IMG/VR virus record: IMGVR_UViG_3300045004_000088
Coordinates: 128,001 to 192,000 of that record
Source: a virus
Direction: 5' to 3' (one strand)
Length of the DNA stretch: 64,000 bases
A program made the position numbers and the translations under genes. This document shows, one piece after another, positions 1 to 64,000 of the stretch. How positions within the stretch are numbered: the first letter of the stretch is position 1; each line of letters opens with the position of its first letter. The notes beneath the pieces are model-generated. The model made no database searches. It was not told the origin of the DNA and was given only the letters and a program-made list of their open reading frames with translations.

Positions 1-882
1 TTTCTTACTGGCGCAACGGGTTTCATCGGAAGTCACACAGCAAAGAAATTGGTGGATGCTGGTCATGTGGTGACTGGCACCGGGGTTTCCACCGAAAGAC
101 CCTCGCATTGTACCAGACTACTCACGCCGAGTTTGGTCGGAATCAACTGGCCCGCCATCGGCAACATCGACGCCGTAATTCACTTGGCCGCGAACAACGA
201 CACGCTCTGCGATGACGAAGAAGAAATCATGCTGGCGAACTTCTACTCGTCCACGATGCTGTTCAAGCACTGCGTGAGCATGGGTTGCCGGAAGTTCGTT
301 TTCGCAAGCTCGGCGGCTGTTTACGGCAACGCCCCACCCCCACAAACCGAAGACGAAGAGTGCGTACCTCTTAACCCATACGGCAGATCCAAGCTGCGGT
401 TCGAGAAGTTCGCCAAGTCTTTTGCCGAAGACAACGGCGTCTCCGTCGTCGGCTTGCGTTACTTTAACGTATACGGACCCGGAGAGCAACACAAAGGACG
501 CCGGGCCAGCATGGTTTATCAGATCGTTCGCGCCGTACAAGAGGGCCGTCCGGTCAAGCTGTTCAAGCACGGCGAGCAGGCACGCGACTGGATTCACGTT
601 TCAGACGTTGTGGACCGGACGATAGGTGCCGTGGATCTTGATGGGTTTCACATCGTGAACGTCGGAACCGGAACGCCGCGTTCGTTCAACGACATCGTCG
701 CGGCGGCGGGTGGCAAGGTTGACGAGTACATTGACTGCCCGTTTTCAGGGGCATATCAGTCGCAAACGTGTGCGTCTACGAAAAAAGCCGAGGGCTTGTT
801 TGGCCCTCGGCAATTTGTTACTCTCGAACAGGGTGTTCGGACGATCACAGAAGACTGTTGTGGAGACGCGCGAGCTTCTTGA
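1..882 (+). CDS. NAD-dependent epimerase/dehydratase (SDR family, HldD/GalE-like), 5'-partial
   Basis: Frame open from nt 1. N-term TGATGFIGS Rossmann GxxGxxG; catalytic YGRSK motif; 277-aa ORF 49..882 in the same frame. Confidence 0.7.
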   Translation, partial: FLTGATGFIGSHTAKKLVDAGHVVTGTGVSTERPSHCTRLLTPSLVGINWPAIGNIDAVIHLAANNDTLCDDEEEIMLANFYSSTMLFKHCVSMGCRKFVFASSAAVYGNAPPPQTEDEECVPLNPYGRSKLRFEKFAKSFAEDNGVSVVGLRYFNVYGPGEQHKGRRASMVYQIVRAVQEGRPVKLFKHGEQARDWIHVSDVVDRTIGAVDLDGFHIVNVGTGTPRSFNDIVAAAGGKVDEYIDCPFSGAYQSQTCASTKKAEGLFGPRQFVTLEQGVRTITEDCCGDARAS

Positions 883-1687
883 TGAGCTTCTCTTGCAGCT
901 TCGGGCCGGCGTTGCCGCAAGCCTCTTCGATCACCTTGAACGCTTCGCCGAGCGAGACGTTGCTGTTAAAGCCGACATCCAGCCGCTGATTCGGGGCGAA
1001 GCCCGGTTCACCCGGCTTCGGTTCTTCGGTCGCGGGGGCGGGGATCAAAGCGTCTTCTTGGTATTCGCTCCAACCGTCCTTGTATTTGGCTTCCTTCTTG
1101 GGACCGAGCATCTCGCGGACTGAGTTCATCCACGATTCCTCATCCGCCATTTCCCAACGAGAGGATTCCTTTTGCATCTTCTTCTCGCTCTTTTTGCCGG
1201 ATTTCTTGGCAGACTTCTTTGCCGATTTCTTGCCGGACTTCTTCTTGGAGAACATGGGGGCTTCGGCTTCTTCGCCGCCCTTTTCCTTCTCCTCCCAGTC
1301 GCCGTCGCCTTCTTCTTCGCCGCCCTCGTCGCCGCCCTTCTCCTTCTCTTCGCCATCGCCCTCGTCGCCCTCATCATCGTGGTCGTCGTGGTCCTCCCCG
1401 TCGTCGTCATCGAAATCGCCGCCCATGTCACTGTGCATGTTCTTGGCAGACTTCTTCGCGAATTTCTTGGATGACTTCGCGCCGCAGCCGCAGCCCTCAC
1501 CGGCTTCGATCTCTTCGCCGTCTACTTCAACGTCGTGATCGTCGTCCTTCTTCTTGCCCTCGGCGACATCGGACACGGAACCGAATTGGCCCATGTTGAG
1601 GCCGAGGTTCTGTGGTTGGCTAAGACCCAAATTGAAACCTGGGCCGAAAGACTCATTGAGTTCTTTCCACTTTTTGTACGAGTTCAT
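845..1687 (-). CDS. acidic low-complexity protein (KKSAKKS repeats, D/E/G-rich core, GCGCG motif)
   Basis: 280-aa ORF; AAGGAG RBS 6 nt upstream of the ATG at 1687; overlaps the convergent epimerase 3' end. Confidence 0.55.
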   Translation of the reverse strand: MNSYKKWKELNESFGPGFNLGLSQPQNLGLNMGQFGSVSDVAEGKKKDDDHDVEVDGEEIEAGEGCGCGAKSSKKFAKKSAKNMHSDMGGDFDDDDGEDHDDHDDEGDEGDGEEKEKGGDEGGEEEGDGDWEEKEKGGEEAEAPMFSKKKSGKKSAKKSAKKSGKKSEKKMQKESSRWEMADEESWMNSVREMLGPKKEAKYKDGWSEYQEDALIPAPATEEPKPGEPGFAPNQRLDVGFNSNVSLGEAFKVIEEACGNAGPKLQEKLIKKLARLHNSLL

Positions 1688-1700
1688 AATGCTCCTTGAG

Positions 1701-1955
1701 TTATCGTCCCAGTTTGTTTCTGAGAATATCCCGTCTCTTCTTCTCTGCGGCCCTTCGTTCCGCAGTCATACCGGCTTGGCTACGAGCGGGGGTAGCGGCC
1801 GGTGCCATCCCTACGGCCGGTGCCACAGGAGCAGCCGCCATAGAAGACACACGTCTGGGGGCAATACTCTGCCCGGTGAGCGCAGCGACCCTCGTGGCCG
1901 ACTGGAACCTCTGTGGAGATCGGGGATTCTTTTTCTTTCCGCAAGCGCAGGCCAT
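1701..1955 (-). CDS. small hypothetical protein (N-term MACACGKKK)
   Basis: Internal Met 14 of ORF 1701..1994, preceded by a strong GAGGAG RBS; sits 8 nt after the stop of the upstream minus gene. Confidence 0.45.
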   Translation of the reverse strand: MACACGKKKNPRSPQRFQSATRVAALTGQSIAPRRVSSMAAAPVAPAVGMAPAATPARSQAGMTAERRAAEKKRRDILRNKLGR

Positions 1956-1965
1956 AGCTCCTCGA

Positions 1966-2154
1966 TTAAACGCCGATTTTTCGTCTGGCCCCAACTGGTC
2001 TGCTCTTGACGATCTTCTTCTGGTGTGTGCCGTCAGAAAACTTCTGGAGAACGTGCAGTTCGTTGCCTTTGACCGAAATCTCTTCCGAAATCATCGTTTT
2101 TTGAACCGTAGGGGTGCTGGCAGCGGCCTGATCGCGTTTACATCCGCATCCCAT
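1966..2154 (-). CDS. small hypothetical protein (N-term MGCGCKRD)
   Basis: Met 75 of ORF 1966..2376, preceded by GGAGGG RBS; GTATATAC motif about 25 nt upstream. Confidence 0.4.
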   Translation of the reverse strand: MGCGCKRDQAAASTPTVQKTMISEEISVKGNELHVLQKFSDGTHQKKIVKSRPVGARRKIGV

Positions 2155-2177
2155 GTGTCCCTCCAAATGGTTCAGGG

Positions 2178-2185
2178 GTATATAC
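2178..2185. promoter_or_regulatory. palindromic GTATATAC motif (candidate phage promoter element)
   Basis: Exact palindrome between the divergent minus operon (start 2154) and the plus gene at 2248; recurs elsewhere in the window. Confidence 0.3.
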
Positions 2186-2247
2186 GTTCCCGGCTCATTA
2201 TCTATCAAGGCCGCTTGAGTTTTGGCCCGACTTACTATGGGTAAGTC

Positions 2248-3744
2248 ATGGACCAAATCGAACAAGCAAAAGAAATGATCAAGGCCGGAATCAAGCAGGC
2301 CACTCGCCTCTTTCACGAGGGCAACCTGCCCGGCTGCCTGATGCTGATCGGTCATATCCTCCAAATGGACCCTCACAACGACGACGCCCTACAAATCGCC
2401 GGGCTACTCAAACTGCGGGTCGAAGAAAAAGAAGAGGCGACCCGTCTGCTGACGCTGGCACGTCAGATCAATCCGGCCAACCCGGATCATCACAACAATC
2501 TCGCCGTGGCGTACTCCCGCGCCGGCAAATACGACGAATCGATTGCGTGCGTGCGTGACGCAATCGCTATCGCTCCGGGCAGACCCGTCTTCTGGACCAA
2601 TCTGGGAGTACAACTCAAAGGCAAAGCGGCCGGTAAAACCGGGGCGGAACGCGAATCCTTGCTTAACGAGTCTGAAGCCGCCTTCAACAAGGCGATGGAA
2701 CTCGATCCGAATGCCGCGACCGCGTTCGCAAACCTCGGCAGTCTCTCGGCCGAGCGACACCAAATGGGACGAGCCGCCGAGTTGATGGAAAAAGCTCTGG
2801 AGATCGATCCCAAACTTTCTGGCGTACACGTCGATCTGAGCTACGTCTACTTCCTGACCGGACAGTTCAAAAAGGGATGGCCTCACTACGAACACAGAAT
2901 GACACACTACCCGCAAGCCTCGCGGTGGGAGAAGGTGTTCCCAAGCAGCAAAAGATGGGACGGCCGCACCTCATTAGAAGGTAAAACCGTGGGCATCTTC
3001 TGCGAACAAGGGTGTGGTGACGCAATCCACTTTGCCAGATACATCCCGCTGATCAAGAAAATGGCGGGCGAAGTGTGGTTGTGTTGTCACGATCCTCTGA
3101 AGGGATTGATGTCGCAGTTCTGCGAAACGATCCCGATGTCTCAAAAGCCCCCCTATTACGACGTGTCGATCCCGATCATGTCGTTGCCTTACCTGTTAGG
3201 CGACCCGGAAACGCCCAACGTCTACATCGACACAAAGCCGGCAGACTTGTCCGTCTACGGCGGATTCAAGGTGGGGATCTGTTGGGCGGGGAACCCACAA
3301 CACCCCGGCGACCGATTCCGTTCGGTCCACCTGCGCGAGTTTTCGCCGTTGGCATTTGAAGGGGTGAAACTGTTCTCGCTTCAAAAAGACTACCGGCCCA
3401 GGAAGTACCACGATTCTGAGGATGTCATTGATTTGTGCAGTGACGGCCCGGCCGTGGTGGACCTCTCTCCGATGTTGAACAACTTCGATGACACCGCATC
3501 GTTCGTGGCGGGAATGGATCTGGTAATTTCGGTGGACACGGCGGTGATGCACTTGTCGGCGGCTATGGGTAAAGAGACGTGGGGTCTGATTCCGTACAAC
3601 CCCGATTGGCGATGGGGGTTGTACGGAAGCGATACGCCGCTTTACTCGAACTTGAAGTTGTTCCGCCAGACACAGAAGAACGATTGGCGGTCGGTGATGG
3701 GGGCGGTGGGAGCCAAGCTGCGAGAAAAGTTAAGCCCGCGATGA
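2248..3744 (+). CDS. TPR-repeat protein fused to a GT9-like (heptosyltransferase-family) glycosyltransferase domain
   Basis: 498-aa ORF. N-term TPR-like helices; C-term FCEQGCGDAIHFARYIPLI and GICWAGNPQHP motifs typical of TPR-GT9 proteins. Confidence 0.7.
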   Translation: MDQIEQAKEMIKAGIKQATRLFHEGNLPGCLMLIGHILQMDPHNDDALQIAGLLKLRVEEKEEATRLLTLARQINPANPDHHNNLAVAYSRAGKYDESIACVRDAIAIAPGRPVFWTNLGVQLKGKAAGKTGAERESLLNESEAAFNKAMELDPNAATAFANLGSLSAERHQMGRAAELMEKALEIDPKLSGVHVDLSYVYFLTGQFKKGWPHYEHRMTHYPQASRWEKVFPSSKRWDGRTSLEGKTVGIFCEQGCGDAIHFARYIPLIKKMAGEVWLCCHDPLKGLMSQFCETIPMSQKPPYYDVSIPIMSLPYLLGDPETPNVYIDTKPADLSVYGGFKVGICWAGNPQHPGDRFRSVHLREFSPLAFEGVKLFSLQKDYRPRKYHDSEDVIDLCSDGPAVVDLSPMLNNFDDTASFVAGMDLVISVDTAVMHLSAAMGKETWGLIPYNPDWRWGLYGSDTPLYSNLKLFRQTQKNDWRSVMGAVGAKLREKLSPR

Positions 3745-3754
3745 TCGCGGGCTT
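3732..3754. terminator. palindromic hairpin spanning the stop codon (possible bidirectional terminator)
   Basis: AAGCCCGCGA / TCGCGGGCTT inverted repeat between convergent genes; no clear U-tract. Confidence 0.35.
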
Positions 3755-3759
3755 GGGGG

Positions 3760-4053
3760 TCAGTTCGAGGTCGCGGGAGCAGTGGTCTTCGGCGTGGCCT
3801 TCTTCTTGGCCGCAACCCGGCGTTGTGCGGCCGAGTCGTCGTAGTTGACTTCCAGCCCGTATGCGTCGGCGACCCGCCGCGCCACCGACTTGAGGGCCGA
3901 CAGCGTCTCGAACTTGGTGACGCCTTCCTTGTTGGCGAGCTTCGACTTGGTGGTGTACGGGGCGGTCAAACTGCCCTCGAAGCTCAGGGTTCCGGTCGTC
4001 TTGTCCTCGGAGGCAGTCACCTTGACCTCCAGAGTTGCCTTCTTCTTGCTCAT
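3760..4053 (-). CDS. lysine-rich small protein, possibly DNA-binding
   Basis: Met 12 of ORF 3760..4086 with AGGAAA RBS; Lys-rich termini. Confidence 0.5.
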   Translation of the reverse strand: MSKKKATLEVKVTASEDKTTGTLSFEGSLTAPYTTKSKLANKEGVTKFETLSALKSVARRVADAYGLEVNYDDSAAQRRVAAKKKATPKTTAPATSN

Positions 4054-4090
4054 CTTCGTTTCCTTTCGTGTGCGTGGTACTGCCACTGGG

Positions 4091-4753
4091 TTATCGCGGT
4101 CGAATCGTCATGTTGCTTCGGACAAAGTCTCTATGCTTCTCCCAGTTCTGGCCTTTGGGGTCGGGAACCCCGCAGTCCCTCAACGTCGGTATGACGAACC
4201 GTCTCGTCTTACTGGGTTTGAAGTTTTCAATCGCCGAGCAATACTTTGACTCGAACTTTGAACATTGTATGTCACCGAACAACGTCGTCAAAGACAAAAC
4301 CTTCACAATTGACGAAACTGTTTCCATGACTTCGCTCGACTTCAACCAGTGTCGGTGACCGCCGACGCGGGCGTAATCGATGTACCACATCATGGTGTCG
4401 GGGTCATACGAGAAAAGCGGGTTGGCGTTGCCGACCTCAAAGTGGAGTTCGATCAGATCTTCGATCTCGGAGAAATGCACCTGTTGTTGGGGTAGATACA
4501 ACTCGTAGTAGAGGTAGGCGAACACGGCTCGAAAACTGATTCCGAGGACCGACTTGCGTTTGTAAAACTTGGTCCGCAGGCAGTACGAGCAGAAGAAGTT
4601 GTTGTCCCCGGAAAGGCGTTCGAGGATCTCGGACCCTTTGGACGCAACGAGTTTGCCGCAGAAGTCACAGAGGCGGCACGATTCCTTTGGGAAGTTTGTG
4701 GAAACGGCCGGATGAATGTCGGCTTCGGTACGAAAAACGGGCATAGCAGGCAT
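4091..4753 (-). CDS. hypothetical Cys-rich protein
   Basis: Met 20 of ORF 4091..4810 preceded by GGGAG RBS; CRLCDFC...CSYC cysteine pairs. Confidence 0.55.
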   Translation of the reverse strand: MPAMPVFRTEADIHPAVSTNFPKESCRLCDFCGKLVASKGSEILERLSGDNNFFCSYCLRTKFYKRKSVLGISFRAVFAYLYYELYLPQQQVHFSEIEDLIELHFEVGNANPLFSYDPDTMMWYIDYARVGGHRHWLKSSEVMETVSSIVKVLSLTTLFGDIQCSKFESKYCSAIENFKPSKTRRFVIPTLRDCGVPDPKGQNWEKHRDFVRSNMTIRPR

Positions 4754-4791
4754 ATCTACTCCCAGGCTCCCGATTAACAGAATGAGGACCA

Positions 4792-5007
4792 ATGAAGACC
4801 ATGAAGACATTTTTGCAGTGGGCCGAGTCGAACAAGCTCGAACTGCCGCCGGTCAGCGAGAACGCAACGAAGCGTGGCGGTATCGCGACTTGGGCGTACC
4901 CGGACGCATACGTCCGCTCGCAGTATCCGAGCTTGTCCTTCGCGCCGACCGCCGCCGACCACGCCTTCAAGTTGAAGGGGTCGAAGAAGAACGAATCCAA
5001 GTCCTAA
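4792..5007 (+). CDS. small hypothetical protein, paralog A of a tandem pair (alt start 4801)
   Basis: 71-aa ORF; GAGGA upstream; clear similarity to the next gene (MKTFLxWA..KLELPP..TKRxGIAxWAYPD). Confidence 0.5.
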   Translation: MKTMKTFLQWAESNKLELPPVSENATKRGGIATWAYPDAYVRSQYPSLSFAPTAADHAFKLKGSKKNESKS

Positions 5008-5023
5008 CCAACAAGGACATCGA

Positions 5024-5320
5024 GTGAAAACATTCCTTGACTGGGCCGGCGAACACAAACTGGAACTGCCGCCTCTAGCCGAAGGTGCGACCAAGCGAGC
5101 GGGTATCGCTGCTTGGGCGTACCCGGACGGTTACATCCGCTCGCACTACCCGGACCTGTGGTTCACTCCGTCCGCTGCTGATGCGATCCAGAAGATGCAG
5201 CCCGGCCCGCCGTTCACACCGAAGAAACACAAGGTCAGTCACGAGACACCACCGGACTCCGCAATCGGGCCGGACGGCAAAGTTCGCGGCGAGAGGGAAG
5301 TCGATTACGAGGACTCTTGA
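5024..5320 (+). CDS. small hypothetical protein, paralog B of a tandem pair
   Basis: GTG start with AAGGA RBS 6 nt upstream; paralogous to 4792..5007. Confidence 0.55.
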   Translation: MKTFLDWAGEHKLELPPLAEGATKRAGIAAWAYPDGYIRSHYPDLWFTPSAADAIQKMQPGPPFTPKKHKVSHETPPDSAIGPDGKVRGEREVDYEDS

Positions 5321-5358
5321 AACAAGAAACCCGGCTTGCAAGCCGGGTTTCTTGTTTT
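5320..5358. terminator. perfect hairpin, bidirectional terminator
   Basis: AAACAAGAAACCCGGCTTGCAAGCCGGGTTTCTTGTTT between convergent genes ending 5320 (+) and 5357 (-). Confidence 0.6.
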
Positions 5359-5692
5359 ACAGGCAGATGCCGGCTTTCTTGAGTCGTTCCTCGTGATCGA
5401 GGTCGATGATGCTTTTCACTTCCTTCGGGATCAGGGACGGCTCCTTCTCGTAGACCCGTTCCCAGTAGCCCCACTGGTCTTCGCTGGCCGGGTTCTGGAT
5501 CACCATGCCGAGCTTCCAGTATTTGTAGAGGATCTGCTCGACCCGCTCTTTGGTCAGTCCGGCCTCTTTGGAGAGTGCGGAGACGCTCCTCCAAGCCCAC
5601 TTCTGGTGCCGCGAGAGGACCATGAAGAGAGCTTGTTCTTCATCGCCCTCTTTGGTGCCGTGCGGGTACACTTCCGACCACTGCTTTGGCAT
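5357..5692 (-). CDS. hypothetical protein
   Basis: 111-aa ORF; AAGGTGA RBS upstream of the ATG. Confidence 0.55.
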   Translation of the reverse strand: MPKQWSEVYPHGTKEGDEEQALFMVLSRHQKWAWRSVSALSKEAGLTKERVEQILYKYWKLGMVIQNPASEDQWGYWERVYEKEPSLIPKEVKSIIDLDHEERLKKAGICL

Positions 5693-5839
5693 AACTCACC
5701 TTTTGTAAGACGTTTTTGCGTGCAGGATAATAAATACCCAGGCAACGACCGCAGGAACGACGCCCGCGAGACTCTGTTGATATAGTAGCACGCCAGAGCC
5801 AACAAATGCTCTGCTTCTTCAAACAGGAACGGTGAATGA

Positions 5840-6523
5840 ATGGGAAACAAGTACAACAGGTACGAGAGAAAGCAACTCCAACAAGAAAAACTAGCTGCAT
5901 CTCTGGCCGGAACCGGACTCTACGTCTACCGGAATCCGAGCAGGACGGGAACCCTTACCCTGCCGAAGCCCAACGCCAACGGTGAACGAATCGTAGGTCC
6001 GGGCAAGGAATTTCAAGGCGACAGTTATTTCATGTCGCTCGTACAGACGGGGGATCTGATCAAGGTCCGTACCCTCAAGTCGCCGGCCCAAGAACAAGCA
6101 GAAAGAGCGGAGCAGCAAGCCAAGCTCGCACTGGCAGCGGCACCCGCACCGGCACCTGTCCCGGTGAAGATCGAAAAGAACGGCAACGTCTTTTCGGTCG
6201 ATCTGGACAACTTGTCACGCGAAGAATCCGAAGCACTGATCGCCAAGATCAAAGCAAAGTTCCACAGCCAGCACTCCGACGATGTGCTGACCGAAGCGGT
6301 GGACGCAAACCCCAAAGCCCGCCAAACCAAAAAGGCCGAGAGCATGAAACCGAACCAAAAGAAGTTGGTCCTCGACCAACCCGACCGCATCACGACCGAA
6401 GGCAAAGTGGAAAGCGTCGTCCGCGACGACGTTCCGGTGAAGCCGCTTCACGACCACGACGCCAAGAATCAGAAGGACGTTCTGCTCAACGAAGTCCCGG
6501 ACGGCGAAATCATCATCGACTGA
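5840..6523 (+). CDS. hypothetical protein (Ala/Pro-rich linker)
   Basis: 227-aa ORF with AGGAACGG RBS. Confidence 0.55.
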   Translation: MGNKYNRYERKQLQQEKLAASLAGTGLYVYRNPSRTGTLTLPKPNANGERIVGPGKEFQGDSYFMSLVQTGDLIKVRTLKSPAQEQAERAEQQAKLALAAAPAPAPVPVKIEKNGNVFSVDLDNLSREESEALIAKIKAKFHSQHSDDVLTEAVDANPKARQTKKAESMKPNQKKLVLDQPDRITTEGKVESVVRDDVPVKPLHDHDAKNQKDVLLNEVPDGEIIID

Positions 6524-6641
6524 CCGAAGAAGTGCTTTACAACCCGATTCCCGCGACCTATAGTGGGAATCGGGAAATCCTGCAATCGAATTCAAGGGGG
6601 CCAATCGGCCCCGTCGTAGCTTTCCCAACCGGGGATCAGCC

Positions 6642-6875
6642 GTGAACTCTCCAGTCGCCACACTTTCAAGTGAAGAGATCGCAGCCTCAGTGAAGTCATT
6701 CGCCGAGGCAGTGGGGTACGTCGAAACCGACCTCCACGACTTGTTCCAGAGGGTCAATAACGTCCCGGTGGAACAACTGAATCCCGAACAAAAGGCCAAG
6801 TTCGACAAGGCGCGGCAGAAGTACCTGCGGTGTCTTCAAGAGTTCGGATTACAAGAAATTCCGTCCGACCAGTAA
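6642..6875 (+). CDS. small hypothetical protein
   Basis: 77-aa ORF; possible GTG alternative start at 6639. Confidence 0.45.
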   Translation: MNSPVATLSSEEIAASVKSFAEAVGYVETDLHDLFQRVNNVPVEQLNPEQKAKFDKARQKYLRCLQEFGLQEIPSDQ

Positions 6876-6893
6876 ACCAGACGAGGACTCAAG

Positions 6894-8108
6894 ATGAGTA
6901 GCCTGATCGTTCAAGTGTGCCGAGTCGATAAAGTCGAAGAACATCCCAACGCAGAAAAACTTGCCCTTGCAACAATCAAGGGCTGGAAAACCTGTATTCG
7001 TAAAGACGAAACCGGCACCCAGTTCAAAGAAGGCGATCTCTGCGTCTTCTTCCCGCCCGACGCCGTTCTCCCCAAAGAACTGTCGGATCGGCTCGGCGTC
7101 ACCAAGTACCTCAAGATGTTGGGCAAAGGCACGGACGGCAAGACCCCCGAAGGGGGCCGTGTGGCCGTTTCGCGTCTGCGCGGGCATCCGAGCTACGGGT
7201 TGATCTCCAAACTCGACATCCTGCCAGTCAAGATGAATCCCGACTTCTCAATGGCTTGGAAGCCGGGCGATGACGTGGCGTCCACTCTGGGCATTACCAA
7301 GTGGGAGCCGCCGATGACCTGTACGGACGGGGACGCAGAAAAGCCGCACCCGGCGTTCCACCGCTACTTCACACTCGAAAACTACCGCAACTTCCCCGAC
7401 TTGATTCCCAAAGGCAAGCGGGTCGTTTTCACCGAAAAGATCCACGGGAAGAACTGCCGCGTCGGACTGATCAAGGACACTGGCCCGGACGGTGAAATGG
7501 TCTGGACGTGGATGGCCGGTTCCCACGACGTTCGCCGCAAAGAGTTCGTCACCCGCAAGCGGAAGATCCACGACCGCGAAACGGGCGAAACAAAAACCGA
7601 AGAATACCAAGACAAGTCGCAGTTTTGGCAGGCTCTGGACCGGCCGGGCGTGCGCGACATGATCGACACCATCAGCGGCGGAAAGACGAGCGGTGGCTGC
7701 GTCGATAACGTCGTCGTCTTCGGCGAGATCTTCGGCAGCGGCGTTCAGGACATGGCCTACGGGATGGCGAACGGGAACTGGGACTTCCGCGTGTTCGACA
7801 TCACCGTCAACGGCAAGTACATGAGCTTCGCCGAGAAGATGAACTGGTGCCACATCCACGATGTCAAGATGGTGCCGATCCTGTACGAAGGCCCGTTCAG
7901 CGAGGAAGAGGTCGAGAAGTTCGTGGGCGGCAACACTACCGTCTGCTCATCGGAAGAGAACGGCAAGTTCAAGGGCCGCGAAGGGATCGTGATCACCAGC
8001 GAAATCGAAACTCAAGCCGTCACCCCGGAAAAGGTGTTCGACCGGATGGCACTCAAGGCCATCAACTTCGAGTACCTCGAACGCGCCGGCGGCACGGAAC
8101 ATCACTAA
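6894..8108 (+). CDS. RNA ligase (Rnl2-like nucleotidyltransferase) with N-terminal tRNA-binding OB-fold (Myf/Trbp111-like) domain
   Basis: N-term VEEHPNAEKLALATIKGW matches the tRNA-binding domain. KIHGKN matches Rnl2 motif I (KIHGTN); EGIV motif IV; LKAI motif V. Confidence 0.7.
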   Translation: MSSLIVQVCRVDKVEEHPNAEKLALATIKGWKTCIRKDETGTQFKEGDLCVFFPPDAVLPKELSDRLGVTKYLKMLGKGTDGKTPEGGRVAVSRLRGHPSYGLISKLDILPVKMNPDFSMAWKPGDDVASTLGITKWEPPMTCTDGDAEKPHPAFHRYFTLENYRNFPDLIPKGKRVVFTEKIHGKNCRVGLIKDTGPDGEMVWTWMAGSHDVRRKEFVTRKRKIHDRETGETKTEEYQDKSQFWQALDRPGVRDMIDTISGGKTSGGCVDNVVVFGEIFGSGVQDMAYGMANGNWDFRVFDITVNGKYMSFAEKMNWCHIHDVKMVPILYEGPFSEEEVEKFVGGNTTVCSSEENGKFKGREGIVITSEIETQAVTPEKVFDRMALKAINFEYLERAGGTEHH

Positions 8109-8542
8109 TGTCCCTCAACGATTGGATCGAGTTCGACACGCCACCCTACGTCGCCTATTGCCCTCGATGTGGCGATCCGGGTTTGATTCCAAGTCACCGC
8201 GACTACATGAACGGCACTCTCTGCGAGTCCACGGACGAGTGCCGTCGTTGTGGTTACTACTGCGAATTCTCTTACGGAAGCACGAACGAAGGCGACAATT
8301 CGACCGAGGAGAACGCGCGTATGATCGGCATGCACGACGAACACAACGCCGACGACCCCTTCAAGCTCGAACTGAGCATCACCGCGCTCGTTCAGGCCAC
8401 CCGCCGTATGAAATACGGCGAACACCGCTTCCTGTCGGAACTGGTACGTCAGCGGAAGAAAGATCCCCTCTACAAGTCTTCCACCGAGTTCAAAAACCAC
8501 ACCGACATGCTGGAAGAACTACTCGAAGCCGGATTTTTCTGA
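8108..8542 (+). CDS. Cys-rich zinc-ribbon-like hypothetical protein
   Basis: ATG overlaps the upstream stop (TAATG); CPRCG...CRRCGYYC motifs. Confidence 0.5.
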   Translation: MSLNDWIEFDTPPYVAYCPRCGDPGLIPSHRDYMNGTLCESTDECRRCGYYCEFSYGSTNEGDNSTEENARMIGMHDEHNADDPFKLELSITALVQATRRMKYGEHRFLSELVRQRKKDPLYKSSTEFKNHTDMLEELLEAGFF

Positions 8543-8604
8543 CGCAATTTCGGAGACATCGGCGGCGAGTGCTTTTACCCACTGTCTCGATTCCAAAGGA
8601 AAAC

Positions 8605-8931
8605 ATGAAAACCTACACTGTCGTCGTCGTTGACGAAACCAAACTCGGCATGGTGCAAGAAGAGATCGGCAACATGGCCGGCGTGGGCAACATCACCCAC
8701 GGCAACCTGAACATCCTGATCGTGGAGTCCAGCCAGCCGCTGAATCTGGCGGCGGTTCACGGCGTAGAACGCTATGATGAAATCGGCGCGACGGCCGACT
8801 TCGTTGAAGGTCTTCGCGTTCGCGGCGAGGTCGTGCCGGAAAGCGAGTTGAAAGATCACCCCGCAGACGGCGTCACCCACGTCGAAACCCCCGAAGGGGA
8901 AATCAAACGGGTCGCTTTCTCGGCGGTGTAA
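8605..8931 (+). CDS. hypothetical protein
   Basis: Met 162 of ORF 8122..8931 with AAGGAAA RBS. Confidence 0.5.
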   Translation: MKTYTVVVVDETKLGMVQEEIGNMAGVGNITHGNLNILIVESSQPLNLAAVHGVERYDEIGATADFVEGLRVRGEVVPESELKDHPADGVTHVETPEGEIKRVAFSAV

Positions 8932-9291
8932 ATGAAGCACGAAACGACAATCGAATACTGCGACGGCAACTTGAAGCACCTCGCCGTCGATATTGCCAAC
9001 CTGCAATACGACGCACTGCAAGACTTTTTGCTGTCGCTCGCGGAAAAACTTGAGAAAGACGCCGAGGCCGACCGAACCAGAAATCGGCCTATACTGTCCT
9101 CTCGATTGGAAGCGGCGGCGAGAAACATCGAAGACGCAGCCAGGGCGATTGCTCTGGCTTGGAAAATCTGCAAGCCTCATGTGGAGAACCAAGATGGAAA
9201 GCGATGCTCTGGGCGACCGGATGAAGATGTACGAGCGTGCGGGAACTGCGGAACGGTTCATGCCGCTTCTGCCAGTGATGGCACGAATTGA
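8932..9291 (+). CDS. hypothetical protein (uncertain; 3' end overlaps the Thg1-like gene)
   Basis: 119-aa ORF, ATG overlapping the upstream stop (TAAATG); the last ~100 nt overlap the 9194 start. Confidence 0.3.
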   Translation: MKHETTIEYCDGNLKHLAVDIANLQYDALQDFLLSLAEKLEKDAEADRTRNRPILSSRLEAAARNIEDAARAIALAWKICKPHVENQDGKRCSGRPDEDVRACGNCGTVHAASASDGTN

Positions 9292-10015
9292 CGGTCGCGC
9301 CTTCCACAGCTTCGTTCGCGGTCTGGAACGCCCCTACGATCAGCGCCTGAGTCAGATGATGATCGACACCACCAAGTACCTCGTCAAAGAGACTGCGGCG
9401 GTGATGGGCTACTGCCAGAGCGACGAGATCGGCCTGTGCTGGTACAGCGGCAACCCGGAAACCCAGATCTACTTCGACGGCCGCGTGGCGAAGATGATCA
9501 GTCAACTGGCCGCACAGACCAGCGTGTACTTCTACCGCCTGTGCGTGGACCGCCTGCCACCGGAGTACGCCGCGAAGATGCCGACCTTCGACTGTCGGTG
9601 CTGGACCGTGCCGAACTTCAACGAAGCCGCGAACACCTTCCTCTGGAGGGAGTTGGACGCGAGCAAGAACTCGATCTCGATGGCGGCGCGGAGCGTGTAC
9701 TCGCACAAGGCGTTGGAGAACAAGAACGGGTCGGAGATGCAGGAGATGCTCTGGCAGAAGGGCGTCAACTGGAACGACTACCCCCGGTTCTTCAAGCGGG
9801 GAACCTTCATCCAGCGGCAGATCGTGACCCGGAAGTTCACCACCGACGAACTCGACAAGTTGCCGCCGCAGCACGAGGCCCGGCACAACCCGGAACTGAC
9901 CTACGAGCGGTCGGACTACGTCGAACTGGACATGCCGCCCTTCAACAAGGTGGCGAACCGAGCGGCGGTCATCTTCGAGGGTGCCAAGCCGCAACTCTAC
10001 TCGTGTGCCGGGTGA
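9194..10015 (+). CDS. Thg1-like protein (tRNA-His guanylyltransferase family 3'-5' nucleotidyltransferase)
   Basis: GGAG RBS. VMARIDGRAFHSF matches the Thg1 VVVRLDGRNFHRF motif; GYCQSDE matches the GxSDE metal site. Confidence 0.7.
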   Translation: MESDALGDRMKMYERAGTAERFMPLLPVMARIDGRAFHSFVRGLERPYDQRLSQMMIDTTKYLVKETAAVMGYCQSDEIGLCWYSGNPETQIYFDGRVAKMISQLAAQTSVYFYRLCVDRLPPEYAAKMPTFDCRCWTVPNFNEAANTFLWRELDASKNSISMAARSVYSHKALENKNGSEMQEMLWQKGVNWNDYPRFFKRGTFIQRQIVTRKFTTDELDKLPPQHEARHNPELTYERSDYVELDMPPFNKVANRAAVIFEGAKPQLYSCAG

Positions 10016-10018
10016 ACC

Positions 10019-10219
10019 ATGAACCTCTGGTGTCGTCTGTTCCACCGCTGGAAGTACCACACCTACTTCGGCCCGACGTGTACGGAAACGACCGTCCACG
10101 CGGCTTGCGAAAAGTGCAAAAAGGTGTACGTCAGGATCTCTCGCGACTGTGCGCCGAGCGACGTGTTCTTCCAGAAAACCGGCATCGACTACAACTCGGT
10201 CGCAACCAAGTTCAACTAA
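10019..10219 (+). CDS. small Cys-containing hypothetical protein
   Basis: 66-aa ORF starting 4 nt after the Thg1-like stop. Confidence 0.4.
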   Translation: MNLWCRLFHRWKYHTYFGPTCTETTVHAACEKCKKVYVRISRDCAPSDVFFQKTGIDYNSVATKFN

Positions 10220-10258
10220 AGCAGCAAAGGCTACCAATTTGGTAGCCTTTGCTGCTTT
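10218..10258 (+). terminator. perfect hairpin terminator
   Basis: AAAGCAGCAAAGGCTACCAAA/TTTGGTAGCCTTTGCTGCTTT inverted repeat right after the stop at 10219. Confidence 0.6.
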
Positions 10259-10286
10259 AGTTGGTACAATCGAGTCGGAGGAACAC

Positions 10287-10403
10287 ATGCCGACCCCCCT
10301 CGAAATGATCGACGCGAAAGTCAAGAACTGCAAGCGTTGCGGTCTGTGCGACGGTCGCAAGAACACGGTTTTCGGCGAGGGCAATCCTTCCTTCTCTAAC
10401 TAA
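10287..10403 (+). pseudogene. N-terminal 38-aa fragment of a family-4 uracil-DNA glycosylase, truncated
   Basis: CKRCGLCDGRKNTVFGEGNPSF matches the UDG4 CxRCxLxxxRxxxVxGEGN motif. A stop follows; the rest of the domain is absent and a low-GC insert comes next. Confidence 0.5.
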
Positions 10404-10431
10404 CCATCTGTGCTGGTGATGGGTACAAAAA

Positions 10432-10482
10432 CACCGAGACGATATTGGATCACTCAAGTCCCGAACACCGTCTCGGTATTTA
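10432..10482 (-). terminator. hairpin with U-tract downstream of the minus gene ending 10524
   Basis: ACCGAGACG/CGTCTCGGT 9-bp stem with a large loop, followed by TTTTTG on the minus strand. Confidence 0.3.
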
Positions 10483-10523
10483 CTGTCTTCGGAGTTTATC
10501 TTTTACTTCCTGTAAGTCGCCGT

Positions 10524-11009
10524 TTATCTTTTCTTCATGCGTTTTGGACTGTTTGTAATACGAATGATCCTATCAACTTCTGATTCTTCTGGTTGAGACA
10601 TCCGACGCTCAACCTCTGCATCTGCTTGTTTTTGAAGTCGTGTATCTCGCTCATCATCTGTTTCCCAATTATCCATTTCTCCAGGCTTGATAAGCCCAAA
10701 GTGCTTATACGCTGGCCCAAATTTTTCCATTTCCTTTGGCGTACTGTTACGAATTAGTGGGTTGGGATGAGATTTATACTTCTCATAATGCTGCATGGCT
10801 TGTTGCATATATTGGTCATCTGGACTCAATTGTTGGGCTATAGGAGCCTGAACTGCCCCGCCAGCACCTAACATAGTTCCAGCAACAAGTGCTGGAGCAA
10901 GGGCTTTCTTTCCTAACCATCGCCCAGCACTACGCAATTGATGCCCACCCCAAATTTCATTATACATTTGCTGATCTCGTACAGCAAGCCATTCGTGAAA
11001 TGTATTCAT
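10524..11009 (-). CDS. hypothetical protein in a lower-GC inserted block
   Basis: Met 168 of ORF 10524..11510; starts 4 nt after the stop of 11014..11955; local composition is AT-richer. Confidence 0.45.
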   Translation of the reverse strand: MNTFHEWLAVRDQQMYNEIWGGHQLRSAGRWLGKKALAPALVAGTMLGAGGAVQAPIAQQLSPDDQYMQQAMQHYEKYKSHPNPLIRNSTPKEMEKFGPAYKHFGLIKPGEMDNWETDDERDTRLQKQADAEVERRMSQPEESEVDRIIRITNSPKRMKKR

Positions 11010-11013
11010 ACAG

Positions 11014-11955
11014 CTATTTAGTAGATGGACTTGATTTTTGCAAAAACTGACCTCTCTCATCACGCTCCATAACCCTCTTCTTCTGACTTTCAGAGAGTTT
11101 CTTACGGCTCTCGTCACTCCACACCTTGCCCAAATGGGCCGTGCGGCGTCCGTTGTGCTTCTCGGCAAGAGCCTGACACTCATCAACCTCAAGCACCTGG
11201 GTCGGGATGAATGGATTGACCGAGTTGATCTCGGCACGGCACAGTTTACAGCCGTTGTCGTTTCGGCTGGTGTCGAAGTACAGGACGATCTCCTTGAGAT
11301 GTGGCCGCAGCAGTACCGCCTTGTTCTCACCTTCTGCTTGCACCACGTCGCCACAAAGGGTCTGGATAGTTGTTGCCGCTTCCAGAAGATGTTGCTTGGA
11401 CTGCCGGTACTCAGAAACCAGGGAATGCAGACCAACCTCCAGTTGTTCGATCTCCACCTGTTTGTCCTTGATAAACTGTTTGATGTCAGGATCGTCGCCC
11501 ATGTCAGCAAACTTCAAGATCAACTTCTGCTTCTCGGCTTTCAAAGAAACGACCTTACCACGCACAGACTGGTGAACTTCATCAAAGATTTCTTGGTACG
11601 TCAATTCCAAATAGTCGGCGTCATTGTCTGGAGTCGCCATGTACTTCCACGCACGCTTCTTGAAGTTCTTGGCCTTCTCATCCTCCGTATCGCCAGGGAG
11701 GTTAGCGAAGATGAACTTATACATCTTCTGAGCGACTTCACCGCAAGCGGCGATGGCATTGTCTGTCCGCTTGTTTGTTGGGTCCAGCATCTCTCCGATC
11801 AGTTCGTTGACGATGCCGTTGGAGGACTTGACCTTTTCACAGAGCGTAAGGTAGCTCTTTTCGAGCCAACGCAGCCAGTTGTCAATGATTTCGTGGATCA
11901 CGTCGATCTTGACTGCCCCACACTTCTCACAGCGATAGTTTTTCGACGGCTTCAT
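11014..11955 (-). CDS. NUMOD3-motif protein, putative homing-endonuclease-like or DNA-binding
   Basis: 313-aa ORF; C-term GRRTAHLGKVWSDESRKKLSESQKKR resembles NUMOD3; N-term CEKCG; lies inside the UDG-disrupting insert. Confidence 0.5.
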   Translation of the reverse strand: MKPSKNYRCEKCGAVKIDVIHEIIDNWLRWLEKSYLTLCEKVKSSNGIVNELIGEMLDPTNKRTDNAIAACGEVAQKMYKFIFANLPGDTEDEKAKNFKKRAWKYMATPDNDADYLELTYQEIFDEVHQSVRGKVVSLKAEKQKLILKFADMGDDPDIKQFIKDKQVEIEQLEVGLHSLVSEYRQSKQHLLEAATTIQTLCGDVVQAEGENKAVLLRPHLKEIVLYFDTSRNDNGCKLCRAEINSVNPFIPTQVLEVDECQALAEKHNGRRTAHLGKVWSDESRKKLSESQKKRVMERDERGQFLQKSSPSTK

Positions 11956-12043
11956 CCCATCGACGGCAGCGCGTTCGACTGCGACATCCTCGACATGATC
12001 GCCGCGTTGAAGAAGAAATACGCCGACAAGCCATAATTACAGC

Positions 12044-12409
12044 ATGTTCAAAAAATGGCTCGTCTTACGCGAAAACGATGAATCAGCCTTCATTCAGGCC
12101 ATCAAAGCGAACCCGACAGACCGCACGCTCTGGCTGGTCTACGCCGACTGGCTAGATGAACACGACCGCCCCGAAGAGGCGGCGGCAATCCGCAAGGCTA
12201 AAGCCGCCCCTCCTCCGAAAAGCCGACAAGTCAACAGCATGGGCGAACGCGAGTACCAGAGCTTCGGTACTTGGCGGAAAGCGATCATGACCGAGTTCCC
12301 CGGAGCCACATTTGACGGCAACAAGGACATTGCACAAGCATTGTTCTACGGTACGGGTGTCGGCGAATGGGACGGGGAACGCGGGGTCATCTACGCCAGG
12401 AACAGTTAA
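12044..12409 (+). CDS. TIGR02996-like (repeat-companion domain) protein
   Basis: ANPTDRTLWLVYADWLDEHDRPEEAAAIR matches a motif that is expanded in Planctomycetes and Myxococcota. Confidence 0.55.
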   Translation: MFKKWLVLRENDESAFIQAIKANPTDRTLWLVYADWLDEHDRPEEAAAIRKAKAAPPPKSRQVNSMGEREYQSFGTWRKAIMTEFPGATFDGNKDIAQALFYGTGVGEWDGERGVIYARNS

Positions 12410-12864
12410 GACTTGCCTTTGCCGTAGTGTCTAGCAATGGCGCGAGCTACGTCCGGCCAGATCCTGCGAACACCGGGGTGCAGGTTCTTTGACGTGATGT
12501 GTGACAGCGGCACCCATTCGTAATCGCTGCTCTCGTCACTCAACTTGACGTTGTACGGCTTCTCAATGGTCATCAGATACGTCTTGAAGACGTGGTGGCC
12601 GTCCTGATCGGTGAAGTCATCGATCCGCGTCATCGACGGCAGATTGCCACTCTCTTCTTTGGCCTCACGGTGGGCCGCGCCGATGTCCGATTCGCCCGAC
12701 TTCACTTTGCCGCCAGGAATGGCCCAGGTGTTGGGTTGGTCGCACGGCGGCTTCCGCTTCAGCAAAAGAACCACATCACCGTCCGTCATGAACAGACCGG
12801 CTCCACGTTTGCCGTACCGCTTCTTGCCGCCGGCACCGATTCGCGAAAACCCGGATTTACTCAC
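12406..12864 (-). CDS. Nudix hydrolase
   Basis: Nudix box GGKVKSGESDIGAAHREAKEESG (GX5EX7REUXEEXGU). Confidence 0.7.
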   Translation of the reverse strand: MSKSGFSRIGAGGKKRYGKRGAGLFMTDGDVVLLLKRKPPCDQPNTWAIPGGKVKSGESDIGAAHREAKEESGNLPSMTRIDDFTDQDGHHVFKTYLMTIEKPYNVKLSDESSDYEWVPLSHITSKNLHPGVRRIWPDVARAIARHYGKGKS

Positions 12865-13436
12865 TTCGGACCCCTCTTCAAAGGAACCGCTTTCAGCTTC
12901 TCAAGGTGCTTGTCGGGAACGCCCTTGAGGTGGTGCATCATGTTCTTCAACTTGTTGGCGATCTGGTTGGCACCAGTGCCGTCAACGACTTTGGAACTGT
13001 TGACTGAAACGGTCTTGCGGTCGCGATTGTAGAACCCGCGAGACATCACAAACGAGTGATGTTGTGGATTGAAACTGACGAGTCCGACCCATTCGCCGTC
13101 GTCCCAGTTGCGGCTGGAAACGAGAATGCGAAGCGGTTTCTCGTCAAACACCAACTTGACGTGGTATCCGTTGTTCTTCAGAGCCGCGCTGACGTAGCCC
13201 AGACAAATCTTGGCGAACGCTTCTTCGGCGTCTTTCAGGCTTGTGCGGTAATTGACTTCGACGCTGTAACGGGTAGATTCAGCCCCTTCGAGCAACATCT
13301 CATCGGGTTCGTCTTTGCAGGCTTCGGTGAAGAAAGCGACGGCCGTTCGTGCGAGCGCGGGGACGCTCACTTCGACAAAATGCTTGCCGACGATTTCGTT
13401 GACCAGTTTCTTTCGGTAGTCTTTCCAAGAACGCAT
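12861..13436 (-). CDS. hypothetical protein
   Basis: 191-aa ORF, 4-nt overlap with the downstream Nudix gene (operon-like). Confidence 0.55.
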   Translation of the reverse strand: MRSWKDYRKKLVNEIVGKHFVEVSVPALARTAVAFFTEACKDEPDEMLLEGAESTRYSVEVNYRTSLKDAEEAFAKICLGYVSAALKNNGYHVKLVFDEKPLRILVSSRNWDDGEWVGLVSFNPQHHSFVMSRGFYNRDRKTVSVNSSKVVDGTGANQIANKLKNMMHHLKGVPDKHLEKLKAVPLKRGPK

Positions 13437-13437
13437 G

Positions 13438-14073
13438 TCACCCCATGATGATGCCGTGGGCCTTCAACCACTCGGCGAATGCCACTTTGTCGTATTTACT
13501 CCTCTTGGAAGTATTCTGCCTGCCGGATAGTGGCTGAAGATTTTCCAGGCAGTTAATCAGCTTCGGGTCAGTGATGCCATTCTCGATAAAGGCATTGATC
13601 GGGAAAATGTGATCGAGGTGCCAAGAGCCGCCACAAACTTTGGCATAGTTCGGATGCGACAAGACGTAAGTCTGAAGTTCCTTTGGGGTGTATCCCAAAA
13701 TCTCGTGAGTACGGCGAGCCTTTGTAGTCTTTCCGGCTTTCAAACTCGATGACAAAGCTTTGTAAATCTTCTTGCGGAAGAGTTCATTCTCTCTGGCCTT
13801 CTGGCGGTCGGCGATCCACTGATAGTTGTTGGCTCCACTGACCTTCTTTATCCATTCTCGATTGTTTGACCGCTTCTCTTGAATCTTCTTCAAGCCGCAC
13901 TCATAACAGTTCTGTTTTTGATGAACGAAAGCGCCAAGTGTGACAGCAGACATGTTGCCACACTTGCAACGATAAGCCACTGGCGTAACACTGTTCTTGT
14001 AAACAGTGTCAAGCAATTCGCATCCGCGATCAGCAAACATCTGGCGCACTTGTTCTATGGTGAATTTTCTCAT
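13438..14073 (-). CDS. HNH homing endonuclease
   Basis: WHLDHIFPI...NLQPL...N HNH motif; lower-GC island; Met 23 of ORF 13438..14139 (longer alt start at 14139). Confidence 0.65.
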   Translation of the reverse strand: MRKFTIEQVRQMFADRGCELLDTVYKNSVTPVAYRCKCGNMSAVTLGAFVHQKQNCYECGLKKIQEKRSNNREWIKKVSGANNYQWIADRQKARENELFRKKIYKALSSSLKAGKTTKARRTHEILGYTPKELQTYVLSHPNYAKVCGGSWHLDHIFPINAFIENGITDPKLINCLENLQPLSGRQNTSKRSKYDKVAFAEWLKAHGIIMG

Positions 14074-14107
14074 GCCATATTGTAGTGCATTATAATTGGA
14101 AAATGTC

Positions 14108-15010
14108 TTATCCCATGACGATGGGCAACTGCCCATCACCGAATCTGGTGATCAGTCTCTCTTCCCATTCCTTCTTTTCCTCGCGGCCCTCTTGCAACAG
14201 AGTGTCGCCGTCGAGTTGTACGCCGCCGTTCGGCCCAGGCGGGTTTTTGATCTTGCTCCTGATTCGGCCGAGCATGATCTTGGCGAAACACAACGCCCCT
14301 TCTTTCATGGCGTGAGCCACACGGCCCCAGTCCTTGTGCTTCTGAATGTAGTGGACGGCCACCTTGTGTACCCGGTACGGGATCGGGTAGATCTTGATGT
14401 GTTGGAAGTCGCCCAACCACTCCCACCCGCCCAGGTTAGAAGCGATTCGGGAGTACATTTGTTCGTACTGCTTGTACAGAACCCACTCGCCCATCCTGCC
14501 CCAGATCGGCTGGATCGGGTCGATCATGCCGCCCTGAATGCTGGCATAGGCACCGCCCGGATAGAAATACTCGACCGGCAGCGAACCGCCCAGGTCGGAC
14601 GCGGCGAACGCGAACGAGCCAGTTTCCTTGTACCGCACCTCTCGGATGTAACCGATTTCCGGCGGAAGTTTGTAAACGCTTTGGCCCGGCGTTGTGTTAA
14701 ATACGAACCACTCGAAGTATTCGCGTGGGGCGTACTCCTCGAATACTGCGAGTGCTTCGTCCACCGCGATGTCGAGTTGTTGATCGTTGAGTTCGATCAC
14801 GACTTCCGGCGCACCTAACATGGCGAGAACGTAGTCTTTGATCTGGTCTATTACCTTTGATCGGTCGCGTCTCGGACCCAGTTGTTTGATGTCCAACGGA
14901 TCGGCTACACCGAGGCCGTTGCCGCCGCCACAGCCACTTGCACAAACACCGCCGCCCTGCGTGTAAGAAGGGCGGGGCAAGACGATTTGATTGCTACCAC
15001 AATTTCCCAT
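14108..15010 (-). CDS. hypothetical protein (MGNCGS, Gly/Cys-rich N-terminus); possible virion component
   Basis: 300-aa ORF at the head of a minus-strand cluster; function not recognisable. Confidence 0.55.
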   Translation of the reverse strand: MGNCGSNQIVLPRPSYTQGGGVCASGCGGGNGLGVADPLDIKQLGPRRDRSKVIDQIKDYVLAMLGAPEVVIELNDQQLDIAVDEALAVFEEYAPREYFEWFVFNTTPGQSVYKLPPEIGYIREVRYKETGSFAFAASDLGGSLPVEYFYPGGAYASIQGGMIDPIQPIWGRMGEWVLYKQYEQMYSRIASNLGGWEWLGDFQHIKIYPIPYRVHKVAVHYIQKHKDWGRVAHAMKEGALCFAKIMLGRIRSKIKNPPGPNGGVQLDGDTLLQEGREEKKEWEERLITRFGDGQLPIVMG

Positions 15011-15017
15011 TGTGAGG

Positions 15018-15025
15018 TATATAGA
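15018..15025. promoter_or_regulatory. GTATATAG motif in a divergent intergenic region
   Basis: Lies between the minus gene start 15010 and the plus gene start 15056; same element as at 27424 and 18700. Confidence 0.3.
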
Positions 15026-15055
15026 TTAGCAACAGGAAGGTTTCAGAGATTGGTA

Positions 15056-17755
15056 ATGAGCAAGACTTTCTCAAGCTTCTTCAACGAACTGTACTACACT
15101 AAGGACCACGCTTATAGACGGCTCCGTCTGTTCAGCGAGATGGCGAAGCCCTTCCACATCTACAAGAAACCCATCGTGTTCGACAACACCGACGCGAAGT
15201 TCCTGTACCAGTTCCCTCGTAAGTTCTGGCTCCAGGCGATGGTGATGAGGTATCGCACCGACCTGTTCAAAGCGCTCAAGGGTCGTCACGACAACCGTCA
15301 AAAGCTGTTCGACCGGAAATACGAAGAGGTTCTGCCAGAGATTCAGAAGCGGTTCGCCAAGAAGAAAAACGGCGACAAGCTCGCTCGTCGGCAGGCAATT
15401 TTGGTGGCCGAAGAGTACGCCGCCAAGCACGACATGGGCAAGCTCGAATTCCCGAAAGAGAAGACGTACACGTTCAAGCCCGCCGGCAAAGCCAAGCCGG
15501 TCCAAATCAACGCCAAGACGTACATGGACCAACTGGTTCACAAACTAGAGGGCGAGTACGGCGACCCGAACGGTTTCGACTTGGAACACCCGCGTCGTGG
15601 TCACGACGGCCGTCACATGTCAACTCGCGGCTTCAACTTCCCCACCGTTGACACGATCCGCGAGATGATGAGCGAATGGTTGAACTACATCGGTCACCAC
15701 ATGCTCGGAGAACTGCCCGGCGAAGGCGACGGCATTCACTGGCGGGCCGACCACGCGGGCGGTTCTGGGAAGACCCGGTTCGATGACACGTTCACCGTAA
15801 ACCGCATCAAAGAGGAGAGGTTCAAATACTGGTACGACCGGCTCCCGACCGAAGAGAACCCACTCCGACTCTGGCAGGAAGTCATGCCGGAAGACAAGAA
15901 GGGTGCCAGCACCCAAGAGATCAGGAACAACAACAGCAAACGAGAAAAGCTCGCCCGCGCTTTGGCCGAACGTGACGTTCGTCAAATGGCAGCGGACGGC
16001 AAGATACGCACACCGCCGACTCCGCAACACCCGGAAGGGCGGGTCGTTGACGTTGACGACCAGGGCGACATCAAACACCCGTCACTGCACATCCCTCACA
16101 AGAAGGTGAGCATCCGATATTTGAACTCGGACGGCGAAGAAGAGACGGCTGAAGAAGAGGTGCCGTACCTGCTTCCGGGCGGATTTTTGCGCAAGCTGTC
16201 GCCGGCCGAGAGCGACAGCATGGACGACGGAATCAAGACCGGCAAGCACTGGAACCCCGACAGCAAGCGGTTCGAGTCCCAGTATGTCTCGGTAACCGAT
16301 CACCCGGCCGCAGGCATGCAGGGTACGGATCACATCCGCGCCGGCGCTCTCAACCCGAACAACAACTCGACGGGCCGCAAGTTCCTCGATCCGAGCGATC
16401 CGAGCTACGACGAGCGTCTGGACCGGCTGAACGAAGAGATCGGTCTGAGGAACGACGGACAGTCGGCAGAAATCTACGATGCTATCGAAGCGGCTTTGAA
16501 GGCCGGCGGCACCGGCGGCATGGGAAACCACGAACGCCAAGTCCTGATGATGATGAAAAGGGATCTTCACAACTTGGCCTACATGATGTTGGTCGAGAAC
16601 TTGGACGAATCGGACAGCCGAATCTTCAACCCTGAGTGGCGGAAAAGGAAGATCCGCGACATGGTTGCGAAGTACGGCCAGCAAGACTGGGGTCGTGGCA
16701 GCCGGCGTCTTCGCGGATCAAAAGAAACTGACAGTCTGGATTCGGAAGTCGAAGAGGACGGTGAAGAAATGACACTAGCCGACAAGCTCCGCCAGCAGTT
16801 GACCAAAGCGAAGCAACAGGCTCTGGCTCTGAGAGGCAGCGGCAAGTGCAAGGTGGGGTCGGGGGAAAAGAGGTTGAACACGGGGGAGTGCCAGTTCGAG
16901 TACGACCTCAGACAACTTCACGCCATGCTCGACTCGGCCGACACCGAGGCCGCGAGTGCCGACGCCGACATCAAACGGGGTGAAGACGCGATTGACGGCG
17001 ACACGATGGGCGCGGGGGTTCAGGGCAAGCTCGACGCGACCTTCCGTGCTTTCACGGTGTTGAAGGCGCAGTTCGTCAACATGGGGCAGCAAGAGAAAGA
17101 GGCAGAAGAGTCGGCGATGGCGGCTTTGAAGGAGATCCTTCAGGACGACCCGCCCGCCAAGAGCATCATTTCTCGCGTGAGATACCGCATCAACAAGTTG
17201 GCCTCGAAAGCCGGCGAAGATGTGGAGAAGGCGAAGCTACAGCCAGTTGACCACGCTGCGGGTGCGGAACAAAACGAAGAGGAGATCCGAGACGCGGCGA
17301 CGAAACTGGGGGTGGTGGAAAAGACGCTCACGGGATTCCTTGAAGCCGGCAAGATCGAGCAGTATCTGTCGCGTGTCGAAACGCCGCACTTTGACGAAAC
17401 CATCAAGCAACTGATGGAGAAGTACCCGACTTTGAAGCCGCGTTATGACATGCTGTTGAAGCAGATAGCCGACGTGAAGAAGCAGAGGGAAATGGTGATC
17501 GGGAAGGCTCCGAACCTCCCGCAGACCAGAGAATCGAATCGGTTTAACTTGATTAGCTTGCTTCAAGACAACCGGCTCGACTTGATCCCGTTCAACACCC
17601 AGTTCAGAAGAATGGTCGGCGAGGGCAAGATCTTGTTGAAAAAAGTTCAAGAGATGCTGGAAGAGTTGAAGTGGCGGCAGGGAACGCTTTTGGCCCACCC
17701 CGATGACAAGGAAGCTATTGAGGCTTTCGAGGAGATCATCGGAGGCAAGAAGTGA
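15056..17755 (+). CDS. large hypothetical protein (~899 aa) with a coiled-coil-rich C-terminus; possible virion or assembly protein
   Basis: Met 59 of ORF 14882..17755 with RBS-like AGGAAGG upstream; no recognisable catalytic motifs. Confidence 0.6.
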   Translation: MSKTFSSFFNELYYTKDHAYRRLRLFSEMAKPFHIYKKPIVFDNTDAKFLYQFPRKFWLQAMVMRYRTDLFKALKGRHDNRQKLFDRKYEEVLPEIQKRFAKKKNGDKLARRQAILVAEEYAAKHDMGKLEFPKEKTYTFKPAGKAKPVQINAKTYMDQLVHKLEGEYGDPNGFDLEHPRRGHDGRHMSTRGFNFPTVDTIREMMSEWLNYIGHHMLGELPGEGDGIHWRADHAGGSGKTRFDDTFTVNRIKEERFKYWYDRLPTEENPLRLWQEVMPEDKKGASTQEIRNNNSKREKLARALAERDVRQMAADGKIRTPPTPQHPEGRVVDVDDQGDIKHPSLHIPHKKVSIRYLNSDGEEETAEEEVPYLLPGGFLRKLSPAESDSMDDGIKTGKHWNPDSKRFESQYVSVTDHPAAGMQGTDHIRAGALNPNNNSTGRKFLDPSDPSYDERLDRLNEEIGLRNDGQSAEIYDAIEAALKAGGTGGMGNHERQVLMMMKRDLHNLAYMMLVENLDESDSRIFNPEWRKRKIRDMVAKYGQQDWGRGSRRLRGSKETDSLDSEVEEDGEEMTLADKLRQQLTKAKQQALALRGSGKCKVGSGEKRLNTGECQFEYDLRQLHAMLDSADTEAASADADIKRGEDAIDGDTMGAGVQGKLDATFRAFTVLKAQFVNMGQQEKEAEESAMAALKEILQDDPPAKSIISRVRYRINKLASKAGEDVEKAKLQPVDHAAGAEQNEEEIRDAATKLGVVEKTLTGFLEAGKIEQYLSRVETPHFDETIKQLMEKYPTLKPRYDMLLKQIADVKKQREMVIGKAPNLPQTRESNRFNLISLLQDNRLDLIPFNTQFRRMVGEGKILLKKVQEMLEELKWRQGTLLAHPDDKEAIEAFEEIIGGKK

Positions 17756-17824
17756 CATCCTTCAGTGAATGGCTGGTCCAGAGACAGTGGCCCCCGCTTA
17801 TTACCTTCGGCAACTGGAGCGACG

Positions 17825-18112
17825 ATGAACGCGATGAACTGGATGGACCTTCTGTCGAACCCCAGAGGGGCGGCGGTAAAGAACTACATGCTGCAACTGC
17901 TCGGCGCGGAAAAGTACCAAAAACACCAGTCGTTCATCGAACGACTGGCGGTGAACCTTCAGACACAAAGTGATCTGGAGGACTTCGCGAACATCATGGT
18001 TTCGATATTCGAGAGCGGGTACTTCAAGGCGTTGAACGACTACAAAGACAAGTTCGAGAAGTTGGGTTACAACATCACGGTGTCGCGCGAAACCGTGGCT
18101 GAAAATCGCTGA
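17825..18112 (+). CDS. hypothetical protein
   Basis: Internal ATG of ORF 17765..18112 preceded by GGAG RBS. Confidence 0.45.
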   Translation: MNAMNWMDLLSNPRGAAVKNYMLQLLGAEKYQKHQSFIERLAVNLQTQSDLEDFANIMVSIFESGYFKALNDYKDKFEKLGYNITVSRETVAENR

Positions 18113-18671
18113 TGCCCATTTCGAGCATCCAGCCATCGGTGTTCGGCTTGACCGAGGACACACGCCACCACCGCTTATCCCCGTTTTGTGGATAGAGTAC
18201 AGATCCGACTGTGACTTGATCGGTGGGACACCAGATGGTGAGCGAGATGTCGTCGCCCAAAAGGATGATCCCTTCAAACGTGAACGGTTCGCCGGTGTAG
18301 TCGATTTTTGTTTTCATGTCTCCGTAAAGCTCGTCTTTCACTTTCTTAACAACGCCGGGCAAGCAATAGATAACGACCTTGTTTGGCGAGTGTTTGAGTA
18401 CGGATGTGACTTTGGGCGGGGGCGTCTCAACTTTGACGCTCTCGACCGGGGGCAGATCTTTGGTGATGTCTTGAACGGCCTCGGCCAACTCATCCACAAA
18501 ACTGACTTGCTCCAGGGATCGGTAGTCTGTCTGGCCCGTGTCGGGAACGACCAATTCTTTGAATTTGAAGTTGTGGAGTGTGAAATCACCATTCCAGATT
18601 TCCTGATTCATCATGAAAGGATTGGTTCTGTTCAGTCGGTACGGCGTTCCGTCAGATTTTCTGAGCGTCAT
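18075..18671 (-). CDS. hypothetical protein (N-term MTLRKSDGTPYRL)
   Basis: Met 53 of ORF 18075..18827 with AGAGGA RBS; N-term DGTPY motif shared with the gene at 20479. Confidence 0.5.
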   Translation of the reverse strand: MTLRKSDGTPYRLNRTNPFMMNQEIWNGDFTLHNFKFKELVVPDTGQTDYRSLEQVSFVDELAEAVQDITKDLPPVESVKVETPPPKVTSVLKHSPNKVVIYCLPGVVKKVKDELYGDMKTKIDYTGEPFTFEGIILLGDDISLTIWCPTDQVTVGSVLYPQNGDKRWWRVSSVKPNTDGWMLEMGISDFQPRFRATP

Positions 18672-18699
18672 GGAAGTCCTCTTTATTTTTAGGCACGCA

Positions 18700-18707
18700 C
18701 TATATAC
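18700..18707. promoter_or_regulatory. GTATATAG motif (minus orientation) in a divergent intergenic region
   Basis: About 30 nt upstream of the minus gene start 18671 and 47 nt upstream of the plus gene 18754. Confidence 0.3.
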
Positions 18708-18753
18708 AAGAGCTTGCCGCTTCGCTAATACAGTTCGCAAGAACGGGAGACAA

Positions 18754-19152
18754 ATGTCACTAACAGTACCCCTGACCTCGCAGATCGTTCTGCTCCAGTA
18801 TTTGATGGGGCTGACCGCGCCGGGCAATAAGATTCTTCACCTGTACAAAAACGACCCGTCGATTTCGACAGCAACGACGCTTGGCAGCTTGACCGAATCG
18901 ACCGAAGCCGGGTACGCCCCGGTCACCCTGTACTCGATCAGTTGGACCATCTCGCAGGACATGGCGAGCGTCACGACGGCGATCTACAGTGAAATGCCGT
19001 TCGACTTCACGACCGGAGCGACGGTGTACGGATACTACGTCACGAGTGCGGCGGGAAGCCTGCTGTGGGTCGAGCGGTTCGGTGGCGCTCCGTATCAGCT
19101 TCCGGTCAATGGTGGCCAGATCGCTGTTTCGGCCAGAGCGACCCTCGACTAA
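18754..19152 (+). CDS. hypothetical protein
   Basis: Met 48 of ORF 18613..19152 with GGGAGA RBS. Confidence 0.5.
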   Translation: MSLTVPLTSQIVLLQYLMGLTAPGNKILHLYKNDPSISTATTLGSLTESTEAGYAPVTLYSISWTISQDMASVTTAIYSEMPFDFTTGATVYGYYVTSAAGSLLWVERFGGAPYQLPVNGGQIAVSARATLD

Positions 19153-19172
19153 CCGTTTCCAACCCAGAGAAG

Positions 19173-19180
19173 GTATATAA
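19173..19180 (+). promoter_or_regulatory. GTATATAA motif immediately upstream of the 19184 start
   Basis: Motif ends 3 nt before the ATG (possible short-leader or leaderless transcript). Confidence 0.25.
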
Positions 19181-19183
19181 GGC

Positions 19184-20479
19184 ATGGTCACATTCATCGA
19201 ATGGGTTAGAGGCATTGAACTCGTCCGGCCGTTCATCGAGAGCTTGCTTTCGGAGTCGCGTCGTGGCGAGCCTGTTGACTTCACCGACTTGGCGAAACGA
19301 TTCGTACAGGCGGCTCAACACATTATCAAACAAAGCAATCTACCCGATGGAGTGAAAACTGCGGCACTTACCATCGACAAAACACCGCAGTTGCAACCGC
19401 ACGTTTTGGGCGGGAAGCTGCGTGGGGCATTGTCGAAGATCCCTGACGGCAGCACGCAAGAAGACATGATCAGCGACACCTTCTTGAGAATGGTCCAGAA
19501 GATGCCTGACATATTGGCGAAACAATACGCGGACTCGTCCAACCCGCCGACCGCCCAACAACTGGGCGATTATTTGGGTACTCTCTTCCAGTACGACGTG
19601 TCACAGTTCAGCGTCAAGCAAATGTGGCGCAAGGCTGCGAAGGCACCGAAGAACCTGAGTGACATCCAGAACGACGACGGGACAGAGATCGAACCGGGCT
19701 ACGAGCCGGCCGATCCTTACGCCGCACCGAGTCGCCCGAAGATGTCTCGCCAGCGGTGGAACGACGCCATCAAGGTGGTGATGGGAGTTCAAAAGAGCAT
19801 CCACGACGACATCGACCGGATCAACAGCGACAGTAGGAGCCGCGAGAGAACCGGCAAGAAGCAGGAACACGCCGACAAGCTGAACGTGACACTGGCACTG
19901 ATGCGCAACATGCCGATGGAAGTGGCCCGTCAGATCGGTGCCGAAGGCGACGGTATGAGTATGGACGACGGAAAGGTCTACTCAAGACTGAAGAAGATGA
20001 TCAAGGACGGTGAGTCGGACATGGACGGCGGCGACCGCTCACTGCTCATGCAGTGGGCCGGCAAAGACGGTGGTGACGACCACGAACACCGCGACATCAT
20101 CGCGGCGGCTATCTGGATCGCGAACGGCATGAAGGAAAGCGAAAAGCCCCAGAGAGTGGCGAACGTCGAAGGACGCAACGCTTGGTTCCTGAAGTATGCC
20201 GAGATCCCAGATGAGGAAGAGGCAACGCAAGACGAGGAGCCGCTTCAGTACACGTCACCGAAGAACGACAAGCCGGACGAACCCGACGAACCCGACGAAC
20301 CGACCGACGACTACAGTGGTGCCAACCTGTTCGCAACGGACAACAAAGACGAACCGGAACCGGAGCCAGAACCGGAACCGACGCCGACGCGGTTCTCGCC
20401 GAACGTAGAACGCAAACGCAAGAAGAAGAAAAAGAACAGGGACAACCCGCAGCAGCGGAGCTTGTTCGATGATTTCTAA
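19184..20479 (+). CDS. hypothetical protein with acidic PEPEPE repeats and a KRKKKKK basic tail
   Basis: 431-aa ORF; C-term ...QQRSLFDDF; possibly scaffold or internal-protein-like. Identity is speculative. Confidence 0.6.
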   Translation: MVTFIEWVRGIELVRPFIESLLSESRRGEPVDFTDLAKRFVQAAQHIIKQSNLPDGVKTAALTIDKTPQLQPHVLGGKLRGALSKIPDGSTQEDMISDTFLRMVQKMPDILAKQYADSSNPPTAQQLGDYLGTLFQYDVSQFSVKQMWRKAAKAPKNLSDIQNDDGTEIEPGYEPADPYAAPSRPKMSRQRWNDAIKVVMGVQKSIHDDIDRINSDSRSRERTGKKQEHADKLNVTLALMRNMPMEVARQIGAEGDGMSMDDGKVYSRLKKMIKDGESDMDGGDRSLLMQWAGKDGGDDHEHRDIIAAAIWIANGMKESEKPQRVANVEGRNAWFLKYAEIPDEEEATQDEEPLQYTSPKNDKPDEPDEPDEPTDDYSGANLFATDNKDEPEPEPEPEPTPTRFSPNVERKRKKKKKNRDNPQQRSLFDDF

Positions 20480-21027
20480 TGAGTAGGAGGCTCGTGCTTT
20501 ACAACAGAGACGGAACGCCGTACAAGCTCGCCGGGACGCGGCAGCAGTTCAACGACCGGAGTGCGGACCTGAAGTTGTTCGACGTGTGGGATCAGGAGGC
20601 GATCAGGATCGGCGGGAGTCCGCTGTACTACCAAGAGGTATTCATCCCAGAGCAGACAACGGACCCGATTTACCTTGAGAACCGTCGCAAGTTCTGGAGT
20701 ACGGTGCCGGTGGAGTTGTGGTGTGTGTACGATCCGATTGCGGCGACCAACACGCAAACCGCGTTCGGGATCGACTCGCCCGACGAGATGAAGTTCGAGG
20801 TGAACTATCGCGCGATGTTGGACGCGATTGGTCACAAGCCGAAGATCGGCAGCATTTTGAAGACCCCGTTTTTGAACGAGGTGTGGGAACTGGTTCAGAT
20901 GAACCTGAACGAGTTCAAGATGTACAAGGCTCTGAGGGCCGACCTTCTGTGCAAGAGATTCCAAGACGACGCCGTGGGTGGTCCGAGTATCTCGTCTCAG
21001 AAAGACACCAATTACAAGATCGTGTGA
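20479..21027 (+). CDS. hypothetical protein (N-term MSRRLVLYNRDGTPYKL)
   Basis: 182-aa ORF, start overlapping the upstream stop; AGGAGG nearby. Confidence 0.55.
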   Translation: MSRRLVLYNRDGTPYKLAGTRQQFNDRSADLKLFDVWDQEAIRIGGSPLYYQEVFIPEQTTDPIYLENRRKFWSTVPVELWCVYDPIAATNTQTAFGIDSPDEMKFEVNYRAMLDAIGHKPKIGSILKTPFLNEVWELVQMNLNEFKMYKALRADLLCKRFQDDAVGGPSISSQKDTNYKIV

Positions 21028-21033
21028 GGACCA

Positions 21034-21522
21034 ATGAAGAGTTTCTACGAATTCGCCGAGAGAGCGAAACGTCACAGGCTGATGAGGGAAGTCGGTGAGG
21101 CGGAACCGGCGGCTGCGCAAAACAACATGGCCGCACAGAACGCACAGAAAATGGCTACACCGCCGTCGAACAAGAACGCGACGAACCCGCCAGAAGGCAA
21201 CGACTCGGACCTGTTCGCGGCTTTGGCTAAGAACTGGAAAAACTTCTACGCGGCCAACGACAACAAGGCGGCATTCGCCAGACTACAAGCGACCGACTTC
21301 CAGCAGACGCCCGGTGTGAAGGAAATCAACCAGACACTCGGCAACCTATCGACCCAGTTGGACAAGCTCGCGGCATCACTCGCCAAGCCGCAACAAAAGC
21401 CGGCTAATAACGCCGCTGCGACGGCCAACAACGCGGGCAGCAACACGGCCGGCGCGAGTGCCGGTGCTAAACCTGCGGCGGGGGCGGCACCTCAACAGGC
21501 GGCTGGTGGGATGGGTCAGTAA
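21034..21522 (+). CDS. Ala/Asn-rich low-complexity protein
   Basis: 162-aa ORF with GAGGA RBS. Confidence 0.5.
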   Translation: MKSFYEFAERAKRHRLMREVGEAEPAAAQNNMAAQNAQKMATPPSNKNATNPPEGNDSDLFAALAKNWKNFYAANDNKAAFARLQATDFQQTPGVKEINQTLGNLSTQLDKLAASLAKPQQKPANNAAATANNAGSNTAGASAGAKPAAGAAPQQAAGGMGQ

Positions 21523-21624
21523 TTCGCATCACCGCCTGCTTCGGACGAGGCACGGGGTGGATGGAAGTTATTAGCCTCATGGGTATATGGGGTCGTAGTT
21601 TCGGCGAGATTATCGTCATCAAGT

Positions 21625-21652
21625 GGACCGGAGTCATCCGGTCCTTTTTTTT
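21625..21652 (+). terminator. rho-independent terminator
   Basis: GGACCGG-AGTCAT-CCGGTCC followed by TTTTTTTT. Confidence 0.6.
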
Positions 21653-21731
21653 GATCTTGAAGCCTTTCATGTTTCGCCTTTTCACCGGAGGGACTCATTT
21701 ATTGAACAAACGGCAATCTGGAGGATAGATA

Positions 21732-22721
21732 TTGCTTATGAACGGTCCCGATCCGAACCACCACGAGCAGAGTCTGACCCCTTGCAACGATAAGGGACTG
21801 ACGAACGACGAAAATCGTGATCCGCCGGAAGGGTATTGTGAAGGTCGGCCCTCGCTGCGACACGTTCCAGAGACGCAGGAGAGTTGGCTCGATGACGCGA
21901 TGACCAAGAAGCTCGGTCTTGGTTTCAACAAGCTCTGCGACCCGGTCCAAACGGGTCAGATTATCAACGACAACGAGAAGACGAACCCCAACGTCTTGTA
22001 CCGCTACTCGAAGGCCATCCGCTCGTGCGACGAGGCGGTAATGGACCTGTTCCGCAACTTGGTGATCATTGACGAAGACGGTGTGGCAAAGGCGGTTCCG
22101 ATCATCTGGGCGACTCAGGAACGGGCGGTGGCTCACGCCATCCAAGAGAACGTCAGTAAAGACGTTAACAATGTCGTCAACCGCATCAAGTTGCCGATGT
22201 TGGCGATCTCTTCGACGGACTTCAGTTTCAACCAAGACAGGTACACCTATCACCGCGCCATCGACTGGCTGAGGCAGAACGGACGGCCGGGGTTCGAGTC
22301 GCGGGAGAAGTACGATCACGGCACGGTGATGGGGGTGTCGCGCGGCATCCCCGTTGACGTGGGCTACACGCTGATTGCGTGGACCATGTACGTCGAGGAC
22401 ATGAATCAAATACTCGAACAGGTGATGACAAAATTCTCTCCGGTAGCATACATAAGCGTGCGTGGTGTGAGATGGGAAACCATTGTCAAACTCACCGGCA
22501 TTGCGAACAACTTGGAGACAGAGCCTGGGGATAATCAGTTGCGGGTGGTTAAGTTCCAATTCAATTTGAGTGCGGAAACGTATATACCCCAACCGATCAG
22601 TCGCGAAAAAACGGTGTTGAAGATCAAGACCGACTTCGTGGACGGGGTGAGCAAAGACAGCATCACCAGAGTCATTGATAGGCTGGAGACTGCCGTGAAC
22701 GAATTGGAATGTGACGGCTAA
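21732..22721 (+). CDS. hypothetical protein directly upstream of the sheath gene (possible tail-associated)
   Basis: 329-aa ORF; GGAGGA RBS; TTG start at 21732 or ATG at 21738. Confidence 0.6.
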   Translation: MLMNGPDPNHHEQSLTPCNDKGLTNDENRDPPEGYCEGRPSLRHVPETQESWLDDAMTKKLGLGFNKLCDPVQTGQIINDNEKTNPNVLYRYSKAIRSCDEAVMDLFRNLVIIDEDGVAKAVPIIWATQERAVAHAIQENVSKDVNNVVNRIKLPMLAISSTDFSFNQDRYTYHRAIDWLRQNGRPGFESREKYDHGTVMGVSRGIPVDVGYTLIAWTMYVEDMNQILEQVMTKFSPVAYISVRGVRWETIVKLTGIANNLETEPGDNQLRVVKFQFNLSAETYIPQPISREKTVLKIKTDFVDGVSKDSITRVIDRLETAVNELECDG

Positions 22722-22735
22722 TACCAGAGGAAACG

Positions 22736-22960
22736 ATGATTGAGATCACCAACAGAAAAAAGTTCCCCATCCAAGTGATGGTGAAGTCGCGGGCGAAACC
22801 GAAGTCCTTCACGACCAAGATCATTGCCGGCAAAGGCGCGGGAATGAACGTGTGGCTGTGTGAGGACGAGAGGACCACGGCACAAATTGAACGCCTTGAA
22901 GCAGCCGGTTTGATCAGCACAAGGCACATTCCGAACATCACGATGCAAAAGGGAGAATAA
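22736..22960 (+). CDS. small hypothetical protein
   Basis: 74-aa ORF with GAGGAAACG RBS. Confidence 0.5.
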   Translation: MIEITNRKKFPIQVMVKSRAKPKSFTTKIIAGKGAGMNVWLCEDERTTAQIERLEAAGLISTRHIPNITMQKGE

Positions 22961-22962
22961 GC

Positions 22963-25338
22963 ATGGCCATCCTACAAGGTTTTCCGCCGTCAAACACCAT
23001 CAGCCCATCGGTTCGTATTCAAGAGAACGACCTAAGCTTCATCGCTCCAGAGCAGTCGTTCCACCGGGCGGGCTTGGTCGGGTTTGCCAGCAAGGGACCG
23101 ATCAACAGCCCGACGCTGATTGCGACACAACGTCAACTGAACACGGTGTTCGGCTACCCGCACCCAGACGTGGGCGACCCGTATTTGATCTATGCGGCTT
23201 CGCAGTACCTGTTGGTAGCGAACGAACTTTACGTTTGCCGCGTGGCCGACGTTGACCCGGTTTCGGACGAACAAGCGACGACCGCCTCTGCCAACATGTT
23301 GGCGGCTGGTTCGATCATCGACATTTTCTCCTCGACCACCGGCCCGTACAGCTTCTCGCACGACAGCTTCTTCCGTTGGAGGCTGAACGGCCAGTTGAGC
23401 AACAAGACACTGACGATCCCGGCCGATGTGAACCGCGACTCGCCGGACGACGGCGACCCGTGGTCTGTGGCCGACTTGGTCGAATGGCTGAACCTGCAAA
23501 TTGACGCCGAGAACGACGGCGTGGAGTTCTACGTCCACGGCAGCGGCGGCAGCGCGACCATCGGTTTCCGCTCGGTGTGGGCATACGGCCCGCAGTCGGA
23601 ACTCGAACTGGTTTCGGTTCAGGACGACGCATACGGCGTGATGGGCATCGGCACGGGTCTGACCCCGGCCGAACTGACCGGCTCGGCCGACCGCTACCCG
23701 AACAACGGCTACACCTCGGCCGGCACCTTCAACTTCACGGGTCTGACGAACGTCTACCTCAACGTCGTGATCGACGGTACGGACAACGTGCTGATCGATG
23801 ACGTTTTGCAGACGATTGACCTGACCAACCTCGAAGGTTCCACTTGGACCACTTCGCAGGTTGTGGACGAGATCAACATTCAGTTGACGGGTCTGCCGGG
23901 TGGGTTCGTGGCCGAAGCAGTTGGCAACAACGTCCAGCTTCAAACTTTGGCTCGCGGTCGCGACTCCCGCCTGTTGGTGAAGTCCGACTCGACGGCCGCT
24001 TCGATCTTCGGATTGGCAAGCACCACGGCGGCTGGCGACAGCCCGATTGGTGTGACTGGTGACGCCGGCATCTACACCTTCGGCCGTGTCGAAGGCGAAG
24101 ACAACCTAACGGGTCAGATCTCGATGACGGTTACGGCCGAATCGACTGGCATCGAGGGCAACAACACGCGGGTCCAGATTGTCAACGACACCGCTCAGGG
24201 TACGTTCAAGATCGCGGTGTTCAACAACGGCGTGCAGTTGGAAAGTTGGGGCAACCTGACGAAGAACCAGTCTTCTTCCTTCTACGTCGAAACCTACATC
24301 GCTCTGGTGAGTGACTTCATCAGAGTCATCGACAACCCGGACATTGGCGCACCGCCGGCCGATACGAGCATTGCGGGTGTGGCACTGACGGGCGGTTCGG
24401 ACGGAATTCCGAGCGATCCTGACAAACAGGATGAAATTCTTGTCGGCTCCTTACTCAGTTATACAGGTATCTACACCTTCTCCGAGCCTGAGCAGATCGA
24501 CATCGACCTGATAGCGGTTCCGGGTCACGCAAGCACCACCGTGGTGATGAGCCTGTTGAGCTTGTGCCAGAGCTACCGTCAGGACTGCCTCGCGATCATC
24601 GACCCGCCGTTCGGCTTGACCGCCACGGAAGTCGTGTCGTGGCAGAACGGTAGCCACCCGCTGAACCTTACGCGGTTTGACTCCGACTTCGGCGCACTGT
24701 ACTGGCCGTGGGTGAAGATCTTCGACAGCTACAACGGCGTGTCCGTCTGGGTGCCGCCGTCAGGTTCGGTCATGGCGACCATCGCCAAGAGCGACTTCCT
24801 CACGGCCCCGTGGTTCGCACCGGCTGGTATCACCCGTGGTGTGGTTCCGGGCATCACCGACGTGTTCAACCGTCCGACATTGGGCGAGCGGGACACAATG
24901 TACGGCAACAGAAACTGCGTCAACCCGATTGTCCAGTTCGTGGACATCGACGGGTTCGTGATCTGGGGTCAGAAGACGCTCCAACGTCTGCCAACCGCTT
25001 TGGACCGCGTGAACGTTCGCCGGTTGCTGTTCGTGGTTGAGAAACAAATCAGGGCGGCTTCGAGAACGCTGTTGTTCGATCCGCACGACGATCAGTTCCG
25101 GTCGAGGTTCGTGAACCTCGCGACCAAGATCCTGACCGAGATTCAAGTCGGACGCGGTATCCACGCCTTCATCATCGATGCGGGTACTGACTTGAACAAC
25201 AGAGATGTAGTGGACCGCAACGAGTTCCGCGCTCAAATCGGTATCCAGCCGACCAGGGCTGCTGAGTTCATGTTCATCGAGTTCAGCGTCAACAGGACTG
25301 ACGACTTCTCGCAAACAACAGTGAACACCTCTAACTAA
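22963..25338 (+). CDS. contractile tail sheath protein
   Basis: 791 aa; N-term ...SVRIQENDLSFIAPEQSF...GFASKGPINSPTLIATQRQLNTVFG is typical of sheath N-termini; GGGAGA RBS. Confidence 0.8.
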   Translation: MAILQGFPPSNTISPSVRIQENDLSFIAPEQSFHRAGLVGFASKGPINSPTLIATQRQLNTVFGYPHPDVGDPYLIYAASQYLLVANELYVCRVADVDPVSDEQATTASANMLAAGSIIDIFSSTTGPYSFSHDSFFRWRLNGQLSNKTLTIPADVNRDSPDDGDPWSVADLVEWLNLQIDAENDGVEFYVHGSGGSATIGFRSVWAYGPQSELELVSVQDDAYGVMGIGTGLTPAELTGSADRYPNNGYTSAGTFNFTGLTNVYLNVVIDGTDNVLIDDVLQTIDLTNLEGSTWTTSQVVDEINIQLTGLPGGFVAEAVGNNVQLQTLARGRDSRLLVKSDSTAASIFGLASTTAAGDSPIGVTGDAGIYTFGRVEGEDNLTGQISMTVTAESTGIEGNNTRVQIVNDTAQGTFKIAVFNNGVQLESWGNLTKNQSSSFYVETYIALVSDFIRVIDNPDIGAPPADTSIAGVALTGGSDGIPSDPDKQDEILVGSLLSYTGIYTFSEPEQIDIDLIAVPGHASTTVVMSLLSLCQSYRQDCLAIIDPPFGLTATEVVSWQNGSHPLNLTRFDSDFGALYWPWVKIFDSYNGVSVWVPPSGSVMATIAKSDFLTAPWFAPAGITRGVVPGITDVFNRPTLGERDTMYGNRNCVNPIVQFVDIDGFVIWGQKTLQRLPTALDRVNVRRLLFVVEKQIRAASRTLLFDPHDDQFRSRFVNLATKILTEIQVGRGIHAFIIDAGTDLNNRDVVDRNEFRAQIGIQPTRAAEFMFIEFSVNRTDDFSQTTVNTSN

Positions 25339-25366
25339 GGGAAAGATACCATAAGGAGAAACGATC

Positions 25367-25987
25367 ATGGCGCAACTCAAAAATCAGCCGATGGGCATGG
25401 GACAACTTGGCAAGACCAACGTTGTCTTCAAGCGGAAGTTCCGCTGGACCTTTGAAGTCATTACGAACTGTCCGGTGATCCCGAACGTTCCAGAGCATTT
25501 CGTCAAACTCGCTGCTCGGCCGAACCTGAGCATCGAGGAAACCGAAATCAACTTCTTGAACGGCAAGATGTGGATTCCGGGTAAGGGTACTTGGGAAACG
25601 ATCTCGGTAACATACTACGACGTATCCGGCACTGACGGCGACATGTCGTATGTGTACTCGTGGATCGCCACCGTGTACAACTTCCTGAACCCGATCCTGT
25701 TGACCCAGTCCTCGTCTCAGGACGGTTACGGCGGGACGGCGTTCCTCAACCTGTACGACGGTTGCGGTACGGCGATGGAAACTTGGACCCTCGGCAACAT
25801 GTGGCCGCTGACGGTCAACTTCGGCGAACTGGATTACGCGGCGTCCGAAGAGTGTACCGTCGAATTGACCTTGCGGTACTCGGAAGTGGCGTACAAGGCA
25901 CAGAACTTGTGTATGCAGCAGCCGATTGCGGCCTGCTCTGGCTGTGGTCCGTGTGTGGAAGTCCCGGCCCTCGTCGCACAGGGCTGA
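25367..25987 (+). CDS. tail tube protein (T4 gp19-family), paralog 1, with Cys-rich C-terminal tail
   Basis: KRKFRWTFEV...LYDGCG...FGELDYAASE...TLRY motifs shared with the three paralogs. Confidence 0.7.
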   Translation: MAQLKNQPMGMGQLGKTNVVFKRKFRWTFEVITNCPVIPNVPEHFVKLAARPNLSIEETEINFLNGKMWIPGKGTWETISVTYYDVSGTDGDMSYVYSWIATVYNFLNPILLTQSSSQDGYGGTAFLNLYDGCGTAMETWTLGNMWPLTVNFGELDYAASEECTVELTLRYSEVAYKAQNLCMQQPIAACSGCGPCVEVPALVAQG

Positions 25988-26002
25988 TATTGACAATCAA
26001 AG

Positions 26003-26036
26003 AAAAAGCCGACCTGAAAGGGTCGGCTTTTTTCGT
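26003..26036 (+). terminator. rho-independent terminator
   Basis: AAAAAGCCGACC-tgaaag-GGTCGGCTTTTTT. Confidence 0.65.
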
Positions 26037-26066
26037 TTTGAGACTCATTTATACACGGAGGACCAA

Positions 26067-26597
26067 ATGGCACAATCAATGGGATTCGGCATCCTGGCTT
26101 CGCCAAATGCCGTCTACAAAAGGAAAAACCGCTGGCTCATGAAGATCGACGGCATCGCCGACGACGGGACCAGTGCGTTGCCGCCGGCCAAAGGAGCGAG
26201 GCCGAGCCTCACCTTCAAGGAAATGGAAGCCCAACACCTCAACGAGACGATCTACTACCCAAGCAAAACCGAATGGAAGCCGATCCAACTGACGCTTTAC
26301 GACCTCAACATCTCAAGCGGCGGTTGCACCAATAAGGGCAAAAAGGTGTTCGACTGGGTCAAGAAAGTCTACGACCCGGAAAACGGCGGTTGGGTCGCGC
26401 CGTGCGACGTAGAGTTTAAGAAAGACTGCCGGTTGGAAATGTACGACGGCTGCGGTGAGATCCTCGAAACTTGGATCTTCGAGAACGCTTGGCCGCAGGT
26501 CGTAGAATGGGGCGAATTGGACATGTCCGAAGGCAACATCGTAATGCTCGACATCACGCTCAGATACGACCGCGCCTACCTCGTCAACCAGAACTAA
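26067..26597 (+). CDS. tail tube family protein, paralog 2
   Basis: Met 48 of ORF 25926..26597 with GGAGGA RBS; YKRKNRW...MYDGCGEILETW...LRYDRAY. Confidence 0.7.
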   Translation: MAQSMGFGILASPNAVYKRKNRWLMKIDGIADDGTSALPPAKGARPSLTFKEMEAQHLNETIYYPSKTEWKPIQLTLYDLNISSGGCTNKGKKVFDWVKKVYDPENGGWVAPCDVEFKKDCRLEMYDGCGEILETWIFENAWPQVVEWGELDMSEGNIVMLDITLRYDRAYLVNQN

Positions 26598-26830
26598 TCG
26601 AACAGGTCAACGCCGAGAATCTCTCGCCATTCCTGAATCATCTGTTCTAGTTCTTTGGGTTTCTTACCGAGAACCCGACAGGCTCCCGATTTGTTCAGAC
26701 GGTGCTTCTTGGTGGTCCACTTGGTTTCGTTCGTCAAAAGCAGATGGATCTCTTTCTCGTAGCCGGAATCGATCAAAAGTTGAATTTGTTCAGCCCGCTC
26801 GATCTCGTTCACAAAATTCCCAGACATCAA
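26594..26830 (-). CDS. small hypothetical protein
   Basis: 78-aa ORF directly downstream of the sigma factor gene. Confidence 0.45.
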   Translation of the reverse strand: MMSGNFVNEIERAEQIQLLIDSGYEKEIHLLLTNETKWTTKKHRLNKSGACRVLGKKPKELEQMIQEWREILGVDLFD

Positions 26831-26835
26831 CCCCC

Positions 26836-27363
26836 TTAGCTTTGTAGTCTGTGCGACTGCCAGCGTGAAGCCGTCTTCCCGTGAGTGCCGCCCAGATAAA
26901 TCGAATCCATAGTGTCTTGGAGGAAATCATGGTACTTCCTCTTCAATTCATTGTAGTTCCGAATCGTCCGGTGATTTTGCTTTAGGTGATTGAAAATACA
27001 AGTCGTCATGTAATTGAACGCCTTGCCCTTAGACGGATCAAACCTGTCGATCTTCTCGAAACAAATCAGGACACCCTCCTGAATCGCGTCGTCCGGGTCG
27101 ATCAAGTAGAACTTGGCGTAACGAACGAGGTTCTCCGACAACAGGTAGAAGGCCGTCGCCAGTTCGGACTGAGCCACGGAGAACCGACCCTTCGCCTCCT
27201 CAAGATCGAAATTGTTCTTGTCCCGCTGCTTCCGGTTGCGCCGCTGATCACGGCACATGTTGTCCTCCGCAATCATTTCGCAACGAAGGCACTCGCGTTT
27301 CGCTTCTTGAAAGCGAGCGATGATACTTTCCAGATATGCGTTGTTGAGATACTCGTTCGCCAT
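26836..27363 (-). CDS. sigma-70 region-2-like small sigma factor (T4 gp55-like late sigma candidate)
   Basis: Met 15 of ORF 26836..27405 with AAGGAG RBS; DAIQEGVLICFEKIDRFDPSKGKAFNYMTTCIFN resembles sigma region 2.1-2.3; ~175 aa. Confidence 0.6.
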   Translation of the reverse strand: MANEYLNNAYLESIIARFQEAKRECLRCEMIAEDNMCRDQRRNRKQRDKNNFDLEEAKGRFSVAQSELATAFYLLSENLVRYAKFYLIDPDDAIQEGVLICFEKIDRFDPSKGKAFNYMTTCIFNHLKQNHRTIRNYNELKRKYHDFLQDTMDSIYLGGTHGKTASRWQSHRLQS

Positions 27364-27423
27364 CGAAGCTCCTTGAATGGGTGAAAACAAAGAAGCCCCG
27401 CGCATAGCGATATGACGGGGTAT

Positions 27424-27431
27424 CTATATAC
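27424..27431 (-). promoter_or_regulatory. GTATATAG motif upstream of the sigma factor gene
   Basis: About 60 nt upstream of the 27363 start on the minus strand. Confidence 0.3.
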
Positions 27432-27528
27432 TGACGACCGCTCAAATCTGTTGGATTTTTACGCGGAGGGCGTCAGGGCTTTCGATTCTTGCGAACAATT
27501 CGGTATGATGTGATTGGGAGGACGATCA

Positions 27529-27783
27529 TTGAGAGAGATCTACCAACGCCTGTTCGACATCATCGCGAATCCGAACGCGCCCAAGCCGTACCGCGACTTG
27601 CTGGTCTTCATGAAGACCAGCGGGCGGTCGGCCGAAGCAGCCGGGATCGCAACACTATTAAAGAACGTCTTCGATGAAAACGAAGAACCTGAGCCTGCAC
27701 TGTCTGAACGTCGGCGAACCGGAGCCGACAATCAAAACGCTATTGGAAGCGAGGCGGTACGCCGGCCCGATGACCGTGGGTGA
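27529..27783 (+). CDS. small hypothetical protein (TTG start; may be joined to the next ORF by a frameshift)
   Basis: GGGAGGA RBS 7 nt upstream of TTG; shares an EPEP junction with the +1-frame ORF at 27674. Confidence 0.4.
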   Translation: MREIYQRLFDIIANPNAPKPYRDLLVFMKTSGRSAEAAGIATLLKNVFDENEEPEPALSERRRTGADNQNAIGSEAVRRPDDRG

Positions 27784-28630
27784 CACGGTCGGGTCCGACA
27801 AGTTGAAGGCTTTTTGTTTCGAGAACGGAATCGCATACGTCAAATTGGGCCTGGGCGACAGTTTCGCGGACTGCCACAACCACCTTCTGAAACAATCCGA
27901 CACGCCCTGGCACATGCACCTCTATCCGGGCGAAACACTGGTAAATCCAGAAGAAATTCAAGGTTTGACGGCCGGCAGAGCCGTCGCGTACCGTCTGCCC
28001 TGTGTCCAGAGCGGGTGGTTAAACAAAGAGGTGAGACTGTACCACCGTGACCTGAAGTGTCGTTTCAGTCGCGCCGTTTTCGAGGCCGTGGAAGTGAAGG
28101 GGGAGTTCGCGGAACTGTACATCACCGGCGGGGTCGGAGGCGGGCCGATTGCGTCCGTAGCAGACAAGTGGGTGGAGAAAAATCCTCTGGCTTTGACCCC
28201 TCGCTACTACAAGGCCATCTCTTTGCTTCTGGAAGGAAAACAAGTCGAGTTCGTGGCGGCGGCAAAAGAGCAACTGTTCGCCGACAACAAGGCCACCATC
28301 GACAACATCATGTTGCGTTACTATCTGGCGTGTGCTTTGGCGGCGAACCCGGCCACACACAAAGAGTGCGGGCAACAGATCGTGGAGTGTCTTGCGGCAA
28401 ACGTGTTGATGGCCGAATTCTGGTGCTTGTTGGGCGACGTGTGTTTCGCCGAGGGCGGGTACGAGAGGGCCAAAGCTTTTTACCGCAACGCCGTGACTCT
28501 GGGTAGTCAGCGGCGGAAAGACGATGAGTGGCCCATGCACATCGCCAAATACAAGAAGCACCCGGATAAGATGATCGCGGCGTGTGACGAAACGGTCGCG
28601 GGTGCCAAGAACTTCAAGATAAAATGGTGA
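27770..28630 (+). CDS. hypothetical protein with TPR-like C-terminus (start uncertain)
   Basis: Met 33 of ORF 27674..28630; C-term helical repeats. Confidence 0.5.
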   Translation: MTVGDTVGSDKLKAFCFENGIAYVKLGLGDSFADCHNHLLKQSDTPWHMHLYPGETLVNPEEIQGLTAGRAVAYRLPCVQSGWLNKEVRLYHRDLKCRFSRAVFEAVEVKGEFAELYITGGVGGGPIASVADKWVEKNPLALTPRYYKAISLLLEGKQVEFVAAAKEQLFADNKATIDNIMLRYYLACALAANPATHKECGQQIVECLAANVLMAEFWCLLGDVCFAEGGYERAKAFYRNAVTLGSQRRKDDEWPMHIAKYKKHPDKMIAACDETVAGAKNFKIKW

Positions 28631-28973
28631 CGCCAATGGAATCTGGCAGTTCCGATTCCGCGCGGAGCCAGAACTCCATGTCGCGACCCAAAGGACTGCC
28701 GGCCGCTTCCCAGAGTTTTTCTGCCGCCTTACGGGTGGCCTCCCACCGGCACCCCGGCAACCTCATGTCGTCGTCCGGCTCGTAGGTGGCGTACACCTTG
28801 CTGTCCTCATCAATCACCCTCAGACGACAGACCACTCTCGCGAGGTTGGCATCGTGTTTCAGGGATTTGACTGCACGTTCGAGGTCGGGGAAAGGTTGTC
28901 TCCAGGCTTTGGAATCTTTCCACTCGGCGTTCGGGTCGTCCCGGCCCCACATGCTTTGAAGTCGGTATGTCAT
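28614..28973 (-). CDS. hypothetical protein
   Basis: 119-aa ORF in the antisense cassette between the tube genes. Confidence 0.5.
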   Translation of the reverse strand: MTYRLQSMWGRDDPNAEWKDSKAWRQPFPDLERAVKSLKHDANLARVVCRLRVIDEDSKVYATYEPDDDMRLPGCRWEATRKAAEKLWEAAGSPLGRDMEFWLRAESELPDSIGVTILS

Positions 28974-29359
28974 GGAGTGTACACCAAATCGAGTTCGTTC
29001 ACGATGACGACGACCTTGTCCTCGTACCGCGAACAGGTAATTTGCTTCCGCCCCGGTCCCAATCGGTTGAGATGGGCTTCTAAATCTTTGACGTGACAGT
29101 CGATCACCAAGAAACTGTTCTTCATGAGGAGTTTGTCTTCTTCTTCCGGGTCGGATACGGCGCGGTTGGGGAAGTAGCTCTGAAGTTGCGTCTTGGCGAT
29201 TTTGATGACGCGGCGGTAGATCGGCATGTTGCAGGCACAGCCGGGATTCTCAAGGTACTTCCTCACGTCCTCGTTGAGTTCGGCGGGAAGGGAGTTGCGG
29301 AACCGACTGTCCCTCATCGCCATCTTCACGTCGAGCAAAGTGATCGGTTTTTCACTCAT
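28970..29359 (-). CDS. hypothetical protein
   Basis: 129-aa ORF, 4-nt overlap with the downstream gene. Confidence 0.5.
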   Translation of the reverse strand: MSEKPITLLDVKMAMRDSRFRNSLPAELNEDVRKYLENPGCACNMPIYRRVIKIAKTQLQSYFPNRAVSDPEEEDKLLMKNSFLVIDCHVKDLEAHLNRLGPGRKQITCSRYEDKVVVIVNELDLVYTP

Positions 29360-29858
29360 CGAAGCTCCTGCCGGTGACCGTGTTCGGATCTGCCACTTTG
29401 CGGACGGTTACGACGCGACCGCACCGGGGGCATTTGAATTTCTTGCTGTTGTTCTTCGCGGGCGGCGTTCTGATCTCCCCGGTGAGCGGGTCGCGATAAG
29501 GCGACCCGCCCGGAATCGGCGACTGCTTGTAGGGGATCAGACCGGAAACGTCACTGCCGTCTGTCAGGCGTTTGAACCCGCACGGCTCGCAGTAGATGCT
29601 GTAGAGCTTCAACTGGTTGGACGGCTCGAAGTCGCGGACGGGCGGCGGGAGGGTGCCTTTGTTGATCATCTCGGCCGAGATGTGACTGCCCTCGGCCGAC
29701 TTCTGCAACTCCTCGGCGTGGGCCTTCACTTCGGCGATCTCGGCGGCACGGTCTTTGATGACGAACCGCGCCCCTTCCACCACCTGATCGTCTCTCTTGT
29801 TGAGGTCTGCGACCTTCTCGGCGACCGAGATCTTTTCGCCCGCGACTACTTCATCCAT
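29352..29858 (-). CDS. hypothetical zinc-ribbon protein
   Basis: 168-aa ORF; CEPCG...CPRCG. Confidence 0.5.
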   Translation of the reverse strand: MDEVVAGEKISVAEKVADLNKRDDQVVEGARFVIKDRAAEIAEVKAHAEELQKSAEGSHISAEMINKGTLPPPVRDFEPSNQLKLYSIYCEPCGFKRLTDGSDVSGLIPYKQSPIPGGSPYRDPLTGEIRTPPAKNNSKKFKCPRCGRVVTVRKVADPNTVTGRSFDE

Positions 29859-30202
29859 TACTGTTCCTTTGGCGTCTGTACTACCGACTGGGATTCAAAG
29901 TAGGTAAGCACTACAGCAGCCAAGTAGGACAGGAAACTGGCGGCGCACCCGCCCAACAAAACGACCACCGGGTGCCACGAGATGAGCCAGAAGGTCACGA
30001 AGAAGCCGACCCATGTGCCGCAACACTGGTAACACTCGATGATGCGGCTGAAGAATCCGGGGAGTTTGTTTTTGACCCAATCTCTGACGGGTTGAAAGAT
30101 GCTGCTGTCAACGATGATGTGTGTCATCCCGATGACGGCGAGTGCAAAGAACAACAGGACGGGTAGCGAGAGGGTGCTTTCCAAGTGTGGGAAAAATGTC
30201 AT
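29858..30202 (-). CDS. small membrane protein
   Basis: 114 aa with 3-4 hydrophobic helices. Confidence 0.5.
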   Translation of the reverse strand: MTFFPHLESTLSLPVLLFFALAVIGMTHIIVDSSIFQPVRDWVKNKLPGFFSRIIECYQCCGTWVGFFVTFWLISWHPVVVLLGGCAASFLSYLAAVVLTYFESQSVVQTPKEQ

Positions 30203-30203
30203 G

Positions 30204-30569
30204 TCATCTCCAAGCTGTTATACTGATGGTGTCGCCCTTGCGGTACACGACGACCTCGGCGTGTTCGCCCAGGCCGTCGAGACAATCGGTAGCGTTTTGA
30301 ATTTGGCACGTCCGGTTTGAAACGGCGTTCGGGTCAAAAGATCTGACCGAAACTTCCTGGCCGAGATACTCGCTTAGAACTGACAAATGCTCAGGTCGGA
30401 TCGCCTGTAGCAGTTCGATCTTGGTCCTAGCGGCCAAAGTTCTGAGAGCGGGAATGCTGTGTCCCGTGAACCATGTATCGAAGTAAGCTCTCAGGTCGGG
30501 GAGCTTGGCCCGGAGGACAGAGTCCTTCAGAACCAACGCCTCCACGTTCCCAAGATTTATTTCAATCAT
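30204..30569 (-). CDS. hypothetical protein
   Basis: C-terminal 121 aa of the long antisense ORF 30204..31622, taken from the internal Met (MIEINLG); the rest is antisense to 30657..31793. Confidence 0.45.
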   Translation of the reverse strand: MIEINLGNVEALVLKDSVLRAKLPDLRAYFDTWFTGHSIPALRTLAARTKIELLQAIRPEHLSVLSEYLGQEVSVRSFDPNAVSNRTCQIQNATDCLDGLGEHAEVVVYRKGDTISITAWR

Positions 30570-30656
30570 GATCAAGATCCGCAAAAAATTCCAAGTCGTT
30601 ACTCTCTGATTAGGGTAGTGAGCGACCAGAGCATTATAACGAAAACGGAGACAACC

Positions 30657-31793
30657 ATGTCCAATGACAACAACAAGATCTTCCGTCCCCGCAAAGCACA
30701 ACCCGGCGACGGCGATTCGCCGTTCAGCAACATCGACGCGGTGCGTGCGGCTGCGGCAGCGGACTCTGGGATGGAAGCCCCGCCGCTCATCGGCGAAAAC
30801 CCGGCGGTCAAGATTCAGGGTAACATGCCGCCACAATTCGTGCAAGCAATGAGCCAACAACGCAACTTGTCGCGAGAGGCCGCAGGCGAGGAAGTCGCCG
30901 ACGTGAAGTCGGGGTTCGGAAAGATGAAGAACCCGGAACAGGTCGCTCCCAAGAAGCCGCAGTTCAACAACGGCGACAAGCCGCTCACGTCGGGACTCAG
31001 CCCGCAAGCGAAGGCGTTGATCGACGGCCTCAAACCGAAGGCTGTTTATGACACCATCTGCCTGCCCTCGAAGGGCCGCTTCTACGACGGCCAGAACGGG
31101 CCATCGGACGGCATCCTCAACATCCGCCCGATGACCGGCGAAGAAGAACAAATCCTCGCGACACCGAGGTTCGTCCGCAAGGGGATGGCGGTCAACATGA
31201 TCTTCCAGCGGTGTATGCAGGAGCAGTTCCGCGCCGAAGACCTGTTGACCATCGACCGCACCTACCTGCTCATCTGGCTCCGGGGCATCAGCTACAGCCC
31301 GAACTACGACGTTGAGGTCAAGTGTCCGTTCACCGAGAAGAAGTTCACGGCGACGATCAACTTGAACGAACTGAACGTCGAAGAGTGTCCGGCAGACTTC
31401 GGCCCGGACCTTCAGGACGTTTTGCCGACGACCGGGTACAACTTCAACTACCGCCTCTCGACCGGCAAGGACGAGCAGGAGATCCAAGAACACCGCGACC
31501 GCCGCATGAAGATGTTCGGCGACAACGCGGGCGACGACACCCTGTTGCACCGCACGGCGATGTTGCTCAACGACATCGAGGGTGTGAACGACAAGAGGGA
31601 ACTCTTGACGCTGATCAAGCACCTGCCGATCAACGACGTGTCCTACATCCGCAACTGCATCAACGAACCGCCGTTCGGGGTTGACACGACCGTCACCCTT
31701 CTGTCTCCATACGCGAACGAAGAGTTCGAGACGGAGCTACCGCTCGACGCAAATTTTTTCTTCCCAAAGCGACGGCGGAAGGAGACGAACTAA
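30657..31793 (+). CDS. hypothetical tail-region protein (378 aa); candidate frameshift-extended tail assembly protein
   Basis: Met 67 of ORF 30459..31793 with GGAGACAACC RBS; ends 33 nt after a T_TTT_TTC slippery heptamer. Confidence 0.6.
   Translation: MSNDNNKIFRPRKAQPGDGDSPFSNIDAVRAAAAADSGMEAPPLIGENPAVKIQGNMPPQFVQAMSQQRNLSREAAGEEVADVKSGFGKMKNPEQVAPKKPQFNNGDKPLTSGLSPQAKALIDGLKPKAVYDTICLPSKGRFYDGQNGPSDGILNIRPMTGEEEQILATPRFVRKGMAVNMIFQRCMQEQFRAEDLLTIDRTYLLIWLRGISYSPNYDVEVKCPFTEKKFTATINLNELNVEECPADFGPDLQDVLPTTGYNFNYRLSTGKDEQEIQEHRDRRMKMFGDNAGDDTLLHRTAMLLNDIEGVNDKRELLTLIKHLPINDVSYIRNCINEPPFGVDTTVTLLSPYANEEFETELPLDANFFFPKRRRKETN
31754..31760 (+). promoter_or_regulatory. candidate -1 programmed ribosomal frameshift slippery site T_TTT_TTC
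   Basis: In the zero frame of the 30657 gene. The -1 frame stays open for 91 codons to TAA at 32033-32035. Confidence 0.3.
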
Positions 31794-32167
31794 GCGGGGA
31801 GCCGAACCCGGATGTCACGGACGAAGAACGTTCGAGTCTCGCACTCTGGAAAAACCTGATGGAAGAGATCTTCTTCTTCCAGTACCACATGCACCTCGAC
31901 ATGTTTACGGTCATGAAGTACGAAGTGCCGGAACGCAAGTGGCTTATCGACAGGTTCATCCAGCAGAAAAACAAGGAAAACGAGCAAATGGAAGCCGAAC
32001 GCCGGAAGGCGAAAGCTTCTGCAAAGAGGCGATAATGTTGGGTGACTCCAATGTCTGGATCGCGAAGCGTAAATACCGGAAACGCTGCGAGTGCGACTTT
32101 GAAGCAAAGTTGGCTCGCAGGGTCGCAGAATTGCGACGAAACCAGTTACGCCGCGTAGGAGCATCCA

Positions 32168-32884
32168 ATGGCGACCAAAGAAAGAAACCAGAACCCCGTT
32201 TGCAACGACACAGTCATTCTGCGTCTGTACCAGTTCAATGAGAACGCGCCGGCCGATGTCAACGAGGTTCAGAAGGTAGAGATCTACGTTCACGATCACA
32301 CCGTGGAAGGCGGCAGACGGCTGGTTCAGACGATTACCGACATCGCCCGGAGTGATGTCGGCCAGTACAGCGTGGTGGTGGACCTGACATCTCCGACCTA
32401 CACCATCGGCCAGTATTGCGACGTGTGGACGATCAGTTACGAGGCCGACGAATGTCCGGGGACGAGGACGTTCGAGTTCGAGATCAACGCAGACAAGTGG
32501 TACGGAAACAGCGACCAGTTCATTTGGGACTTCTACTTCGCGTTCAGACCCACCAGATTCCGAAAGAACGAAAGAAAGTACATCGTCGTTGAAGTGACGC
32601 CAAACGTGCCACACCTCAGTGACTTGGAACGGTACTACCAGACCCTACAGACTTACCCGGACCTGTTCATCACGATCCAGATGCGATGCGTGGAGTGCAT
32701 GCCGGCCGAGGAAGACCTACAAGTCGTCGTGGACCGCGCCAGAGTGTCACTGACCAGCAGCCGGCTCGGTCAATACTTCCTCGACACCACCGAACTGGCG
32801 TGCGGAATTTACGATGTCTGGTTTGATCTAGAAGTGGGCGGCAACACCTACATCTCGCCGAAGAACCAGATCCAAATCTTCTAA
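32168..32884 (+). CDS. hypothetical protein
   Basis: 238-aa ORF with GGAGCATCC RBS. Confidence 0.55.
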   Translation: MATKERNQNPVCNDTVILRLYQFNENAPADVNEVQKVEIYVHDHTVEGGRRLVQTITDIARSDVGQYSVVVDLTSPTYTIGQYCDVWTISYEADECPGTRTFEFEINADKWYGNSDQFIWDFYFAFRPTRFRKNERKYIVVEVTPNVPHLSDLERYYQTLQTYPDLFITIQMRCVECMPAEEDLQVVVDRARVSLTSSRLGQYFLDTTELACGIYDVWFDLEVGGNTYISPKNQIQIF

Positions 32885-32904
32885 ACACTCTTCACAGGAG
32901 AGAT

Positions 32905-33546
32905 ATGGGAAACCCATGTAACACTGGGTCTGGGAACCTTGCGCAATTTACGGAGTTCAACTGGATGAATGGGAAGGTGTTCGTCCCCAATCAAATGCCC
33001 GGTTTGACACACTTGAACCTGGGCAATCAGAAGAAAACGAACACCGGCCCCGGCCCGTCCGACGAAAAGCCCTTCAGCCACGAACTCGAAAAAATCACCG
33101 GCAAAAAGCCTGCCCCGCCCGGCGAAATGAACTGGGAAAGAACCACACCAATGGGCATGGGCCAACACCCGTTCGCCCTGCCGACCGCGATCATCCCCAG
33201 ACAATTCCGCTTCTTGGTGGGAACCGAACTCAGCAAGACGTTCCAGAACTACGTCAAGGACTTGGAGATCGACTGGATCGGCAAACGCATCAAGATCAAC
33301 TTGTACGAAACGATGGAGTTCGACACCGATCAGGTGCTGTGTGCTTTCTCCGACAAGAAGGCCAGCCGGCCGTTGCTGGTAACGCTGTTCGACGGCTGTG
33401 GAAACCCGATCATGGGCTACAGGTTCAACGGGGTGACTTTGAAGACGTATTCGACGCCGCTGAACTACGAGAGCAGCGACGTGTTAACGAACAAGGCGGT
33501 ACTGGCGTTCGCGTCGGTAGACAAGCTGAAGAAGCCCGCCAAATGA
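32905..33546 (+). CDS. tail tube family protein, paralog 3
   Basis: RQFRFLVGTE...LFDGCGNPIMGYRFNGVTL...LNYESSDVLTNKAVLAF; GGAGAGAT RBS. Confidence 0.65.
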   Translation: MGNPCNTGSGNLAQFTEFNWMNGKVFVPNQMPGLTHLNLGNQKKTNTGPGPSDEKPFSHELEKITGKKPAPPGEMNWERTTPMGMGQHPFALPTAIIPRQFRFLVGTELSKTFQNYVKDLEIDWIGKRIKINLYETMEFDTDQVLCAFSDKKASRPLLVTLFDGCGNPIMGYRFNGVTLKTYSTPLNYESSDVLTNKAVLAFASVDKLKKPAK

Positions 33547-33596
33547 CCCTCGCTCTGGGGCGGGGACAAGAAGTCCCCAATTTTCCAAAGGAACAC

Positions 33597-34159
33597 ATGC
33601 CACTACACATTCAGCCGAACACCGTATACAAACGCAAATTCCGATGGACCATCGAGGGCAAATTCCCCGGCGGCGAGATCGAACAACACTTCATCAAGGT
33701 CGCGGCGCGACCGGAACTAACAATTGAAGAAGTCGAACTGACCGGGATCAAATTCCCGGCGAGCCAAAAATGGCAATCGATTGCCGTCACGTCTTATGAC
33801 ACACCCAAGCAAATGTACTCAGCTTTAGCCGAGTCTTATTTCGAGACGCCAAATGAATGCCCGACCGAGAAAAAAGGCACAGTCACACTGAGACTGTACG
33901 ACGGCTGCGGTTGGCTTTTGGAATCTTGGGAACTCAACGGGCATACTTCTCGAAAGCTACGTTCACAGAGTACGACACTGAAGACGTGGAATTTACGATT
34001 CAGTACGATAGTGCCAAATACACCCCAAAAGAAAAACTCACATCGTTACCGCCTCACCTGAGTCCTCCACCACCCTCGCCGCCGAAGATCAAATGCCCTA
34101 ATTGTCAGCACGAATTTACACACGCCTTCGGATTGGGGATGTGTTCGACAATTTTTTGA
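33597..34159 (+). pseudogene. tail tube family paralog 4, interrupted by a 1-nt frameshift near 33939-33944
   Basis: YKRKFRWTIEG...LRLYDGCGWLLESWELNG runs in frame A to 33941. AYFSKATFTEYDTEDVEFTIQYDSAKY continues in frame B (ORF 33857..34159). A one-G shortfall in aacGGGcatac causes the shift. Confidence 0.5.
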
Positions 34160-34268
34160 CTTGATTTTGTATCAAGGATGATACAATAAAGCGTCCTCGG
34201 TGGCTGCTCACGCCGCCAAACAATGCCCGATTGAGGACTAAGGGTGTTCAAAAAAAAGGATGTGAGTC

Positions 34269-35168
34269 ATGGTCTACAGCAATCACTTCGTCATGTGCGT
34301 CATGGTGGACGGCAAGCCACTCAAGGAAAAAGCAGACGGAACCGTTCAGATTCCGATGAATTCCGAGTACGCAATCCGGTTCAAAAACAAGAATAGTCGG
34401 CGGGCGCTCGTCAAGTTCACCCTCGACGGTGAGGACGCGAGCGGCGGCGGCTACGTCATCGACGGACACAAGGACATCGAAATCAGGCGGTTCTCCGACC
34501 GCGATCAGACGTTCAAGTTCGTAGATCTGAACAGCGGAGAAGCACAACTCGAAGGCAAGAACGGCCCCAACACGGACGGCAGCAAGGGCGTCATCGAAGC
34601 GAAGTTCTACCTCGAAAAAGAATACGTCGCGCCGGCACCGCTCCCGGTTCCAGTGCCGATGCCGTATCCATATCCGGTGCCGATGCCGTACCCGGTTCCG
34701 CGTCCGTCTCCGTGGCGTCGTCCATACGAGCCGTACTACCTCAGCGACAACACCAGATCCCGCAAGGGGATGGTGGCAGAGCCGACGTGGTCAACCAACT
34801 CGACTCCGACACGCGAAGCGTGCGGCGGTGGCGGCACGATGTCCTCATGTAGTCTGGGCATGGCAGCATCCAGCCCGGAATGCACGAGCTACAACTGCTC
34901 CGACGCCGCTCCGACACCGACGTACTCGATGTCGCCGCCGGTGATCGAAGGGGTGACGGTCGGTGGTGGTGCTTCGGGTCAAACCTTCGTGTCCGTGTAC
35001 TTCAACGCGGAAACGGATCACGTCACACTGAGACTAATCCTGCGAGGGGTCAAGGAAGGCACGGTGGTGCAAGAGGCAGTCGAGGAATCGGAATACTGCC
35101 GCAACTGCGGAGCGAAGAAGCCCAGAAAGAACGACAAGTTCTGCGGCAAATGCGGAAGCAAGTTCTAA
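34269..35168 (+). CDS. hypothetical protein with PVPMPYPYPVPMPYP repeats and a C-terminal double zinc ribbon
   Basis: 299-aa ORF; C-term YCRNCGAKKPRKNDKFCGKCGSKF. Confidence 0.55.
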   Translation: MVYSNHFVMCVMVDGKPLKEKADGTVQIPMNSEYAIRFKNKNSRRALVKFTLDGEDASGGGYVIDGHKDIEIRRFSDRDQTFKFVDLNSGEAQLEGKNGPNTDGSKGVIEAKFYLEKEYVAPAPLPVPVPMPYPYPVPMPYPVPRPSPWRRPYEPYYLSDNTRSRKGMVAEPTWSTNSTPTREACGGGGTMSSCSLGMAASSPECTSYNCSDAAPTPTYSMSPPVIEGVTVGGGASGQTFVSVYFNAETDHVTLRLILRGVKEGTVVQEAVEESEYCRNCGAKKPRKNDKFCGKCGSKF

Positions 35169-35203
35169 ACGAAGAAGGCCGGGGAGATCTCCCCGGCCTT
35201 CTT

Positions 35204-35839
35204 TCATCTCGATCCCAAATAAGTGTCGGCATTGAGCATCGAATGGTGCAGAGCATGAGCGTTCCCAAGAACGTCGTGGAACTTGGGCTGCAAGAACTGT
35301 TTGTACGCTTCGAGCATCTGAACCGCGCAAACACGCGGCTCCATCGCTCCAATCGCGGTTCCGAGGCCCGGACACAGCATCGAGTCGATCTTGTGGGCTT
35401 TGGCCGCTCGTAGGGCCGCACGGAACGCCAAGAAAGCGTTAACGGTCTGCCCGACTTTCATCGGCACACGCATGGTCGGGGCCGAGATCAAGTAAGGCGT
35501 GCGGTTCACGCGGGCGTTGTGTTGAGGATGATGCGGCAGCGTCTCCCTCATGTCGATCACAGCCGCCTGTCCGACCAAAAGCTCGCCGTCGAACTCGGTC
35601 CAGATCTTGGCGCGAAGGTTGTCGCCGATGCCCCAACCGAAGTATTCGCTGTAGACGAAGTCGATCCCGCCGTCCATGTAGCCGAACGAGTTCGCGGGAC
35701 TGACGATGCTCATCACATCGAGGTGTTCGCCCTCTTGGAAGATGTCGCCACAAGAGGCTTTGATGTTGTTGTTTCCCGCGAAAACTTGTTGCCAAGCGCG
35801 GACGAGTTCTGGATTGCGGTCGCGAAGGAAGATTTTCAT
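35204..35839 (-). CDS. macro-domain protein (ADP-ribose binding/processing)
   Basis: Met 76 of ORF 35204..36064; VMSIVSPANSFGYMDGGIDF resembles the macro-domain NAAN...GGGV signature; weak RBS. Confidence 0.55.
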   Translation of the reverse strand: MKIFLRDRNPELVRAWQQVFAGNNNIKASCGDIFQEGEHLDVMSIVSPANSFGYMDGGIDFVYSEYFGWGIGDNLRAKIWTEFDGELLVGQAAVIDMRETLPHHPQHNARVNRTPYLISAPTMRVPMKVGQTVNAFLAFRAALRAAKAHKIDSMLCPGLGTAIGAMEPRVCAVQMLEAYKQFLQPKFHDVLGNAHALHHSMLNADTYLGSR

Positions 35840-35893
35840 GCAGTAACCAAATATTCGCGGCGAAAAATTAGCGCAAGTTACTTGTAATATATT

Positions 35894-36139
35894 ATGAGCG
35901 TAATTTACTTCCTGGGTCTTGAAGACCAAGCCGGACTCGACAACCTCCTCGCGATCCGCCAAGAGAACGAACGCAGGCAGGCTCTGACTTTCGATGACTA
36001 CCAACTGCCGGCCTTCTACGAAAACACAATGCCCGACATTCGTCGCGTAGACAAATGCGGGCATATCTTTGAGGCCGTGAAGGTCAACAACGACACGTTC
36101 GTGCTGACCGTTGGTGGCAACGCCTACGGAGCCAAGTGA
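35894..36139 (+). CDS. small hypothetical protein
   Basis: 81-aa ORF; no SD but an AT-rich TAATATATT stretch just upstream (possible leaderless transcript). Confidence 0.45.
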   Translation: MSVIYFLGLEDQAGLDNLLAIRQENERRQALTFDDYQLPAFYENTMPDIRRVDKCGHIFEAVKVNNDTFVLTVGGNAYGAK

Positions 36140-36598
36140 TCACAGGCCGATCTGACGCCGCATCGCGGTGATCTTTTCGAGCGGCATCCAGTCGGCGAAA
36201 TCGCCCGCGTCGTACAGTTCGGCGAGTTGATCGTAGCTGACCCAGTTCCAGCCTTCGCACTTGTGCGGCTCGGCGTTGACCGGCTCGCCCGCGACCCAGT
36301 CGGCCACCATGAAGATCGTGATGTAGTGCTTATCGTAGTTCTTCATCACGTCGTTGGTGACGAACACCGCGTTCTGCACGGGGAAGGTACGCACACGCAC
36401 CTTGAAGTTCGGCCCGCACTCTTCCCGCAGTTCGCGGAACAGGCACTCTTCCCACGTTTCGTTCCAGTCGAGATGCCCGCCCGGAAACGAGAGCAGACCG
36501 GCCGCGTGTGAGCCTTTCCGCCGGCCCACAAGAACCTTCCCGTCCTTGATGACCATCACGCCGATCCCGACACGCGGGTTCTTTTGAGGGGAATCCAT
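36140..36598 (-). CDS. Nudix hydrolase (second copy in the window)
   Basis: Nudix box GGHLDWNETWEECLFRELREECG. Confidence 0.7.
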   Translation of the reverse strand: MDSPQKNPRVGIGVMVIKDGKVLVGRRKGSHAAGLLSFPGGHLDWNETWEECLFRELREECGPNFKVRVRTFPVQNAVFVTNDVMKNYDKHYITIFMVADWVAGEPVNAEPHKCEGWNWVSYDQLAELYDAGDFADWMPLEKITAMRRQIGL

Positions 36599-36641
36599 GT
36601 TTTCCTCGTTTTCTTTGCATGGAAGACGCTTTTGGCGTCCC

Positions 36642-37079
36642 TTATAAGGATAGAGGCTCGTCTTCTTGTCTGGCGTACTCGGCGGCGACCGAATGCTTCT
36701 CTTCCAGTCGCCGCAGTTCGCTCTCGAACTGTTCGAGTCGGCTCGCGTCGGCGTGGTAAATCAGCGTGCCGCCGTCGCCTGAGTGTGAACCGTAGTAGTG
36801 TCCGGGCTGGCCGGGTACAGGAACCCCGTCTTGAATCAAGACGGCCTGTTCGGGGGTCAGCTTGACAATTTTTGGATAACCCTTTTCATCAAGCGGAGCC
36901 ACACCCGGATCGCCGTACTTCGCGATGTAGCCCGCCAGATCGCCGCCGCAACGAGCGATCCATTGTCGTTGTTCTCGCACCTTCTGCCGGGCGGCGAAAA
37001 TCAGCTTCAGCCCTTTCATGGGAGTCCTCAAGAAAACACGGGCGACTCTTGTTGCTTCGAGCCGTTCAGCTTCCGTCAT
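36642..37079 (-). CDS. hypothetical protein
   Basis: 145-aa ORF in a tightly overlapping minus operon. Confidence 0.5.
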   Translation of the reverse strand: MTEAERLEATRVARVFLRTPMKGLKLIFAARQKVREQRQWIARCGGDLAGYIAKYGDPGVAPLDEKGYPKIVKLTPEQAVLIQDGVPVPGQPGHYYGSHSGDGGTLIYHADASRLEQFESELRRLEEKHSVAAEYARQEDEPLSL

Positions 37080-37893
37080 CGGACACCATCGGGAGTGAAA
37101 TCCGGGTGCCTTCTTTCTTGGCCTTCGGCTTCTTGGGCTTCACCTTGACGGGAACGAAAACGTGTCCGTTGGGGAATGCCCTGTATTCCTTGCCGTCGAG
37201 GGTCGGGTCAGCACCCGACTTGAACGCCGACCCTTGTTTGTAGAAGAACACCACGCCGGCCTTGTCGCAACGGTCCTTGATGTCCCGCGCCCACTGGGGA
37301 TCGTGCTGGCGATAATCGGTTCCGCTTTCGCCGCCGAAGATGAGCCAGTGTAACCCGGACAGATCGAGCTTGTCCAGAGGGCCACAGGCGGGTTCGTAAG
37401 AAACGAACCGCACCACGGCCGGAACCGACCGCAGGTGATCGGCACGCGAGACGTAGTCGTTGTTCTCGATTGTCGATCCGATCCAGACGTTCGGGTAGCC
37501 CGCACCCCAGTCCGAAGGCAAGCTCTGGAGGATGCGTTCCGGCCGCTTGGTGAGCAACTGCCATGTCAGTTGCGGGGTGGCGCGGATCAACGGCCACAGT
37601 TTCTTGAGTTCCTCGATGACGGTCGGGTGATCCTCGAACACGTCACACATGCTGGAACAGAAGACGAGGTGACGGACGCCGTCTTTGGTCGCGACGTTGT
37701 TCCACTTCAGGGGTTCGCCCCAGTGGAGATCGCCGAAGACGCGGCGCGGTTTGGTCTTGCCCCAAACGTCAAACTTGTACCGCAACGCCCAAGTTTCGGC
37801 GTAGCAGTTTTTGCACGCGGGGCTGACCTTCTCGCACCCCCAGACGATGTTGAAGGTGCGGTTGGTCCAAGAAATGGTTGTGACTTCAGCCAT
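37066..37893 (-). CDS. phage Gp37/Gp68 family (DUF5131-like) protein
   Basis: N-term ISWTNRTFNIVWGCEKVSPACKNCYAE is characteristic of the family. Confidence 0.6.
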   Translation of the reverse strand: MAEVTTISWTNRTFNIVWGCEKVSPACKNCYAETWALRYKFDVWGKTKPRRVFGDLHWGEPLKWNNVATKDGVRHLVFCSSMCDVFEDHPTVIEELKKLWPLIRATPQLTWQLLTKRPERILQSLPSDWGAGYPNVWIGSTIENNDYVSRADHLRSVPAVVRFVSYEPACGPLDKLDLSGLHWLIFGGESGTDYRQHDPQWARDIKDRCDKAGVVFFYKQGSAFKSGADPTLDGKEYRAFPNGHVFVPVKVKPKKPKAKKEGTRISLPMVSDDGS

Positions 37894-38152
37894 TGACGGG
37901 TTCCTCCGTAATCTTGAAGACGCCGATCAGGTAGTCCACGAAACCGTCGTGGACGTAGTCGCGGGCGAACTCGTTCGAGCCTTCGGGAACGGTTCCCATC
38001 CGGTTGCTCAGTTTCTTGACTTGGGCTGCGAACGCTCGCGCGTCTTCGATCTTATCGAAATTCTTCTTGAAATCATAGCGACCGTTTTGCAAGCTGCCAC
38101 CGCCACAGTTGTACTGGTAGCAGACGAAACGGACCTGATAGAACGTTTTCAC
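37886..38152 (-). CDS. small hypothetical protein
   Basis: 88-aa ORF, 8-nt overlap with the downstream gene. Confidence 0.45.
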   Translation of the reverse strand: MKTFYQVRFVCYQYNCGGGSLQNGRYDFKKNFDKIEDARAFAAQVKKLSNRMGTVPEGSNEFARDYVHDGFVDYLIGVFKITEEPVNG

Positions 38153-38529
38153 TTCAGTTCTCCGTCAACTTTGAAGACTTCGCCTTTGACGACCACGGTG
38201 ACGGGCCACAACACCACCGTGTACGGGCCGCGTTCCTTGTCGTTCTTGCTGCGTGCCAATTCGGAGGCAATGTCCTTTTCAGCCTCTTCGCGAGTCTTGT
38301 AGCTCCGCGAGTAAACGACAACGTGGCCGTACTTGTCGTAGGCGGTGTACTCGTATCCGCCGAACCGCCCCACGTTCACAGTCTGGGTGTCGCGGATAGC
38401 CAACTGCTCCGGTTCGCGAGGTTCACCGCGCCAGCCACAGTTGTTGCAGCGTTGTTGCAGCGATGCCCACACCCAACAGTCTCTGAGGGGTTGGTCGCCG
38501 TTGCAGTTCGGGCAGTTGGAGTATTTCAT
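38149..38529 (-). CDS. zinc-ribbon hypothetical protein
   Basis: 126-aa ORF; CPNCNG...CNNCGW. Confidence 0.5.
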   Translation of the reverse strand: MKYSNCPNCNGDQPLRDCWVWASLQQRCNNCGWRGEPREPEQLAIRDTQTVNVGRFGGYEYTAYDKYGHVVVYSRSYKTREEAEKDIASELARSKNDKERGPYTVVLWPVTVVVKGEVFKVDGELK

Positions 38530-38667
38530 GGCACCACTATAGACCGGGGACGAGCGTTCGGTTCCGAAAACAGGGAAGCATTGTAAAGGATTTCGGGTTT
38601 ACAAACAACCCGATTCGTCTATAGTGGCAGTGCGACCAATTCCACATCCTACCGGGAGACACTTCCT

Positions 38668-39780
38668 ATGGCCGAGAAGAACAACACTCGTGACGGTGGT
38701 TTGAACCGGGGCGGCATGGTCGGCCGCGTCAGCATCGGTGAACTCTATCACCGCATGAGGGACGTTCACACGGATCGTGAGGGCCAGAAGGAAGAAACCG
38801 CTTCGCCGGCAGCAATCACAGTCATCCCAAGCGCGGCGGTGACAACCGAGGACGCGGCGGCGCGGTCCAAACAGCGGCGTCAAGAGATTTGGGAAGACGC
38901 AAAGGCGAACGCCGCCTACTACATCGACCAAGCCAAGAAGGACGGCAACAAGAAACCGTGGTTCCAGTACGTCAAGAAGACCTTCCAGTACGGCGAATTC
39001 GTCCTCCTTACCCCGGACATGGCCGAAGAACTCTTGCGGTTCAACCCCGACAACCGGCACATGAAGCCGTGGTTGACGGCCGCGTACCGTCGCGACATGG
39101 AGAACGACAACTGGATTCCCGGTCACGAGGGGTTGGGCATCAACCTGTCGGGTAACATGTTCGACGGTCAGCACCGGGCCGAGGGCGTGGTCGAAGCGGA
39201 CAAGGCAGTGCCGGTGTGGATCGTATTCAACGTACTGGACGAAGCCAAGTTCGTCACCGACAGCGGCGCGAAGCGGAACGTCAACGAGAAGTTGGCGATG
39301 GTGTGCAAAGTCACGTTGCACAACCGCACCGCCGGCATGCTCAAGGCGATGATGCGGGGCATCACCCCACGGAACAAGTTCTCCGAGGCGGAAATCGCCA
39401 CGTTCGCGGTGTCGTACCAGAACGTCATCGAGTGGATCAGCCAATACCTGCCGGTGGCACGCGCCGACGTTCAGGCGGCTCTCGGCAAGGCGTTCCTCTG
39501 GTACGGGCCGGACAAGCTCGCGCCGTTCTGCGACCGACTGCGGGAGCTACAGTTCATTGACGACGAAGACCCCGCCAAGACGCTCTACAAGTACACTCAG
39601 CAACTGCGGACGGGGCGGGTGAACAACCCGATCTCGACCTACAAGAAAACGCTGGCGGCGATTGACGCCGTGATCAACGGCAAGCCGTGCAGTCGCCTCT
39701 ACGAGAAGGCCGACGACCTGTTCGAGTGGGTCGTGGACGAGAGCGGTTCCTACAAGGTGCCGCCCAAGACGGTTTCGTGA
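38668..39780 (+). CDS. ParB/Srx-fold DGQHR-motif protein (DndB/DpdB-like nuclease or NTPase domain)
   Basis: GINLSGNMFDGQHRAEGV contains the DGQHR signature; GGGAGA RBS. Confidence 0.55.
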   Translation: MAEKNNTRDGGLNRGGMVGRVSIGELYHRMRDVHTDREGQKEETASPAAITVIPSAAVTTEDAAARSKQRRQEIWEDAKANAAYYIDQAKKDGNKKPWFQYVKKTFQYGEFVLLTPDMAEELLRFNPDNRHMKPWLTAAYRRDMENDNWIPGHEGLGINLSGNMFDGQHRAEGVVEADKAVPVWIVFNVLDEAKFVTDSGAKRNVNEKLAMVCKVTLHNRTAGMLKAMMRGITPRNKFSEAEIATFAVSYQNVIEWISQYLPVARADVQAALGKAFLWYGPDKLAPFCDRLRELQFIDDEDPAKTLYKYTQQLRTGRVNNPISTYKKTLAAIDAVINGKPCSRLYEKADDLFEWVVDESGSYKVPPKTVS

Positions 39781-39796
39781 AACAAGAACCCTCACA

Positions 39797-39826
39797 CAGC
39801 GGGCAAAACGGCCCGCTGTGTGGTTG
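39797..39826 (+). terminator. strong hairpin after the DGQHR gene (no U-tract)
   Basis: CACACAGCGGGC-caaaac-GCCCGCTGTGTG perfect 12-bp stem. Confidence 0.4.
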
Positions 39827-39912
39827 AATCGGAGAAATTCGGCGCAAAACCGGAGAGTCCGATTCGGGGTGCTTTTGGATAGTGAGACGACATCCTCAAC
39901 CCGGTGACGCAA

Positions 39913-41526
39913 ATGCGCGACGAAAAATTCGACTTTTGGTTGGCGAACGGTTTCAACCTCTGTCTGGTCGGACACCACGGCGTCGGCAAAACGGCGTTGG
40001 TGAAGTCCTGCTTCGAGCGGGCCGGTCTGGTCAAAGACAAAACCTACATGTACTTTTCGGCGTCCACACTCGATCCGTGGGTGGACTTCGTGGGCGTTCC
40101 GCGTGAACGGACCATCGACAAGATGCCGCCGGAATTCGGCATCATCCGCGAACTCGCGGTCGTGAACGAAGACCTCGCAGTCGAGTGGGTCATGTCCAAC
40201 TGGAAGCTCAAGGAAGCTTCCGCCAAGAAGACCGTGTCGCACGCGCTCGGTCGCAAAGAGGGCAAGACGTTCCTCGAACTCGTTCGCCCGGAAGCGTTCG
40301 CGAACGACGACCTCGAAGCGATCTTCATTGACGAGTTCAACCGCGCACCGAAGAAGGTGCGGAACGCCGTCATGGAACTGCTCCAATTCAAGAGCATCAA
40401 CGGCAAGCGGTTCCCGAAGCTCCGCGCGGTCTGGACGGCGATCAACCCCAACGACGACGAGCAGCAGAAGTACGACGTGGAAGAGATCGATCCGGCACAG
40501 ATGGACCGCTTCGTCGTGTCCATCAAGGTCAGCTACAAGCCGAGTCTCGACTGGTTCGTCAAGGAATTCGGCACGCAGGCCGGCAAAGCGGCGGTCCAAT
40601 GGTGGACCGACCTCCCGCCCGACGAACAGAAGAACGTCAGCCCGCGTCGGCTGGAGTACGCTCTGCGGATGTGGGAGGCTCGCGGCGACGTGCGGGACGT
40701 GCTTCCGGGTTCGTCGGGCGTCAAGAAGCTGCTCAGTGCGTTGGACACCGGCCCGATCTCCGAGCGGATCGAGGCGTTGTTCAACAGCGGCGACAAGACG
40801 GCCGCGAAGTTGTTCCTCACCAACGAGAACAACTACGATTCGGGCGTCAAGGTGATTGTCGAGAGCGAAGCGATGATGGAGTTCTTCCTCCCGCTCTTGA
40901 ACAAAGAGAAGATCGCGGTTCTGCTCTCGGACAACCAGCGGGCGCGGACGATGATCTGCTCGTCGTTCAAGGCCCACGACGTGTTCCAGCACGCGATGCG
41001 GGAGATCTTGGAAGCGAAGCAGAACAAGCCGCTCATGGCACAGATCCGCAAAGCTCTGAGCGAGAGTGTCGTCCAGAAGGCGGGGTTCGGTCCCGACTCG
41101 AAGGCGGGTGAGAAACCCGAACCGCCGCACTTCGTTCGCGGGGCCGACAAGATCGCGGCGTGGGGTGCCAAGATCGCGGAACTGAAGCAGTTGCCGGTGG
41201 ACGCCGCGCAACAGCGGACGGCGATCTACAACCAGATGGTCGCCCACATTCCCGAAAAGATGACGGGGGACGAAGCCCTCGGCACACTCGAACTGCTCAA
41301 CGGGCTGATGCAGCGGGCGTGGCAGACCGCCCTAACGTCCGACACCGCGACGGGCATGAAGCTGGTGGTCAACATGGCGAACCACGCCATCGCGCAACTG
41401 GCAATCAACAAATCGATGTCGTGGAGTGACATCCTCGACAACTACATGAAGAAGATGAACTACCTGTTGGACAAGGTCCGCACCGCCGGCCTCGCCAACA
41501 AGATCTTCACACCGGCGAAGGGCTGA
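39913..41526 (+). CDS. MoxR-like AAA+ ATPase
   Basis: Walker A LVGHHGVGKT; Walker B/sensor IFIDEFNRAPKKVRNAVMELL; ATG at 39913 with GGTGA RBS (a GTG at 39904 is also possible). Confidence 0.7.
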   Translation: MRDEKFDFWLANGFNLCLVGHHGVGKTALVKSCFERAGLVKDKTYMYFSASTLDPWVDFVGVPRERTIDKMPPEFGIIRELAVVNEDLAVEWVMSNWKLKEASAKKTVSHALGRKEGKTFLELVRPEAFANDDLEAIFIDEFNRAPKKVRNAVMELLQFKSINGKRFPKLRAVWTAINPNDDEQQKYDVEEIDPAQMDRFVVSIKVSYKPSLDWFVKEFGTQAGKAAVQWWTDLPPDEQKNVSPRRLEYALRMWEARGDVRDVLPGSSGVKKLLSALDTGPISERIEALFNSGDKTAAKLFLTNENNYDSGVKVIVESEAMMEFFLPLLNKEKIAVLLSDNQRARTMICSSFKAHDVFQHAMREILEAKQNKPLMAQIRKALSESVVQKAGFGPDSKAGEKPEPPHFVRGADKIAAWGAKIAELKQLPVDAAQQRTAIYNQMVAHIPEKMTGDEALGTLELLNGLMQRAWQTALTSDTATGMKLVVNMANHAIAQLAINKSMSWSDILDNYMKKMNYLLDKVRTAGLANKIFTPAKG

Positions 41527-41596
41527 AAACTTCGACGCAAAACCGGAGGGTACACGCAACCTGCGTGTACCCCTCGTAGCCAATACGGAGACTCAC

Positions 41597-43072
41597 ATGT
41601 CCGACGAAATCGCTCCCGAAGTTGAACCCGAAGTCGAAGTCGCACCGCAACCGGCCGAGCCGAAGCCCTTCAAGTTGACGGGCGACGAGTGGCGCGAAAT
41701 GCTGCTCTCCCTCGAAGAACACCACGGCGTGTTTTACAAGTTGTGGTCGATGGGCATGCCCATCTTCACCACCCAGATCGACACCGCCGCAGTCTCGTTC
41801 AGCAAGGGCGGCGACTTGGTGGCGTTCCTGTTCAACCCGCACTACTGGCAGAAGTGTACCCCCTACGAACGCAAATTCGTGATCTGTCACGAGGCGTTGC
41901 ACGTCATCCTGAATCACGGCGTCCGCATCAAGGACTCCGAAGATCGGGAGATGAGCAACATCGCGCTCGACGTGGTCGTCAACCACATGCTCACCCGGTG
42001 CTTCGCGTTCGACCGCGACCAGATCAGCAACTGGGAAAAGCTGTGTTGGGTGGACACCGTGTTCAAGCGGCCGGACGGCAAGATCCGCCACGACCCGCGT
42101 ACCTCGCGACCCATCGCGGAAGACGAGTCGTTCGAGTATTACCTGAACATGCTCGCCAAGCACGGCATGCCGAAGTGCGGCAAGGGCAAGCAGGGGCAGG
42201 GCAACCCGTGTCAGGGTCAACAGGGGCAGGGCGGCGGTCAGGGGAACCAGCAAGGTGACGGTCAGGGTCAGCAACCCGGCGACGGGCTGCAAACACTGGA
42301 CGATCACGAAGTGATGAGCGATCCCGACAACGATTGGGGCGCGGTCATCGACCGACTGGACGAGGAACTGTCGGACGACGAGAAAGAGACGATCAAGTCT
42401 CAAATCGAGAAGCACTTTCAGCCGTCGCCGTCGCAACGTGCTGGTACGCATCCGGGCGGGCAGTGGCACATCGCGAACGTGAAGAAGGTGCCGAAGAAGA
42501 AGAAGTGGGAATCGGTCATCAAGAAGTGGGTCCAGACCAAGATTCAGGAAAAGGACAGCGACGAAGAACAGTGGTCGCGGCTGAACCGCCGGATGGTGAT
42601 GCTCCCGCGCGACATGTTCCTGCCGTCGCAGATGGAAATCGAGGACCGCGTCAAGGACAAGAACCGCATCAAGGTGTTGTTCTTCCTCGACACGTCCGGC
42701 TCGTGCTGGCACCTGAAGGACCGCTTCTTCACGGCCGCGACGAGCATTCCCGAAGACCGATTCGACGTTCGCCTCTTCTGCTTCGACACGTCGGTCTACC
42801 CGACCGATCTGAAGGACAAGAAGATGCACGGCGGTGGGGGGACGTACTTCCACATCCTCGAACAGTACATCCAGAGGATGATGCAACAGGACGGCGACGG
42901 GCGGTATCCCGATGCCGTCTGGGTTCTCACTGACGGGTACGGCGACCGCGTCACACCGGCGATGCCCGACCGCTGGTACTGGTTCCTCGAAGGCAGTATG
43001 ACCGCGAAGTCACTGACTTCCAGCTACTGTCCCGAAGAATGTGCGGTTTTCAAGCTCACCGATTTCGAGTAA
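41597..43072 (+). CDS. VWA-domain protein with N-terminal HExxH putative metallopeptidase domain (DUF2201-like partner of MoxR ATPases)
   Basis: CHEALHVILNHG HExxH; LFFLDTSGSC MIDAS-like; GGAGAC RBS; directly downstream of the AAA+ gene. Confidence 0.65.
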   Translation: MSDEIAPEVEPEVEVAPQPAEPKPFKLTGDEWREMLLSLEEHHGVFYKLWSMGMPIFTTQIDTAAVSFSKGGDLVAFLFNPHYWQKCTPYERKFVICHEALHVILNHGVRIKDSEDREMSNIALDVVVNHMLTRCFAFDRDQISNWEKLCWVDTVFKRPDGKIRHDPRTSRPIAEDESFEYYLNMLAKHGMPKCGKGKQGQGNPCQGQQGQGGGQGNQQGDGQGQQPGDGLQTLDDHEVMSDPDNDWGAVIDRLDEELSDDEKETIKSQIEKHFQPSPSQRAGTHPGGQWHIANVKKVPKKKKWESVIKKWVQTKIQEKDSDEEQWSRLNRRMVMLPRDMFLPSQMEIEDRVKDKNRIKVLFFLDTSGSCWHLKDRFFTAATSIPEDRFDVRLFCFDTSVYPTDLKDKKMHGGGGTYFHILEQYIQRMMQQDGDGRYPDAVWVLTDGYGDRVTPAMPDRWYWFLEGSMTAKSLTSSYCPEECAVFKLTDFE

Positions 43073-43089
43073 TCCGGCCTATACTGACC

Positions 43090-43120
43090 TCGTGTAACTC
43101 ACGAGGTCAGTTTCTAGGAG
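43090..43120 (+). terminator. hairpin terminator
   Basis: CTGACCTCGTG-taact-CACGAGGTCAG followed by TTTCT. Confidence 0.5.
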
Positions 43121-43126
43121 ACGGAA

Positions 43127-43624
43127 ATGAATCAGCAGAACGAAGAAACCCCCGCACAGAAAGCGGCCGAAGCGGTCGGGTGTGGCATGATCGCGGCGGC
43201 GGTCGTAGCCCTCATCATCGTCATGTTCATGGCGCAAATCGATTCGGCCAAGAAAACGGCTACGGACTGGCTGGAACGGTCGAAAACGCCGGCCGGGTAC
43301 ATCACGGGCAAAGTTACCAACGTCAAAACGTGGCAAGAAGAAGACTTCAAACACAAAGAAGGCAACCTGACCCTGACGCTCCCCATCAGGGATCGTTGCG
43401 AGGTCACGTTCAGCGACGGCCGGACACGCAAGTTCGTCGGCATGCCGAAAGATACGGTTCCGACCGACAAGGAAATGACGTTCATCTGGGGCGGGTTTGA
43501 CATCCTGCTCGAAGTGGTGGACGCCGAGGAGTTCAAGAAGCGACCCCACAAACCCGGCGACCCGCCGCCACCTCCGAACAACATCGGCGCGGTAGTGGCA
43601 CCGCCACCGGAGAAAAAGACATGA
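43127..43624 (+). CDS. membrane-anchored protein with Pro-rich C-terminus
   Basis: 165 aa; one TM helix (GCGMIAAAVVALIIVMFMA); GGAGACGG RBS. Confidence 0.5.
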   Translation: MNQQNEETPAQKAAEAVGCGMIAAAVVALIIVMFMAQIDSAKKTATDWLERSKTPAGYITGKVTNVKTWQEEDFKHKEGNLTLTLPIRDRCEVTFSDGRTRKFVGMPKDTVPTDKEMTFIWGGFDILLEVVDAEEFKKRPHKPGDPPPPPNNIGAVVAPPPEKKT

Positions 43625-43944
43625 AGGTCCGATTCAACGAGCTACAACGCAAGGCGTGTATCAACGCCACACGTTGTCTGCAAGCGGTCGTGGTCGTGAC
43701 ACTCAACCGCGACCCTCTCGGCGAGACGTGGATCAATCGGGCGGCGCACTTGATGAAGTACATCGGCCCAGAAGCGATCAACCTTTCGGATGCGGACCTG
43801 ACGCCCGAAGAAGCCGTAACGCTTGCGAAAGCTCTGGACGTGATGCACTACGTCTGGACGTTCTCGAAGGAACTCCCTCTGTCGCGGGAAGAACGCAACA
43901 AGGTCTTGAACTCGGTTCGCCAGTGCAAGTCCGCAATCCAGTGA
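43621..43944 (+). CDS. hypothetical protein
   Basis: ATGA start/stop overlap with the upstream gene. Confidence 0.45.
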   Translation: MKVRFNELQRKACINATRCLQAVVVVTLNRDPLGETWINRAAHLMKYIGPEAINLSDADLTPEEAVTLAKALDVMHYVWTFSKELPLSREERNKVLNSVRQCKSAIQ

Positions 43945-43951
43945 GGCCAAG

Positions 43952-45118
43952 ATGGACTTCTCTCGTTTCGTGCCGCCGAAGATGATCCCGTCGCTCCACT
44001 GGTTGGGGCGGCGGGATTGGGTCGAGTACGGCGACATTCCAGACCGCCGACAGGTCTGGGGTCGGCCGAAAGAACTCGTCATCGCCGACAAGCCGGTCGA
44101 AAAGACCTTCTCGGCTATTGGACAATTGGACGACCCGAAGCAGCCGTGGCTGAACCGTCCCGGCAAGCTCTACGTTACCCCGCAAGAGTACAACTCGCGG
44201 CCCGTGGAGTTCTGGAACGAGACGCGGCGTATCTTGCAGTGGTTGGCCCACAATCCGATCAGTACCTTCTTCATGTACGGCATGAGCCGGTCGCTGGCCG
44301 ATGGCGCGAAGATCTTCAAGGCGACCACTCAGCAGTGCCTCGACCTCGCGAGCGACGAAGGCGAGATGACATGCGACTGGCCCTTCGAGGATCACAACCA
44401 GCCGTACCCGGTCTTCATTCTCGAACTGCCCTACGAGTACCAACAGCGGCTGAAGACGATCTTTAAGACGGAAACGGTGCCGTCGCACGTCTTCTGCCAG
44501 CACGAGAAGGACCGGATGATCACCGTCTCCGCGTTCTTCAATCGTGACAACGTGGTCACGCACCTGACGCCCAATCGCGCCGAGTACGCGACCCTCGAAG
44601 ACTCCATCGTCTCGAACCGCCGCCGCCGGTCGAACAGTAGCGACATCGCCGACCCGTCGATCCACCAAGAGAACGACTTCGACGTTGCCGAGTTGACGCA
44701 GCGGTTGGCGATCAACTTCGGAATGTGGATGAGCTTCATCGGCACACACGTCAAGGGTCCGCTTGAGCCGGAAGAGTACGCCCGACTGAAACACGAGGCT
44801 TCACTCACCAGCCACAAGAAGCAACGCCGCGCCCAGAGCGCCCGCGATCAGCTTCTGGGGAGTTTGCAGCAGATCGTATTCGATCAGGTTGTCGAGTTCC
44901 ACGACGAGATCATCGAGGTCGATCCGCGACCGGACGCGGCGGGCGGAACCCACCGCTCGCCCAAGCCGCACCGCCGTCGCGCCCACTGGCGCAAGCAGGT
45001 GTGCGGGCCGAACAACAGCGAGCGGAAGTGGATTCCGATCAAGTCGGTGATCGTGCGGAAGTCGGCCTTCGTTGGTGACATCTCGCAGATGACGACAACC
45101 TACGTCACAAAGAAGTGA
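43952..45118 (+). CDS. hypothetical protein
   Basis: 388-aa ORF. Confidence 0.55.
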   Translation: MDFSRFVPPKMIPSLHWLGRRDWVEYGDIPDRRQVWGRPKELVIADKPVEKTFSAIGQLDDPKQPWLNRPGKLYVTPQEYNSRPVEFWNETRRILQWLAHNPISTFFMYGMSRSLADGAKIFKATTQQCLDLASDEGEMTCDWPFEDHNQPYPVFILELPYEYQQRLKTIFKTETVPSHVFCQHEKDRMITVSAFFNRDNVVTHLTPNRAEYATLEDSIVSNRRRRSNSSDIADPSIHQENDFDVAELTQRLAINFGMWMSFIGTHVKGPLEPEEYARLKHEASLTSHKKQRRAQSARDQLLGSLQQIVFDQVVEFHDEIIEVDPRPDAAGGTHRSPKPHRRRAHWRKQVCGPNNSERKWIPIKSVIVRKSAFVGDISQMTTTYVTKK

Positions 45119-45158
45119 ATGGCCTCTAAATAGAGGCATAAAGACCTTCAAAGAATAC

Positions 45159-45377
45159 TTGGCCGAACAAGACACGAAAAAGGGCGGGGACACCGAAAAG
45201 CAAGACAAATGCCCTTACTGCGGTCGCGCCAAAGGACCGGGTATGTGCATGTTCTGCGACAACGGAATTGGCAAGACCACCGGCTCGATCAGTATGCCGA
45301 AGGTGACCAGCAAAGCCCCCGTTGACAAATTCGGGAAGCTCGACCGGAGCGTTCGCGGCCCGACCAGCATCAACTAA
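45159..45377 (+). CDS. small zinc-ribbon protein
   Basis: CPYCG...CMFCDNG. Confidence 0.4.
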   Translation: MAEQDTKKGGDTEKQDKCPYCGRAKGPGMCMFCDNGIGKTTGSISMPKVTSKAPVDKFGKLDRSVRGPTSIN

Positions 45378-45385
45378 GGTGCCAA

Positions 45386-45571
45386 ATGGAAGACGAATCC
45401 AAGAAGGAAGGCAAACTGCCCGAATGCCCAGAATGCTCCGGGCCTCGCGCCGTGTACTGTCGTCAACCCCACACGCTCCGAATCGAGTGTCCCGACTGCG
45501 GTCTGAAGACCGCCGAGTACGCCGAAGACGCGGGCGGCGTCATGTCTGTTCCGTGGGGACATTTGCTGTAA
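45386..45571 (+). CDS. small zinc-ribbon protein
   Basis: CPECSG...CPDCG. Confidence 0.4.
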   Translation: MEDESKKEGKLPECPECSGPRAVYCRQPHTLRIECPDCGLKTAEYAEDAGGVMSVPWGHLL

Positions 45572-45911
45572 GACCGAACGCCTGTCGAACGTAGTTCCAT
45601 CCGGGGAAGCCGCCGAGGTTGCGATCATCAATGTAGCAGTGGGCGTAAACCTTACGCCCACCGTCGTCGCGGAAGTCATCTTCTCGGCGGTTCTCGTTGA
45701 CGGAATGAACCTCGACGCCGTGTTTCTTGAGGAACCTGACGGCTTCGGTGAGGTACTGACGCTTGCGAGTGTCCTCGCGGCAGGTGTTGAGGACGATGGT
45801 GTGGCCGGCGACGATCAGGTCGCGGAGGGTTTGGATGCCCTCAAGCGGCTCGCCGATGTCCGGGTAGTCATGTTCCACAACAGTGCCGTCGAAGTCTACT
45901 GAAATGATCAT
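45540..45911 (-). CDS. HAD-superfamily phosphatase (possible nucleotide or polynucleotide 3'-phosphatase)
   Basis: Met 22 of ORF 45540..45974 with GGTGA RBS; motif I ISVDFDGTV (DxDGT). Confidence 0.5.
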   Translation of the reverse strand: MIISVDFDGTVVEHDYPDIGEPLEGIQTLRDLIVAGHTIVLNTCREDTRKRQYLTEAVRFLKKHGVEVHSVNENRREDDFRDDGGRKVYAHCYIDDRNLGGFPGWNYVRQAFGLTANVPTEQT

Positions 45912-45921
45912 GGAGTCACCA

Positions 45922-46164
45922 ATGGAAATGAAAGCCATGTGTCTCACGTTCGGGGAACTCAAACCCAGAGACACGTTCGTTACGGTAGGTGGTCACAGTC
46001 TACTGCAAAAAATCCATCCTGTCAAAAGCAAGAGGACGCCGGGCCTCCAGTACGTCGCACAGGACCATGTTTCCGGCGTGATCGTGCCTATGGAAGACTC
46101 AACCCTCGTTTACATCGTGGTAATCGGAGATTGGGCGAAACGAACGGATCTCAAGGACGACTGA
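45922..46164 (+). CDS. small hypothetical protein
   Basis: Internal Met of ORF 45883..46164 preceded by GGAG. Confidence 0.35.
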   Translation: MEMKAMCLTFGELKPRDTFVTVGGHSLLQKIHPVKSKRTPGLQYVAQDHVSGVIVPMEDSTLVYIVVIGDWAKRTDLKDD

Positions 46165-46800
46165 TCAATGATGCGGGAGAGGCCAGTTTGACTGATCTGG
46201 AATCGGCGGCTCGTCAATCTTGCCGGCATTCACTGCAACTTCACCGATGGCTTCCTCGGTGAAGAAGAAACCGTCTTCGAGTTCTAGCAAGTGTTCGAGA
46301 GCTACGGCGGTCCACTTGCCGTAGATGAACTTGAACTTGAAGTGACGCCCTTCGAGTTCATCGCTGTGGACGAAGGCCAGCCACGGGCGGCGGGTCTTCT
46401 TCCACAAGAGCATCGGTTTGCGTTCGGCGCGGGCAACGTCGTCGGTTACTTGTTTCAAGAAGGCGTTGAGCGTACCACTCTCTTTTAGCAGCACCAAATT
46501 CAAGTCGATGTCGTCGTAGCCATTCTTGGACTCCAACACCCACTTGAAACCTTTGGGGCAACACAGATCTCCCGTCAGCGTGTCCTTCGCGTGCTTGGGG
46601 AGGTTCTTGACCTGTCCCCAACGGTTGCCTGAACCGACAGAGCGACTGAAGCCGTCGCCGAATCTGGTGGTGAACAGTTTGACGAGATCGCGTTCGGCAC
46701 GTTTGCCCTTTTTGCCGCCATCGACCTTCTTCTTTTTCTTGCTCTTGAGTTCCAGAACGTCATCGACGCTCAGGCCGCTCAGGTCCAGTTTGGGTTTCAT
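46165..46800 (-). CDS. putative Holliday-junction resolvase / PD-(D/E)xK nuclease (Hjc-like)
   Basis: ERDLVKLF...GDL...VLESK resembles the Hjc E..D..ExK pattern; basic N-term. Confidence 0.45.
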   Translation of the reverse strand: MKPKLDLSGLSVDDVLELKSKKKKKVDGGKKGKRAERDLVKLFTTRFGDGFSRSVGSGNRWGQVKNLPKHAKDTLTGDLCCPKGFKWVLESKNGYDDIDLNLVLLKESGTLNAFLKQVTDDVARAERKPMLLWKKTRRPWLAFVHSDELEGRHFKFKFIYGKWTAVALEHLLELEDGFFFTEEAIGEVAVNAGKIDEPPIPDQSNWPLPHH

Positions 46801-47813
46801 ACGCTCTCCAGTTCGAGCCGCAGCCCGTCTATTTCTTCCGCCACGTTATGCACGAGGGTTGTCACCCCGGTGTGAACCGCCGGACTCAATGAGTTCTCAC
46901 GTTCGGTTCGCGCGTATGCCGTTTCCAACTCCGCGATCCTCTGTTTGAGGAGAGCGACCGACTGCAAGAATTCCGGGTTGTTAGGCCCGGTATTCTTCAT
47001 TTTAGTGTTGTAGCCAACCTCGAACTTTCTGAACTCTATGCCATCGATTTGTAGAGCGAACATCCACACTTCAGACGGAGACAGCGAATACAGTTTGTGC
47101 TTGGAGAAATTCGGCACCTGCCTCAGTTGCGGCATCGAGGCCACGACAGCACTCCAGATCTCTGCCGTAGAGCAGAACCAGATTTGTCCCAAGCTGTCTC
47201 TGGTGTCTGCGATCCACAAGGGACGGTGCTTGTTGCGAAACAGCCAGAGCCGCTTCTGCTTGTCGTTCTCGGCCACGGCCGTAGCCATGTGTCCCTGATT
47301 GATTAGCGAGAACACCTCTTTGATCCCGAACAGACGTTCGGCGATGGTCGGTTCTTCGTGCGGGAATCGCTTGACGGCGTCGTCGCGGTTGATGCCGAGG
47401 ATGATCCGCAGAATGATCTCGGAGTCGCAACCGGATTCAAGACGGTAGTTCTGTGCCAACATCCCGTACTCGTTTTCGGGAATGCGGCCGTTGTGGATCA
47501 ACGCCACCGTGCGATCTTGATTCAAGAACGGGTGGTTGTTGCGGTTGTCTTCTGGTCTGCCCTGGCTCGCGCCGCGAGCGTGCGCAACCAAAATCTGGCA
47601 GTTCTTCTCACGAAGCGACTGCCAGTTGTCGGTCTTGATGTATTGCGAAGACCGCAGCGGCTGCTTGTGGAAGTAAACGGCGTCACCTTCGACGCCGTAG
47701 TGTCCGGCCGCGTCGGTCCCGCGACTTTCGAGCTTGCGAAACAGGTTGGTCGCCAGTTTGAAGCTCAGGTCGGGGTACTGGGACTGGCCGATGTACCCTG
47801 ATATGCCACACAT
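46797..47813 (-). CDS. class II (Ntn) glutamine amidotransferase domain protein
   Basis: N-term MCGISGYIG with nucleophile Cys2; GATase-II fold motifs; no obvious synthetase partner domain. Confidence 0.65.
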   Translation of the reverse strand: MCGISGYIGQSQYPDLSFKLATNLFRKLESRGTDAAGHYGVEGDAVYFHKQPLRSSQYIKTDNWQSLREKNCQILVAHARGASQGRPEDNRNNHPFLNQDRTVALIHNGRIPENEYGMLAQNYRLESGCDSEIILRIILGINRDDAVKRFPHEEPTIAERLFGIKEVFSLINQGHMATAVAENDKQKRLWLFRNKHRPLWIADTRDSLGQIWFCSTAEIWSAVVASMPQLRQVPNFSKHKLYSLSPSEVWMFALQIDGIEFRKFEVGYNTKMKNTGPNNPEFLQSVALLKQRIAELETAYARTERENSLSPAVHTGVTTLVHNVAEEIDGLRLELESV

Positions 47814-47821
47814 TCAATACC

Positions 47822-48421
47822 TCACATTCCTACCGGCGCAGGCGGCGGGGATTGACCCATAGCCGCTCCGGGTGTCGCGCCGGCGTTGGGATCTAGCGGA
47901 TTGTCTTCCTGCGGTTGTTCCGCAGGCGGTTGCTGTTGTTGCTGATCGTCGGCGGGCGGTTGCTCTTGTTTCTTGTTGCCGCCGGTCGGAGAGTTTTGTT
48001 CTTTAGGACTGGTCGATTTGTCTTCGTCCGGGTCCGGGTCTTCCGAGGTGTTCGCGCCGATCTTGTTGATCGGAACGCCCATCTTGCCGATCACCTTTTC
48101 AAGCTCGTCCGCACTGCCGGCAACGATCTCTTCGAGTCCCTCTCGTTCCTCAATGGCCTTCATCATCGCCACCCCGATTTTCTGGAGCGGTCTGAGGAAC
48201 TTCATGTCGTCCTTCGGCCAGTGCGTGTGCAGCACCCGCCGAATCTGATTGACGATCTTCTCCGAGTACCTGACGAGGCTGCGGGTTCCCATGCTCTTGG
48301 CATCGTCCCGAAGCTCCTGAAGGGCGGTGAGAATGTCACCCATCTTGCCGCCGAGGTAGACACGGCTTTCGAGCAAGATGTAGTCCTTGAATCCGAATTC
48401 GTCCCAATTTGGTATTGCCAC
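47822..48421 (-). CDS. hypothetical protein with Gln/Pro-rich disordered C-terminus
   Basis: 199-aa ORF. Confidence 0.5.
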   Translation of the reverse strand: MAIPNWDEFGFKDYILLESRVYLGGKMGDILTALQELRDDAKSMGTRSLVRYSEKIVNQIRRVLHTHWPKDDMKFLRPLQKIGVAMMKAIEEREGLEEIVAGSADELEKVIGKMGVPINKIGANTSEDPDPDEDKSTSPKEQNSPTGGNKKQEQPPADDQQQQQPPAEQPQEDNPLDPNAGATPGAAMGQSPPPAPVGM

Positions 48422-48431
48422 TTTCCTCCGT

Positions 48432-50087
48432 TCACTCTTCCGAGTCTTTCTGTTCCACGCCCCGGTGGTTGAGATGGTTCAGTGCCGCTTCCACCAACCC
48501 GGCGAACAGCGGAGCAGGACTCATCAGTCGGCTTTTGAACTCAGGGTGAGCTTGTGTGCCGATGTAGAACGGGTGGATCGCACGATCCAACTCCATTACC
48601 TCCACCAGACCCGATTGTGGGTTTCTGCCGGTGACTTTGAAGCCTTTTGCCGACATCGCCTCTATGTACGCGGGATTCACCTCATATCGGTGTCGGTGCC
48701 TCTCACTCACCAACTTTTTTCTGTACAACGTGTACGCCAGAGAATCCTTCACCAACTCGCAGTCGTATGCACCGAGCCTCATGTTCGCCGACTTGCCGGT
48801 CAACTCCGCTTGCCCCGCGACAAAGTGTACGACCGGGTTGGGAGTATTAGAGTCGAACTCAATTGAGTTCGACTCTAAACCGAGAGCGTGGCGAGTGAAT
48901 TCGATCACCGCACACTGAAGTCCCAGACAGATGCCGAGGAACGGCAGCTTGTGTTCCCTCGCCCATCTCGCGCCGCGAATCTTGCCCTCGACGCCGCGAC
49001 AGTCGAAGCCACCGGGGACGATAAGACCCTGTAAACCCTCGAAAAACCTGCCGTGGTTTCGCTTCGAGTTCTCCACGTCCTCTGCCGAGATCCACCTGAT
49101 CTTGACCTTCGCGTTGACGGCCGCAGCCGAATGAACCAACGCCTCCTTCAAAGACAAATAAGCCTCGTCCGCGTTCTCGATGTACTTGGCGAGAACGCCG
49201 ATCTCCACGGTCGGCAGATCGGGGGAAACCATCTTCTCGACCAATTCTTTGTGCTTCTTGATTCCGATACCGTTGCGGCCGAAACGGAACCGATCAACGA
49301 TCAGGTCGTCCACGTCACGGTTGTAGAACTCCAACGGAACGTGATAAACGGTCTGAACGTCGGGGGCAGTGAAAACGGCCTTCCGGCGAACGCCGGTCAA
49401 GCTCGCGATCTTGTCGAGAAGTTTAGTCGGAAGCTCGCGGTCGCTCGGCGTGCGACACAGGAGAATGTCGGGAGTGATGCCGAACGATTGAAGGGTCTTG
49501 ATGGACTGTTGAAGGGGCTTGGTCTTAAACTCTTTGATCGTCGGAATCCAAAGAATCGGCGCGACGTGGACGATGATCACGTCCTCGAAGTTGTCCTGCT
49601 TGAATTGACGAACGGCTTCGAGGAACGGCCCGCTCTCGATGTCGCCGACCGTTCCTCCGATCTCAACGATCACACAGTCGTTGTTTTCGCCGAGTGCCTT
49701 GAGTCTAGATTGGATTTTGTCGGTGACGTGGGGAATGCACTGAACGGTCTGGCCGAGGTACTTGCCCCCTTTTTGTTCGGCGAGAAGTTCGTCGTAGACC
49801 TGACCGCTGGTGAGGATGTTCTTGCTAGAAACCTCGACACCCATGATGCGTTCGTAGGTGCCGAGATCGAGGTCTGTTTCGGAGCCGTCATCACACAAGA
49901 AAACCTCGCCGTGTTCTCGCGGCGATAGGATTCCGGCGTTGACGTTCAGATAAGGGTCGAATTTGACTGGCGTGACTTTCAAATCACGCATCTTCAGTAG
50001 TAATCCCAAGCTCGCGGTACTGACGCCTTTGCCCGACCCCGAATAAACGCCGCCCACCACGATGATGTATTTGCTTTGCATGCTCAC
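48432..50087 (-). CDS. pyrG: CTP synthase
   Basis: N-term KYIIVVGGVYSGSGKGVSTASLG; C-term class-I GATase domain (GICLGLQ); 551 aa. Confidence 0.8.
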   Translation of the reverse strand: MSMQSKYIIVVGGVYSGSGKGVSTASLGLLLKMRDLKVTPVKFDPYLNVNAGILSPREHGEVFLCDDGSETDLDLGTYERIMGVEVSSKNILTSGQVYDELLAEQKGGKYLGQTVQCIPHVTDKIQSRLKALGENNDCVIVEIGGTVGDIESGPFLEAVRQFKQDNFEDVIIVHVAPILWIPTIKEFKTKPLQQSIKTLQSFGITPDILLCRTPSDRELPTKLLDKIASLTGVRRKAVFTAPDVQTVYHVPLEFYNRDVDDLIVDRFRFGRNGIGIKKHKELVEKMVSPDLPTVEIGVLAKYIENADEAYLSLKEALVHSAAAVNAKVKIRWISAEDVENSKRNHGRFFEGLQGLIVPGGFDCRGVEGKIRGARWAREHKLPFLGICLGLQCAVIEFTRHALGLESNSIEFDSNTPNPVVHFVAGQAELTGKSANMRLGAYDCELVKDSLAYTLYRKKLVSERHRHRYEVNPAYIEAMSAKGFKVTGRNPQSGLVEVMELDRAIHPFYIGTQAHPEFKSRLMSPAPLFAGLVEAALNHLNHRGVEQKDSEE

Positions 50088-50100
50088 ATTGTATGTAAGC

Positions 50101-50307
50101 TCAATCTAGCGGAACCCCGGCGACATTTTCGGTCGTCGGGAGTTCCTTTTCGTAGCTCGGTTTGCCGAACATGAAACCTAAACAGTTGACGTGGCAGTCG
50201 CACAGAAAAGATTCGCTGCCGTCAGAAAAAACGGTCCTGTAACCGAGTCGAGCGTTGCACTCGGTACAGTGATACACTTCGTAAACTTTGACGATAGTTT
50301 TCGCCAC
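50101..50307 (-). CDS. small Cys4 zinc-ribbon protein (GTG start)
   Basis: CTECN...CDCHVNC; GAGGTGGA upstream; sits between nrdB and pyrG. Confidence 0.3.
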   Translation of the reverse strand: MAKTIVKVYEVYHCTECNARLGYRTVFSDGSESFLCDCHVNCLGFMFGKPSYEKELPTTENVAGVPLD

Positions 50308-50315
50308 GTTCCACC

Positions 50316-51386
50316 TCAAAGGGTGATGTTGTCGAGATCCGAATCGTTGAGCGCGGTGTTGGCGGAACCAACCAAGTACGACTCCAGTTCGCTCTCTTGC
50401 GGGGCCACCTGCACCGAAGTGCTGTCGAAGTACCGGGTTGACCAGCCGGAAACCGGGTTGGTCTTCTGGTTGAAGATCCGCTTGTAGCCCATAGCTTGGA
50501 GCCGGGTGTTGGCGAGCCACTCGACGTAGCCGTGGAGGACTTCCGTGTTCAGGCCCAACAGCGAGCCGCGTGAGAACAGGTAGTCGGCCCACGCCTTCTC
50601 GTTCTTGACGGCCAGCCGATACAGTTCGTACACCTTCTCTTCATTGTCGGCCAGAACCTTCTGGAACCCTTCCTCTTCGTGGTTCTTCCAGTTCTTGATG
50701 ATATTCTGGGTGATCGCGACGTGCAAGTTCTCGTCGCGGGCGATCTCGCCGATGATCTTGGCACTGCCTTCCATCAGCCCCTTATAGCCGAAAAAGAACG
50801 AGCAGACGAACGAAGTGTAGAAGGCCACACCTTCGGTGATGTTGGTGCAGATCACCGAGTTGAAGATGCGTTGCTTCAGGTCCGTCTCGTCGTTCAGCAA
50901 CTCGTCGTATGCCTTCGAGATCGCGTTGGCGCGGCCGACGATCTCCTTGTCGTCCAAGATGCTGTCGAAGAACGCGGTGGCGTTCTTGGTCACGTTCTTG
51001 AAGATGTGGGTGTAGCTGAACGAGTGCATCTGCTCCATCGACGCCCACGTCCCCATGCACAGTTCCAACTCCGGGTTGGTCACATACTCACTCATCTTGT
51101 GGATGCTGCGACTCAACATGGAGTCGGTCATCGTCTGCCAGCGGATGTTGCTCTCGAAAACGAACCGCTCGGACTCCGAGAGCTTCTCGAAGTCAACGCG
51201 GTCTTTCGACAGGTCGATCCGCTGCGGACGCCAGCGGTAGTTCTCCTGCTGCTCCCAGAGGCTGAAAAACTTCGGGTACTTGAACTGGTCGTACCGTTGC
51301 AGGCTCAGGTCTTCGCCGAGGAACATGATGCGGTCGTTGACCGGGACGTTCTTCTTGTTCAAAACGGTCTTCATATTGGTTCTCAC
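50316..51386 (-). CDS. nrdB: ribonucleotide reductase class Ia small subunit
   Basis: Ferritin-like motifs EGVAFYTSF and ARDENLH; E. coli NrdB-like throughout; alt start Met 5 (51374). Confidence 0.8.
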   Translation of the reverse strand: MRTNMKTVLNKKNVPVNDRIMFLGEDLSLQRYDQFKYPKFFSLWEQQENYRWRPQRIDLSKDRVDFEKLSESERFVFESNIRWQTMTDSMLSRSIHKMSEYVTNPELELCMGTWASMEQMHSFSYTHIFKNVTKNATAFFDSILDDKEIVGRANAISKAYDELLNDETDLKQRIFNSVICTNITEGVAFYTSFVCSFFFGYKGLMEGSAKIIGEIARDENLHVAITQNIIKNWKNHEEEGFQKVLADNEEKVYELYRLAVKNEKAWADYLFSRGSLLGLNTEVLHGYVEWLANTRLQAMGYKRIFNQKTNPVSGWSTRYFDSTSVQVAPQESELESYLVGSANTALNDSDLDNITL

Positions 51387-51395
51387 TTTTGGCTG

Positions 51396-53648
51396 TTACA
51401 GGGTGCAGGCACCGGAAGCACATCCGTCCTTCTCTTTGGCGAAGTGCTTGTTGCCGTCTTCGGTGTTGAGGTAGTAGAGCGACTTGCCGCCCGACTTGTA
51501 GAAGTGGATCATCTCCTTGATGATCTGCATGTACGGGATCTTCTTGTCCTCGTAGTTGGACGGGTTGAAATACTGGTTGCAACTCATCGCCATGTCCATC
51601 CACTTCTGGATGACGGCGCAGACGTTGAGGTAGCCGATGTTGTCGGGCATATCGAACGCCAACTGGTAGTGTTCGGCCGACTTGACGTTCGGAACCAAGA
51701 ACGGCAGGCTCGACTTCTTGGAACTCTTGAACGCCAAGATCGACCGCACGGGTTCGACGCCGTTGGTGACGTTCTGCGAAGCCGCCGACGACTCGCACGG
51801 CATCTGGCACGTCAGCGTGGTGTGCCGCATGCCGTGTTCCTTCAACTCGGCGCGTAGCGACTCCCAGTCCATGCCCGCCGGACGGTTGGTCGGAAGGTCT
51901 TTGAACTTCTTGTCAACAGGCAGCCAGCCGTTGGAATACTTGGACGACGCGAACTTGTCGCACACGCCCTTCTCTTTCGCCAAGTTGATCGACGCTTTGA
52001 TGAGGTAATACTGCTGCTTCTCCATCCACTCGTCCACCAGATCTAGTGCGGCCGGGTCGCCGTACTTCACCTTGTTCGACGCGAGGAACGCGGCGAGGTT
52101 GGTGATGCCGATGCCGAGAGATCGCTTGCCCGTGCAGAAGTTGCGGGCCGCGAGATCGAAGTAGTCTTGGATGTCGATCAACTCGTCCAGCATACGCACG
52201 ACGCAGTCGCAAACCCGCGCGAAGTCCTCGTCGGAAGTGATCTCCAACCAGTTGATGGCCGACAGCACGCACACGCCGATTTCTGACAGCGGGTCGTTGA
52301 TGGCGCGGAGCGGCTCGACGGCTTGTGTGACCTCCGTGCAGAGGTTGGTCATGTTGACCTTTTCGTTCCACGACCCGTAGGTGTTGACGTTGTCCACGTT
52401 GAAGATGTAGATGCGGCCGGACTCCAACCGCTCTTTCACGAGCAGCGAGAACAGGTCGCGGGCCGGCACGGAGTGGCGGCTCTTGATCGACTCGTCCTTC
52501 TCGTACTTCTGGTACAACTCATCGAACTCGTCGGTGCCGAAGGCGTCGTACAAGCCGGGGACTTCGTGCGGCGAAAACAGGGTGATGTTCTCTTTCTTCA
52601 GGAACCGCTCGTAGAACAACCGGGACAGACCGATGGCGTAGTCCAAGTTGAAGACGCGGTTGTCGTGGGTGCCGGTGGTCGCGTTCTTCAACTGGATGAT
52701 GTTCTCGATCTCGTAGTGCCAGATCGGGAAGTTGATGGTGGACGAGCCGCCGCGCACGCCGTTCTTCTGCCACGCCTTCGTGTTGGCCTCGGTGATCTTC
52801 AAAAACGGAATGACGCCGGGGTGCAGAATCGTACCGTTCTTGACGGGCGTGTTGATGGCCCGCATGCGCCCGTAGTTGACGCCGATGCCGTACCCCTTGC
52901 ACGTCGCTTCCGCGACCGCGTTGTTGGTGGCGTTGATCGAGTCGCAGGTGTCGAGCATCTCGATGAGGCAGCACGACGCGAACGAGTTGTTGTTCGTACC
53001 CAAACCGGCCAACTGCGGGGTGGCGAGGTTGATCTTGAACTTGCTGAAATAGTTGTAGGCCCGCTTCACCATCGGCAGCCGCTTCGCCGCCGGGTAGCGG
53101 TGGAAGATGGTCATCGCAGCGACGATGTAACGGAACTGCGGAGTCTCGTGAAGTTCCTTCGTGTGCTGGTTCTTAACGAGGTACTTGTCGCACAACTGCT
53201 TGGTAGAGCAGAACGTGTACGTCAGGTCGCGGTCGTGAACGATGAACTCATCGATCTTGTTGATCTCTACGTCGGTGTACCACTCCATCAGGTCTTTGGT
53301 GTAGTACCCATTTTTGATGTTCTGGCGGATCAAATCGATCAGCTTCGGCGGGTTCTTACCGCCCCACACGTTCTTGCGGATCTGGTAGTTCAGAAGCCGA
53401 CCCGCGACGTACTGGTAGTCCGGGTTTTGCTCGCTGATGAGGTTCGTCGCCGAGTCGATCAGAACGGAGTGGATCTGTTCCGTCGTGATGCCATCGACCA
53501 CATTGAGCTTCATGTTGATCTCAATGTCGGAAACGCTGACGTTCGACAGCCCCTCGATTGCCCACGAAACCACTCGACTGATCTTCTCGATCTCGAAGTT
53601 CTCCCGCGACCCGTTTTTCTTCACCACACTGATCTTATTTACAGACAT
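51396..53648 (-). CDS. nrdA: ribonucleotide reductase class Ia large subunit
   Basis: 750 aa; N-term ATP-cone; catalytic core; C-term ...GCASGACTL; AGGAGA RBS. Confidence 0.85.
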   Translation of the reverse strand: MSVNKISVVKKNGSRENFEIEKISRVVSWAIEGLSNVSVSDIEINMKLNVVDGITTEQIHSVLIDSATNLISEQNPDYQYVAGRLLNYQIRKNVWGGKNPPKLIDLIRQNIKNGYYTKDLMEWYTDVEINKIDEFIVHDRDLTYTFCSTKQLCDKYLVKNQHTKELHETPQFRYIVAAMTIFHRYPAAKRLPMVKRAYNYFSKFKINLATPQLAGLGTNNNSFASCCLIEMLDTCDSINATNNAVAEATCKGYGIGVNYGRMRAINTPVKNGTILHPGVIPFLKITEANTKAWQKNGVRGGSSTINFPIWHYEIENIIQLKNATTGTHDNRVFNLDYAIGLSRLFYERFLKKENITLFSPHEVPGLYDAFGTDEFDELYQKYEKDESIKSRHSVPARDLFSLLVKERLESGRIYIFNVDNVNTYGSWNEKVNMTNLCTEVTQAVEPLRAINDPLSEIGVCVLSAINWLEITSDEDFARVCDCVVRMLDELIDIQDYFDLAARNFCTGKRSLGIGITNLAAFLASNKVKYGDPAALDLVDEWMEKQQYYLIKASINLAKEKGVCDKFASSKYSNGWLPVDKKFKDLPTNRPAGMDWESLRAELKEHGMRHTTLTCQMPCESSAASQNVTNGVEPVRSILAFKSSKKSSLPFLVPNVKSAEHYQLAFDMPDNIGYLNVCAVIQKWMDMAMSCNQYFNPSNYEDKKIPYMQIIKEMIHFYKSGGKSLYYLNTEDGNKHFAKEKDGCASGACTL

Positions 53649-53755
53649 GTCATTCTCCTGATCTCAAATACCCAAAGGGAGGGTATCTAAGACACCCGTC
53701 GTTTTTTCTAGTTGGTATTAGTTCGTGAAGCCGGTCGCCTTGCGCGAACGCGGCG

Positions 53756-55777
53756 TTAAGAGTCGGCCAGCTTGGAAGTTCCGTCTTTCATTTCGATCCA
53801 GATCGTGTCGCAGCCGTTGAGCAGCGACAAGAGTCCCTGATCGTGCGTGGTGACAAAGACTTGCATCTCTTTGGACATCTCGCAAATCATGTTGTAAATG
53901 CCCTGAACACCGATTGGGTCGATGTTGGTGGTGACTTCGTCCAGAAACACAACGGACGGGCTGGACCCGAAGTTGCAGATCTGGATGTACCGGAACGCCT
54001 GAGACACCGACAGGTTGAGCCGCCGCCGCTGGCCGTTCGACATAATGTGGTACAGGAACTGCGTCCCGTCCGGCGGGTTGCGCTCGATCTTGATTTCCAA
54101 CTCGTCGTCAAACGTCAGCGTCAGCTTGTTGTCGATCAGGTACTGCAACCAGTACGAGATCTTGGAGTTCAGTGCCGGGATGATGCCCGACATGACGTAC
54201 TTGCGAATGCCGGTGTCGCCGAACGCCTTGATCCAGTAGTCGAAGTAGGGCTGGTCCTCTTCGCACTGCTTGATTTCCTTCTCTTTGGACTCGCACGCGA
54301 CCTTCTTGTCGGACAAGTCCTGCATCGTGTCTTCGAGAACCTGCTCGTAGGGGTTTGGACCTTCGAGTTCGTCCCGACGCTGTTTCGCGAGCGTGTGACA
54401 CTGCTCCATCTTCTGTTGGAGCAACGCGATTTTCTTGTCAATGTCGGGCTTCGGTACGGCTTCCAGACGGCGCACAGTCGCCTTCAGTTGGTTGAGCTTG
54501 TCGTGGCCGTTATCGACCCGAATCTTGGCGTCGTTCAGGTTCTGACGCATGACCTGAACTTGATTCTGTTTGCCCTTGTGCCGCTCAACTAGGGTGATCC
54601 GTTCAGCCTCGGCAGTGTCGGCCGCTTCGGTGAACTCACGGATGGCGGTTTCGAGCGCTTCCAGAACGTGGGTGCAGTTGGACTCATCGACGGTGCCGTA
54701 GCACGCCGGGCATTGGGTGCCGGACTTGTCCTTGAGTTCCTTGAGTTCGCCCCCCTTCTCGGCCGCACAGTTGCGGTTGTACGAGATGATCTGGTTCGCC
54801 TGCTTGATGGCGACGGCGAGCGTACCCTCGTCTTCGAGCAGTTTGTGATACTGCTCGGTTGCGTTGTCGATGAGGGTTTGGATCTTGGTCAGCTTGTCCT
54901 GTTGCTTCTGCAAATCCGATTCGGCTGCCGGCAACTGGTCCTGAGCCTCTTGGTATTCGAGAGCGGCCTTGCCCGCGTCGGACGCCGCGATCTCGTTCCT
55001 GATCTTGTTGGCGAGGGCGTCGTAGCCCTTGATCTCTTCGAGCTTCTTGGCCTTCCAGTTCTGAACCTGTGCGCGGATCTCCCCGACCCGCTTGTCCATG
55101 AGTTCGCGGTCGTGAACGAGGATCTCGTACTCGCGGGTGAAGTTCTTCAGGTTGTCTTTGTTGATCTTGGCGAGATCCTTCGCGTTCTGCGAGTACGTCT
55201 GGTACTTTTCGAGCGACAGCAGGTTCTCCACGATCTGCCGCTTGGCGGGAACGTCGCATTCGAGGAAGGCGTTCGTGTTATCGTCGGTGAAGACGACGAC
55301 GTTGACGAACGTCTCGTAGGACATGCCGACGATGTCTTCGATGGCCTTCTGGGTCGCGGGCATGCCGCCCAACGTGATCTCGGTCGTCTCGTTCCAAACG
55401 CCCTCCGCACTCTTCCAGAGCCGCAGTGATTCGGGCTTGCGGCACCGGACGACGCGGTAGTCGTCCCACTGAACTTCGACGTAGAGCTTCTTGCCCGTCT
55501 TGTTGTGGATCACGTCGTTGTGGCCGATCTTCTTCGGCCGCTTGATCGTCTTGCCGTAGAGTCCGTAGACGATCAGTTCGGGGACGGAGCTTTTGCCCGC
55601 GCCGTTGCTCGACTCCTTAGCCTCTTCGGAGTCGTCGTCCTGACTGCAAGAAACGTCGAGGTTGCGACCCCTAATGAGGACGATGTTCCCCAGATTCTGA
55701 AAGTTGATTTCGATACCTTCTTCGCCGAAGCAAAGGAAGTTCTTGGCTTTCACGAACTTGAAAACGTGGCGTTTCAT
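53756..55777 (-). CDS. SbcC/Rad50-like recombination ATPase (T4 gp46-like)
   Basis: Walker A NGAGKSS; long coiled coil with CPAC zinc hook; signature SNGQRRRLNLS; Walker B VVFLDEV; H-loop TTHD; Met 13 with AAGGA RBS. Confidence 0.75.
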   Translation of the reverse strand: MKRHVFKFVKAKNFLCFGEEGIEINFQNLGNIVLIRGRNLDVSCSQDDDSEEAKESSNGAGKSSVPELIVYGLYGKTIKRPKKIGHNDVIHNKTGKKLYVEVQWDDYRVVRCRKPESLRLWKSAEGVWNETTEITLGGMPATQKAIEDIVGMSYETFVNVVVFTDDNTNAFLECDVPAKRQIVENLLSLEKYQTYSQNAKDLAKINKDNLKNFTREYEILVHDRELMDKRVGEIRAQVQNWKAKKLEEIKGYDALANKIRNEIAASDAGKAALEYQEAQDQLPAAESDLQKQQDKLTKIQTLIDNATEQYHKLLEDEGTLAVAIKQANQIISYNRNCAAEKGGELKELKDKSGTQCPACYGTVDESNCTHVLEALETAIREFTEAADTAEAERITLVERHKGKQNQVQVMRQNLNDAKIRVDNGHDKLNQLKATVRRLEAVPKPDIDKKIALLQQKMEQCHTLAKQRRDELEGPNPYEQVLEDTMQDLSDKKVACESKEKEIKQCEEDQPYFDYWIKAFGDTGIRKYVMSGIIPALNSKISYWLQYLIDNKLTLTFDDELEIKIERNPPDGTQFLYHIMSNGQRRRLNLSVSQAFRYIQICNFGSSPSVVFLDEVTTNIDPIGVQGIYNMICEMSKEMQVFVTTHDQGLLSLLNGCDTIWIEMKDGTSKLADS

Positions 55778-55844
55778 CAGGAGTCCTTTGGCAAGTCGGC
55801 TGACATCTTCCACGGTCGGGCCGAAGATGTCAATCCGACTTTGT

Positions 55845-56423
55845 TCAATTTGAAGTAGCGAGCGCCACGGCGATCAGGGGGTCGCCGCCCGGTGATGAAT
55901 AGTAGTCGTCAACAAGGTCCGCATCGTACTGGTGGGCGAACCCCGCCGGCAATACGCTGGCGAACCAGGGGAAGAACTCCACGAAGTAGCCGACGTAGTT
56001 CGCGTCGAAGTGCGGCGGGGACGAACCTGTGCCGAACGACATCTCGATCACGCGGGCCAGCATGTCCAAAAGGTCGGACGGAGCGGCCCAGAAGTCCTCG
56101 TGAACGAGACGACTGCCGTGGAACGGGCGTCGGACACATGAAGACTCGCGGCCGAAGGCGACGACCTTGTCTGCGGCGAGTTCAAAAATCTCCTCCACGG
56201 ATTTTTGAACTCGGACGTTCGGCCCGGCGAACAAGAAGACGCCGTCCCTTTTGGCGAGGGCCGCGATCAATCCCGCCTGTGTGCCGTCGTACAACTCGAA
56301 GCCGTCGCCGGCCGTGTTGAAAACAAGAACGGCCGTGCCGAGCTTTTTGACCGCCGCGAGCCAATCCTTCCCGTGTGTGTCCCAAGATTCGGGGGTGAAA
56401 GCCCCCACGATGTACTTCTTCAA
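55845..56423 (-). CDS. hypothetical protein between the SbcC- and Mre11-like genes
   Basis: 192-aa ORF; 4-nt overlap with the upstream gene. Confidence 0.5.
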   Translation of the reverse strand: MKKYIVGAFTPESWDTHGKDWLAAVKKLGTAVLVFNTAGDGFELYDGTQAGLIAALAKRDGVFLFAGPNVRVQKSVEEIFELAADKVVAFGRESSCVRRPFHGSRLVHEDFWAAPSDLLDMLARVIEMSFGTGSSPPHFDANYVGYFVEFFPWFASVLPAGFAHQYDADLVDDYYSSPGGDPLIAVALATSN

Positions 56424-57487
56424 GCTGCCTCTTCGTGCTGGATAATGCGTTTGCCGAAATCGATCAGACGCGGCTTCGGCAAGCCGTTGCAGCCGACATC
56501 ATCGACATAGCGTTCTAGCATTTTGTCTTCGGCTTGCAGGATCGCGAGTGCGTCCTGAATTACATGAGTTTCCTCTTCCGTCTTCTTGCGGAACTGGCGC
56601 ACATTTACCGTCGCGGCCCCCTTGCTCGACAGAAGCTCTCGCCGAATCTTCGCCACGTCAATGGCCGACAGATCCTCCGTCATCAGCGTAACGAACGCCC
56701 CCTTCAAATCGTACAGATTGAGTTGGTCCGGCTTCAAGTAGTAGTGCCTCGGACTGAACTCGTTGAGGATGTACTCCCGGTTCCCGCTCTCGCAGTCGAG
56801 CAGGATCAGGTGTTTGTCTTGGAACGCCTCGCCGAAGCTCAACTGGAGCGGGCTGCCGATGTACTCGACCTTGTCGGCCAGCACTTGGGTGGCGTGGTAG
56901 TGGCCGAGGAACGTCCGCTCGTACCGCTCGAACAGGTTGGCCGAGACTGGCACCATTTCGCCGTCGTGTTCGATGACCACGTCGGAGACGGTGCCGGAAC
57001 TGTTCAGCTTCGCGCCGTCAATGGCGATGTGGCCGAGGCAGTATTTCGCCGGCTCGTCGTAATCGCCGAGCATTTCCACGGCACTGACCGGATCGTGGGT
57101 GAAAGGGATGAAATCCCACTTCGCGCCGCCGATGGTCCGTCGCTCGACAGAACTGATGACCGTGACGCCGGGCAACGCTTGGAACGGGTAGACTCCGCTG
57201 ATCGAGGTGTCGTCGTTGAACCACAGGTCGTGGTTTCCGAGCAGCAGCCAGAGGCGGAACTTGCCGTTGCAGTATTTCTTGAGGATCTCGTAGACGCGGG
57301 TGTACGTCAGTACGTCGATCTTGGATCGGTCGTGTAGCAAGTCGCCGCCGAACAGGATGTCTTCGACGTGACGGGCCTTCGCGGTCTGGAACACCCATTC
57401 GAGTGCCTTCAGACAGTCTTCGAGTCTTTCCGCACGGCGTTTGTGGGGGTGGACGTGACAGTCGGCGAAGAGTAAAACATGGCTCAT
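56420..57487 (-). CDS. Mre11/SbcD-like nuclease (T4 gp47-like)
   Basis: Calcineurin-like phosphoesterase motifs DCHVHPH, GGDLLHD, GNHD; Met 27 with AGGAGTGG RBS. Confidence 0.75.
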   Translation of the reverse strand: MSHVLLFADCHVHPHKRRAERLEDCLKALEWVFQTAKARHVEDILFGGDLLHDRSKIDVLTYTRVYEILKKYCNGKFRLWLLLGNHDLWFNDDTSISGVYPFQALPGVTVISSVERRTIGGAKWDFIPFTHDPVSAVEMLGDYDEPAKYCLGHIAIDGAKLNSSGTVSDVVIEHDGEMVPVSANLFERYERTFLGHYHATQVLADKVEYIGSPLQLSFGEAFQDKHLILLDCESGNREYILNEFSPRHYYLKPDQLNLYDLKGAFVTLMTEDLSAIDVAKIRRELLSSKGAATVNVRQFRKKTEEETHVIQDALAILQAEDKMLERYVDDVGCNGLPKPRLIDFGKRIIQHEEAA

Positions 57488-57561
57488 CACCACTCCTGAA
57501 ATGAAAGAAGACGCACAGTCAACCCGTGCGCCTTCTAGTCTTAATGAAAAAACCCCTTCAG

Positions 57562-57855
57562 TCAAGACGAGGTTTTATTTTGTTGTTGTTGGCCGTGGCT
57601 CAGGTACTTCTCCAAAACGTCCCAGACGTTCGTGGACTTCAGCTTGGTCGGTGCTTGGTTGCCAGCACCCGGTGCGCCACCGCCCGGCCCGCCCATAGGA
57701 GGAGGTCCACCCGGAGGCAAACCGCCGCCACCCATAGGTGGAGGACCGCCCATCGGAGGACCACCCGGCGGTGCGCCACCGCCCGGAGGACCGCCCGCCG
57801 GTGGTGGCGGTGCCGCGTCTTCGATAAGATTCAAGAACTGGGTGAATGTCTTCAT
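57562..57855 (-). CDS. Gly/Pro-rich low-complexity small protein (uncertain; the opposite strand also carries an ORF)
   Basis: Met 66 of ORF 57562..58050. GTATATAC lies 6 nt upstream. A hairpin plus U-tract terminator overlaps the stop. Confidence 0.3.
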   Translation of the reverse strand: MKTFTQFLNLIEDAAPPPPAGGPPGGGAPPGGPPMGGPPPMGGGGLPPGGPPPMGGPGGGAPGAGNQAPTKLKSTNVWDVLEKYLSHGQQQQNKTSS

Positions 57856-57860
57856 CGCAG

Positions 57861-57868
57861 GTATATAC
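57861..57868. promoter_or_regulatory. palindromic GTATATAC motif
   Basis: Identical to the flank GGTATATACG at 2178. Sits between the minus start 57855 and the plus ORF 57895. Confidence 0.3.
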
Positions 57869-58114
57869 GATCCGGGTAAGAAGAAAGGGGCGTCATGGCT
57901 TGGAACTTTTGTGGCGGGTGCAGGCGGGCTTTTGAAAGCTGGATTCACTGTCAGGGCTTCAGGTGCCACGACTGCCCTCGTCAGATTCCCTCGATACTCG
58001 ATGTGATGAGCAGAGCCGATTTGGAAGAAAATCCAAAATCGCGCGAACAAAACCCGTCGAGCGGCGTCTACTATTGTGAGCGGCCCGCGAAGCCGAAAAA
58101 AATTCGCGAACGGG

Positions 58115-58343
58115 TTGACGAGAAAAAGAAGTCAGCCTACTATGTAACGACAGAGCGGCAAAAGCCCTCTGCAAACACACGAAGAAAAATGAACACGTTC
58201 TCCCTTAGTCTGTTTAGCTCGCTGTCGTCCTTGTATCACAAGAGACGAGACGCAGGCTCTACGGGCTGAGTGAGGTACACCAGAACCTCTCAGACGAACA
58301 CCCGAAGACCCGCGTCTCCCAAGACGCGGGTCTTCTTGTTTTT
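58115..58343 (+). ncRNA. candidate small RNA transcription unit (sigma70-like promoter to rho-independent terminator)
   Basis: TTGACG-17nt-TACTAT at 58115-58143. About 190 nt of AT-rich sequence with no convincing ORF. Strong terminator at 58304-58343. Confidence 0.3.
58304..58343 (+). terminator. rho-independent terminator
   Basis: GAAGACCCGCGTCT-ccca-AGACGCGGGTCTTC followed by TTGTTTTT. Confidence 0.65.
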
Positions 58344-58352
58344 CTGGAGGCT

Positions 58353-58724
58353 GTGATGGAATTCAAACGTGACGTGATGAGGTTGTTGGTTCCGGGCGTC
58401 AAGTACGTCGGCCCCGGTTTGGACTACGAAAAACTGCCGCCGCAAACGGAAGCGGCGGTCAAGATGGTGTGCAAGAAGTTCGGGATCAGCTACAGCCACG
58501 CGGAAGAGATTGTCGGGGACATCGACAAGTACCAGTGGCACATCGAGCGGATCAGGTTCATGGACGACAAGGTGAGAGAGTTCCTTCGGGAACACGACGT
58601 GGTCGGCGCGGTCAAGGCGATCAAGGCGGTTCGACCGGACTGGGGCTTGCTGAACTGCAAGCTGTACATGGAAGACGTGCGTGACGGGAAGAAACCGTGG
58701 CCGGCAGTGAAGGCGGTCAAATGA
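58353..58724 (+). CDS. hypothetical protein
   Basis: GGAGG RBS; GTG at 58353 or ATG at 58356. Confidence 0.55.
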   Translation: MMEFKRDVMRLLVPGVKYVGPGLDYEKLPPQTEAAVKMVCKKFGISYSHAEEIVGDIDKYQWHIERIRFMDDKVREFLREHDVVGAVKAIKAVRPDWGLLNCKLYMEDVRDGKKPWPAVKAVK

Positions 58725-58891
58725 AAAAGGCCGTCAACGAAGAAGAGAAACAGTGGATGAAAAACCGCGACAAGAAGTTGCGGCCGAAGCCCGGACTGTT
58801 TTGGTGCGACTGTGATCGCAACCACGTTTCCGCGTGGCAAAAATGCGAGGTATGTAACAGTCGGACTGGCAAGCGGTGCTTTAAGAAGTGA
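58721..58891 (+). CDS. small zinc-finger protein
   Basis: ATGA overlap with the upstream gene; CDCD...CEVCNSRTGKRC. Confidence 0.4.
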   Translation: MKKAVNEEEKQWMKNRDKKLRPKPGLFWCDCDRNHVSAWQKCEVCNSRTGKRCFKK

Positions 58892-58893
58892 AT

Positions 58894-58921
58894 GCGGTTG
58901 TGGCGAAACTGGTAGACGCGC
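58894..58921 (+). repeat. 28-nt duplicate of the 5' end of tRNA-Leu(CAG) (acceptor plus D-arm)
   Basis: gcggttgtggcgaaa[c/t]tggtagacgcgc matches 59459-59486 with one mismatch; diverges after the D-arm; no T-arm or 3' acceptor. Confidence 0.5.
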
Positions 58922-58969
58922 AAGATGGCAAATTCTGAGGTGTGATACTCTGCTAAGTGCGGAGGAAAC

Positions 58970-59458
58970 ATGCCAAAGAAAAGAAACTGGACCGACGAGC
59001 AATTGAAGGAAGCTGTTGCTACTTCGTTCTCGTACTCAGAAGTGTTGAGAAAACTGAAGTTGAAGTTCGCTGGCGGAACTCACGCGGCGATCAAGCAAAA
59101 AGTGAAGTGGTTGAAACTCAATGTTTCGCATTTCACAGGCAGTAGTTGGTGTCGAGGTGAGAAGTACCGACAAACGCTACTGAAAAGGAACACCCGAACA
59201 CTGGAAGAGATCTTGGTAAAAGACTCGACCTATCAATCGGGGGCGAAGCTGAAAAAGAGGCTGGTGACGGCGGGAATTTTGAAAGACATCTGCTGCCAGT
59301 GTGGGAATGAAGGTGTGTGGTGCGGTCAAGCTCTGACGTTACAGCTTGATCACAAGAATGGCGACCGGACTGATCACAGGTTAGAAAACCTCCGAGTGAT
59401 ATGTCCAAACTGTCATTCGCAGACACCTAACTTTGCTGGACGTAACGCGAAGAAGTAA
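58970..59458 (+). CDS. HNH homing endonuclease
   Basis: LQLDHKNGDRTDHRLENLRVICPNCH; GGAGGAAAC RBS; stop abuts the tRNA-Leu start. Confidence 0.65.
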   Translation: MPKKRNWTDEQLKEAVATSFSYSEVLRKLKLKFAGGTHAAIKQKVKWLKLNVSHFTGSSWCRGEKYRQTLLKRNTRTLEEILVKDSTYQSGAKLKKRLVTAGILKDICCQCGNEGVWCGQALTLQLDHKNGDRTDHRLENLRVICPNCHSQTPNFAGRNAKK

Positions 59459-59540
59459 GCGGTTGTGGCGAAATTGGTAGACGCGCGGTCTTCAGATGGC
59501 CGTCCCGCAAGGGGTGTGGGTTCGACTCCCACCAACCGCA
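59459..59540 (+). tRNA. tRNA-Leu(CAG), type II
   Basis: Acceptor GCGGTTG/CAACCGC. Anticodon stem CGGTC/GGCCG with loop TTCAGAT. Long variable arm. T-arm GTGGG-TTCGACT-CCCAC. No encoded CCA. Confidence 0.7.
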
Positions 59541-59607
59541 CTGTAAGACCCGGCAACGGGTGTTCTTTGACAACTGGGCGAGACAACAAGCGGTTCTCGG
59601 AGCAGCT

Positions 59608-59862
59608 ATGAAAAACGTTTGGTTGGAATTTTTGCAGTTGAAGACCGATTTCCCGCTCGGATCGTGGGTACAAATGACACTCGATCCTTTGGACGATTAC
59701 TTTGAATCGATCTGGGCTTCTGATATGATGGGGGTAGTGACGGGGTACAACATCATGCAGTCACTGGTGGTGGTGTACTTCGACAACAACGTCACGATGC
59801 AGTGCGGCCCGAAACTACTGAAGGTCGTTGAAAGCCCTTTGGTCCATGACTGGGACATGTGA
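59608..59862 (+). CDS. small hypothetical protein
   Basis: Met 17 of ORF 59560..59862 with GGAGCAGC RBS. Confidence 0.45.
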   Translation: MKNVWLEFLQLKTDFPLGSWVQMTLDPLDDYFESIWASDMMGVVTGYNIMQSLVVVYFDNNVTMQCGPKLLKVVESPLVHDWDM

Positions 59863-60092
59863 AAATGACGGACAAAGAAGAGATCGAGATCCTTCAGGCT
59901 CGTATCGATGAGTTGAAGGGGGTAAAGAGCGGCCCGCCGAAGTGTTTCCACTGTGGCGGGAGCGGCGAGGTCGCGTGGGAAGGAACCTGCTACTACTGCG
60001 TGGGGAGCGGTTACTGCTACCCACCGAACGATCCCAACCATTGGAGCAACAAGAAAGAAGAAAACGGACCTTATTACGATCAGGTCTGGTGA
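59859..60092 (+). CDS. small Cys-rich protein
   Basis: CFHCGGSG...CYYCVGSGYC; start overlaps the upstream stop. Confidence 0.45.
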   Translation: MKMTDKEEIEILQARIDELKGVKSGPPKCFHCGGSGEVAWEGTCYYCVGSGYCYPPNDPNHWSNKKEENGPYYDQVW

Positions 60093-60097
60093 GATAA

Positions 60098-60179
60098 GCC
60101 AAAGTGACGGAAATGGCAGACGTACTCCGCTCAAAACGGAGCGCCGCAAGGCGTGTGGGTTCGATTCCCACCTTTGGCA
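60098..60179 (+). tRNA. tRNA-Leu(CAA), type II
   Basis: Acceptor GCCAAAG/CTTTGGC. Anticodon stem CTCCG/CGGAG with loop CTCAAAA. Variable arm CGCCGCAAGGCGTGT. T-arm GTGGG-TTCGATT-CCCAC. Confidence 0.7.
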
Positions 60180-60185
60180 CTAACT

Positions 60186-60266
60186 GTACCGGCTGAACAT
60201 GGGCGAGTTCCCCTGGCTGTAACCCAGGTGCCTTCGGCTGTAGAGGTTCGACTCCTCTCCGGTACA
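60186..60266 (+). tRNA. tRNA-Tyr(GTA), type II
   Basis: Acceptor GTACCGG/CCGGTAC. D-stem GAA/TTC. Anticodon stem CCTGG/CCAGG with loop CTGTAAC. Variable arm contains a GCC-TTCG-GC tetraloop hairpin. T-arm AGAGG-TTCGACT-CCTCT. Confidence 0.65.
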
Positions 60267-60268
60267 CT

Positions 60269-60486
60269 GCATCCGCAACGGAATAGCCTTGATCGGTCTT
60301 GGGATAATTAACAAGGTGCTGCTCGATAAGTAGCGAAAGCTACCGCTTGCGGGCGTAAGGTCGGGGTGCAAGTATCGACCTCAAGACGGCGGATGCAATC
60401 GGGTGTCGATCCACACGGCAGACTGTAAATCTGCTGCCATTATCCTGTGTGGCGGTCGGCGATGGGTTCAACTCCTACGGCACCCA
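60269..60486 (+). ncRNA. unresolved structured RNA: 128-nt helix-closed domain with GNRA tetraloops plus a tRNA-like 3' part
   Basis: GCATCCGC (60269-76) pairs with GCGGATGC (60389-96) around GTAGC-GAAA-GCTAC and C-GTAA-G. The 3' part has GGGTGTC/GGCACCC acceptor-like ends and GCAGA-CTGTAAA-TCTGC, but no room for a D-arm. Confidence 0.3.
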
Positions 60487-60499
60487 CTGGAGACTCGCG

Positions 60500-61018
60500 A
60501 TGAGCGACATGATGGAACTTCTGGCGAAACGGTACGCCGAACCCGATCTGAACCCGTATCTTTTCGAGATCGGACAAAAGGTGAGGCTCCGCAAGGGCCG
60601 CTCGAACGACGGGCAGACGCCTCAACATTGGGACGGGGCAGTCGCAACAGTCGAAAGTCGATACTGCACCGGACTCCACAAGGAACACTGGTACAAGTTG
60701 AGACACTCGAACGGCCAACTGGCAGAGTTCTGCGAAGACGAGATCGACGCACGCTACGCGCGGCGGCGAGTCAACTTCAAAGAAGTTCTGGCCGAGGAGA
60801 ACCCGAAAGCCATCGTGTTTGACGGACTCGAAGAAGCCATGATCGGCGTCGGCGGTCAAACGACGCAGAGGCTCGCGGTCTACAGTGTCCGAAAGATCAT
60901 GGAACTGCTCAGGCAGAAACACGGCGACGAACAAGCGGCCCAAGAGTGGTTCGACTTCAACATCGCGACCCTCTGGGCCGGCGAGAATACTCCGATCTTG
61001 GTGTACGATGAAGTCTGA
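60500..61018 (+). CDS. hypothetical protein
   Basis: Met 18 of ORF 60449..61018 with GGAGACTCGCG RBS. Confidence 0.5.
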   Translation: MSDMMELLAKRYAEPDLNPYLFEIGQKVRLRKGRSNDGQTPQHWDGAVATVESRYCTGLHKEHWYKLRHSNGQLAEFCEDEIDARYARRRVNFKEVLAEENPKAIVFDGLEEAMIGVGGQTTQRLAVYSVRKIMELLRQKHGDEQAAQEWFDFNIATLWAGENTPILVYDEV

Positions 61019-61280
61019 AGACAATCTGCGGGTGGCTCCTCACGAGGAAACACCCAGGCAGAAGTATCTGTGTGACAACGCGAGACACCTGATCTGCGTG
61101 CCGTATTCCATTGATAATCTGCACAAGATGGCGGCAGATTTGGGAATCAAGAAGTGCTGGTTCCACAAGGACCATTACGACATTCCGAAGCGACGGATCG
61201 CCGAGATCACCGCGAAGTGCGAGGTCGTGGACAGCCGAGAAATCGTCAAGATCGTGAGGCCGAAGAACTCTGCGAAGTGA
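61008..61280 (+). CDS. hypothetical protein
   Basis: Met 42 of ORF 60885..61280; overlaps the upstream gene end by 11 nt. Confidence 0.45.
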   Translation: MKSEDNLRVAPHEETPRQKYLCDNARHLICVPYSIDNLHKMAADLGIKKCWFHKDHYDIPKRRIAEITAKCEVVDSREIVKIVRPKNSAK

Positions 61281-61289
61281 TAGAAATTT

Positions 61290-61371
61290 GGGTCTGCTAA
61301 CGCTGTGGGAAGCTACGTTGACTGTAAATCAGCCGCCTTCGGGATAAGAGGTTCGATTCCTCACAGACCCA
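61290..61371 (+). tRNA. tRNA-Tyr(GTA), second copy, slightly non-canonical D region
   Basis: Acceptor GGGTCTG/CAGACCC. Anticodon stem GTTGA/TCAGC with loop CTGTAAA. Variable arm has a CC-TTCG-GG hairpin. T-arm GAGG-TTCGATT-CCTC. Confidence 0.5.
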
Positions 61372-61377
61372 CTGAAT

Positions 61378-61452
61378 GCCTACCAAATGCTAATCTAGTG
61401 AAAGCTTAGGTTTGAAAAACCTAGTAGCCCGGAGCGTAACCGGGGGTAGGCA
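61378..61452 (+). tRNA. tRNA-like, possibly tRNA-Phe(GAA) with non-canonical T-loop
   Basis: Acceptor GCCTACC/GGTAGGC. D-stem GCT/AGC. Anticodon stem TAGGT/ACCTA with loop TTGAAAA. T-arm CCCGG-AGCGTAA-CCGGG lacks TTC. One to two extra nt at positions 8-10. Confidence 0.3.
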
Positions 61453-61471
61453 CTAGCCAGTATGCTCGTTC

Positions 61472-61542
61472 GGGATTACATGACAATTGGTTAAGTCGGG
61501 GAACTCAAATTCCCTATAGCTGGTTCAAATCCAGCGTATATC
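61472..61542 (+). tRNA. tRNA-like fragment or pseudo-tRNA (anticodon-like loop ACTCAAA, intact T-arm, no pairing acceptor)
   Basis: GGGGA-ACTCAAA-TTCCC hairpin plus canonical T-arm GCTGG-TTCAAAT-CCAGC. The 3' flank GTATATC does not complement the 5' GGGATTA. Confidence 0.25.
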
Positions 61543-61566
61543 TCGTGCAAATTTTGACTGGCAACT

Positions 61567-61639
61567 GCCGCGCAGGTGTAAAGGGTAGACACGCTTCCCT
61601 GAAAAGGAAGAGGACTCGGTTCGACTCCGAGGGGCGGCA
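61567..61639 (+). tRNA. tRNA-Phe(GAA)
   Basis: Acceptor GCCGCGC/GGGCGGC (one G-G mismatch). D-stem GTGT/ACAC. Anticodon stem CTTCC/GGAAG with loop CTGAAAA. T-arm CTCGG-TTCGACT-CCGAG. Confidence 0.65.
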
Positions 61640-61740
61640 CTTGAATAGTTTCGGCCTATGGCTGAAGAACGCCAAACCGTTGTCAGATAGACGCCAGAGG
61701 TGACTAGATTTTAGTAGGTGGTCCCTACTAGGAGTCAGTC

Positions 61741-61947
61741 ATGAACATCGACAACGTGAAGAGTGGCGTGAGCAAAGAGGAAGTCATGAGGCTGCTGCGT
61801 GCGGCCGGCATGCTCCAAGACTCGACGCCGGTGAAGCTGCAACAGATGCGGGCGGTTCGCGTGTCGCGGCCGGAACCCCGGCCCGAACACGAAGAACTCG
61901 GCATGAGCCACAGCGAGTGGTTCCGCCGCTACGTCAGCGACTGGTAA
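61741..61947 (+). CDS. small hypothetical protein
   Basis: GGAG RBS downstream of a TAGTAGG/CCTACTA hairpin. Confidence 0.45.
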   Translation: MNIDNVKSGVSKEEVMRLLRAAGMLQDSTPVKLQQMRAVRVSRPEPRPEHEELGMSHSEWFRRYVSDW

Positions 61948-62178
61948 TCACTTCCCGGCAACGAGCTTGCGGAGGTCGCTGGACGACTTAGACGGGTTAC
62001 GGATGATTTCTTTCACCAGTTCCTCGCCTTTGGAACTGGTGATCTTCGACCAGACCTTTTCGAGCGTGGTGCGGTTGTACTTCTTGACCAGCTTCTTCAG
62101 CCCGTCGATAAAGTCCTCGACGGCTTCGATGTCGCTGCTGCCCGTACCCGACTCGACAAATTGACGAAACGATTGCAT
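61948..62178 (-). CDS. small hypothetical protein
   Basis: 76-aa ORF with GGAGGG RBS; convergent with 61741..61947. Confidence 0.5.
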   Translation of the reverse strand: MQSFRQFVESGTGSSDIEAVEDFIDGLKKLVKKYNRTTLEKVWSKITSSKGEELVKEIIRNPSKSSSDLRKLVAGK

Positions 62179-62193
62179 AGACCCTCCAGTCTA

Positions 62194-62237
62194 TGTATCG
62201 ACTCGGAAGGAAAATATGTATCGACTCGGAAGGAAAA
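62194..62237 (+). repeat. tandem direct repeat 2 x tgtatcgactcggaaggaaaa (period 23); second copy forms the 5' end of tRNA-Ser(GGA)
   Basis: Exact duplication, visible in the sequence. Confidence 0.5.
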
Positions 62238-62313
62238 CCGGATGGGTGTCCGGCATCGCCTGGAAAGTGATTGGTGCCTTAAACGGCATGGGGATCGATA
62301 CCTCTTCCTTCCG
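62228..62313 (+). tRNA. tRNA-Ser(GGA), type II, non-canonical (T-loop ATCGATA, 4-bp T-stem)
   Basis: Acceptor GGAAGGA/TCCTTCC (7/7). D-arm CCGG-ATGGGTGT-CCGG. Anticodon stem ATCGC/GTGAT with loop CTGGAAA. Variable hairpin GTGCC-TTAAAC-GGCAT. T-arm GGGG-ATCGATA-CCTC. Confidence 0.5.
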
Positions 62314-62416
62314 CTATGTGTGACTGCAAAATGTGTCGGGCGCGGAAACGCAAAAAGCTCATCGACACGCTCCATTCAAAAGGCGTCATCCTCGTACACA
62401 GGGGCGAAGACTTTCT

Positions 62417-62728
62417 ATGCCAAACAAGTTCGAGGGCCGCTGGCGTTGGTGCAACCACTGCCAGTGCGCGAGAATCCGATGCTTCAAGTGCGGCAACATC
62501 TCGTGTAGCGGCGGCGGATGCGTCGAGTGCCACGACGAATTCACCGAAGCGATCAGAATGAGCGGCACGGGCGAACACCCTAGCAAAGAAGAACTCCTCG
62601 CCGACACCGAAGGCATTAGAATTGATGCCGAGTGGGGCGAAAAGGTATGGGACGCATGGTCGAGTACACAATCAAAAAAGGCAGCAAGCACCAGAACAGA
62701 CGGTGCGGCTACTGCGACGGGCGAATGA
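62417..62728 (+). CDS. Cys-rich small protein (uncertain; overlapping alternative ORFs)
   Basis: Met 29 of ORF 62333..62728; CNHCQCARIRCFKCGNISCSGGGCVEC; tail low-complexity. Confidence 0.35.
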   Translation: MPNKFEGRWRWCNHCQCARIRCFKCGNISCSGGGCVECHDEFTEAIRMSGTGEHPSKEELLADTEGIRIDAEWGEKVWDAWSSTQSKKAASTRTDGAATATGE

Positions 62729-62871
62729 CGCCCGGCCGCAAGTTCGTACTCGACCCGGAACGGTACGAAAACCAACTGCCAATGATCTTCCACCCGCAGT
62801 GCCGCGAAGCGTGGGTGAAGCGTGGCAAACAACCGCTGTGCCGAGGTAACTGTGACACTGTACATGCTTGA
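62656..62871 (+). CDS. small Cys-containing hypothetical protein
   Basis: Internal Met of ORF 62632..62871; CGYCDG...CREAW...CRGNC. Confidence 0.4.
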   Translation: MVEYTIKKGSKHQNRRCGYCDGRMTPGRKFVLDPERYENQLPMIFHPQCREAWVKRGKQPLCRGNCDTVHA

Positions 62872-63052
62872 GTGGTACAACGGCCTCGAATACGCAGACG
62901 CCGAGACGACACTGTTGGGCGTTTATCGAAGTGAAGAAACGCGATCCGAGGCCGAACAACGGTATCGCGAGTCGGAGGAACGTTGGCCCTTCACTAGCAA
63001 GGAAGGGAAGTTCGTGAAGTGGGAGATCCAGTTGGACAAGGATCTGGTGTGA
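62864..63052 (+). CDS. small hypothetical protein
   Basis: Met 15 of ORF 62822..63052; ATGCTTGA overlap with the upstream stop. Confidence 0.4.
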   Translation: MLEWYNGLEYADAETTLLGVYRSEETRSEAEQRYRESEERWPFTSKEGKFVKWEIQLDKDLV

Positions 63053-63055
63053 TAC

Positions 63056-63140
63056 GGAAGGGACTGTGAGTGGCTACACGACTTTGTTTGCTAAACAAAG
63101 ATACGGCAACGTATTGCGGGTTCGACGCCCGCTCCTTCCG
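63056..63140 (+). tRNA. tRNA-Ser(GCT), type II, with extended 6-bp anticodon stem
   Basis: Acceptor GGAAGGG/TCCTTCC. D-stem TGTG/CACG. Anticodon stem CTTTGT/ACAAAG with loop TTGCTAA. Variable hairpin ATACG-GCAA-CGTAT. T-arm GCGGG-TTCGACG-CCCGC. Confidence 0.6.
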
Positions 63141-63143
63141 CTC

Positions 63144-63233
63144 GGCTCTGTGCGCTAAATGGTAAAGCGGCAAGTTTCAAAAACTTGTGTCTCCCCGCGT
63201 GGGAAATTATCGGTTCGAGTCCGATCAGAGCCA
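63144..63233 (+). tRNA. tRNA-Leu(CAA), second copy, type II
   Basis: Acceptor GGCTCTG/CAGAGCC. D-stem CGC/GCG. Anticodon stem CAAGT/ACTTG with loop TTCAAAA. 21-nt variable arm. T-arm ATCGG-TTCGAGT-CCGAT. Confidence 0.65.
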
Positions 63234-63244
63234 CTTGAATCTTT

Positions 63245-63272
63245 TTGTCTTGTTCTGACAGTACACTAGAAT
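63245..63272 (+). promoter_or_regulatory. sigma70-like promoter candidate TTGTCT-16-TAGAAT
   Basis: Upstream of the HNH-AP2 gene, which has a GGAGG RBS. Confidence 0.3.
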
Positions 63273-63287
63273 GTAGTGGAGGTCATA

Positions 63288-63719
63288 ATGAACAAATACA
63301 GCAAAAAGAAATCCGATCAGCTAGGTGTCAACTTCAGTACGGCGTGCCACACTTTGAGGAAGTGTGTAATGTTCTCTCTGCTGAAAGAAGCCAAGAAAAA
63401 CGTTTGCTTCAGGTGCGGCAAGGCAATTCAGACTGCCGAAGAACTGAGTCTTGACCACAAAGAAGATTGGCTTGACAAGACCAACGCCAAAGAACTCTTC
63501 TTCGATTTGACCAACGTGGCCTACAGCCACCGCCGCTGCAATACTTTGGCGATGTTGGACAAACGCACACAGTTTCGCGGTGTGACCAAGATGGGTGGTA
63601 AAAAGAAACGTAAAAAGCCATATACGGCTCGCTGGTGGGATGGGACCAAGCAGGTGCATATCGGGTATTTCGCGACGGCCGAGGAAGCACAGAAAGCATT
63701 AGAAGAAAGGTCCAAATGA
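63288..63719 (+). CDS. HNH endonuclease with C-terminal AP2 DNA-binding domain
   Basis: LSLDHKEDW...NV..SHRRCN HNH; FRGVTKMGGKKKRKKPYTARWWDGTKQVHIGYFATAEEAQKA AP2-like; lower GC. Confidence 0.65.
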   Translation: MNKYSKKKSDQLGVNFSTACHTLRKCVMFSLLKEAKKNVCFRCGKAIQTAEELSLDHKEDWLDKTNAKELFFDLTNVAYSHRRCNTLAMLDKRTQFRGVTKMGGKKKRKKPYTARWWDGTKQVHIGYFATAEEAQKALEERSK

Positions 63720-63919
63720 ACGCACAATACGTTTGCAACAAGTGTGGGGAACCGGCAGAAATGGATACTCGCATGGGTGGTGGAGACGTGTACCTAACAT
63801 GCGGGTGCGACAGAAATGGGGAATGGGTCGATGACGGTCGCGGTGGGTATTACGACACCGACGCACAGCCAGTTCTCGTGCAAGAACCGAAAATGCAAAA
63901 ACCAAAAAAGGAAGATTAA
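63716..63919 (+). CDS. small zinc-ribbon protein
   Basis: ATGA overlap; AAAGG RBS; CNKCG...CGCDRNG. Confidence 0.45.
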   Translation: MNAQYVCNKCGEPAEMDTRMGGGDVYLTCGCDRNGEWVDDGRGGYYDTDAQPVLVQEPKMQKPKKED

Positions 63920-63994
63920 CCGGACGGGGTCCGGCACCGCCTCGAAAGCGGTTGGTGCCTTAACGGGCATGGGGATCGATACCTCAGTCTTCCG
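63910..63994 (+). tRNA. tRNA-Ser(CGA), type II, paralog of the 62228 tRNA with the same non-canonical T-loop
   Basis: Acceptor GGAAGAT/GTCTTCC. D-arm CCGG-ACGGGGT-CCGG. Anticodon stem ACCGC/GCGGT with loop CTCGAAA. Compensatory changes relative to the 62228 copy. T-arm GGGG-ATCGATA-CCTC. Confidence 0.5.
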
Positions 63995-64000
63995 CTCACG

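Follow-up and report, generated by a model that had tools for sequence, protein, structure and literature searches.

The late promoters of bacteriophage T4, of sequence TATAAATA, are read by gp55 together with gp33 and the gp45 clamp. To our knowledge, start-codon-abutting promoters and leaderless mRNAs are no feature of T4 late genes. The T4 late promoters are 8 bp long, have no -35 box and are variable at positions -13/-12 (PMC2988020); in the Aeromonas phage Aeh1, two upstream positions are variable (PMC2988020), as in the phage studied here. Symmetric -10 elements drive divergent transcription in bacteria, most commonly from starts 18 bp apart (Warman et al., bioRxiv 10.1101/2020.01.31.928960). 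Mycobacteria are one example of organisms in which a -10 box lies immediately in front of the start codon and the mRNAs are leaderless (PMC4633059).

The window analysed here is a 64-kb stretch of a myophage genome of at least 476 kb, and it was examined together with 19 kb of flanking DNA. We propose that a promoter class of the T4 late type, phage-specific, -10-type and -35-less, probably has the heptamer GTATATA as its core; it would often be bidirectional and probably give leaderless mRNAs. GTATATA is present at seven loci in the window against 0.3 expected; its 10 strand-hits compare with 0.30 expected from dinucleotide shuffles, none of which reached 10. It is also the top-ranked intergenic 7-mer (8 versus 0.19, p=3e-11 with an order-1 model built on the intergenic DNA). 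All seven TATATA hexamers of the window are flanked by a G on one side. Within the window the consensus is GTATATA[G/C/A]; the clade-wide core is R-TA[T/A/G]ATA. The recurrent motif in front of genes that a sequence-only reading had reported is therefore real, and its positions 2178, 57861, 18700, 27424 and 19173 are exact; 15018 was off by one (15017), and a site at 22580 had been missed.

As that reading expected, the motif is commoner outside genes at the scale of the window: six of the seven loci are intergenic, the intergenic share of the sequence being 13–14%, and the site at 22580 is the intragenic one. Five of the six intergenic sites lie in divergent gaps, which make up 26% of intergenic bases (P=0.005); two of these gaps are only 39 and 45 nt long. 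With gene functions around the sites assigned from PHROGs, five of the eight sites in the 83 kb scanned fall inside a 13.5-kb T4-like virion/sigma block (P=0.004). The held-out 18.9 kb contain one motif site of the same architecture, reading GGTATATAAT.

The element resembles the T4 late promoters in being a single short A/T-only -10-region element without a -35 box, located before T4-like virion genes (sheath, tube, adaptor). The clade-wide TA[T/A/G]ATA corresponds to T4 positions -11 to -6 save for one clade-variable position, and the TAAATA of relatives is identical there. The differences are also clear. The consensus is GTATATA in this GC-rich phage and not the 8-mer TATAAATA, with five to six of the last six positions in agreement; the hexamer is perfectly palindromic and prefers divergent gaps; it often abuts start codons (N4–5), which would imply leaderless mRNAs; at N4 spacing, the distance to the A of the ATG is one nucleotide shorter than expected from T4 geometry; and the motif also precedes the sigma gene.

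The sites at 2178..2185 and 57861..57868 are palindromic and both read GTATATAC, or GGTATATACG when counted from 2177 and 57860, and no recognizable virion gene adjoins either of them. The former lies in the divergent gap 2155–2247, 63 nt from a TPR/glycosyltransferase gene (2248–3744, plus strand) and 24 nt from a 62-aa ORF (1966–2154, minus strand), which has a GGAGGG Shine–Dalgarno sequence (SD) and was also predicted by the JGI and Logan pipelines. At the latter, the ATG of a Pro/Gly-rich ORF (57562–57855, minus strand) leading toward SbcD/SbcC genes is 6 nt away, and an ORF on the plus strand (57895–58269), with an SD, is 27 nt away; both ORFs have weak coding scores and are uncalled by an independent pipeline, so that their coding status is uncertain. 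The sequence GTATATAG is found at 15017(+), 18700(-) and 27424(-). At 15017..15024, in the divergent gap of 45 nt, the hexamer is separated by 7 nt from the ATG of the head–tail adaptor gene (14108–15010, minus strand) and by 32 nt from an 899-aa gene (15056–17755, plus strand). The site at 18700..18707 occupies the gap 18672–18753, at 29 nt from the gene 18075–18671(-) and 47 nt from the gene 18754–19152(+), both with an SD. The copy at 27424 belongs to a fully conserved 16-nt island, GTATATAGATACCCCG (27416..27431, minus strand), 61 nt upstream of the sigma gene. At 19173..19180(+), GTATATAA is followed by ggcATG, and the hexamer stands 4 nt before a 431-aa gene without SD (19184–20479, plus strand). 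The proximity of the motif to start codons lacking an SD, noticed in the sequence-only reading, is thus confirmed for 19173(+), 57861(-) and 15017(-), with hexamer-to-ATG distances of 4, 6 and 7 nt, respectively.

The intragenic copy of GTATATAC (22580..22587, plus strand) lies in the 3' end of the sheath-stabilizer gene (21738–22721, plus strand), 149 nt upstream of a 74-aa gene and the tail-sheath gene. At this point a conserved Tyr-Ile is specified by the rare codons TAT-ATA (usage 14% for TAT and 2.2% for ATA), and it is the only one of 36 Tyr-Ile pairs to be written in this way. In 8 of 13 relatives the codons are unchanged. The relative L083 has no such site, but carries GTATATAG about 75 nt upstream of its own sheath gene, i.e. 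nearer.

Variants of the hexamer are present in the window as well. TAAATA (11015..11020, minus strand) is located 5 nt upstream of the ATG of a JGI-called 161-aa gene (10524–11009, minus strand), and GTAGATA (4753..4759, minus strand) stands before the gene 4091–4744(-), 8 nt upstream of its ATG. TAGATA at 21726..21731(+), 6 nt before the ATG at 21738, is kept in the relatives L155 and L082; it is ambiguous, since GGAGGA stands in front and might serve as SD of a TTG start at 21732. The baseplate genes (30.6–33.5 kb) have no exact GTATATA upstream, only a weak candidate, the GTAAATA variant at 32069..32075(+), 92 nt upstream of the gene 32168–32884(+). The GTATATCT 'variant' reported in front of a tRNA-Phe (around 61536) is not confirmed: it lies inside the 3' acceptor arm of a tRNA-like match (61473–61543), which is full-length and sub-threshold (26.4 bits versus a gathering score of 29, E=0.002).

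Comparison with related phages revealed that the motif footprints are conserved islands in spacers that are otherwise diverged or contain indels. In L155 (78.6% DNA identity), there are exactly four TATATA in 20.5 kb, and all four are orthologous to sites of the window. Conservation is restricted to the hexamer and its immediate flanks, the upstream 25 nt being divergent. The footprint AAGGTATATAARGCATG at 19173 is kept in L155 and in L082, where the protein is just 34% identical. The wider relatives compared have 27–73% protein identity and 32–56% GC. Among those of 41–56% GC, TA[T/A/G]ATA-GATACC is found upstream of the sigma orthologues, at the same place as the island at 27416. TATATA-N4-ATG precedes 10 of the 20 orthologues of 18075–18671, with similar layouts at orthologues of 20494–21027, and one hexamer serves the orthologues of both the 18075 and the 18754 genes.

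Across the relatives, TA[T/A/G]ATA is found 4–5 nt from start codons of the virion module. Counted before ORFs of at least 60 aa, the spacing has a sharp peak at N4–5: in GC-rich loci, N4 has 8 instances versus 0–2 at other spacings; in AT-rich loci, TATATA has 6 at N4 and 8 at N5, and TAAATA has 12 at N5. Control hexamers give a flat distribution. In the GC-rich loci, 23 instances are close to a start codon; most other genes of the phage use an SD. This layout is similar to that of leaderless promoters of the mycobacterial type, in which the ATG has no SD and follows a -10-type hexamer at a short, constant distance; it differs in its hexamer class and in its spacing of N4–5, versus N6 for the sigma-70-type boxes of the window. 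Conservation and spacing together support a conserved, oriented, -35-less promoter-like element. Of the late-type promoter originally suggested, this element and its enrichment in the virion module stand; it may be late in timing and may be read by the sigma encoded nearby.

The phage sigma factor (26836..27363, minus strand) is a protein of 175 aa that consists of sigma domain 2 only. As in the gp55 family, it has region 2, a size of about 180 aa and no region 4. Its family counts more than 1000 members, on contigs up to 673 kb, with variable C-termini. Several comparisons bear on the description of this sigma as gp55-like: its top PHROG family is 234, that of T4 gp55 (3e-69), with 5.6e-6 for the window protein, and PHROG 234 is also the top family in six of seven relatives (1e-7 to 5e-9); direct comparison of the family with T4 gp55 by hhalign is not significant (E=0.11). 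PDB sequence searches gave weak region-2 matches only, and the fold is equally close to cellular sigma domain 2 and to gp55. Located 8 nt downstream of the sigma gene, and syntenic throughout the clade, is the gene for a conserved 77-aa protein (26594..26827, minus strand) with a sigma-region-4-like helix-turn-helix fold. Possibly, this protein is the other half of a split sigma. It has no sequence similarity to T4 gp33 or Pfam Trans_coact, and no gp33 or gp45 homologue was found within the 64-kb window. The phage thus resembles T4 in encoding a domain-2-only sigma of gp55's PHROG family, and differs from it in the position of the sigma-4-like gene beside the sigma gene, T4 genes 55 and 33 being far apart (PMC2988020). 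Further sigmas may be encoded elsewhere in the genome of at least 476 kb.

The sites might instead be strong -10-only promoters for the primary, sigma-70-type sigma of the host, the phage sigma serving another promoter class. We regard this as rather unlikely, despite several points in its favour: TATATA agrees with TATAAT at five of six positions, the held-out site GGTATATAAT holds a perfect TATAAT, and the phage sigma gene, itself behind the motif, must at first be transcribed without that sigma. In this phage, start codons also lie right after sigma-70-type -10 boxes (TATAGT-N6-ATG at 38527–38541(-) and TACAAT-N6-ATG at 50079–50093(-)), and leaderless starts are therefore not specific to GTATATA. 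However, a sigma-70-type -10 promoter has the form TAnnnT with its T at -7 and is generally accompanied by a -35 box or a TG extension, and the motif sites have neither -35 box nor TG. At every site the hexamer ends in A instead of the key T at -7, and so do the clade variants TAAATA and TAGATA; only 27424 gives TATACT, when read on the opposite strand. Elsewhere in the window there are promoters of a distinct class (TTTACA-N16/17-TATAGT), whose -35 boxes are good and whose -10 boxes have the T at -7. The sigma-70-type boxes of the window lie at N6 from the ATG rather than at N4–5. The motif sites also cluster in the virion module, where a scan for sigma-70-type promoters found four sites versus 5.0 expected, none of them at the motif.

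Perfect 8–10-bp palindromes (GGTATATACC-like) at three of the seven sites, and the location of sites in divergent regulatory gaps, could suggest an operator through which a dimeric regulator encoded by the phage would act on neighbouring promoters. This is improbable, as conservation covers just 6–7 bp, most sites have asymmetric flanks (for example GTATATAG and GTATATAA) and relatives differ at the third position; moreover, the tight N4–5 spacing fits an element that defines the start site, and the gaps of 39 and 45 nt contain no other promoter-like element to regulate. The palindromy does not mark a protein-dimer operator; a symmetric -10-type hexamer shared by divergent genes explains it better. 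The many instances at 4–7 nt from an ATG without SD would also suit an A/U-rich, SD-independent enhancer of translation initiation acting at the RNA level. Such a role is very hard to reconcile with equally conserved instances 24–150 nt from a start that has its own SD (the sigma gene, 18700, 2178 and 22580), with the use of one hexamer for both strands in divergent gaps and with a sequence too specific for a generic A/U-rich enhancer, and we give it hardly any credit.

With GTATATA as a promoter core of the T4 late type, RNA polymerase would start at the motif sites, and the sigma described above is the candidate for reading them. The hexamer would correspond to positions -11 to -6 of TATAAATA, with the terminal ATA kept and the T at -7 required by sigma-70 absent. 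The class would drive the T4-like virion module and the operon of the phage's own sigma, presumably late in infection. TATATA is a perfect palindrome; therefore, one hexamer in a short divergent gap probably fires both ways. In one direction the start codon would often be 4–7 nt downstream, giving an mRNA predicted to be leaderless; in the other, there would be a leader of 18–63 nt with an SD. The promoters of Warman et al. similarly have one symmetric -10-type element between divergent genes, and the divergent starts predicted here are about 17–19 bp apart, close to their commonest spacing of 18 bp, assuming a start 5–7 nt from the hexamer. Theirs are composed of two offset, overlapping sigma-70 -10 hexamers, whereas here a single palindromic hexamer lacks the T at -7. 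The presence of the same motif in front of the sigma operon suggests positive feedback. It also implies that the first sigma molecules would be made by another route (read-through or weak host recognition), or that another factor reads the motif.

More tentatively, it is possible that this large clade of huge uncultivated phages runs its late programme by a split sigma, with the gp55-family domain-2 protein and the sigma-4-like 77-aa protein encoded side by side and auto-amplifying behind their own promoter, a palindromic bidirectional hexamer that would routinely give leaderless virion mRNAs. We know of no description of such a combination for T4-type late transcription.

Nearly all that is known of huge phages (200–700 kb) comes from metagenomes, and there is essentially no map of their gene-expression programmes. 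If our interpretation is true, it would provide a short, scannable promoter signature tied to a family-specific minimal sigma with its more than 1000 members. Many genes apparently start without an SD, and standard gene callers miss or mis-start such genes; late/virion operons and true start codons would become annotatable across the clade. For T4 it has been asked why the genes of gp55 and gp33 are invariably separate (PMC2988020), a question to which the adjoining sigma-2-like and sigma-4-like genes are relevant. The -35-less late-promoter paradigm of T4 would reach a distant lineage, the new features being palindromic bidirectional use and leaderless late mRNAs.

The window (64 kb, about 56% GC) is of huge-myophage origin, and the 175-aa minimal sigma factor that it encodes at 26836–27363(−) matches exactly on a 476-kb contig; the sequence covered amounts to only about 17% of the genome. 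Megablast gave no near relatives among GenBank phages. The T4-like virion block comprises genes for the head–tail adaptor (14108–15010, minus strand), head closure (20494–21027), sheath stabilizer (21738–22721), tail sheath (22963–25338), two tail-tube proteins (25367–25987 and 26067–26597) and the baseplate hub (30657–31793). An A-tract, a hairpin and a T-tract form a symmetric, terminator-like structure, readable on both strands, between the tail-tube genes (26003–26032), and a strong terminator-like hairpin with T8 (21625–21644) follows gene 21034–21522, just upstream of the sheath-stabilizer gene. There are also genes of nucleotide and DNA metabolism (large and small RNR subunits, CTP synthase, gp46/47-like SbcC/SbcD), RNA-repair genes (RNA ligase, Thg1-like) and six tRNAs.

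RNA- and translation-related genes are dense in this genome: RNA ligase, a Thg1-like tRNA-His guanylyltransferase, several NUDIX hydrolases, a tRNA-binding domain protein, a His-tRNA-synthetase-like fragment and a ribosome recycling factor (6894–10015, 12406–12789 and 36140–36598 in the window; 11667–12011, 18669–19112 and 20374–20432 in locus L156). The set is in keeping with the translation-related repertoire that has been described in huge phages. An inference of the host from the CTP synthase was rejected: the best genome match, a Bacteroidota MAG, is too weak (45% identity), and the phage uses Shine–Dalgarno (SD) sequences, unlike typical Bacteroidota systems.

The motif GTATATA is present at seven loci of the window (2178, 15017, 18700, 19173, 22580, 27424 and 57861), and the flanking G accompanies every TATATA. 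A sequence-only reading had listed these positions as a recurrent motif, missing 22580 and placing 15017 at 15018. The recurrence is confirmed and strengthened by 10 strand-hits against 0.30 expected from dinucleotide shuffles. In a comparison of all k-mers across the intergenic DNA (8.6 kb by a self-trained gene call), GTATATA ranked first among the 7-mers (8 against 0.19, p = 3e-11, order-1 model of the same intergenic DNA). The shuffles and the intergenic-composition model together rule out an artefact of chance or composition. TATA itself is mostly intergenic (32 of 41 occurrences), and so are one-mismatch variants of the motif (22 intergenic, 12 coding). The GTATATCT variant reported before tRNA-Phe falls within tRNA-like sequence and was rejected. 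Two full-length, sub-threshold tRNA-like matches lie just upstream of that tRNA (61473–61543(+), 26.4 bits; 61289–61371(+), 26.7 bits); neither is called by ARAGORN, and they are probably degenerate or unusual tRNAs.

As had been proposed, the sites are often in divergent regions: divergent gaps, with 26% of the intergenic bases, hold five of the six intergenic sites (P = 0.005), and two such gaps are just 39 and 45 nt long. The distances from hexamer to start codon on the minus and plus strands, respectively, are 24 and 63 nt at 2178, 7 and 32 nt at 15017, 29 and 47 nt at 18700, and 6 and 27 nt at 57861; starts lie on one side only at 19173 (plus, 4 nt), 22580 (plus, 149 nt) and 27424 (minus, 61 nt). 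The ORFs on either side of 57861 are absent from the calls of an independent pipeline and score neutral or negative for coding. One of them, 57562–57855(−), with its start 6 nt away from GTATATAC, specifies a 97-aa protein whose N- and C-terminal segments are ordinary and enclose a long low-complexity core rich in Pro and Gly (..PPPPAGGPPGGGAPPGGPPMGGPPPMGGGG..).

Short spacings recur across the clade. Counting ORF starts per spacing in 678 kb of non-redundant loci gave a sharp peak for the motif and flat profiles for control hexamers. In GC-rich loci, TATATA with four nucleotides before the ATG (N4) accounts for eight starts (0–2 at other spacings); in AT-rich loci there are six starts for TATATA at N4, eight at N5 and 12 for TAAATA at N5. 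Of 20 non-redundant loci with an orthologue of gene 18075–18671(−) (27–73% identity), 10 have its start at TATATA-N4-ATG and three others at TAAATA-N5/7; for orthologues of the head-closure gene, roughly a dozen loci show TA[T/A]ATA-N3-6-ATG. Gene 18754–19152(+), which diverges from 18075–18671, shares the latter's hexamer and has an SD-containing leader, 18–47 nt long across the clade. A held-out 18.9 kb of the same genome contains one TATATA only; the gap around it is divergent, and the ATG of a NUDIX gene is 5 nt away. The 161-aa gene 10524–11009(−), called by JGI and missed by the self-trained caller, has its start at TAAATA-N5-ATG, immediately behind the stop codon of 11014–11955(−).

Relatives of the sigma number 164 in IMG/VR; the protein collection has over 1000, whose contigs reach 673 kb. 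Single-protein scans of IMG/VR with the 899-aa and the 431-aa protein gave no relatives. In sigma loci taken with 10-kb flanks, conserved synteny spans 17.8 to 33.5 kb. A conserved ..CAG-TA[T/A/G]ATA-GATACC.. stands about 55–65 nt before the start of the sigma orthologues (loci of 41–56% GC), and it is oriented toward the sigma gene, as the upstream gene is co-directional in many loci. Upstream of the sigma in LR756511, its only GenBank relative (41% GC), the motif is not recognisable. In L155, the closest relative (sigma 86% identical, DNA 78.6%), 20.5 kb of sequence contains exactly four TATATA, and each is the orthologue of a window site (18700, 19173, 22580 and 27424). In alignments the motif forms a conserved island, with GTATATAGATACCCCG invariant beside about 25 nt of diverged sequence; AAGGTATATAARGCATG is kept despite an indel of 27 nt, and stands before a protein that in the relative L082 has only 34% identity.

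The intragenic site 22580 is the cleanest evidence for selection on the motif at the DNA level. It encodes a conserved Thr-Tyr-Ile-Pro as ACG-TAT-ATA-CCC with rare codons (TAT, 14% of Tyr; ATA, 2.2% of Ile), and of the 36 Tyr-Ile pairs present in the window it alone is spelled TATATA. The TAT-ATA codons are retained in L082, L084, L085, L096, L097, L102, L128 and L132. L083 has an ordinary TAC-ATC here, but carries GTATATAG within a 74-aa gene, about 75 nt upstream of the sheath gene; this second position also bears a site in L084–L086 and L106, a pattern that resembles promoter turnover ahead of the sheath gene.

Recognition by a sigma-70-type factor was also considered. Such factors need a T at −7, and the last base of the hexamer is A, also in the TAAATA and TAGATA variants. 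With every motif site read on both strands, TAnnnT occurs only at 27424, as TATACT on the strand opposite the motif; it was dismissed, since the co-directional upstream genes of the relatives orient the element toward the sigma gene. No conserved −35 or TG element was found at the motif sites, and a sigma-70 consensus scan of 14–28 kb gave four sites (5.0 ± 2.0 expected), none at the motif. A general −35-like box was rejected: only TTG, 12 nt upstream of the hexamer, recurs, at the sigma promoter and 22580. ATTTGAG-N9-GTATATA is found at the sigma promoter (27438–27447(−); window, L155 and L082) and before 22580 (22564–22573(+)), and the other sites are without it. The motif is thus probably not an ordinary host-type promoter.

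Good sigma-70-type candidates do occur elsewhere: TTTACA-N17-TATAGT at 6536–6564(+) and TTTACA-N16-TATAGT at 38598–38625(+). They share the spacer word ACAACCCGATTC and may be a repeated early-promoter cassette; in the former, spacer and −10 box make a 9-bp inverted repeat (ccgattccc/gggaatcgg, 6545–6575). Sigma-70-type −10 boxes also lie exactly 6 nt from start codons without SD, namely TATAGT-N6-ATG at 38527–38541(−), before a 126-aa gene, and TACAAT-N6-ATG at 50079–50093(−), before CTP synthase. Two hexamer classes that differ in spacing (N6, and N4–5 for the motif) thus coexist, on small numbers in the window, and there may be a second class of leaderless genes, of host type. The 11-mer GGCCTATACTG, which contains TATACT, occurs at 9085–9100(+) and 43075–43090(+), 99 nt upstream of the Thg1-like gene 9194–10015 and 42 nt upstream of gene 43127–43624, and could mark another promoter sub-class.

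The sigma had been described as gp55-like. It has sigma region 2 only (Pfam) and matches PHROG 234 at 5.6e-6 (T4 gp55, 3e-69), the top family for six of seven other clade members (1e-7 to 5e-9); direct hhalign against T4 gp55 aligned residues 41–127 of gp55 and was not significant (E = 0.11). The architecture is thus gp55-like and the protein is probably a remote homologue of gp55; by fold alone it is not distinguishable from a cellular sigma domain 2. The 77-aa gene 26594–26827(−), 8 nt after the sigma stop, is syntenic in all relatives (45 non-redundant orthologues) and has no PHROG or Pfam assignment. It was rejected as a gp33 homologue, having no sequence similarity to T4 gp33; the arrangement is suggestive, no more, of a split sigma from adjacent genes, both behind the GTATATAG site. 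With the motif before the sigma gene, either the sigma amplifies its own expression or the motif has a different reader.

T4 late promoters consist of one 8-bp element, TATAAATA at −13 to −6, and lack a −35 element; −13/−12 are variable in related phages (PMC2988020). gp55 is a sigma-R2 homologue (PMC7892883), and minimal sigmas and gp33 are known in jumbo 'group 2' phages (PMC7824862). With its last A set at −6, GTATATA agrees with the T4 element at −11, −10, −8, −7 and −6 and differs at −12 and at −9, where the clade itself has T, A or G. In the T4 geometry the start falls 6 nt after the element, so that a leaderless ATG would be expected at N5; the peaks seen are at N4–N5. Symmetric −10 elements drive divergent transcription, most often with starts 18 bp apart (bioRxiv 10.1101/2020.01.31.928960). 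On the palindromic TATATA, starts 5–7 nt off each side would lie about 17–19 bp apart, a distance in line with the short divergent gaps of this phage, so that bidirectional use is plausible.

The motif is best explained by a promoter class of T4-late type that lacks a −35 box, and the proposal of a phage-own late-type promoter is supported in part, without the tRNA-Phe variant. We predict with considerable confidence that the motif is a promoter element; that this gp55-family sigma reads it is a prediction we favour only slightly. A search of the literature outside subscription journals found no paper that reports the motif, or leaderless late genes for phages of this type. Compared with the known T4-late-type kind, these promoters would be unusual in their probable bidirectional use and in probably giving rise to leaderless late mRNAs.

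Follow-up and report, generated by a model that had tools for sequence, protein, structure and literature searches.

The locus raises the question of what an RNA ligase gene and a Thg1-like gene, lying close together in a T4-like myovirus, do for the phage, and whether their products act as partners. Our window is a 64,000-nucleotide stretch of the viral genome (IMGVR_UViG_3300045004_000088:128001-192000). The initial annotation had read the two genes as a tRNA-repair module, joining a tRNA-binding, Rnl2-type ligase to a 3'-5' polymerase.

Gene string

Both genes exist at the positions first given, with family matches far beyond chance. They belong to an accessory gene string (6642-10219), laid out as follows:

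6536-6564, plus strand: promoter-like site (TTTACA-17-TATAGT) 5' of the string, a 10/12 consensus match only
6642-6875, plus strand: small ORF, 77 aa, GTG start, directly 5' of the ligase gene, no family assigned
6894-8108, plus strand: Rnl5-family ATP-dependent RNA ligase, 404 aa (Pfam, PHROG, TIGR02306, predicted structure)
8108-8542, plus strand: small ORF A, 144 aa, Cys-rich (CxxC...CxxC), start overlapping the ligase stop by 1 nt
8605-8931, plus strand: small ORF B, 108 aa
8932-9291, plus strand: small ORF C, 119 aa, abutting ORF B and overlapping the TLP start by ~98 nt
9194-10015, plus strand: bacterial-type Thg1-like protein (TLP), 273 aa (Pfam, PHROG, PDB 4kgk match)
10019-10219, plus strand: small ORF, 66 aa, 3 nt past the TLP stop, weak matches only (PHROG 2670, DUF1660)

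The genes are tightly packed and co-directional, with borders that are start/stop overlaps or abutments, and no terminator-like site was found on the plus strand in 5600-11100. We think that the ligase and TLP are expressed together, and infer co-transcription. These two are the string's conserved members, both of them RNA-repair enzymes, and judging by their sequences the genes look genuine and catalytically intact. Three small ORFs separate them, one fewer than the four small genes originally counted. ORF A has a homologue in the related locus L001 (44% identity) and a weak PHROG 2993 match (8e-4), and is not conserved in the wider clade; ORF C also has a homologue in L001 (51% identity); family searches and related loci yielded neither family nor homologue for ORF B. 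At the position of the 6642-6875 ORF, the relatives L040 and L041 carry similar-sized ORFs (81 and 89 aa), and no sequence match to it was found in the related loci.

The ligase belongs to the Rnl5 family

The enzyme identities first proposed hold at the superfamily level, with catalytic residues in place. The ligase matches Pfam RNA_ligase (PF09414, E 4.6e-22, aa 176-373), at its N-terminus the PHA02142 OB-fold (PF21189, E 1.9e-10, aa 6-104), and PHROG 968 'RNA ligase' (3.3e-49). Its family is Rnl5 (DraRnl/NgrRnl), not Rnl2: the Rnl5/DraRnl model TIGR02306 (RNA_lig_DRB0094) is matched at 165.2 bits, above its trusted cut-off of 151.15, with residues 11-397 aligned to positions 8-341 of the 341-position model. 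The protein comprises an OB domain (~aa 1-140) and a nucleotidyltransferase domain (~aa 145-404), ends 16 aa beyond motif V and lacks a C-terminal module, as do DraRnl (DRB0094) and NgrRnl (PDB 5COT), which share the N-terminal OB and C-terminal nucleotidyltransferase layout and end after motif V. Structure prediction likewise gave an Rnl5 fold; the AF2 model (pLDDT 92) superposes over its full length on NgrRnl in Foldseek (TM 0.80-0.81, E ~1e-21).

The Rnl2 assignment was rejected. The Rnl2 model TIGR02307 scores 21 bits against a cut-off of 197, phmmer matches T4 Rnl2 with E 0.014 over 70 aa only, Foldseek aligns only the nucleotidyltransferase domain (E 3e-7, TM 0.41), and the sequence after motif V could not form the C-terminal helical domain of Rnl2, which the phage ligase lacks. 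Shared with T4 RNA ligase 2 are the nucleotidyltransferase fold, motif I (EKIHGxN), a similar upstream xLEN element and the expected substrate, a duplex nick.

The motifs originally quoted are all in place. Motif I is E181-K182-I-H184-G185 (EKIHGKN), in which K182 (nt 7437-7439) is the predicted AMP-accepting lysine, and the others are III (E278), IIIa (F301), IV (R362-E363-G364, REGIV) and V (K388). In common with Rnl5 are motifs I, III, IV and V and the N-domain lysine, since K136 (in TKWEPP) aligns directly with NgrRnl Lys121. Across 44 homologues, and in nearly all phage copies, K136, K182, H184, E278, E363 and K388 do not vary. For NgrRnl Asp53 the candidate equivalent is D56, and for Arg4 none could be assigned. 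The phage ligase departs from Rnl5 in being only ~22% identical to NgrRnl, in a motif I of K-I-H-G (as in T4 Rnl2) rather than K-L-D-G, in having His184, like nearly all phage copies, in place of the metal-contacting Asp172 of NgrRnl, and in a spacer between motifs I and III that is ~40 aa longer.

The supposed tRNA-binding OB fold is Rnl5's own defining N-domain. A structural resemblance to tRNA-binding folds does stand, with Foldseek hits to the PheRS B2 domain, 3bu2, MetRS-C, EMAP II and Trbp111 at E 2e-4 to 0.2 (the tRNA-binding protein 3bu2 at 0.016, Trbp111 3ers at 0.16), but the Pfam search gave no tRNA_bind (PF01588) match at E<=0.1. One homologue (P0110) carries a precomputed PF01588 match. 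The demonstrated role of the Rnl5 N-domain is contact with the ATP gamma-phosphate during lysine adenylylation, not tRNA binding (PMC7261155), and adenylylation requires this domain (PMC4408790). Rnl5 seals 3'-OH/5'-PO4 duplex nicks in which RNA is the 3'-OH strand, and also joins RNA to DNA, the RNA strand supplying the 3'-OH and the DNA strand the 5'-phosphate; Shuman's group noted homologues in Aeromonas, Caulobacter, Mycobacterium and Sinorhizobium phages (PMC4408790). DraRnl contributes to Deinococcus radiation resistance (PMC5397189).

The Thg1-like protein is of the bacterial type

The mechanically called ORF runs from a TTG at 8993 to 10015; the likely start is the ATG at 9194, because alignment to the Bacillus thuringiensis TLP (BtTLP) begins at BtTLP residue 2. 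The protein matches Pfam Thg1 (PF04446, E 2.3e-26, 92.7 bits against a 29.2 cut-off) and PHROG 4717 (6.7e-80). On sequence grounds it is a bacterial-type TLP, nearer to TLPs than to eukaryotic Thg1, with E 8e-40 over ~205 aa to BtTLP (PDB 4kgk), 1.4e-14 to Candida Thg1 and 1e-8 to human THG1. The motifs RIDGRAFHSF (R31, D33) and QSDE (S76, D77, E78) are present as first reported. Under the residue mapping of PMC3701042, E12, R28, D30, S74, D75 and E76 of BtTLP correspond to E14, R31, D33, S76, D77 and E78, and across 20 diverse TLPs the carboxylates D33, D77 and E78 do not change.

Like BtTLP and the Myxococcus xanthus TLP, the phage protein thus has the three carboxylates and the R28/E12 equivalents, and its SKNSISM aligns to the eukaryotic HINNLYN (HINNL in Candida Thg1). 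HINNLYN is the motif of eukaryotic Thg1 that is tied to tRNA-His recognition. Unlike BtTLP, it is phage-encoded, has Arg46 at the position of the activation-step K43 (R, K, V or I among homologues), and carries a conserved C-terminal extension of ~55 aa (~aa 215-270), common to myxobacterial and planctomycete TLPs. The closest cellular relatives (61-65% identity) are in Nannocystis (myxobacterial) genomes and a Gemmatales (planctomycete) MAG contig, which may itself be phage DNA. TLP chemistry is template-dependent 3'-5' addition, and BtTLP prefers 5'-truncated tRNAs whatever their identity (PMC3061083).

Linkage of the two genes among phages

Neither enzyme is rare in phages: 163 INPHARED records have TLP homologues and 395 have this ligase type. 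Deposited genomes with both are those of CcrColossus, CcrPW and Brevundimonas phages, LR745206/208 and LR756511, and in the deposited jumbo phages with both the two genes are 40-400 kb apart. Anantharaman et al. (2010) described bacterial neighbourhoods of Thg1 with RNA ligase, PNK or Macro genes, noted a Thg1 in phage 201phi2-1, and put forward a repair role that counters host defence (PMC2904730); in Iyer et al. (2021) the RNA-repair set of jumbo phages comprises tRNAs, RNA ligases, HAD phosphatases and Thg1 (PMC7824862). The present phage resembles these sets in its tRNAs, RNA ligase, HAD and Macro proteins and in a Thg1 that would restore 5' nucleotides. Both enzyme types in phages, and the RNA-repair proposal, are therefore already known, contrary to the first impression that no phage pairing had been described. 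What is modestly new is that this ligase-TLP pair stays linked across a clade of related phages. The two papers describe genome presence and bacterial operons, and neither a conserved phage ligase-TLP cassette nor a confinement of linkage to one Rnl5 subclade was found in them; Burroughs and Aravind 2016 (NAR 44:8525) may cover it.

A TLP gene lies 0-3.5 kb downstream on the same strand in half (8/16) of the closest IMG/VR relatives of the ligase, at 26-58% GC, and beside none of the 64 more distant ones. The ligase-then-TLP order on one strand is seen in L001, L003/L045, L040, L041, L043 and PD_cj3mt, with 1 to 5 unrelated genes in between; the relatives' neighbourhood is syntenic (a TPR-glycosyltransferase gene upstream, NUDIX and gp13 downstream), and the pair adjoins NAMPT/NAPRTase genes. 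Most phage TLPs lack such a neighbour: at ~107 of 115 IMG/VR loci the 10 kb around the phage TLP gene hold no ligase, and adjacency over all TLP loci (~7%) is only a few-fold above a rough jumbo-genome chance estimate. Among cellular TLP loci, 2 of 80 adjoin a ligase of this type, both on phage-like contigs. Other ligase clades or a reversed order occur beside the TLP in L112, L235, L229, L270, L011 and L025, and ligases of different clades, some abutting the TLP gene, in L139, L143, L237 and L112. In neighbour-joining trees, built without support values, the ligase-linked TLPs are scattered and their ligases mostly cluster.

Within the source phage's own clade, the linkage could simply be synteny by descent. 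We nonetheless consider it unlikely that the two are independent accessory genes, neighbours by descent in one lineage, the ligase perhaps sealing RNA-DNA junction nicks of replication or recombination and the TLP acting on non-tRNA RNAs. The synteny of the whole neighbourhood, the low adjacency over all TLP loci, the joining of RNA 3'-OH to DNA 5'-phosphate by Rnl5 and the contribution of DraRnl to radiation resistance are consistent with such independence, as are the close relatives L002 and L022, which keep the TLP and flanking synteny with other genes at the ligase site. It is opposed by linkage that persists over the full GC range despite turnover of the intervening genes, by repeated adjacency to ligases of unrelated clades and in reversed order, and by the disparity between the closest and the more distant ligases.

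tRNA genes and other context

Two further features had been counted into one kit with the pair:

59459-63234, plus strand: tRNA island, six tRNAs in the window (Leu-CAG, Leu-CAA, Tyr-GTA, Phe-GAA, Ser-GCT, Leu-CAA)
45540-45974, minus strand: stand-alone HAD-type phosphatase, BT0820 family (sub-threshold)

The tRNA island is real and runs beyond the window end, to at least 13 tRNA genes in total, with spacers of 2-5 nt; its tRNAs are candidate substrates of the ligase and TLP. The HAD call survives as a BT0820-family match (NCBIfam, 1.9e-30) that at 106 bits falls below the 165-bit cut-off, and the Pfam search gave no match at E<=0.001; by analogy only, this gene may fit an RNA-repair theme. 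The HAD gene is ~35 kb from the pair on the opposite strand and the island ~50 kb away; beyond a common theme, nothing links these features to the ligase and TLP. The same phage encodes a Macro protein and NUDIX proteins, and just past the window end are a stand-alone tRNA_bind protein and a HisRS-like fragment. No end-healing kinase-phosphatase (Pnkp) was found by Pfam or PHROGs among the ~50 window ORFs scanned.

So large and tightly packed an island, in which two inspected tRNA 3' ends lack an encoded CCA and near which lie the tRNA_bind protein and HisRS-like fragment, might suggest that the TLP and ligase simply mature or quality-control the phage's own tRNAs, with no host nuclease to counter, e.g. 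correcting 5' ends or adding G-1 to a phage tRNA-His. Dictyostelium TLPs offer a precedent, editing mitochondrial tRNA 5' ends and maturing tRNA-His (PMC6471195). This is doubtful: acceptor positions 1-3 are Watson-Crick paired in each of the six window tRNAs, which leaves nothing to edit, tRNA-His is absent among the 13 phage tRNAs found, the TLP lacks the eukaryotic HINNLYN, and the ligase has no obvious part in ordinary bacterial tRNA maturation.

A probable role in RNA repair during infection

The likeliest function is repair of tRNA or structured RNA in infection. We lean, with some reserve, towards a pair of RNA-repair accessory enzymes that keep tRNAs usable, each dealing with different lesions and neither an obligate partner of the other. 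By homology, the ligase would self-adenylylate on K182, move the AMP onto a 5'-phosphate and seal 3'-OH/5'-PO4 nicks within base-paired RNA. Homology with bacterial TLPs suggests that the phage TLP would take a tRNA shortened at its 5' end, activate the 5'-phosphate and, templated by the 3' acceptor strand, add back the missing nucleotides 3'-5'. The targets would be host or phage tRNAs with nuclease-nicked stems or eroded 5' ends. Because no end-healing enzyme was found among the scanned ORFs, the lesions most likely have 3'-OH/5'-phosphate ends, as from metal-dependent nucleases. We infer these substrates and a counter-defence role, which is plausible. A close analogy is T4, whose Pnkp and Rnl1 counter the anticodon nuclease PrrC, and where a phage RNA ligase is likewise placed to restore tRNA broken in infection. 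The ligase here is not Rnl1, which acts on loop breaks where Rnl5 acts on duplex nicks; the scanned window ORFs include no kinase-phosphatase, and T4 has no 3'-5' polymerase.

The TLP and ligase could instead work one after the other at a single lesion. The TLP would fill a short gap in base-paired RNA 3'-5' from the downstream 5'-phosphate, removing the terminal pyrophosphate, and the Rnl5 ligase would seal the resulting duplex nick; a possible target is a class II tRNA whose variable-arm stem has been cut by a metal-dependent defence nuclease such as Septu or retron-Eco7 PtuAB. In formal terms one enzyme makes what the other uses, since Rnl5 needs a 3'-OH/5'-PO4 duplex nick and the TLP is template-dependent. 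The adjacency of several distinct, sometimes abutting ligase clades to TLPs, the scatter of linked TLPs against the clustering of their ligases, and the lack of a Pnkp among the scanned ORFs, which fits ends with no need of healing, also speak for it, as does the cleavage by both Septu and retron-Eco7 inside the tRNA-Tyr variable-arm stem (PMC13096335). Eleven of the 13 phage tRNAs are Leu, Ser or Tyr, and targeting of the variable-arm stem would match an island so dominated; Leu and Ser are six-codon amino acids, and their abundance may reflect codon supply only. Set against such coupling, action of a TLP on an internal gap, or hand-over to a ligase, is without biochemical precedent, most TLP-bearing phages have no adjacent ligase, unrelated genes are freely inserted inside the pair, and the trees lack support values. 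We rate coupled action as improbable.

A pair of accessory repair enzymes for different lesions remains our preferred reading. There is a small chance that a clade of T4-like phages keeps a dedicated two-step pathway of 'reverse gap-fill and seal' on base-paired RNA, one that undoes cuts by metal-dependent defence nucleases in tRNA stems; if that were true, bacterial-type TLPs and Rnl5 ligases would each gain their first physiological role.

Identity of the RNA ligase and the Thg1-like protein

The 404-aa ligase had been read in the initial annotation as Rnl2-type, because its motif I (K-I-H-G) matches that of T4 Rnl2; NgrRnl, the Naegleria gruberi ligase, instead has K-L-D-G, and the motif I His is common to nearly all phage copies. 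That assignment is overturned. Pfam RNA_ligase (4.6e-22) is preceded by a PHA02142 OB-fold domain (1.9e-10), and the protein scores 165 bits against the cut-off of 151 for the NCBIfam equivalog model TIGR02306 (RNA_lig_DRB0094), making it a family member, versus 21 bits against a cut-off of 197 for the Rnl2 model TIGR02307. By sequence the nearest solved structure is NgrRnl (E 6e-13, N-domain through motif I), with T4 Rnl2 at only E 0.014. An AlphaFold2 model built from 44 homologues (mean pLDDT 92.2) aligns with NgrRnl structures along its entire length (E about 1e-21, target-normalised TM 0.80), while T4 Rnl2 and Trypanosoma REL1 match its nucleotidyltransferase half only. Rnl2 membership is thus ruled out by HMM cut-off, domain plan and fold. 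The tRNA-binding-type OB fold of the initial annotation was structurally fair, since the N-domain alone has weaker matches to the PheRS B2 domain, 3bu2 (a tRNA-binding protein), MetRS-C, EMAP II and Trbp111, but it is the N-domain that defines the Rnl5 (DraRnl/NgrRnl) family, where this domain has been shown to grip the ATP gamma-phosphate in lysine adenylylation (PMC7261155, PMC4408790). K136 (counterpart of NgrRnl Lys121), E181-K182-x-H184-G185, E278, F301, R362-E363-G364 and K388 are invariant in the 44 homologues.

Many phage homologues have the ligase reading frame broken in two between motif I and motif III (IMG/VR loci L141, L146, L152, L157, L163, L165-L167, L172, L176, L181, L185, L191, L193 and L196), a pattern suggestive of frameshifts, introns or endonuclease genes inserted in the gene.

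The Thg1-like protein (TLP) was correctly recognized, matching Pfam Thg1 (2.3e-26) and PHROG 4717 'tRNA-His guanylyltransferase' (6.7e-80). Its nearest solved structure is BtTLP of B. thuringiensis (4kgk, 8e-40), ahead of eukaryotic Thg1 (1e-14 to 1e-8); the alignment starts at BtTLP residue 2, and the start was therefore placed at ATG 9194. The BtTLP functional residues E12, R28, D30, S74, D75 and E76 (PMC3701042) correspond to E14, R31, D33, S76, D77 and E78, invariant or nearly so among 20 diverse TLPs. The activation-step lysine, K43 in BtTLP, is Arg46 here, at a position variable across the family, and the site of HINNL in Candida Thg1 reads SKNSISM, as in BtTLP. Among cellular proteins the nearest, with 61-65% identity, are encoded by Nannocystis and by MAG contigs assigned to Gemmatales and other Planctomycetota.

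The gene string

The window encodes T4-like myovirus proteins (gp15-like sheath stabiliser, gp18 sheath, gp19 tube, a baseplate protein), both chains of ribonucleotide reductase, CTP synthase, gp46/gp47-like nuclease subunits and DUF5131. A nucleotide search of INPHARED gave no close sequenced relative; matches to deposited phages were short, 67-70%, and confined to the TLP gene. Features of the pair and its surroundings are as follows.

Features around the ligase and TLP genes
6894-8108 (+), RNA ligase
8108-8542 (+), ORF A
8605-8931 (+), ORF B
8932-9291 (+), ORF C
9194-10015 (+), TLP
10149-10403 (+), remnant of a family-4 uracil-DNA glycosylase (UDG), followed by a lower-GC stretch at 10404-11000
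12406-12864 (-) and 36140-36598 (-), two NUDIX hydrolases
35204-36064 (-), Macro-domain protein, 25 kb from the TLP gene

Third-codon-position GC, 0.7-0.88 in real window genes, marks 6894-8108 (+) and the 8993-10015 (+) frame as coding. Both belong to a tightly packed + strand ORF string (5840-10219): the ligase stop overlaps the next ORF start by 1 nt, ORF B directly abuts ORF C, ORF C runs ~98 nt past the best-supported TLP start, and a 66-aa ORF begins 3 nt past the TLP stop. The ORF C overlap may be real; otherwise ORF C may be shorter, its end may not be coding, or TLP may start later, at ATG 9221 or 9227. Consensus matching found a single promoter-like site (6536-6564) and no + strand terminator-like site from 5600 to 11100. 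Bacterial operons combine Macro proteins with Thg1 and polynucleotide kinase (PMC2904730).

The gene order in relatives is TLP, sugar nucleotidyltransferase, UDG, NAMPT, NUDIX, gp13, and from it the nucleotidyltransferase, NAMPT and most of UDG have been lost in the window; aligned with the full-length UDG of locus L003, the remnant is 53% identical over the first 32 residues, after which its ORF ends.

Linkage of ligase and TLP

Close relatives of the window phage carry the ligase and then TLP on one strand.

Loci with the ligase-then-TLP order (ligase identity to the window copy; interval)
L001, 71%; spacer of about 2.1 kb including homologues of ORFs A and C
L040, 80%; two small genes
L041, 64%; five genes, including a hybrid histidine kinase
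L043, 51%; three genes, including an ion channel
L003/L045, 52%; one opposite-strand ORF
PD_cj3mt, 46%; one 59-aa gene

With inserts such as a hybrid histidine kinase/response regulator (L041:11309-12397) and an ion-channel protein (L043:7870-8745), the interval looks like a preferred site for the insertion of accessory genes. Two exceptions, L002 and L022, keep TLP and the flanking synteny, with an AAA ATPase and other genes at the ligase site.

Scanning IMG/VR with the ligase as a single sequence gave no matches, and the loci analyzed come from an alignment-based scan, which returned 80. TLP lies 0-3.5 kb downstream of the ligase in eight of these, all among the 16 closest (>=36% identity) and ranging in GC from 26% to 58%; none of the 64 more distant loci has a downstream TLP. 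In a neighbour-joining tree the TLP-linked ligases form one clade with a few TLP-less members and a cellular copy from Tuwongella. No substitute nucleotide-restoring enzyme is evident in the TLP-less members; NMNAT-like and sugar nucleotidyltransferase genes are present in L135, and an SMC-like ATPase in L133. A long spacer between motifs I and III was rejected as a mark of the linked ligases, its length being 58 to 154 aa in both groups.

Seen from TLP, an RNA_ligase-family gene occurs within 10 kb in 8 of ~115 IMG/VR loci. L011, L229 and L270 have neighbouring ligases that are no more than distant relatives of the window's, in L235 an OB-plus-RNA_ligase gene lies downstream, not upstream, of TLP, and in L112 a ligase of a quite different branch is directly upstream. 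In the TLP tree the copies with a linked ligase are dispersed, which hints at several independent juxtapositions, the trees being rough and without support values. Among 80 bacterial TLP loci, mostly of Myxococcota and Planctomycetota, a ligase is found within 10 kb only in L060 and L112, whose contigs look viral; the Tuwongella ligase homologue (58% identity) and the Nannocystis TLP each stand alone. The closest cellular TLP (L047:10847-11752, Nannocystis sp. RBIL2) adjoins an ADP-ribosylglycohydrolase gene, with no ligase nearby.

Deposited phages yielded 163 records with TLP homologues, most annotated as tRNA-His guanylyltransferase (Bacillus, Prevotella, Caulobacter, Mycobacterium, Brevundimonas and Erwinia phages, 201phi2-1, GAP32 and others), and 395 with ligase homologues (Pseudomonas PAK_P1-like, Klebsiella, Aeromonas and others). 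The host distributions differ, and neither enzyme therefore needs the other. Unlike the close relatives of the window phage, deposited phages with both genes (e.g. CcrPW, CcrColossus, five Brevundimonas phages, LR745206, LR745208 and LR756511) have tens to hundreds of kb between the two. In our reading the linkage is real, conserved within one ligase subclade, recurrent elsewhere and far from obligatory; that such an arrangement is mere synteny of two functionally unlinked genes seems improbable.

In L003, L043, L045, L025, L139 and L135 the pair adjoins downstream NAD+ salvage genes (NAMPT or NAPRTase, NMNAT-like cytidylyltransferase, NUDIX). Such genes are a phage means against NAD-depleting defences, and the pair's region in relatives may be a counter-defence island.

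The tRNA island

The initial annotation had joined the pair to a tRNA island and a HAD phosphatase in one kit; both are there, but the HAD gene lies 35 kb away on the opposite strand. L208, a Logan contig 100% identical to window 53288-64000, extends past the window.

Features of the proposed kit
45540-45974 (-), stand-alone HAD phosphatase (BT0820 type, 1.9e-30, below the curated cut-off; PHROG 1238)
58970-59458 (+) and 63288-63719 (+), ORFs within the tRNA island with sub-threshold HNH matches (HNH_3 8.7e-5, HNH 0.0058)
59459-63234, tRNA island, continuing through L208:10713-17193
L208:11667-12011, stand-alone Trbp111-like tRNA_bind protein (PF01588, 5.9e-24)
L208:18669-19112, HisRS-like class II synthetase core fragment, 147 aa
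L208:20374-end, ribosome recycling factor

Iyer et al. (PMC7824862) assign the 3'-phosphate-removing step of jumbo-phage RNA repair to stand-alone HAD phosphatases, a group to which the window gene may or may not belong; no Pnkp, polynucleotide kinase or other end-healing enzyme was found among the window ORFs scanned. The island totals 13 tRNAs, seven for Leu (CAG, CAA twice, GAG twice, TAA, TAG), three for Ser, two for Phe and one for Tyr, so that 11 are of the bacterial long-variable-arm (class II) types. Six-codon families could account for this composition, as could selection by nucleases with cut sites in the variable arm (Septu/retron-Eco7, PMC13096335). Several anticodons are duplicated, and the HNH-like ORFs may be homing endonucleases among the duplicated genes, recalling T6, in which SegB drives tRNA gene amplification (PMC13096335). 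The two tRNA 3' ends inspected (63141, 63234) lack an encoded CCA. The last three features listed, all translation-related, adjoin the island ~1-10 kb past the window 3' end.

Mechanism

Rnl5 seals 3'-OH/5'-PO4 nicks in duplexes whose 3'-OH strand is RNA (PMC4408790), and bacterial TLPs restore missing 5' nucleotides of any tRNA, templated by the 3' strand (PMC3061083). The best-supported reading, which we put somewhat above even, is that the two would be co-expressed as complementary RNA-repair tools keeping tRNA function during infection: the ligase would seal 3'-OH/5'-PO4 nicks in base-paired RNA, and TLP would rebuild 5'-shortened tRNAs on the template of the 3' strand.

A tighter coupling, in which TLP fills a gap in base-paired RNA and the ligase then seals it, we infer only as an unlikely alternative. 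PtuB is an HNH nuclease, and as such its cut should leave 3'-OH/5'-phosphate ends; a duplex nick of this kind needs no end-healing and suits an Rnl5 enzyme. Septu and retron-Eco7 cut inside the variable-arm stem of tRNA-Tyr (2026 paper, PMC13096335), and long-variable-arm tRNAs dominate the phage's set. Housekeeping of the phage's own tRNAs by the two enzymes is doubtful: acceptor positions 1-3 are Watson-Crick paired in all six window tRNAs, against 5'-editing by TLP, and no tRNA-His, the substrate for G-1 addition, occurs among the 13 island tRNAs, 9.7 kb beyond the window included.

Relation to earlier work

Both the components and the general idea have precedents in the literature, and neither enzyme departs from the known family it belongs to. 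Anantharaman, Iyer and Aravind (2010) listed polynucleotide kinase, Macro and sometimes RNA ligase as bacterial Thg1 neighbours, noted Thg1 in phage 201phi2-1 and proposed RNA repair against host defences (PMC2904730). The jumbo-phage RNA-repair set of Iyer et al. (2021) comprises tRNAs, RNA ligases, HAD phosphatases, RlaP, CCA-adding enzyme and Thg1, the last called sporadic (PMC7824862), and phage DraRnl homologues were recorded by Shuman's group (PMC4408790). A 2019 TLP review mentions neither phages nor ligases (PMC6471195), and the abstract of the DraRnl knockout paper terms the family's physiological functions uncharted (PMC5397189). We found neither a conserved phage ligase-TLP cassette nor its restriction to one Rnl5 subclade in PMC2904730, PMC7824862 or PMC4408790; an earlier description, if there is one, would most probably be in Burroughs & Aravind (2016, NAR 44:8525).

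The recurring phage cassette suggests infection under tRNA-cleaving defences as a setting in which the natural substrates of both enzymes could be sought. If the pair does reverse such cleavage, it would be a further repair-type counter-defence, distinct from the two phage strategies known so far, T4 Pnkp/Rnl1 repair and the supply of cleavage-resistant tRNAs.

Follow-up and report, generated by a model that had tools for sequence, protein, structure and literature searches.

What removed the body of a uracil-DNA glycosylase (UDG) gene from the genome of a huge phage and left only its first codons in front of low-GC DNA? The question is raised by one locus in a 64,000-nt stretch of viral DNA (the window). 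A plus-strand ORF of 38 codons (10287..10403; ATG at 10287, TAA at 10401-10403) starts with 35 codons that correspond to the N-terminus of a family-4 UDG, including the CxxC and GEGNP motifs, and still has its own GGAGG ribosome-binding site. UDG homology ends at GEGNP; the last three codons before the stop, (S)FSN*, derive from the inserted DNA. Residues 5-35 match the N-terminus of the Thermus thermophilus family-4 UDG 1ui0 (E 6.7e-6), with the N-terminal CxxC...VFGEGNP segment aligned, but only about 35 of approximately 200 residues are left in the window. The stump is also 66% identical to residues 30-61 of the intact 221-aa UDG of phage L002 (E 2.5e-9).

The 38-aa ORF has no Pfam match (the UDG core PF03167 was looked for), and the GE(A/G)PG and HPS motifs of the family-4 catalytic core are absent from the window. 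A tblastn search of the whole 64 kb with three phage UDGs found no UDG segment beyond the stump; in single-protein scans of viral contigs the L002 UDG matched itself only. The phage encodes no UDG at 10287 or elsewhere in the window. The earlier note had described a UDG gene cut short near its start by an insertion of lower GC, the remaining domain not being present in any frame, and the 1ui0 and L002 matches, the GC content and the tblastn search confirm this. It had also considered the opposite case, in which the 38-aa peptide is a conserved stand-alone protein. Short UDG N-terminal ORFs are found in relatives only as displaced fragments beside the same element, and in L002 and L005, which lack the element, the stump-like peptide is the start of a full-length UDG; the truncation therefore stands.

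The stump is followed by low-GC DNA of about 1.55 kb, which contains two minus-strand ORFs, 10524..11012 (162 aa) and 11014..11955 (313 aa), in agreement with the earlier reading. The AT-richness noted at the time is also confirmed: the GC content of 10404-11955 is 0.481, compared to a window mean of 0.561 (lowest 0.16% of same-size windows), and the 162-aa ORF, at 0.434 (lowest 0.08% of windows), is the lowest-GC piece in the window. The product of this ORF contains a conserved N-terminal motif (FHEWL..EIWGG..LRSAGRWLGKK) and a Gly/Ala-rich hydrophobic stretch. It has no Pfam or PHROG match, and its only relative, 33% identical, is encoded by the unrelated viral contig L046. A hairpin with a U-run (10422..10485, minus strand; inverted repeat I3; dG -30 kcal/mol, z -4.6) is an intrinsic terminator that closes the minus-strand operon. 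It is homologous to the hairpin that follows immediately after the recombinase stop codon in L058. Hairpins were found by folding; a simple terminator scan missed them owing to its loop-length limits. The same arrangement was assembled independently in seven JGI contigs (the longest of 475,914 bp) and in a Logan contig from five samples, and is thus not an assembly artefact. A group I or II intron or an intein, already dismissed in the earlier note, was rejected: Rfam identified no intron over 9900-12600 (the sole matches were chance miRNA hits on a palindrome), both inserted ORFs run against the UDG strand, and the downstream part of the UDG is missing.

The 313-codon ORF is the C-terminal half of a large serine recombinase (LSR) of approximately 700 aa. 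Its product is 62% identical to the recombinase of L001 (E 7e-110), 78% to that of L056 (E 1e-175) and 80% to that of L058. The members of this family have 650-800 aa, and the ORF aligns in their C-terminal part, at about residues 395-684 of full-length relatives, with the first 394 or so residues missing. Homology stops abruptly at 11953-11955 at both the DNA and the protein level (nucleotide homology extends to 11953), and no N-terminal part of the recombinase is present anywhere in the window. The full-length L001 protein matches the Pfam Recombinase domain PF07508 (E 3.3e-9), also recorded for P0021, P0022, P0024, P0004 and P0008, and PHROG integrase family phrog_95 (E 3e-28). PF07508 is absent from the 313-aa ORF, a long region of which aligns, via the relatives, to the C-terminal part of the phrog_95 integrases. 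The catalytic Resolvase domain PF00239 is weak in the full-length relatives, though it aligns over its full length (E 0.0018, 18.8 bits, below the cut-off of 23.3); a pattern RRKS/YRDxDRIG is conserved in them. The window ORF retains the second CxxC of a putative zinc ribbon (CEKC, with a later CKLC), the predicted coiled-coil region and a tail resembling NUMOD3; missing are the first Cys pair (CGNC in L001), the catalytic domain, the recombinase domain and the promoter. Intact copies are assumed to be catalytically active.

The recombinase family is small and divergent, with 19 representatives in 1.84 billion proteins. An alignment of the recombinase against IMG/VR retrieved the L044 phage only, the full-length recombinase had no useful match in a PDB sequence search, and no relative was found in bacterial and archaeal species genomes with the patterns used. 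A word-index protein search with the 313-aa and 162-aa ORFs retrieved only the window's own proteins. The 313-codon frame contains neither stops nor frameshifts. Its dN/dS against intact copies is 0.065-0.078, compared to 0.056 between two intact copies, all at saturated dS. Together with the open frame, the low ratio indicates either a recent truncation or a fragment under selection; the latter would fit poorly with a pure fossil.

The break in the UDG gene reads as a site-specific recombination junction. The stump ends in the core GGCAATCC (10380..10387, plus strand), which encodes Gly-Asn-Pro (GNP) and was recognized by junction comparison. It is followed by an element-side att arm, the P' arm TTCCTTCTCTAACTAACC (10388..10405, plus strand), which provides the stop codon of the truncated ORF. 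Five other occupied UDG genes of huge phages are cut at the same GNP codons, each then continuing into a TTCTCTAAYTAAC-like arm, so that the break is common to six genes (window, L058, L001, L044, L059 and L060); L056 shows one side only. A related P' arm follows the core in L001 (TAATTTCTCTAATTAACC), L044, L058 and L060. Among the 57 loci compared the motif TTCTCTAAYTA occurs only at these junctions, and once in the window. The unoccupied UDG genes read straight across the site (L002 GGCAACCC; L005 GGAAACCC), the L002 site representing attB (ACTGTCTTCGGTGAAGGCAACCCCAACGCCGATGTT). Since attL of L044 reads GGCAATCCT and attR reads GGAAATCCC, the exchange is bracketed to AATCC, and crossover in the window probably took place within these bases (10383-10387). 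The dyad centre of the reconstructed attP lies on the AA of AATCC, and the arms have about 10-12 of 15 dyad matches, both read directly from the sequences; the exact crossover dinucleotide is an inference. Dyad arms and attL/attR hybrids, as in LSR-type att sites, were thus found over six occupied and two empty sites. The window retains attL only. A second copy of GGCAATCC at 12184-12191 might be read as a cryptic att site, but the sequence around it is unlike any arm, and the copy was put down to chance.

Two layouts were distinguished among the relatives. In type A (L001, L044, L059, L060) the recombinase is accompanied by a Dam methylase, a nuclease and a replacement UDG 5' end with its own CxxC motif, which fuses in frame at GNP such that a full-length UDG is re-formed and the original 5' end displaced. 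In type B the recombinase is alone and directed away from the UDG; L058 and L056 are intact examples, with the recombinase diverging from a UDG body that starts at GNP. Displaced fragments equivalent to the stump are present in L001, L044, L058, L059 and L060, where both UDG halves lie on the same contig, 2.4-5.0 kb apart, and the known intact elements span 2.4-5.0 kb. The window copy, which has the P' arm and the terminator hairpin in common with L058, is of type B layout; the 162-aa ORF, not present in L056 or L058, is extra relative to the intact type-B elements. The recombinase has opposite orientations in types A and B relative to the same arms, which requires an internal inversion. Reverse-orientation integration was rejected as the origin of type B, since the type-A P arm is found unreversed as the right arm of the L056 and L058 elements (GACTGTCAGTT...); only the recombinase module is inverted between the types.

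The distribution of the element among phage lineages is patchy. The window and L058 recombinases are 80% identical, compared to 46-58% for the backbone genes, and in L002, whose backbone is the closest (72-90%), the UDG is intact and unoccupied and the element missing; the element is therefore mobile. In L050, an independent copy of the family is without its middle part, and the C-terminal portion that survives there as an ORF corresponds to that of the window.

The right-hand end of the remnant is a deletion scar at 11955/11956, followed by 88 bp (11956..12043) of backbone-like GC (0.557) which on the plus strand reads PIDGSAFDCDILDMIAALKKKYADKP* and has no Pfam match. In local alignments with shuffling of its 26-codon tail (11956-12036) against four phage UDG C-termini, p was about 0.1 for the best pair and about 0.3 for the sum. 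The similarity to a MazG-like C-terminus in L031 is of much the same strength (E 0.16), and MazG is not syntenic at this place. Because the likeness of the tail to UDG is not significant, a single deletion is no more than the most economical reading of the scar. L002-type synteny resumes about 450 bp beyond the remnant with NUDIX, p191 and a gp13-like gene; the backbone genes on the left flank are Thg1 and an RNA-ligase-like gene.

The preferred history, held with a probability of about 0.8, is that an LSR element inserted at the GNP codons of the UDG gene and that a later deletion removed the recombinase N-terminus, arm P and the UDG body. A small integrative element driven by its LSR would have integrated site-specifically at the core GGCAATCC and split the family-4 UDG gene into a 5' fragment with promoter and ribosome-binding site, terminated from then on by the stop codon of the element arm, and a body on the far side. 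The order along the UDG strand would have been that of type B, i.e., P' arm, terminator hairpin, opposite-strand recombinase, its promoter, P arm and UDG body. The 162-aa ORF would later have been placed between the recombinase stop codon and the hairpin. The deletion would then have taken recombinase codons 1 to about 394, the recombinase promoter and arm P, together with the UDG body, entirely or almost so. The earlier note was right about an insertion that cuts the UDG; what cut it is an integrative element, site-specific in its insertion, whose conserved att junction recurs in other huge phages. The insertion itself did not cost the phage the UDG body: relatives with intact elements keep the body on the other side, and it was presumably lost in a second event, the deletion. 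The order of these events is a reconstruction; the homologies, the shared junction, the absent parts and the patchy distribution are direct observations. With neither a catalytic domain nor a second att site, the remnant is unable to recombine, and it cannot make UDG; it is a fixed fossil.

The other readings were weighed against this history. The 313-aa product had been described as a NUMOD3-motif protein, and a weak resemblance of its C-terminal tail to NUMOD3 does exist (PF07460, sub-threshold, E 0.017, 15.5 bits versus a cut-off of 20.4; E 0.011 in L001). Scanned as a whole, however, the protein gave no NUMOD3 match, and it is the C-terminal half of an LSR, not a homing-endonuclease-type protein. 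That a homing-endonuclease-type gene with this motif invaded and decapitated the UDG gene would agree with the tail match and with the low GC of the segment, but is highly improbable: Pfam and PHROG identified no GIY-YIG, HNH or LAGLIDADG domain in the 313-aa or 162-aa ORF, the former corresponds to the C-terminal part of serine-recombinase-type proteins of about 700 aa that have the same tail, and the junction is an att site in six phage lineages, unlike a homing site with flanking exon co-conversion. LSRs are common as phage integrases, and phrog_95 is annotated as such; the recombinase could then be the integrase of the phage itself, and the split UDG would mark the phage attP or the junction of a prophage with its host. 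This is barely credible given the syntenic backbone genes on both sides, the UDG halves that share contigs in five relatives, and the same neighbourhood in L002 and L005 with an uninterrupted UDG and no recombinase there.

The UDG body might also have been displaced, by a very large element or an inversion, and be joined to the P arm outside the window, since the search covered 64 kb of a genome of about 476 kb. The rapid return of L002 synteny after the remnant, the small size of the intact elements and the truncation of the recombinase at 11955, not accounted for by a simple large insertion, make this very unlikely. A domesticated protein, kept with the 162-aa ORF as a small operon, is suggested by the intact 313-codon frame, by a dN/dS not above the intact-copy value, by the retained terminator hairpin and by L050, in which the same portion is also retained; it could, e.g., bind att sites or recombinase subunits, block re-invasion or interfere with the recombinase. 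This is unlikely as well, however, since the recombinase promoter (ACTCTATATAAT, conserved in L001, L044 and L056) is deleted, the ATG at 11955 is without a good upstream ribosome-binding site, the first zinc-ribbon CxxC and the entire recombinase (DNA-binding) domain are missing, the saturated dS implies that dN/dS mostly reflects the time before truncation, and the fragment is known from one phage population only. A wider scheme, which remains speculative and rather doubtful, would see in these elements an as yet undescribed family of miniature LSR parasites of huge-phage genomes that spreads horizontally between phage lineages at the UDG GNP codons, type B silencing the gene reversibly and type A rebuilding it while delivering Dam methylase and nuclease, and in the window fragment and its 162-aa partner genes kept against re-invasion or otherwise interfering with related elements.

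An odd gene stump is accounted for by a type of event already known, site-specific integration, with a deletion after it. Following up the scar brought to light a family of small serine-recombinase elements in huge phages, always on the same 8-bp UDG core, for which natural attL, attR and empty attB sequences from several lineages are on hand; recombinases and att sites of this divergent LSR family could serve genome engineering. The family clearly illustrates how mobile elements can live as parasites of phages and pass from one phage to another, and it amounts to a natural experiment on whether huge phages can dispense with UDG, switch it or benefit from restoring it. A search of the available literature found no description of LSR elements that target UDG, which is weak evidence of novelty.

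Gene-interrupting LSR elements are known from bacteria, such as skin of Bacillus (SpoIVCA, in sigK), SPbeta (SprA, in spsM) and A118 of Listeria (in comK). As in these, an LSR element at a short specific site in a protein gene leaves a 5' stump and a 3' body, and in L058 and L056 precise excision would rebuild the UDG. The known elements interrupt bacterial chromosomal genes and are prophage-sized, whereas the UDG elements interrupt a huge-phage gene and are tiny (2.4-5 kb); their recombinases form a small divergent family, and the window copy is broken, such that excision is no longer possible. NUMOD3 homing endonucleases (I-TevI-type DNA-binding modules) share with the window protein a short basic helix, G..WSDESRKKLSE, at the C-terminus, a sub-threshold likeness; no nuclease domain is present here, and the motif is the tail of the serine recombinase family, duplicated in tandem in P0005. 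Integrations that restore their target carry a spare gene end, e.g., phage 21 and e14 in icd and many elements in tRNA genes. The type-A elements likewise bring a spare UDG end. These known examples use tyrosine integrases and replace a 3' end, whereas type A uses a serine recombinase and replaces the 5' end together with a new promoter; the type-B lineage of the window has lost the spare UDG end.

A Thg1-like gene (9200-10012; Pfam Thg1, E 1e-26) is followed by a 66-aa ORF and, directly 3' of it, by a perfect palindrome at 10213-10263 (25/25 nt, 1-nt spacer; dG -37.9 kcal/mol, z -9.3). The palindrome is probably a bidirectional terminator; it also gives spurious microRNA matches in Rfam. The UDG stump comes next, an ORF of 38 codons (ATG 10287, end 10403; MPTPLEMIDAKVKNCKRCGLCDGRKNTVFGEGNPSFSN, then a stop) preceded by a GGAGG ribosome-binding site. 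Its residues 5-35 align to the N-terminus of the Thermus thermophilus family-4 UDG 1ui0 (E 6.7e-6) and to residues 30-61 of the 221-aa UDG of L002, the closest backbone relative (66% identity, E 2.5e-9). UDG homology stops at GEGNP, and tblastn with three phage UDGs found no further UDG segment in the whole 64 kb window. The adjoining DNA (10404-11955) has a G+C content of 0.481 against a window mean of 0.561, within the lowest 0.16% of equal-size windows. These alignments, G+C values and ORF calls bear out the earlier note, which had described a stump lacking the rest of its gene and a low-GC insertion with two minus-strand ORFs. Its statement that neither an intron nor an intein is involved also stands, as both were excluded by strand and frame arguments and an Rfam search. 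Seven JGI contigs (longest 475,914 bp) and a Logan contig from five samples show this arrangement as well; since these are independent, the structure is genuine, and the genome belongs to a huge phage. An RNA-ligase-like gene (PF09414), the Thg1-like tRNA-His guanylyltransferase, UDG and NUDIX form a neighbourhood conserved in many huge-phage contigs (window 6894-10012). Via Thg1, 42 loci were found; L009 has Thg1 in two tandem copies.

The 313-aa ORF (11014-11955, minus strand) was taken in the earlier note for a NUMOD3-motif protein. The NUMOD3 resemblance of its tail is sub-threshold, at 15.5 bits where Pfam requires 20.4, and Pfam and PHROG searches found no nuclease domain in the ORFs of the window element. 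The tail is conserved across a recombinase family and tandemly duplicated in one member, P0005. A distant-mode DNA search matched one huge-phage genome, LR756511.1 (L001), where a 684/698-aa protein has the counterpart in its C-terminal part (residues 408-689, 62% identity, E 7e-110). Only 19 relatives came out of an exhaustive HMMER search across 1.84 billion representatives; most are 650-800 aa long, with the query matching their C-terminal ~300 residues. The full-length protein matches Pfam Recombinase (PF07508, E 3e-9) and, over residues 256-675, the PHROG integrase family phrog_95 (E 3e-28). Its first 154 residues match Resolvase end to end, weakly and below the cut-off (E 0.0018), and RRKS and YRDxDRIG motifs are conserved in that region. 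Because of these matches, the sub-threshold tail and the absent nuclease domain, the 313-aa ORF is predicted to be a truncated large serine recombinase (LSR) and not a homing endonuclease. In the family alignment it starts exactly at KPSKNYRCEKCG, between the two Cys pairs of a zinc ribbon, and DNA homology with the closest full-length genes stops at 11953. A more distant family member with an internal deletion is found in the bacterial-looking contig L050 (Ga0185143_132659, 782-1758), where a short AFSYVRFSSSEQ N-terminal piece in one frame precedes a 288-aa ORF that starts almost at the start of the window fragment.

By comparison of occupied and unoccupied sites, the break in UDG is identified as a putative att junction. 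L001 carries a second UDG 5' fragment, MKLELLDTLKQKICNCTQCPELVDYRTQTVFDSGNPNFSN and a stop, between Thg1 and the recombinase. Its end, GGCAATCC TAATTTCTCTAATTAACC, resembles that of the window fragment, GGCAATCC TTCCTTCTCTAACTAACC; the fragments of the huge-phage contigs L044, L058 and L060 end the same way, and that of L059 in diverged form. At the other end of each element, a related GACTGTCAGTTAG-type arm (P) adjoins the same core and runs on into the UDG body. The unoccupied UDGs of L002 (GGCAACCC) and L005 (GGAAACCC) are continuous across the site. The L044 junctions, GGCAATCCT and GGAAATCCC, differ immediately left and right of AATCC, which brackets the exchange to these five bases. On direct inspection of the sequences, the P arm and the element-side P' arm form an imperfect inverted repeat with the AA of GGC-AA-TCC at its centre; such arms are the expected anatomy of serine-integrase att sites. 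Among 57 loci compared, TTCTCTAAYTA was found only at element/UDG junctions, and once in the window. A second copy of the att core at 12178-12191, inside a 121-aa ORF, has a left flank (GGCGGCGGCAATCC) similar to GGCGAGGGCAATCC at 10374-10387; its right flank is like no att arm, and it was taken as chance.

Related elements have two layouts. Type A (L001 3234-8172; L044 6623-10891, with L055 and L057; L059 4297-8986; L060 2813-7810) spans 4.26-4.98 kb from one core to the other. Its parts, in the direction of the UDG strand, are the P' arm and a terminator, the recombinase, a D12-class Dam methylase, a MutH-like or PDDEXK-type nuclease, a conserved ~81-aa ORF and a spare UDG 5' end that brings its own CxxC motif. 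The spare end is fused in frame at GNP, so that a full-length UDG is re-formed (Pfam UDG E 3e-38 in L001). The cargo of methylase, nuclease and ~81-aa ORF resembles a restriction-modification or methyl-directed nuclease cassette brought into huge phages. In L044 (10740-11352), either a frameshift or an assembly error divides the rebuilt UDG between two overlapping frames (10740..11045, 10951..11352). Type B (L058, 2.43 kb; L056, one side only) contains the recombinase alone, transcribed away from the UDG body, with a terminator hairpin adjoining the P' arm. Its UDG body (159 aa in L058) keeps a short leader without Cys (MRKLGNPEAKLVFMGEAPG... in L058). The N-terminal CxxC cysteines of family-4 UDGs are ligands of a 4Fe-4S cluster, and type B therefore probably inactivates UDG until the element excises. 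The P arm is that of type A in the same orientation and the conserved recombinase promoter ACTCTATATAAT moves together with its gene; hence the types differ by inversion of the recombinase module and cargo loss.

Identity of the window recombinase fragment reaches 78% with L056 and 80% with L058, versus 61-64% with type-A copies; the fragment shares the insertion SNGIVNELIGEMLDP.NKRTDN.IAA with L056. A hairpin at 10429-10496 (dG -30 kcal/mol, z -4.6) follows the P' arm and is homologous to that after the L058 recombinase stop (AAACACCGAGACGG...CCGAACACCGTCTCGGTGTTTATTGTCTTCGGA). The window element is therefore a type-B copy, in the usual orientation. The 162-aa ORF (10524-11012, minus strand), its lowest-GC piece (0.434), separates the hairpin from the recombinase stop (11014); no family could be assigned to this ORF, and an unrelated viral contig encodes its sole, distant relative. 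The stop codon of the 162-aa ORF is bracketed by a 16-nt direct repeat (TCGGAGTTTATCTTTT / TCGCCGTTTATCTTTT, 28 nt apart, 10489-10532) at the point where the window and L058 diverge; the repeat may be a trace of how the ORF was gained.

Everything outward of recombinase codon ~394 is missing, i.e. promoter, P arm and UDG body. The most economical explanation would be a single deletion that starts within the recombinase gene and reaches into UDG or beyond it. After 11955 come 88 bp with backbone-like G+C content, then the 121-aa ORF, then a NUDIX / p191 / gp13-like block syntenic with L002. The resemblance of a 26-codon tail there to the 3' end of UDG is not significant (p about 0.1-0.3), and a MazG-like C-terminus matches it to a similar degree. 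None of the related loci has an equivalent of the 121-aa ORF (12044-12409, plus strand; LVYADWLDEHD-type motif; phrog_18306, E 1.9e-11) between UDG and NUDIX, and it may be a newcomer at its spot. A second patch of low G+C content (0.46-0.48), located between the p191 gene and the gp13-like gene, holds a 233-aa ORF (13438-14139, minus strand). By eye this ORF shows an HNH-like motif (HLDHIFP...NLQPL...N) as well as Cys pairs; it has no Pfam match and a 42% match over 120 aa in L058, and could be a homing-endonuclease-type insertion.

The UDG site of L002 is empty, at identities to the window of 73% (Thg1), 72% (NUDIX), 76% (p191) and 90% (gp13-like). The L058 recombinase is 80% identical to the window fragment, but its backbone genes only 46-58%. 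Together these points suggest that the element spread horizontally between huge-phage lineages and then decayed in the window phage. The patterns used found no relatives in bacterial and archaeal species genomes; bacterial-looking soil contigs (L050, L051) do carry more distant family members. Without catalytic domain, second att site and conserved promoter, the remnant cannot move. Its 313-codon frame is nevertheless intact, and dN/dS against intact copies is 0.065-0.078, near the 0.056 between two intact copies (dS saturated). Either the truncation happened recently, or selection still acts on the fragment. Continued selection, as opposed to a mere fossil, is improbable.

Displacement of the UDG body to a place outside the window is rather less probable still. 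Breakage of UDG by a homing endonuclease is very unlikely, given the missing nuclease domain. Least credible is that the recombinase is the phage's own integrase and the split UDG a prophage junction, because phage genes flank both sides and the UDG halves are only 2.4-5 kb apart in relatives. The window feature is best described as a decayed member of a UDG-targeting LSR element family.

A full-text literature search found no published description of such a family in huge phages. The local feature is a dead scar, yet it exposes a coherent, testable mobile-element system in huge phages. The closest cases of LSR-driven gene-interrupting elements are skin in sigK, SPbeta in spsM and A118 in comK, and the mechanism is the same. 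Phage 21 and e14 in icd are tyrosine-integrase elements with a spare gene end, a trick shared by the type-A relatives, which replace the 5' rather than the 3' end. Besides that replacement, the huge-phage genome as host replicon, the small element size, the fixed target in UDG and the divergent recombinase family are unusual.
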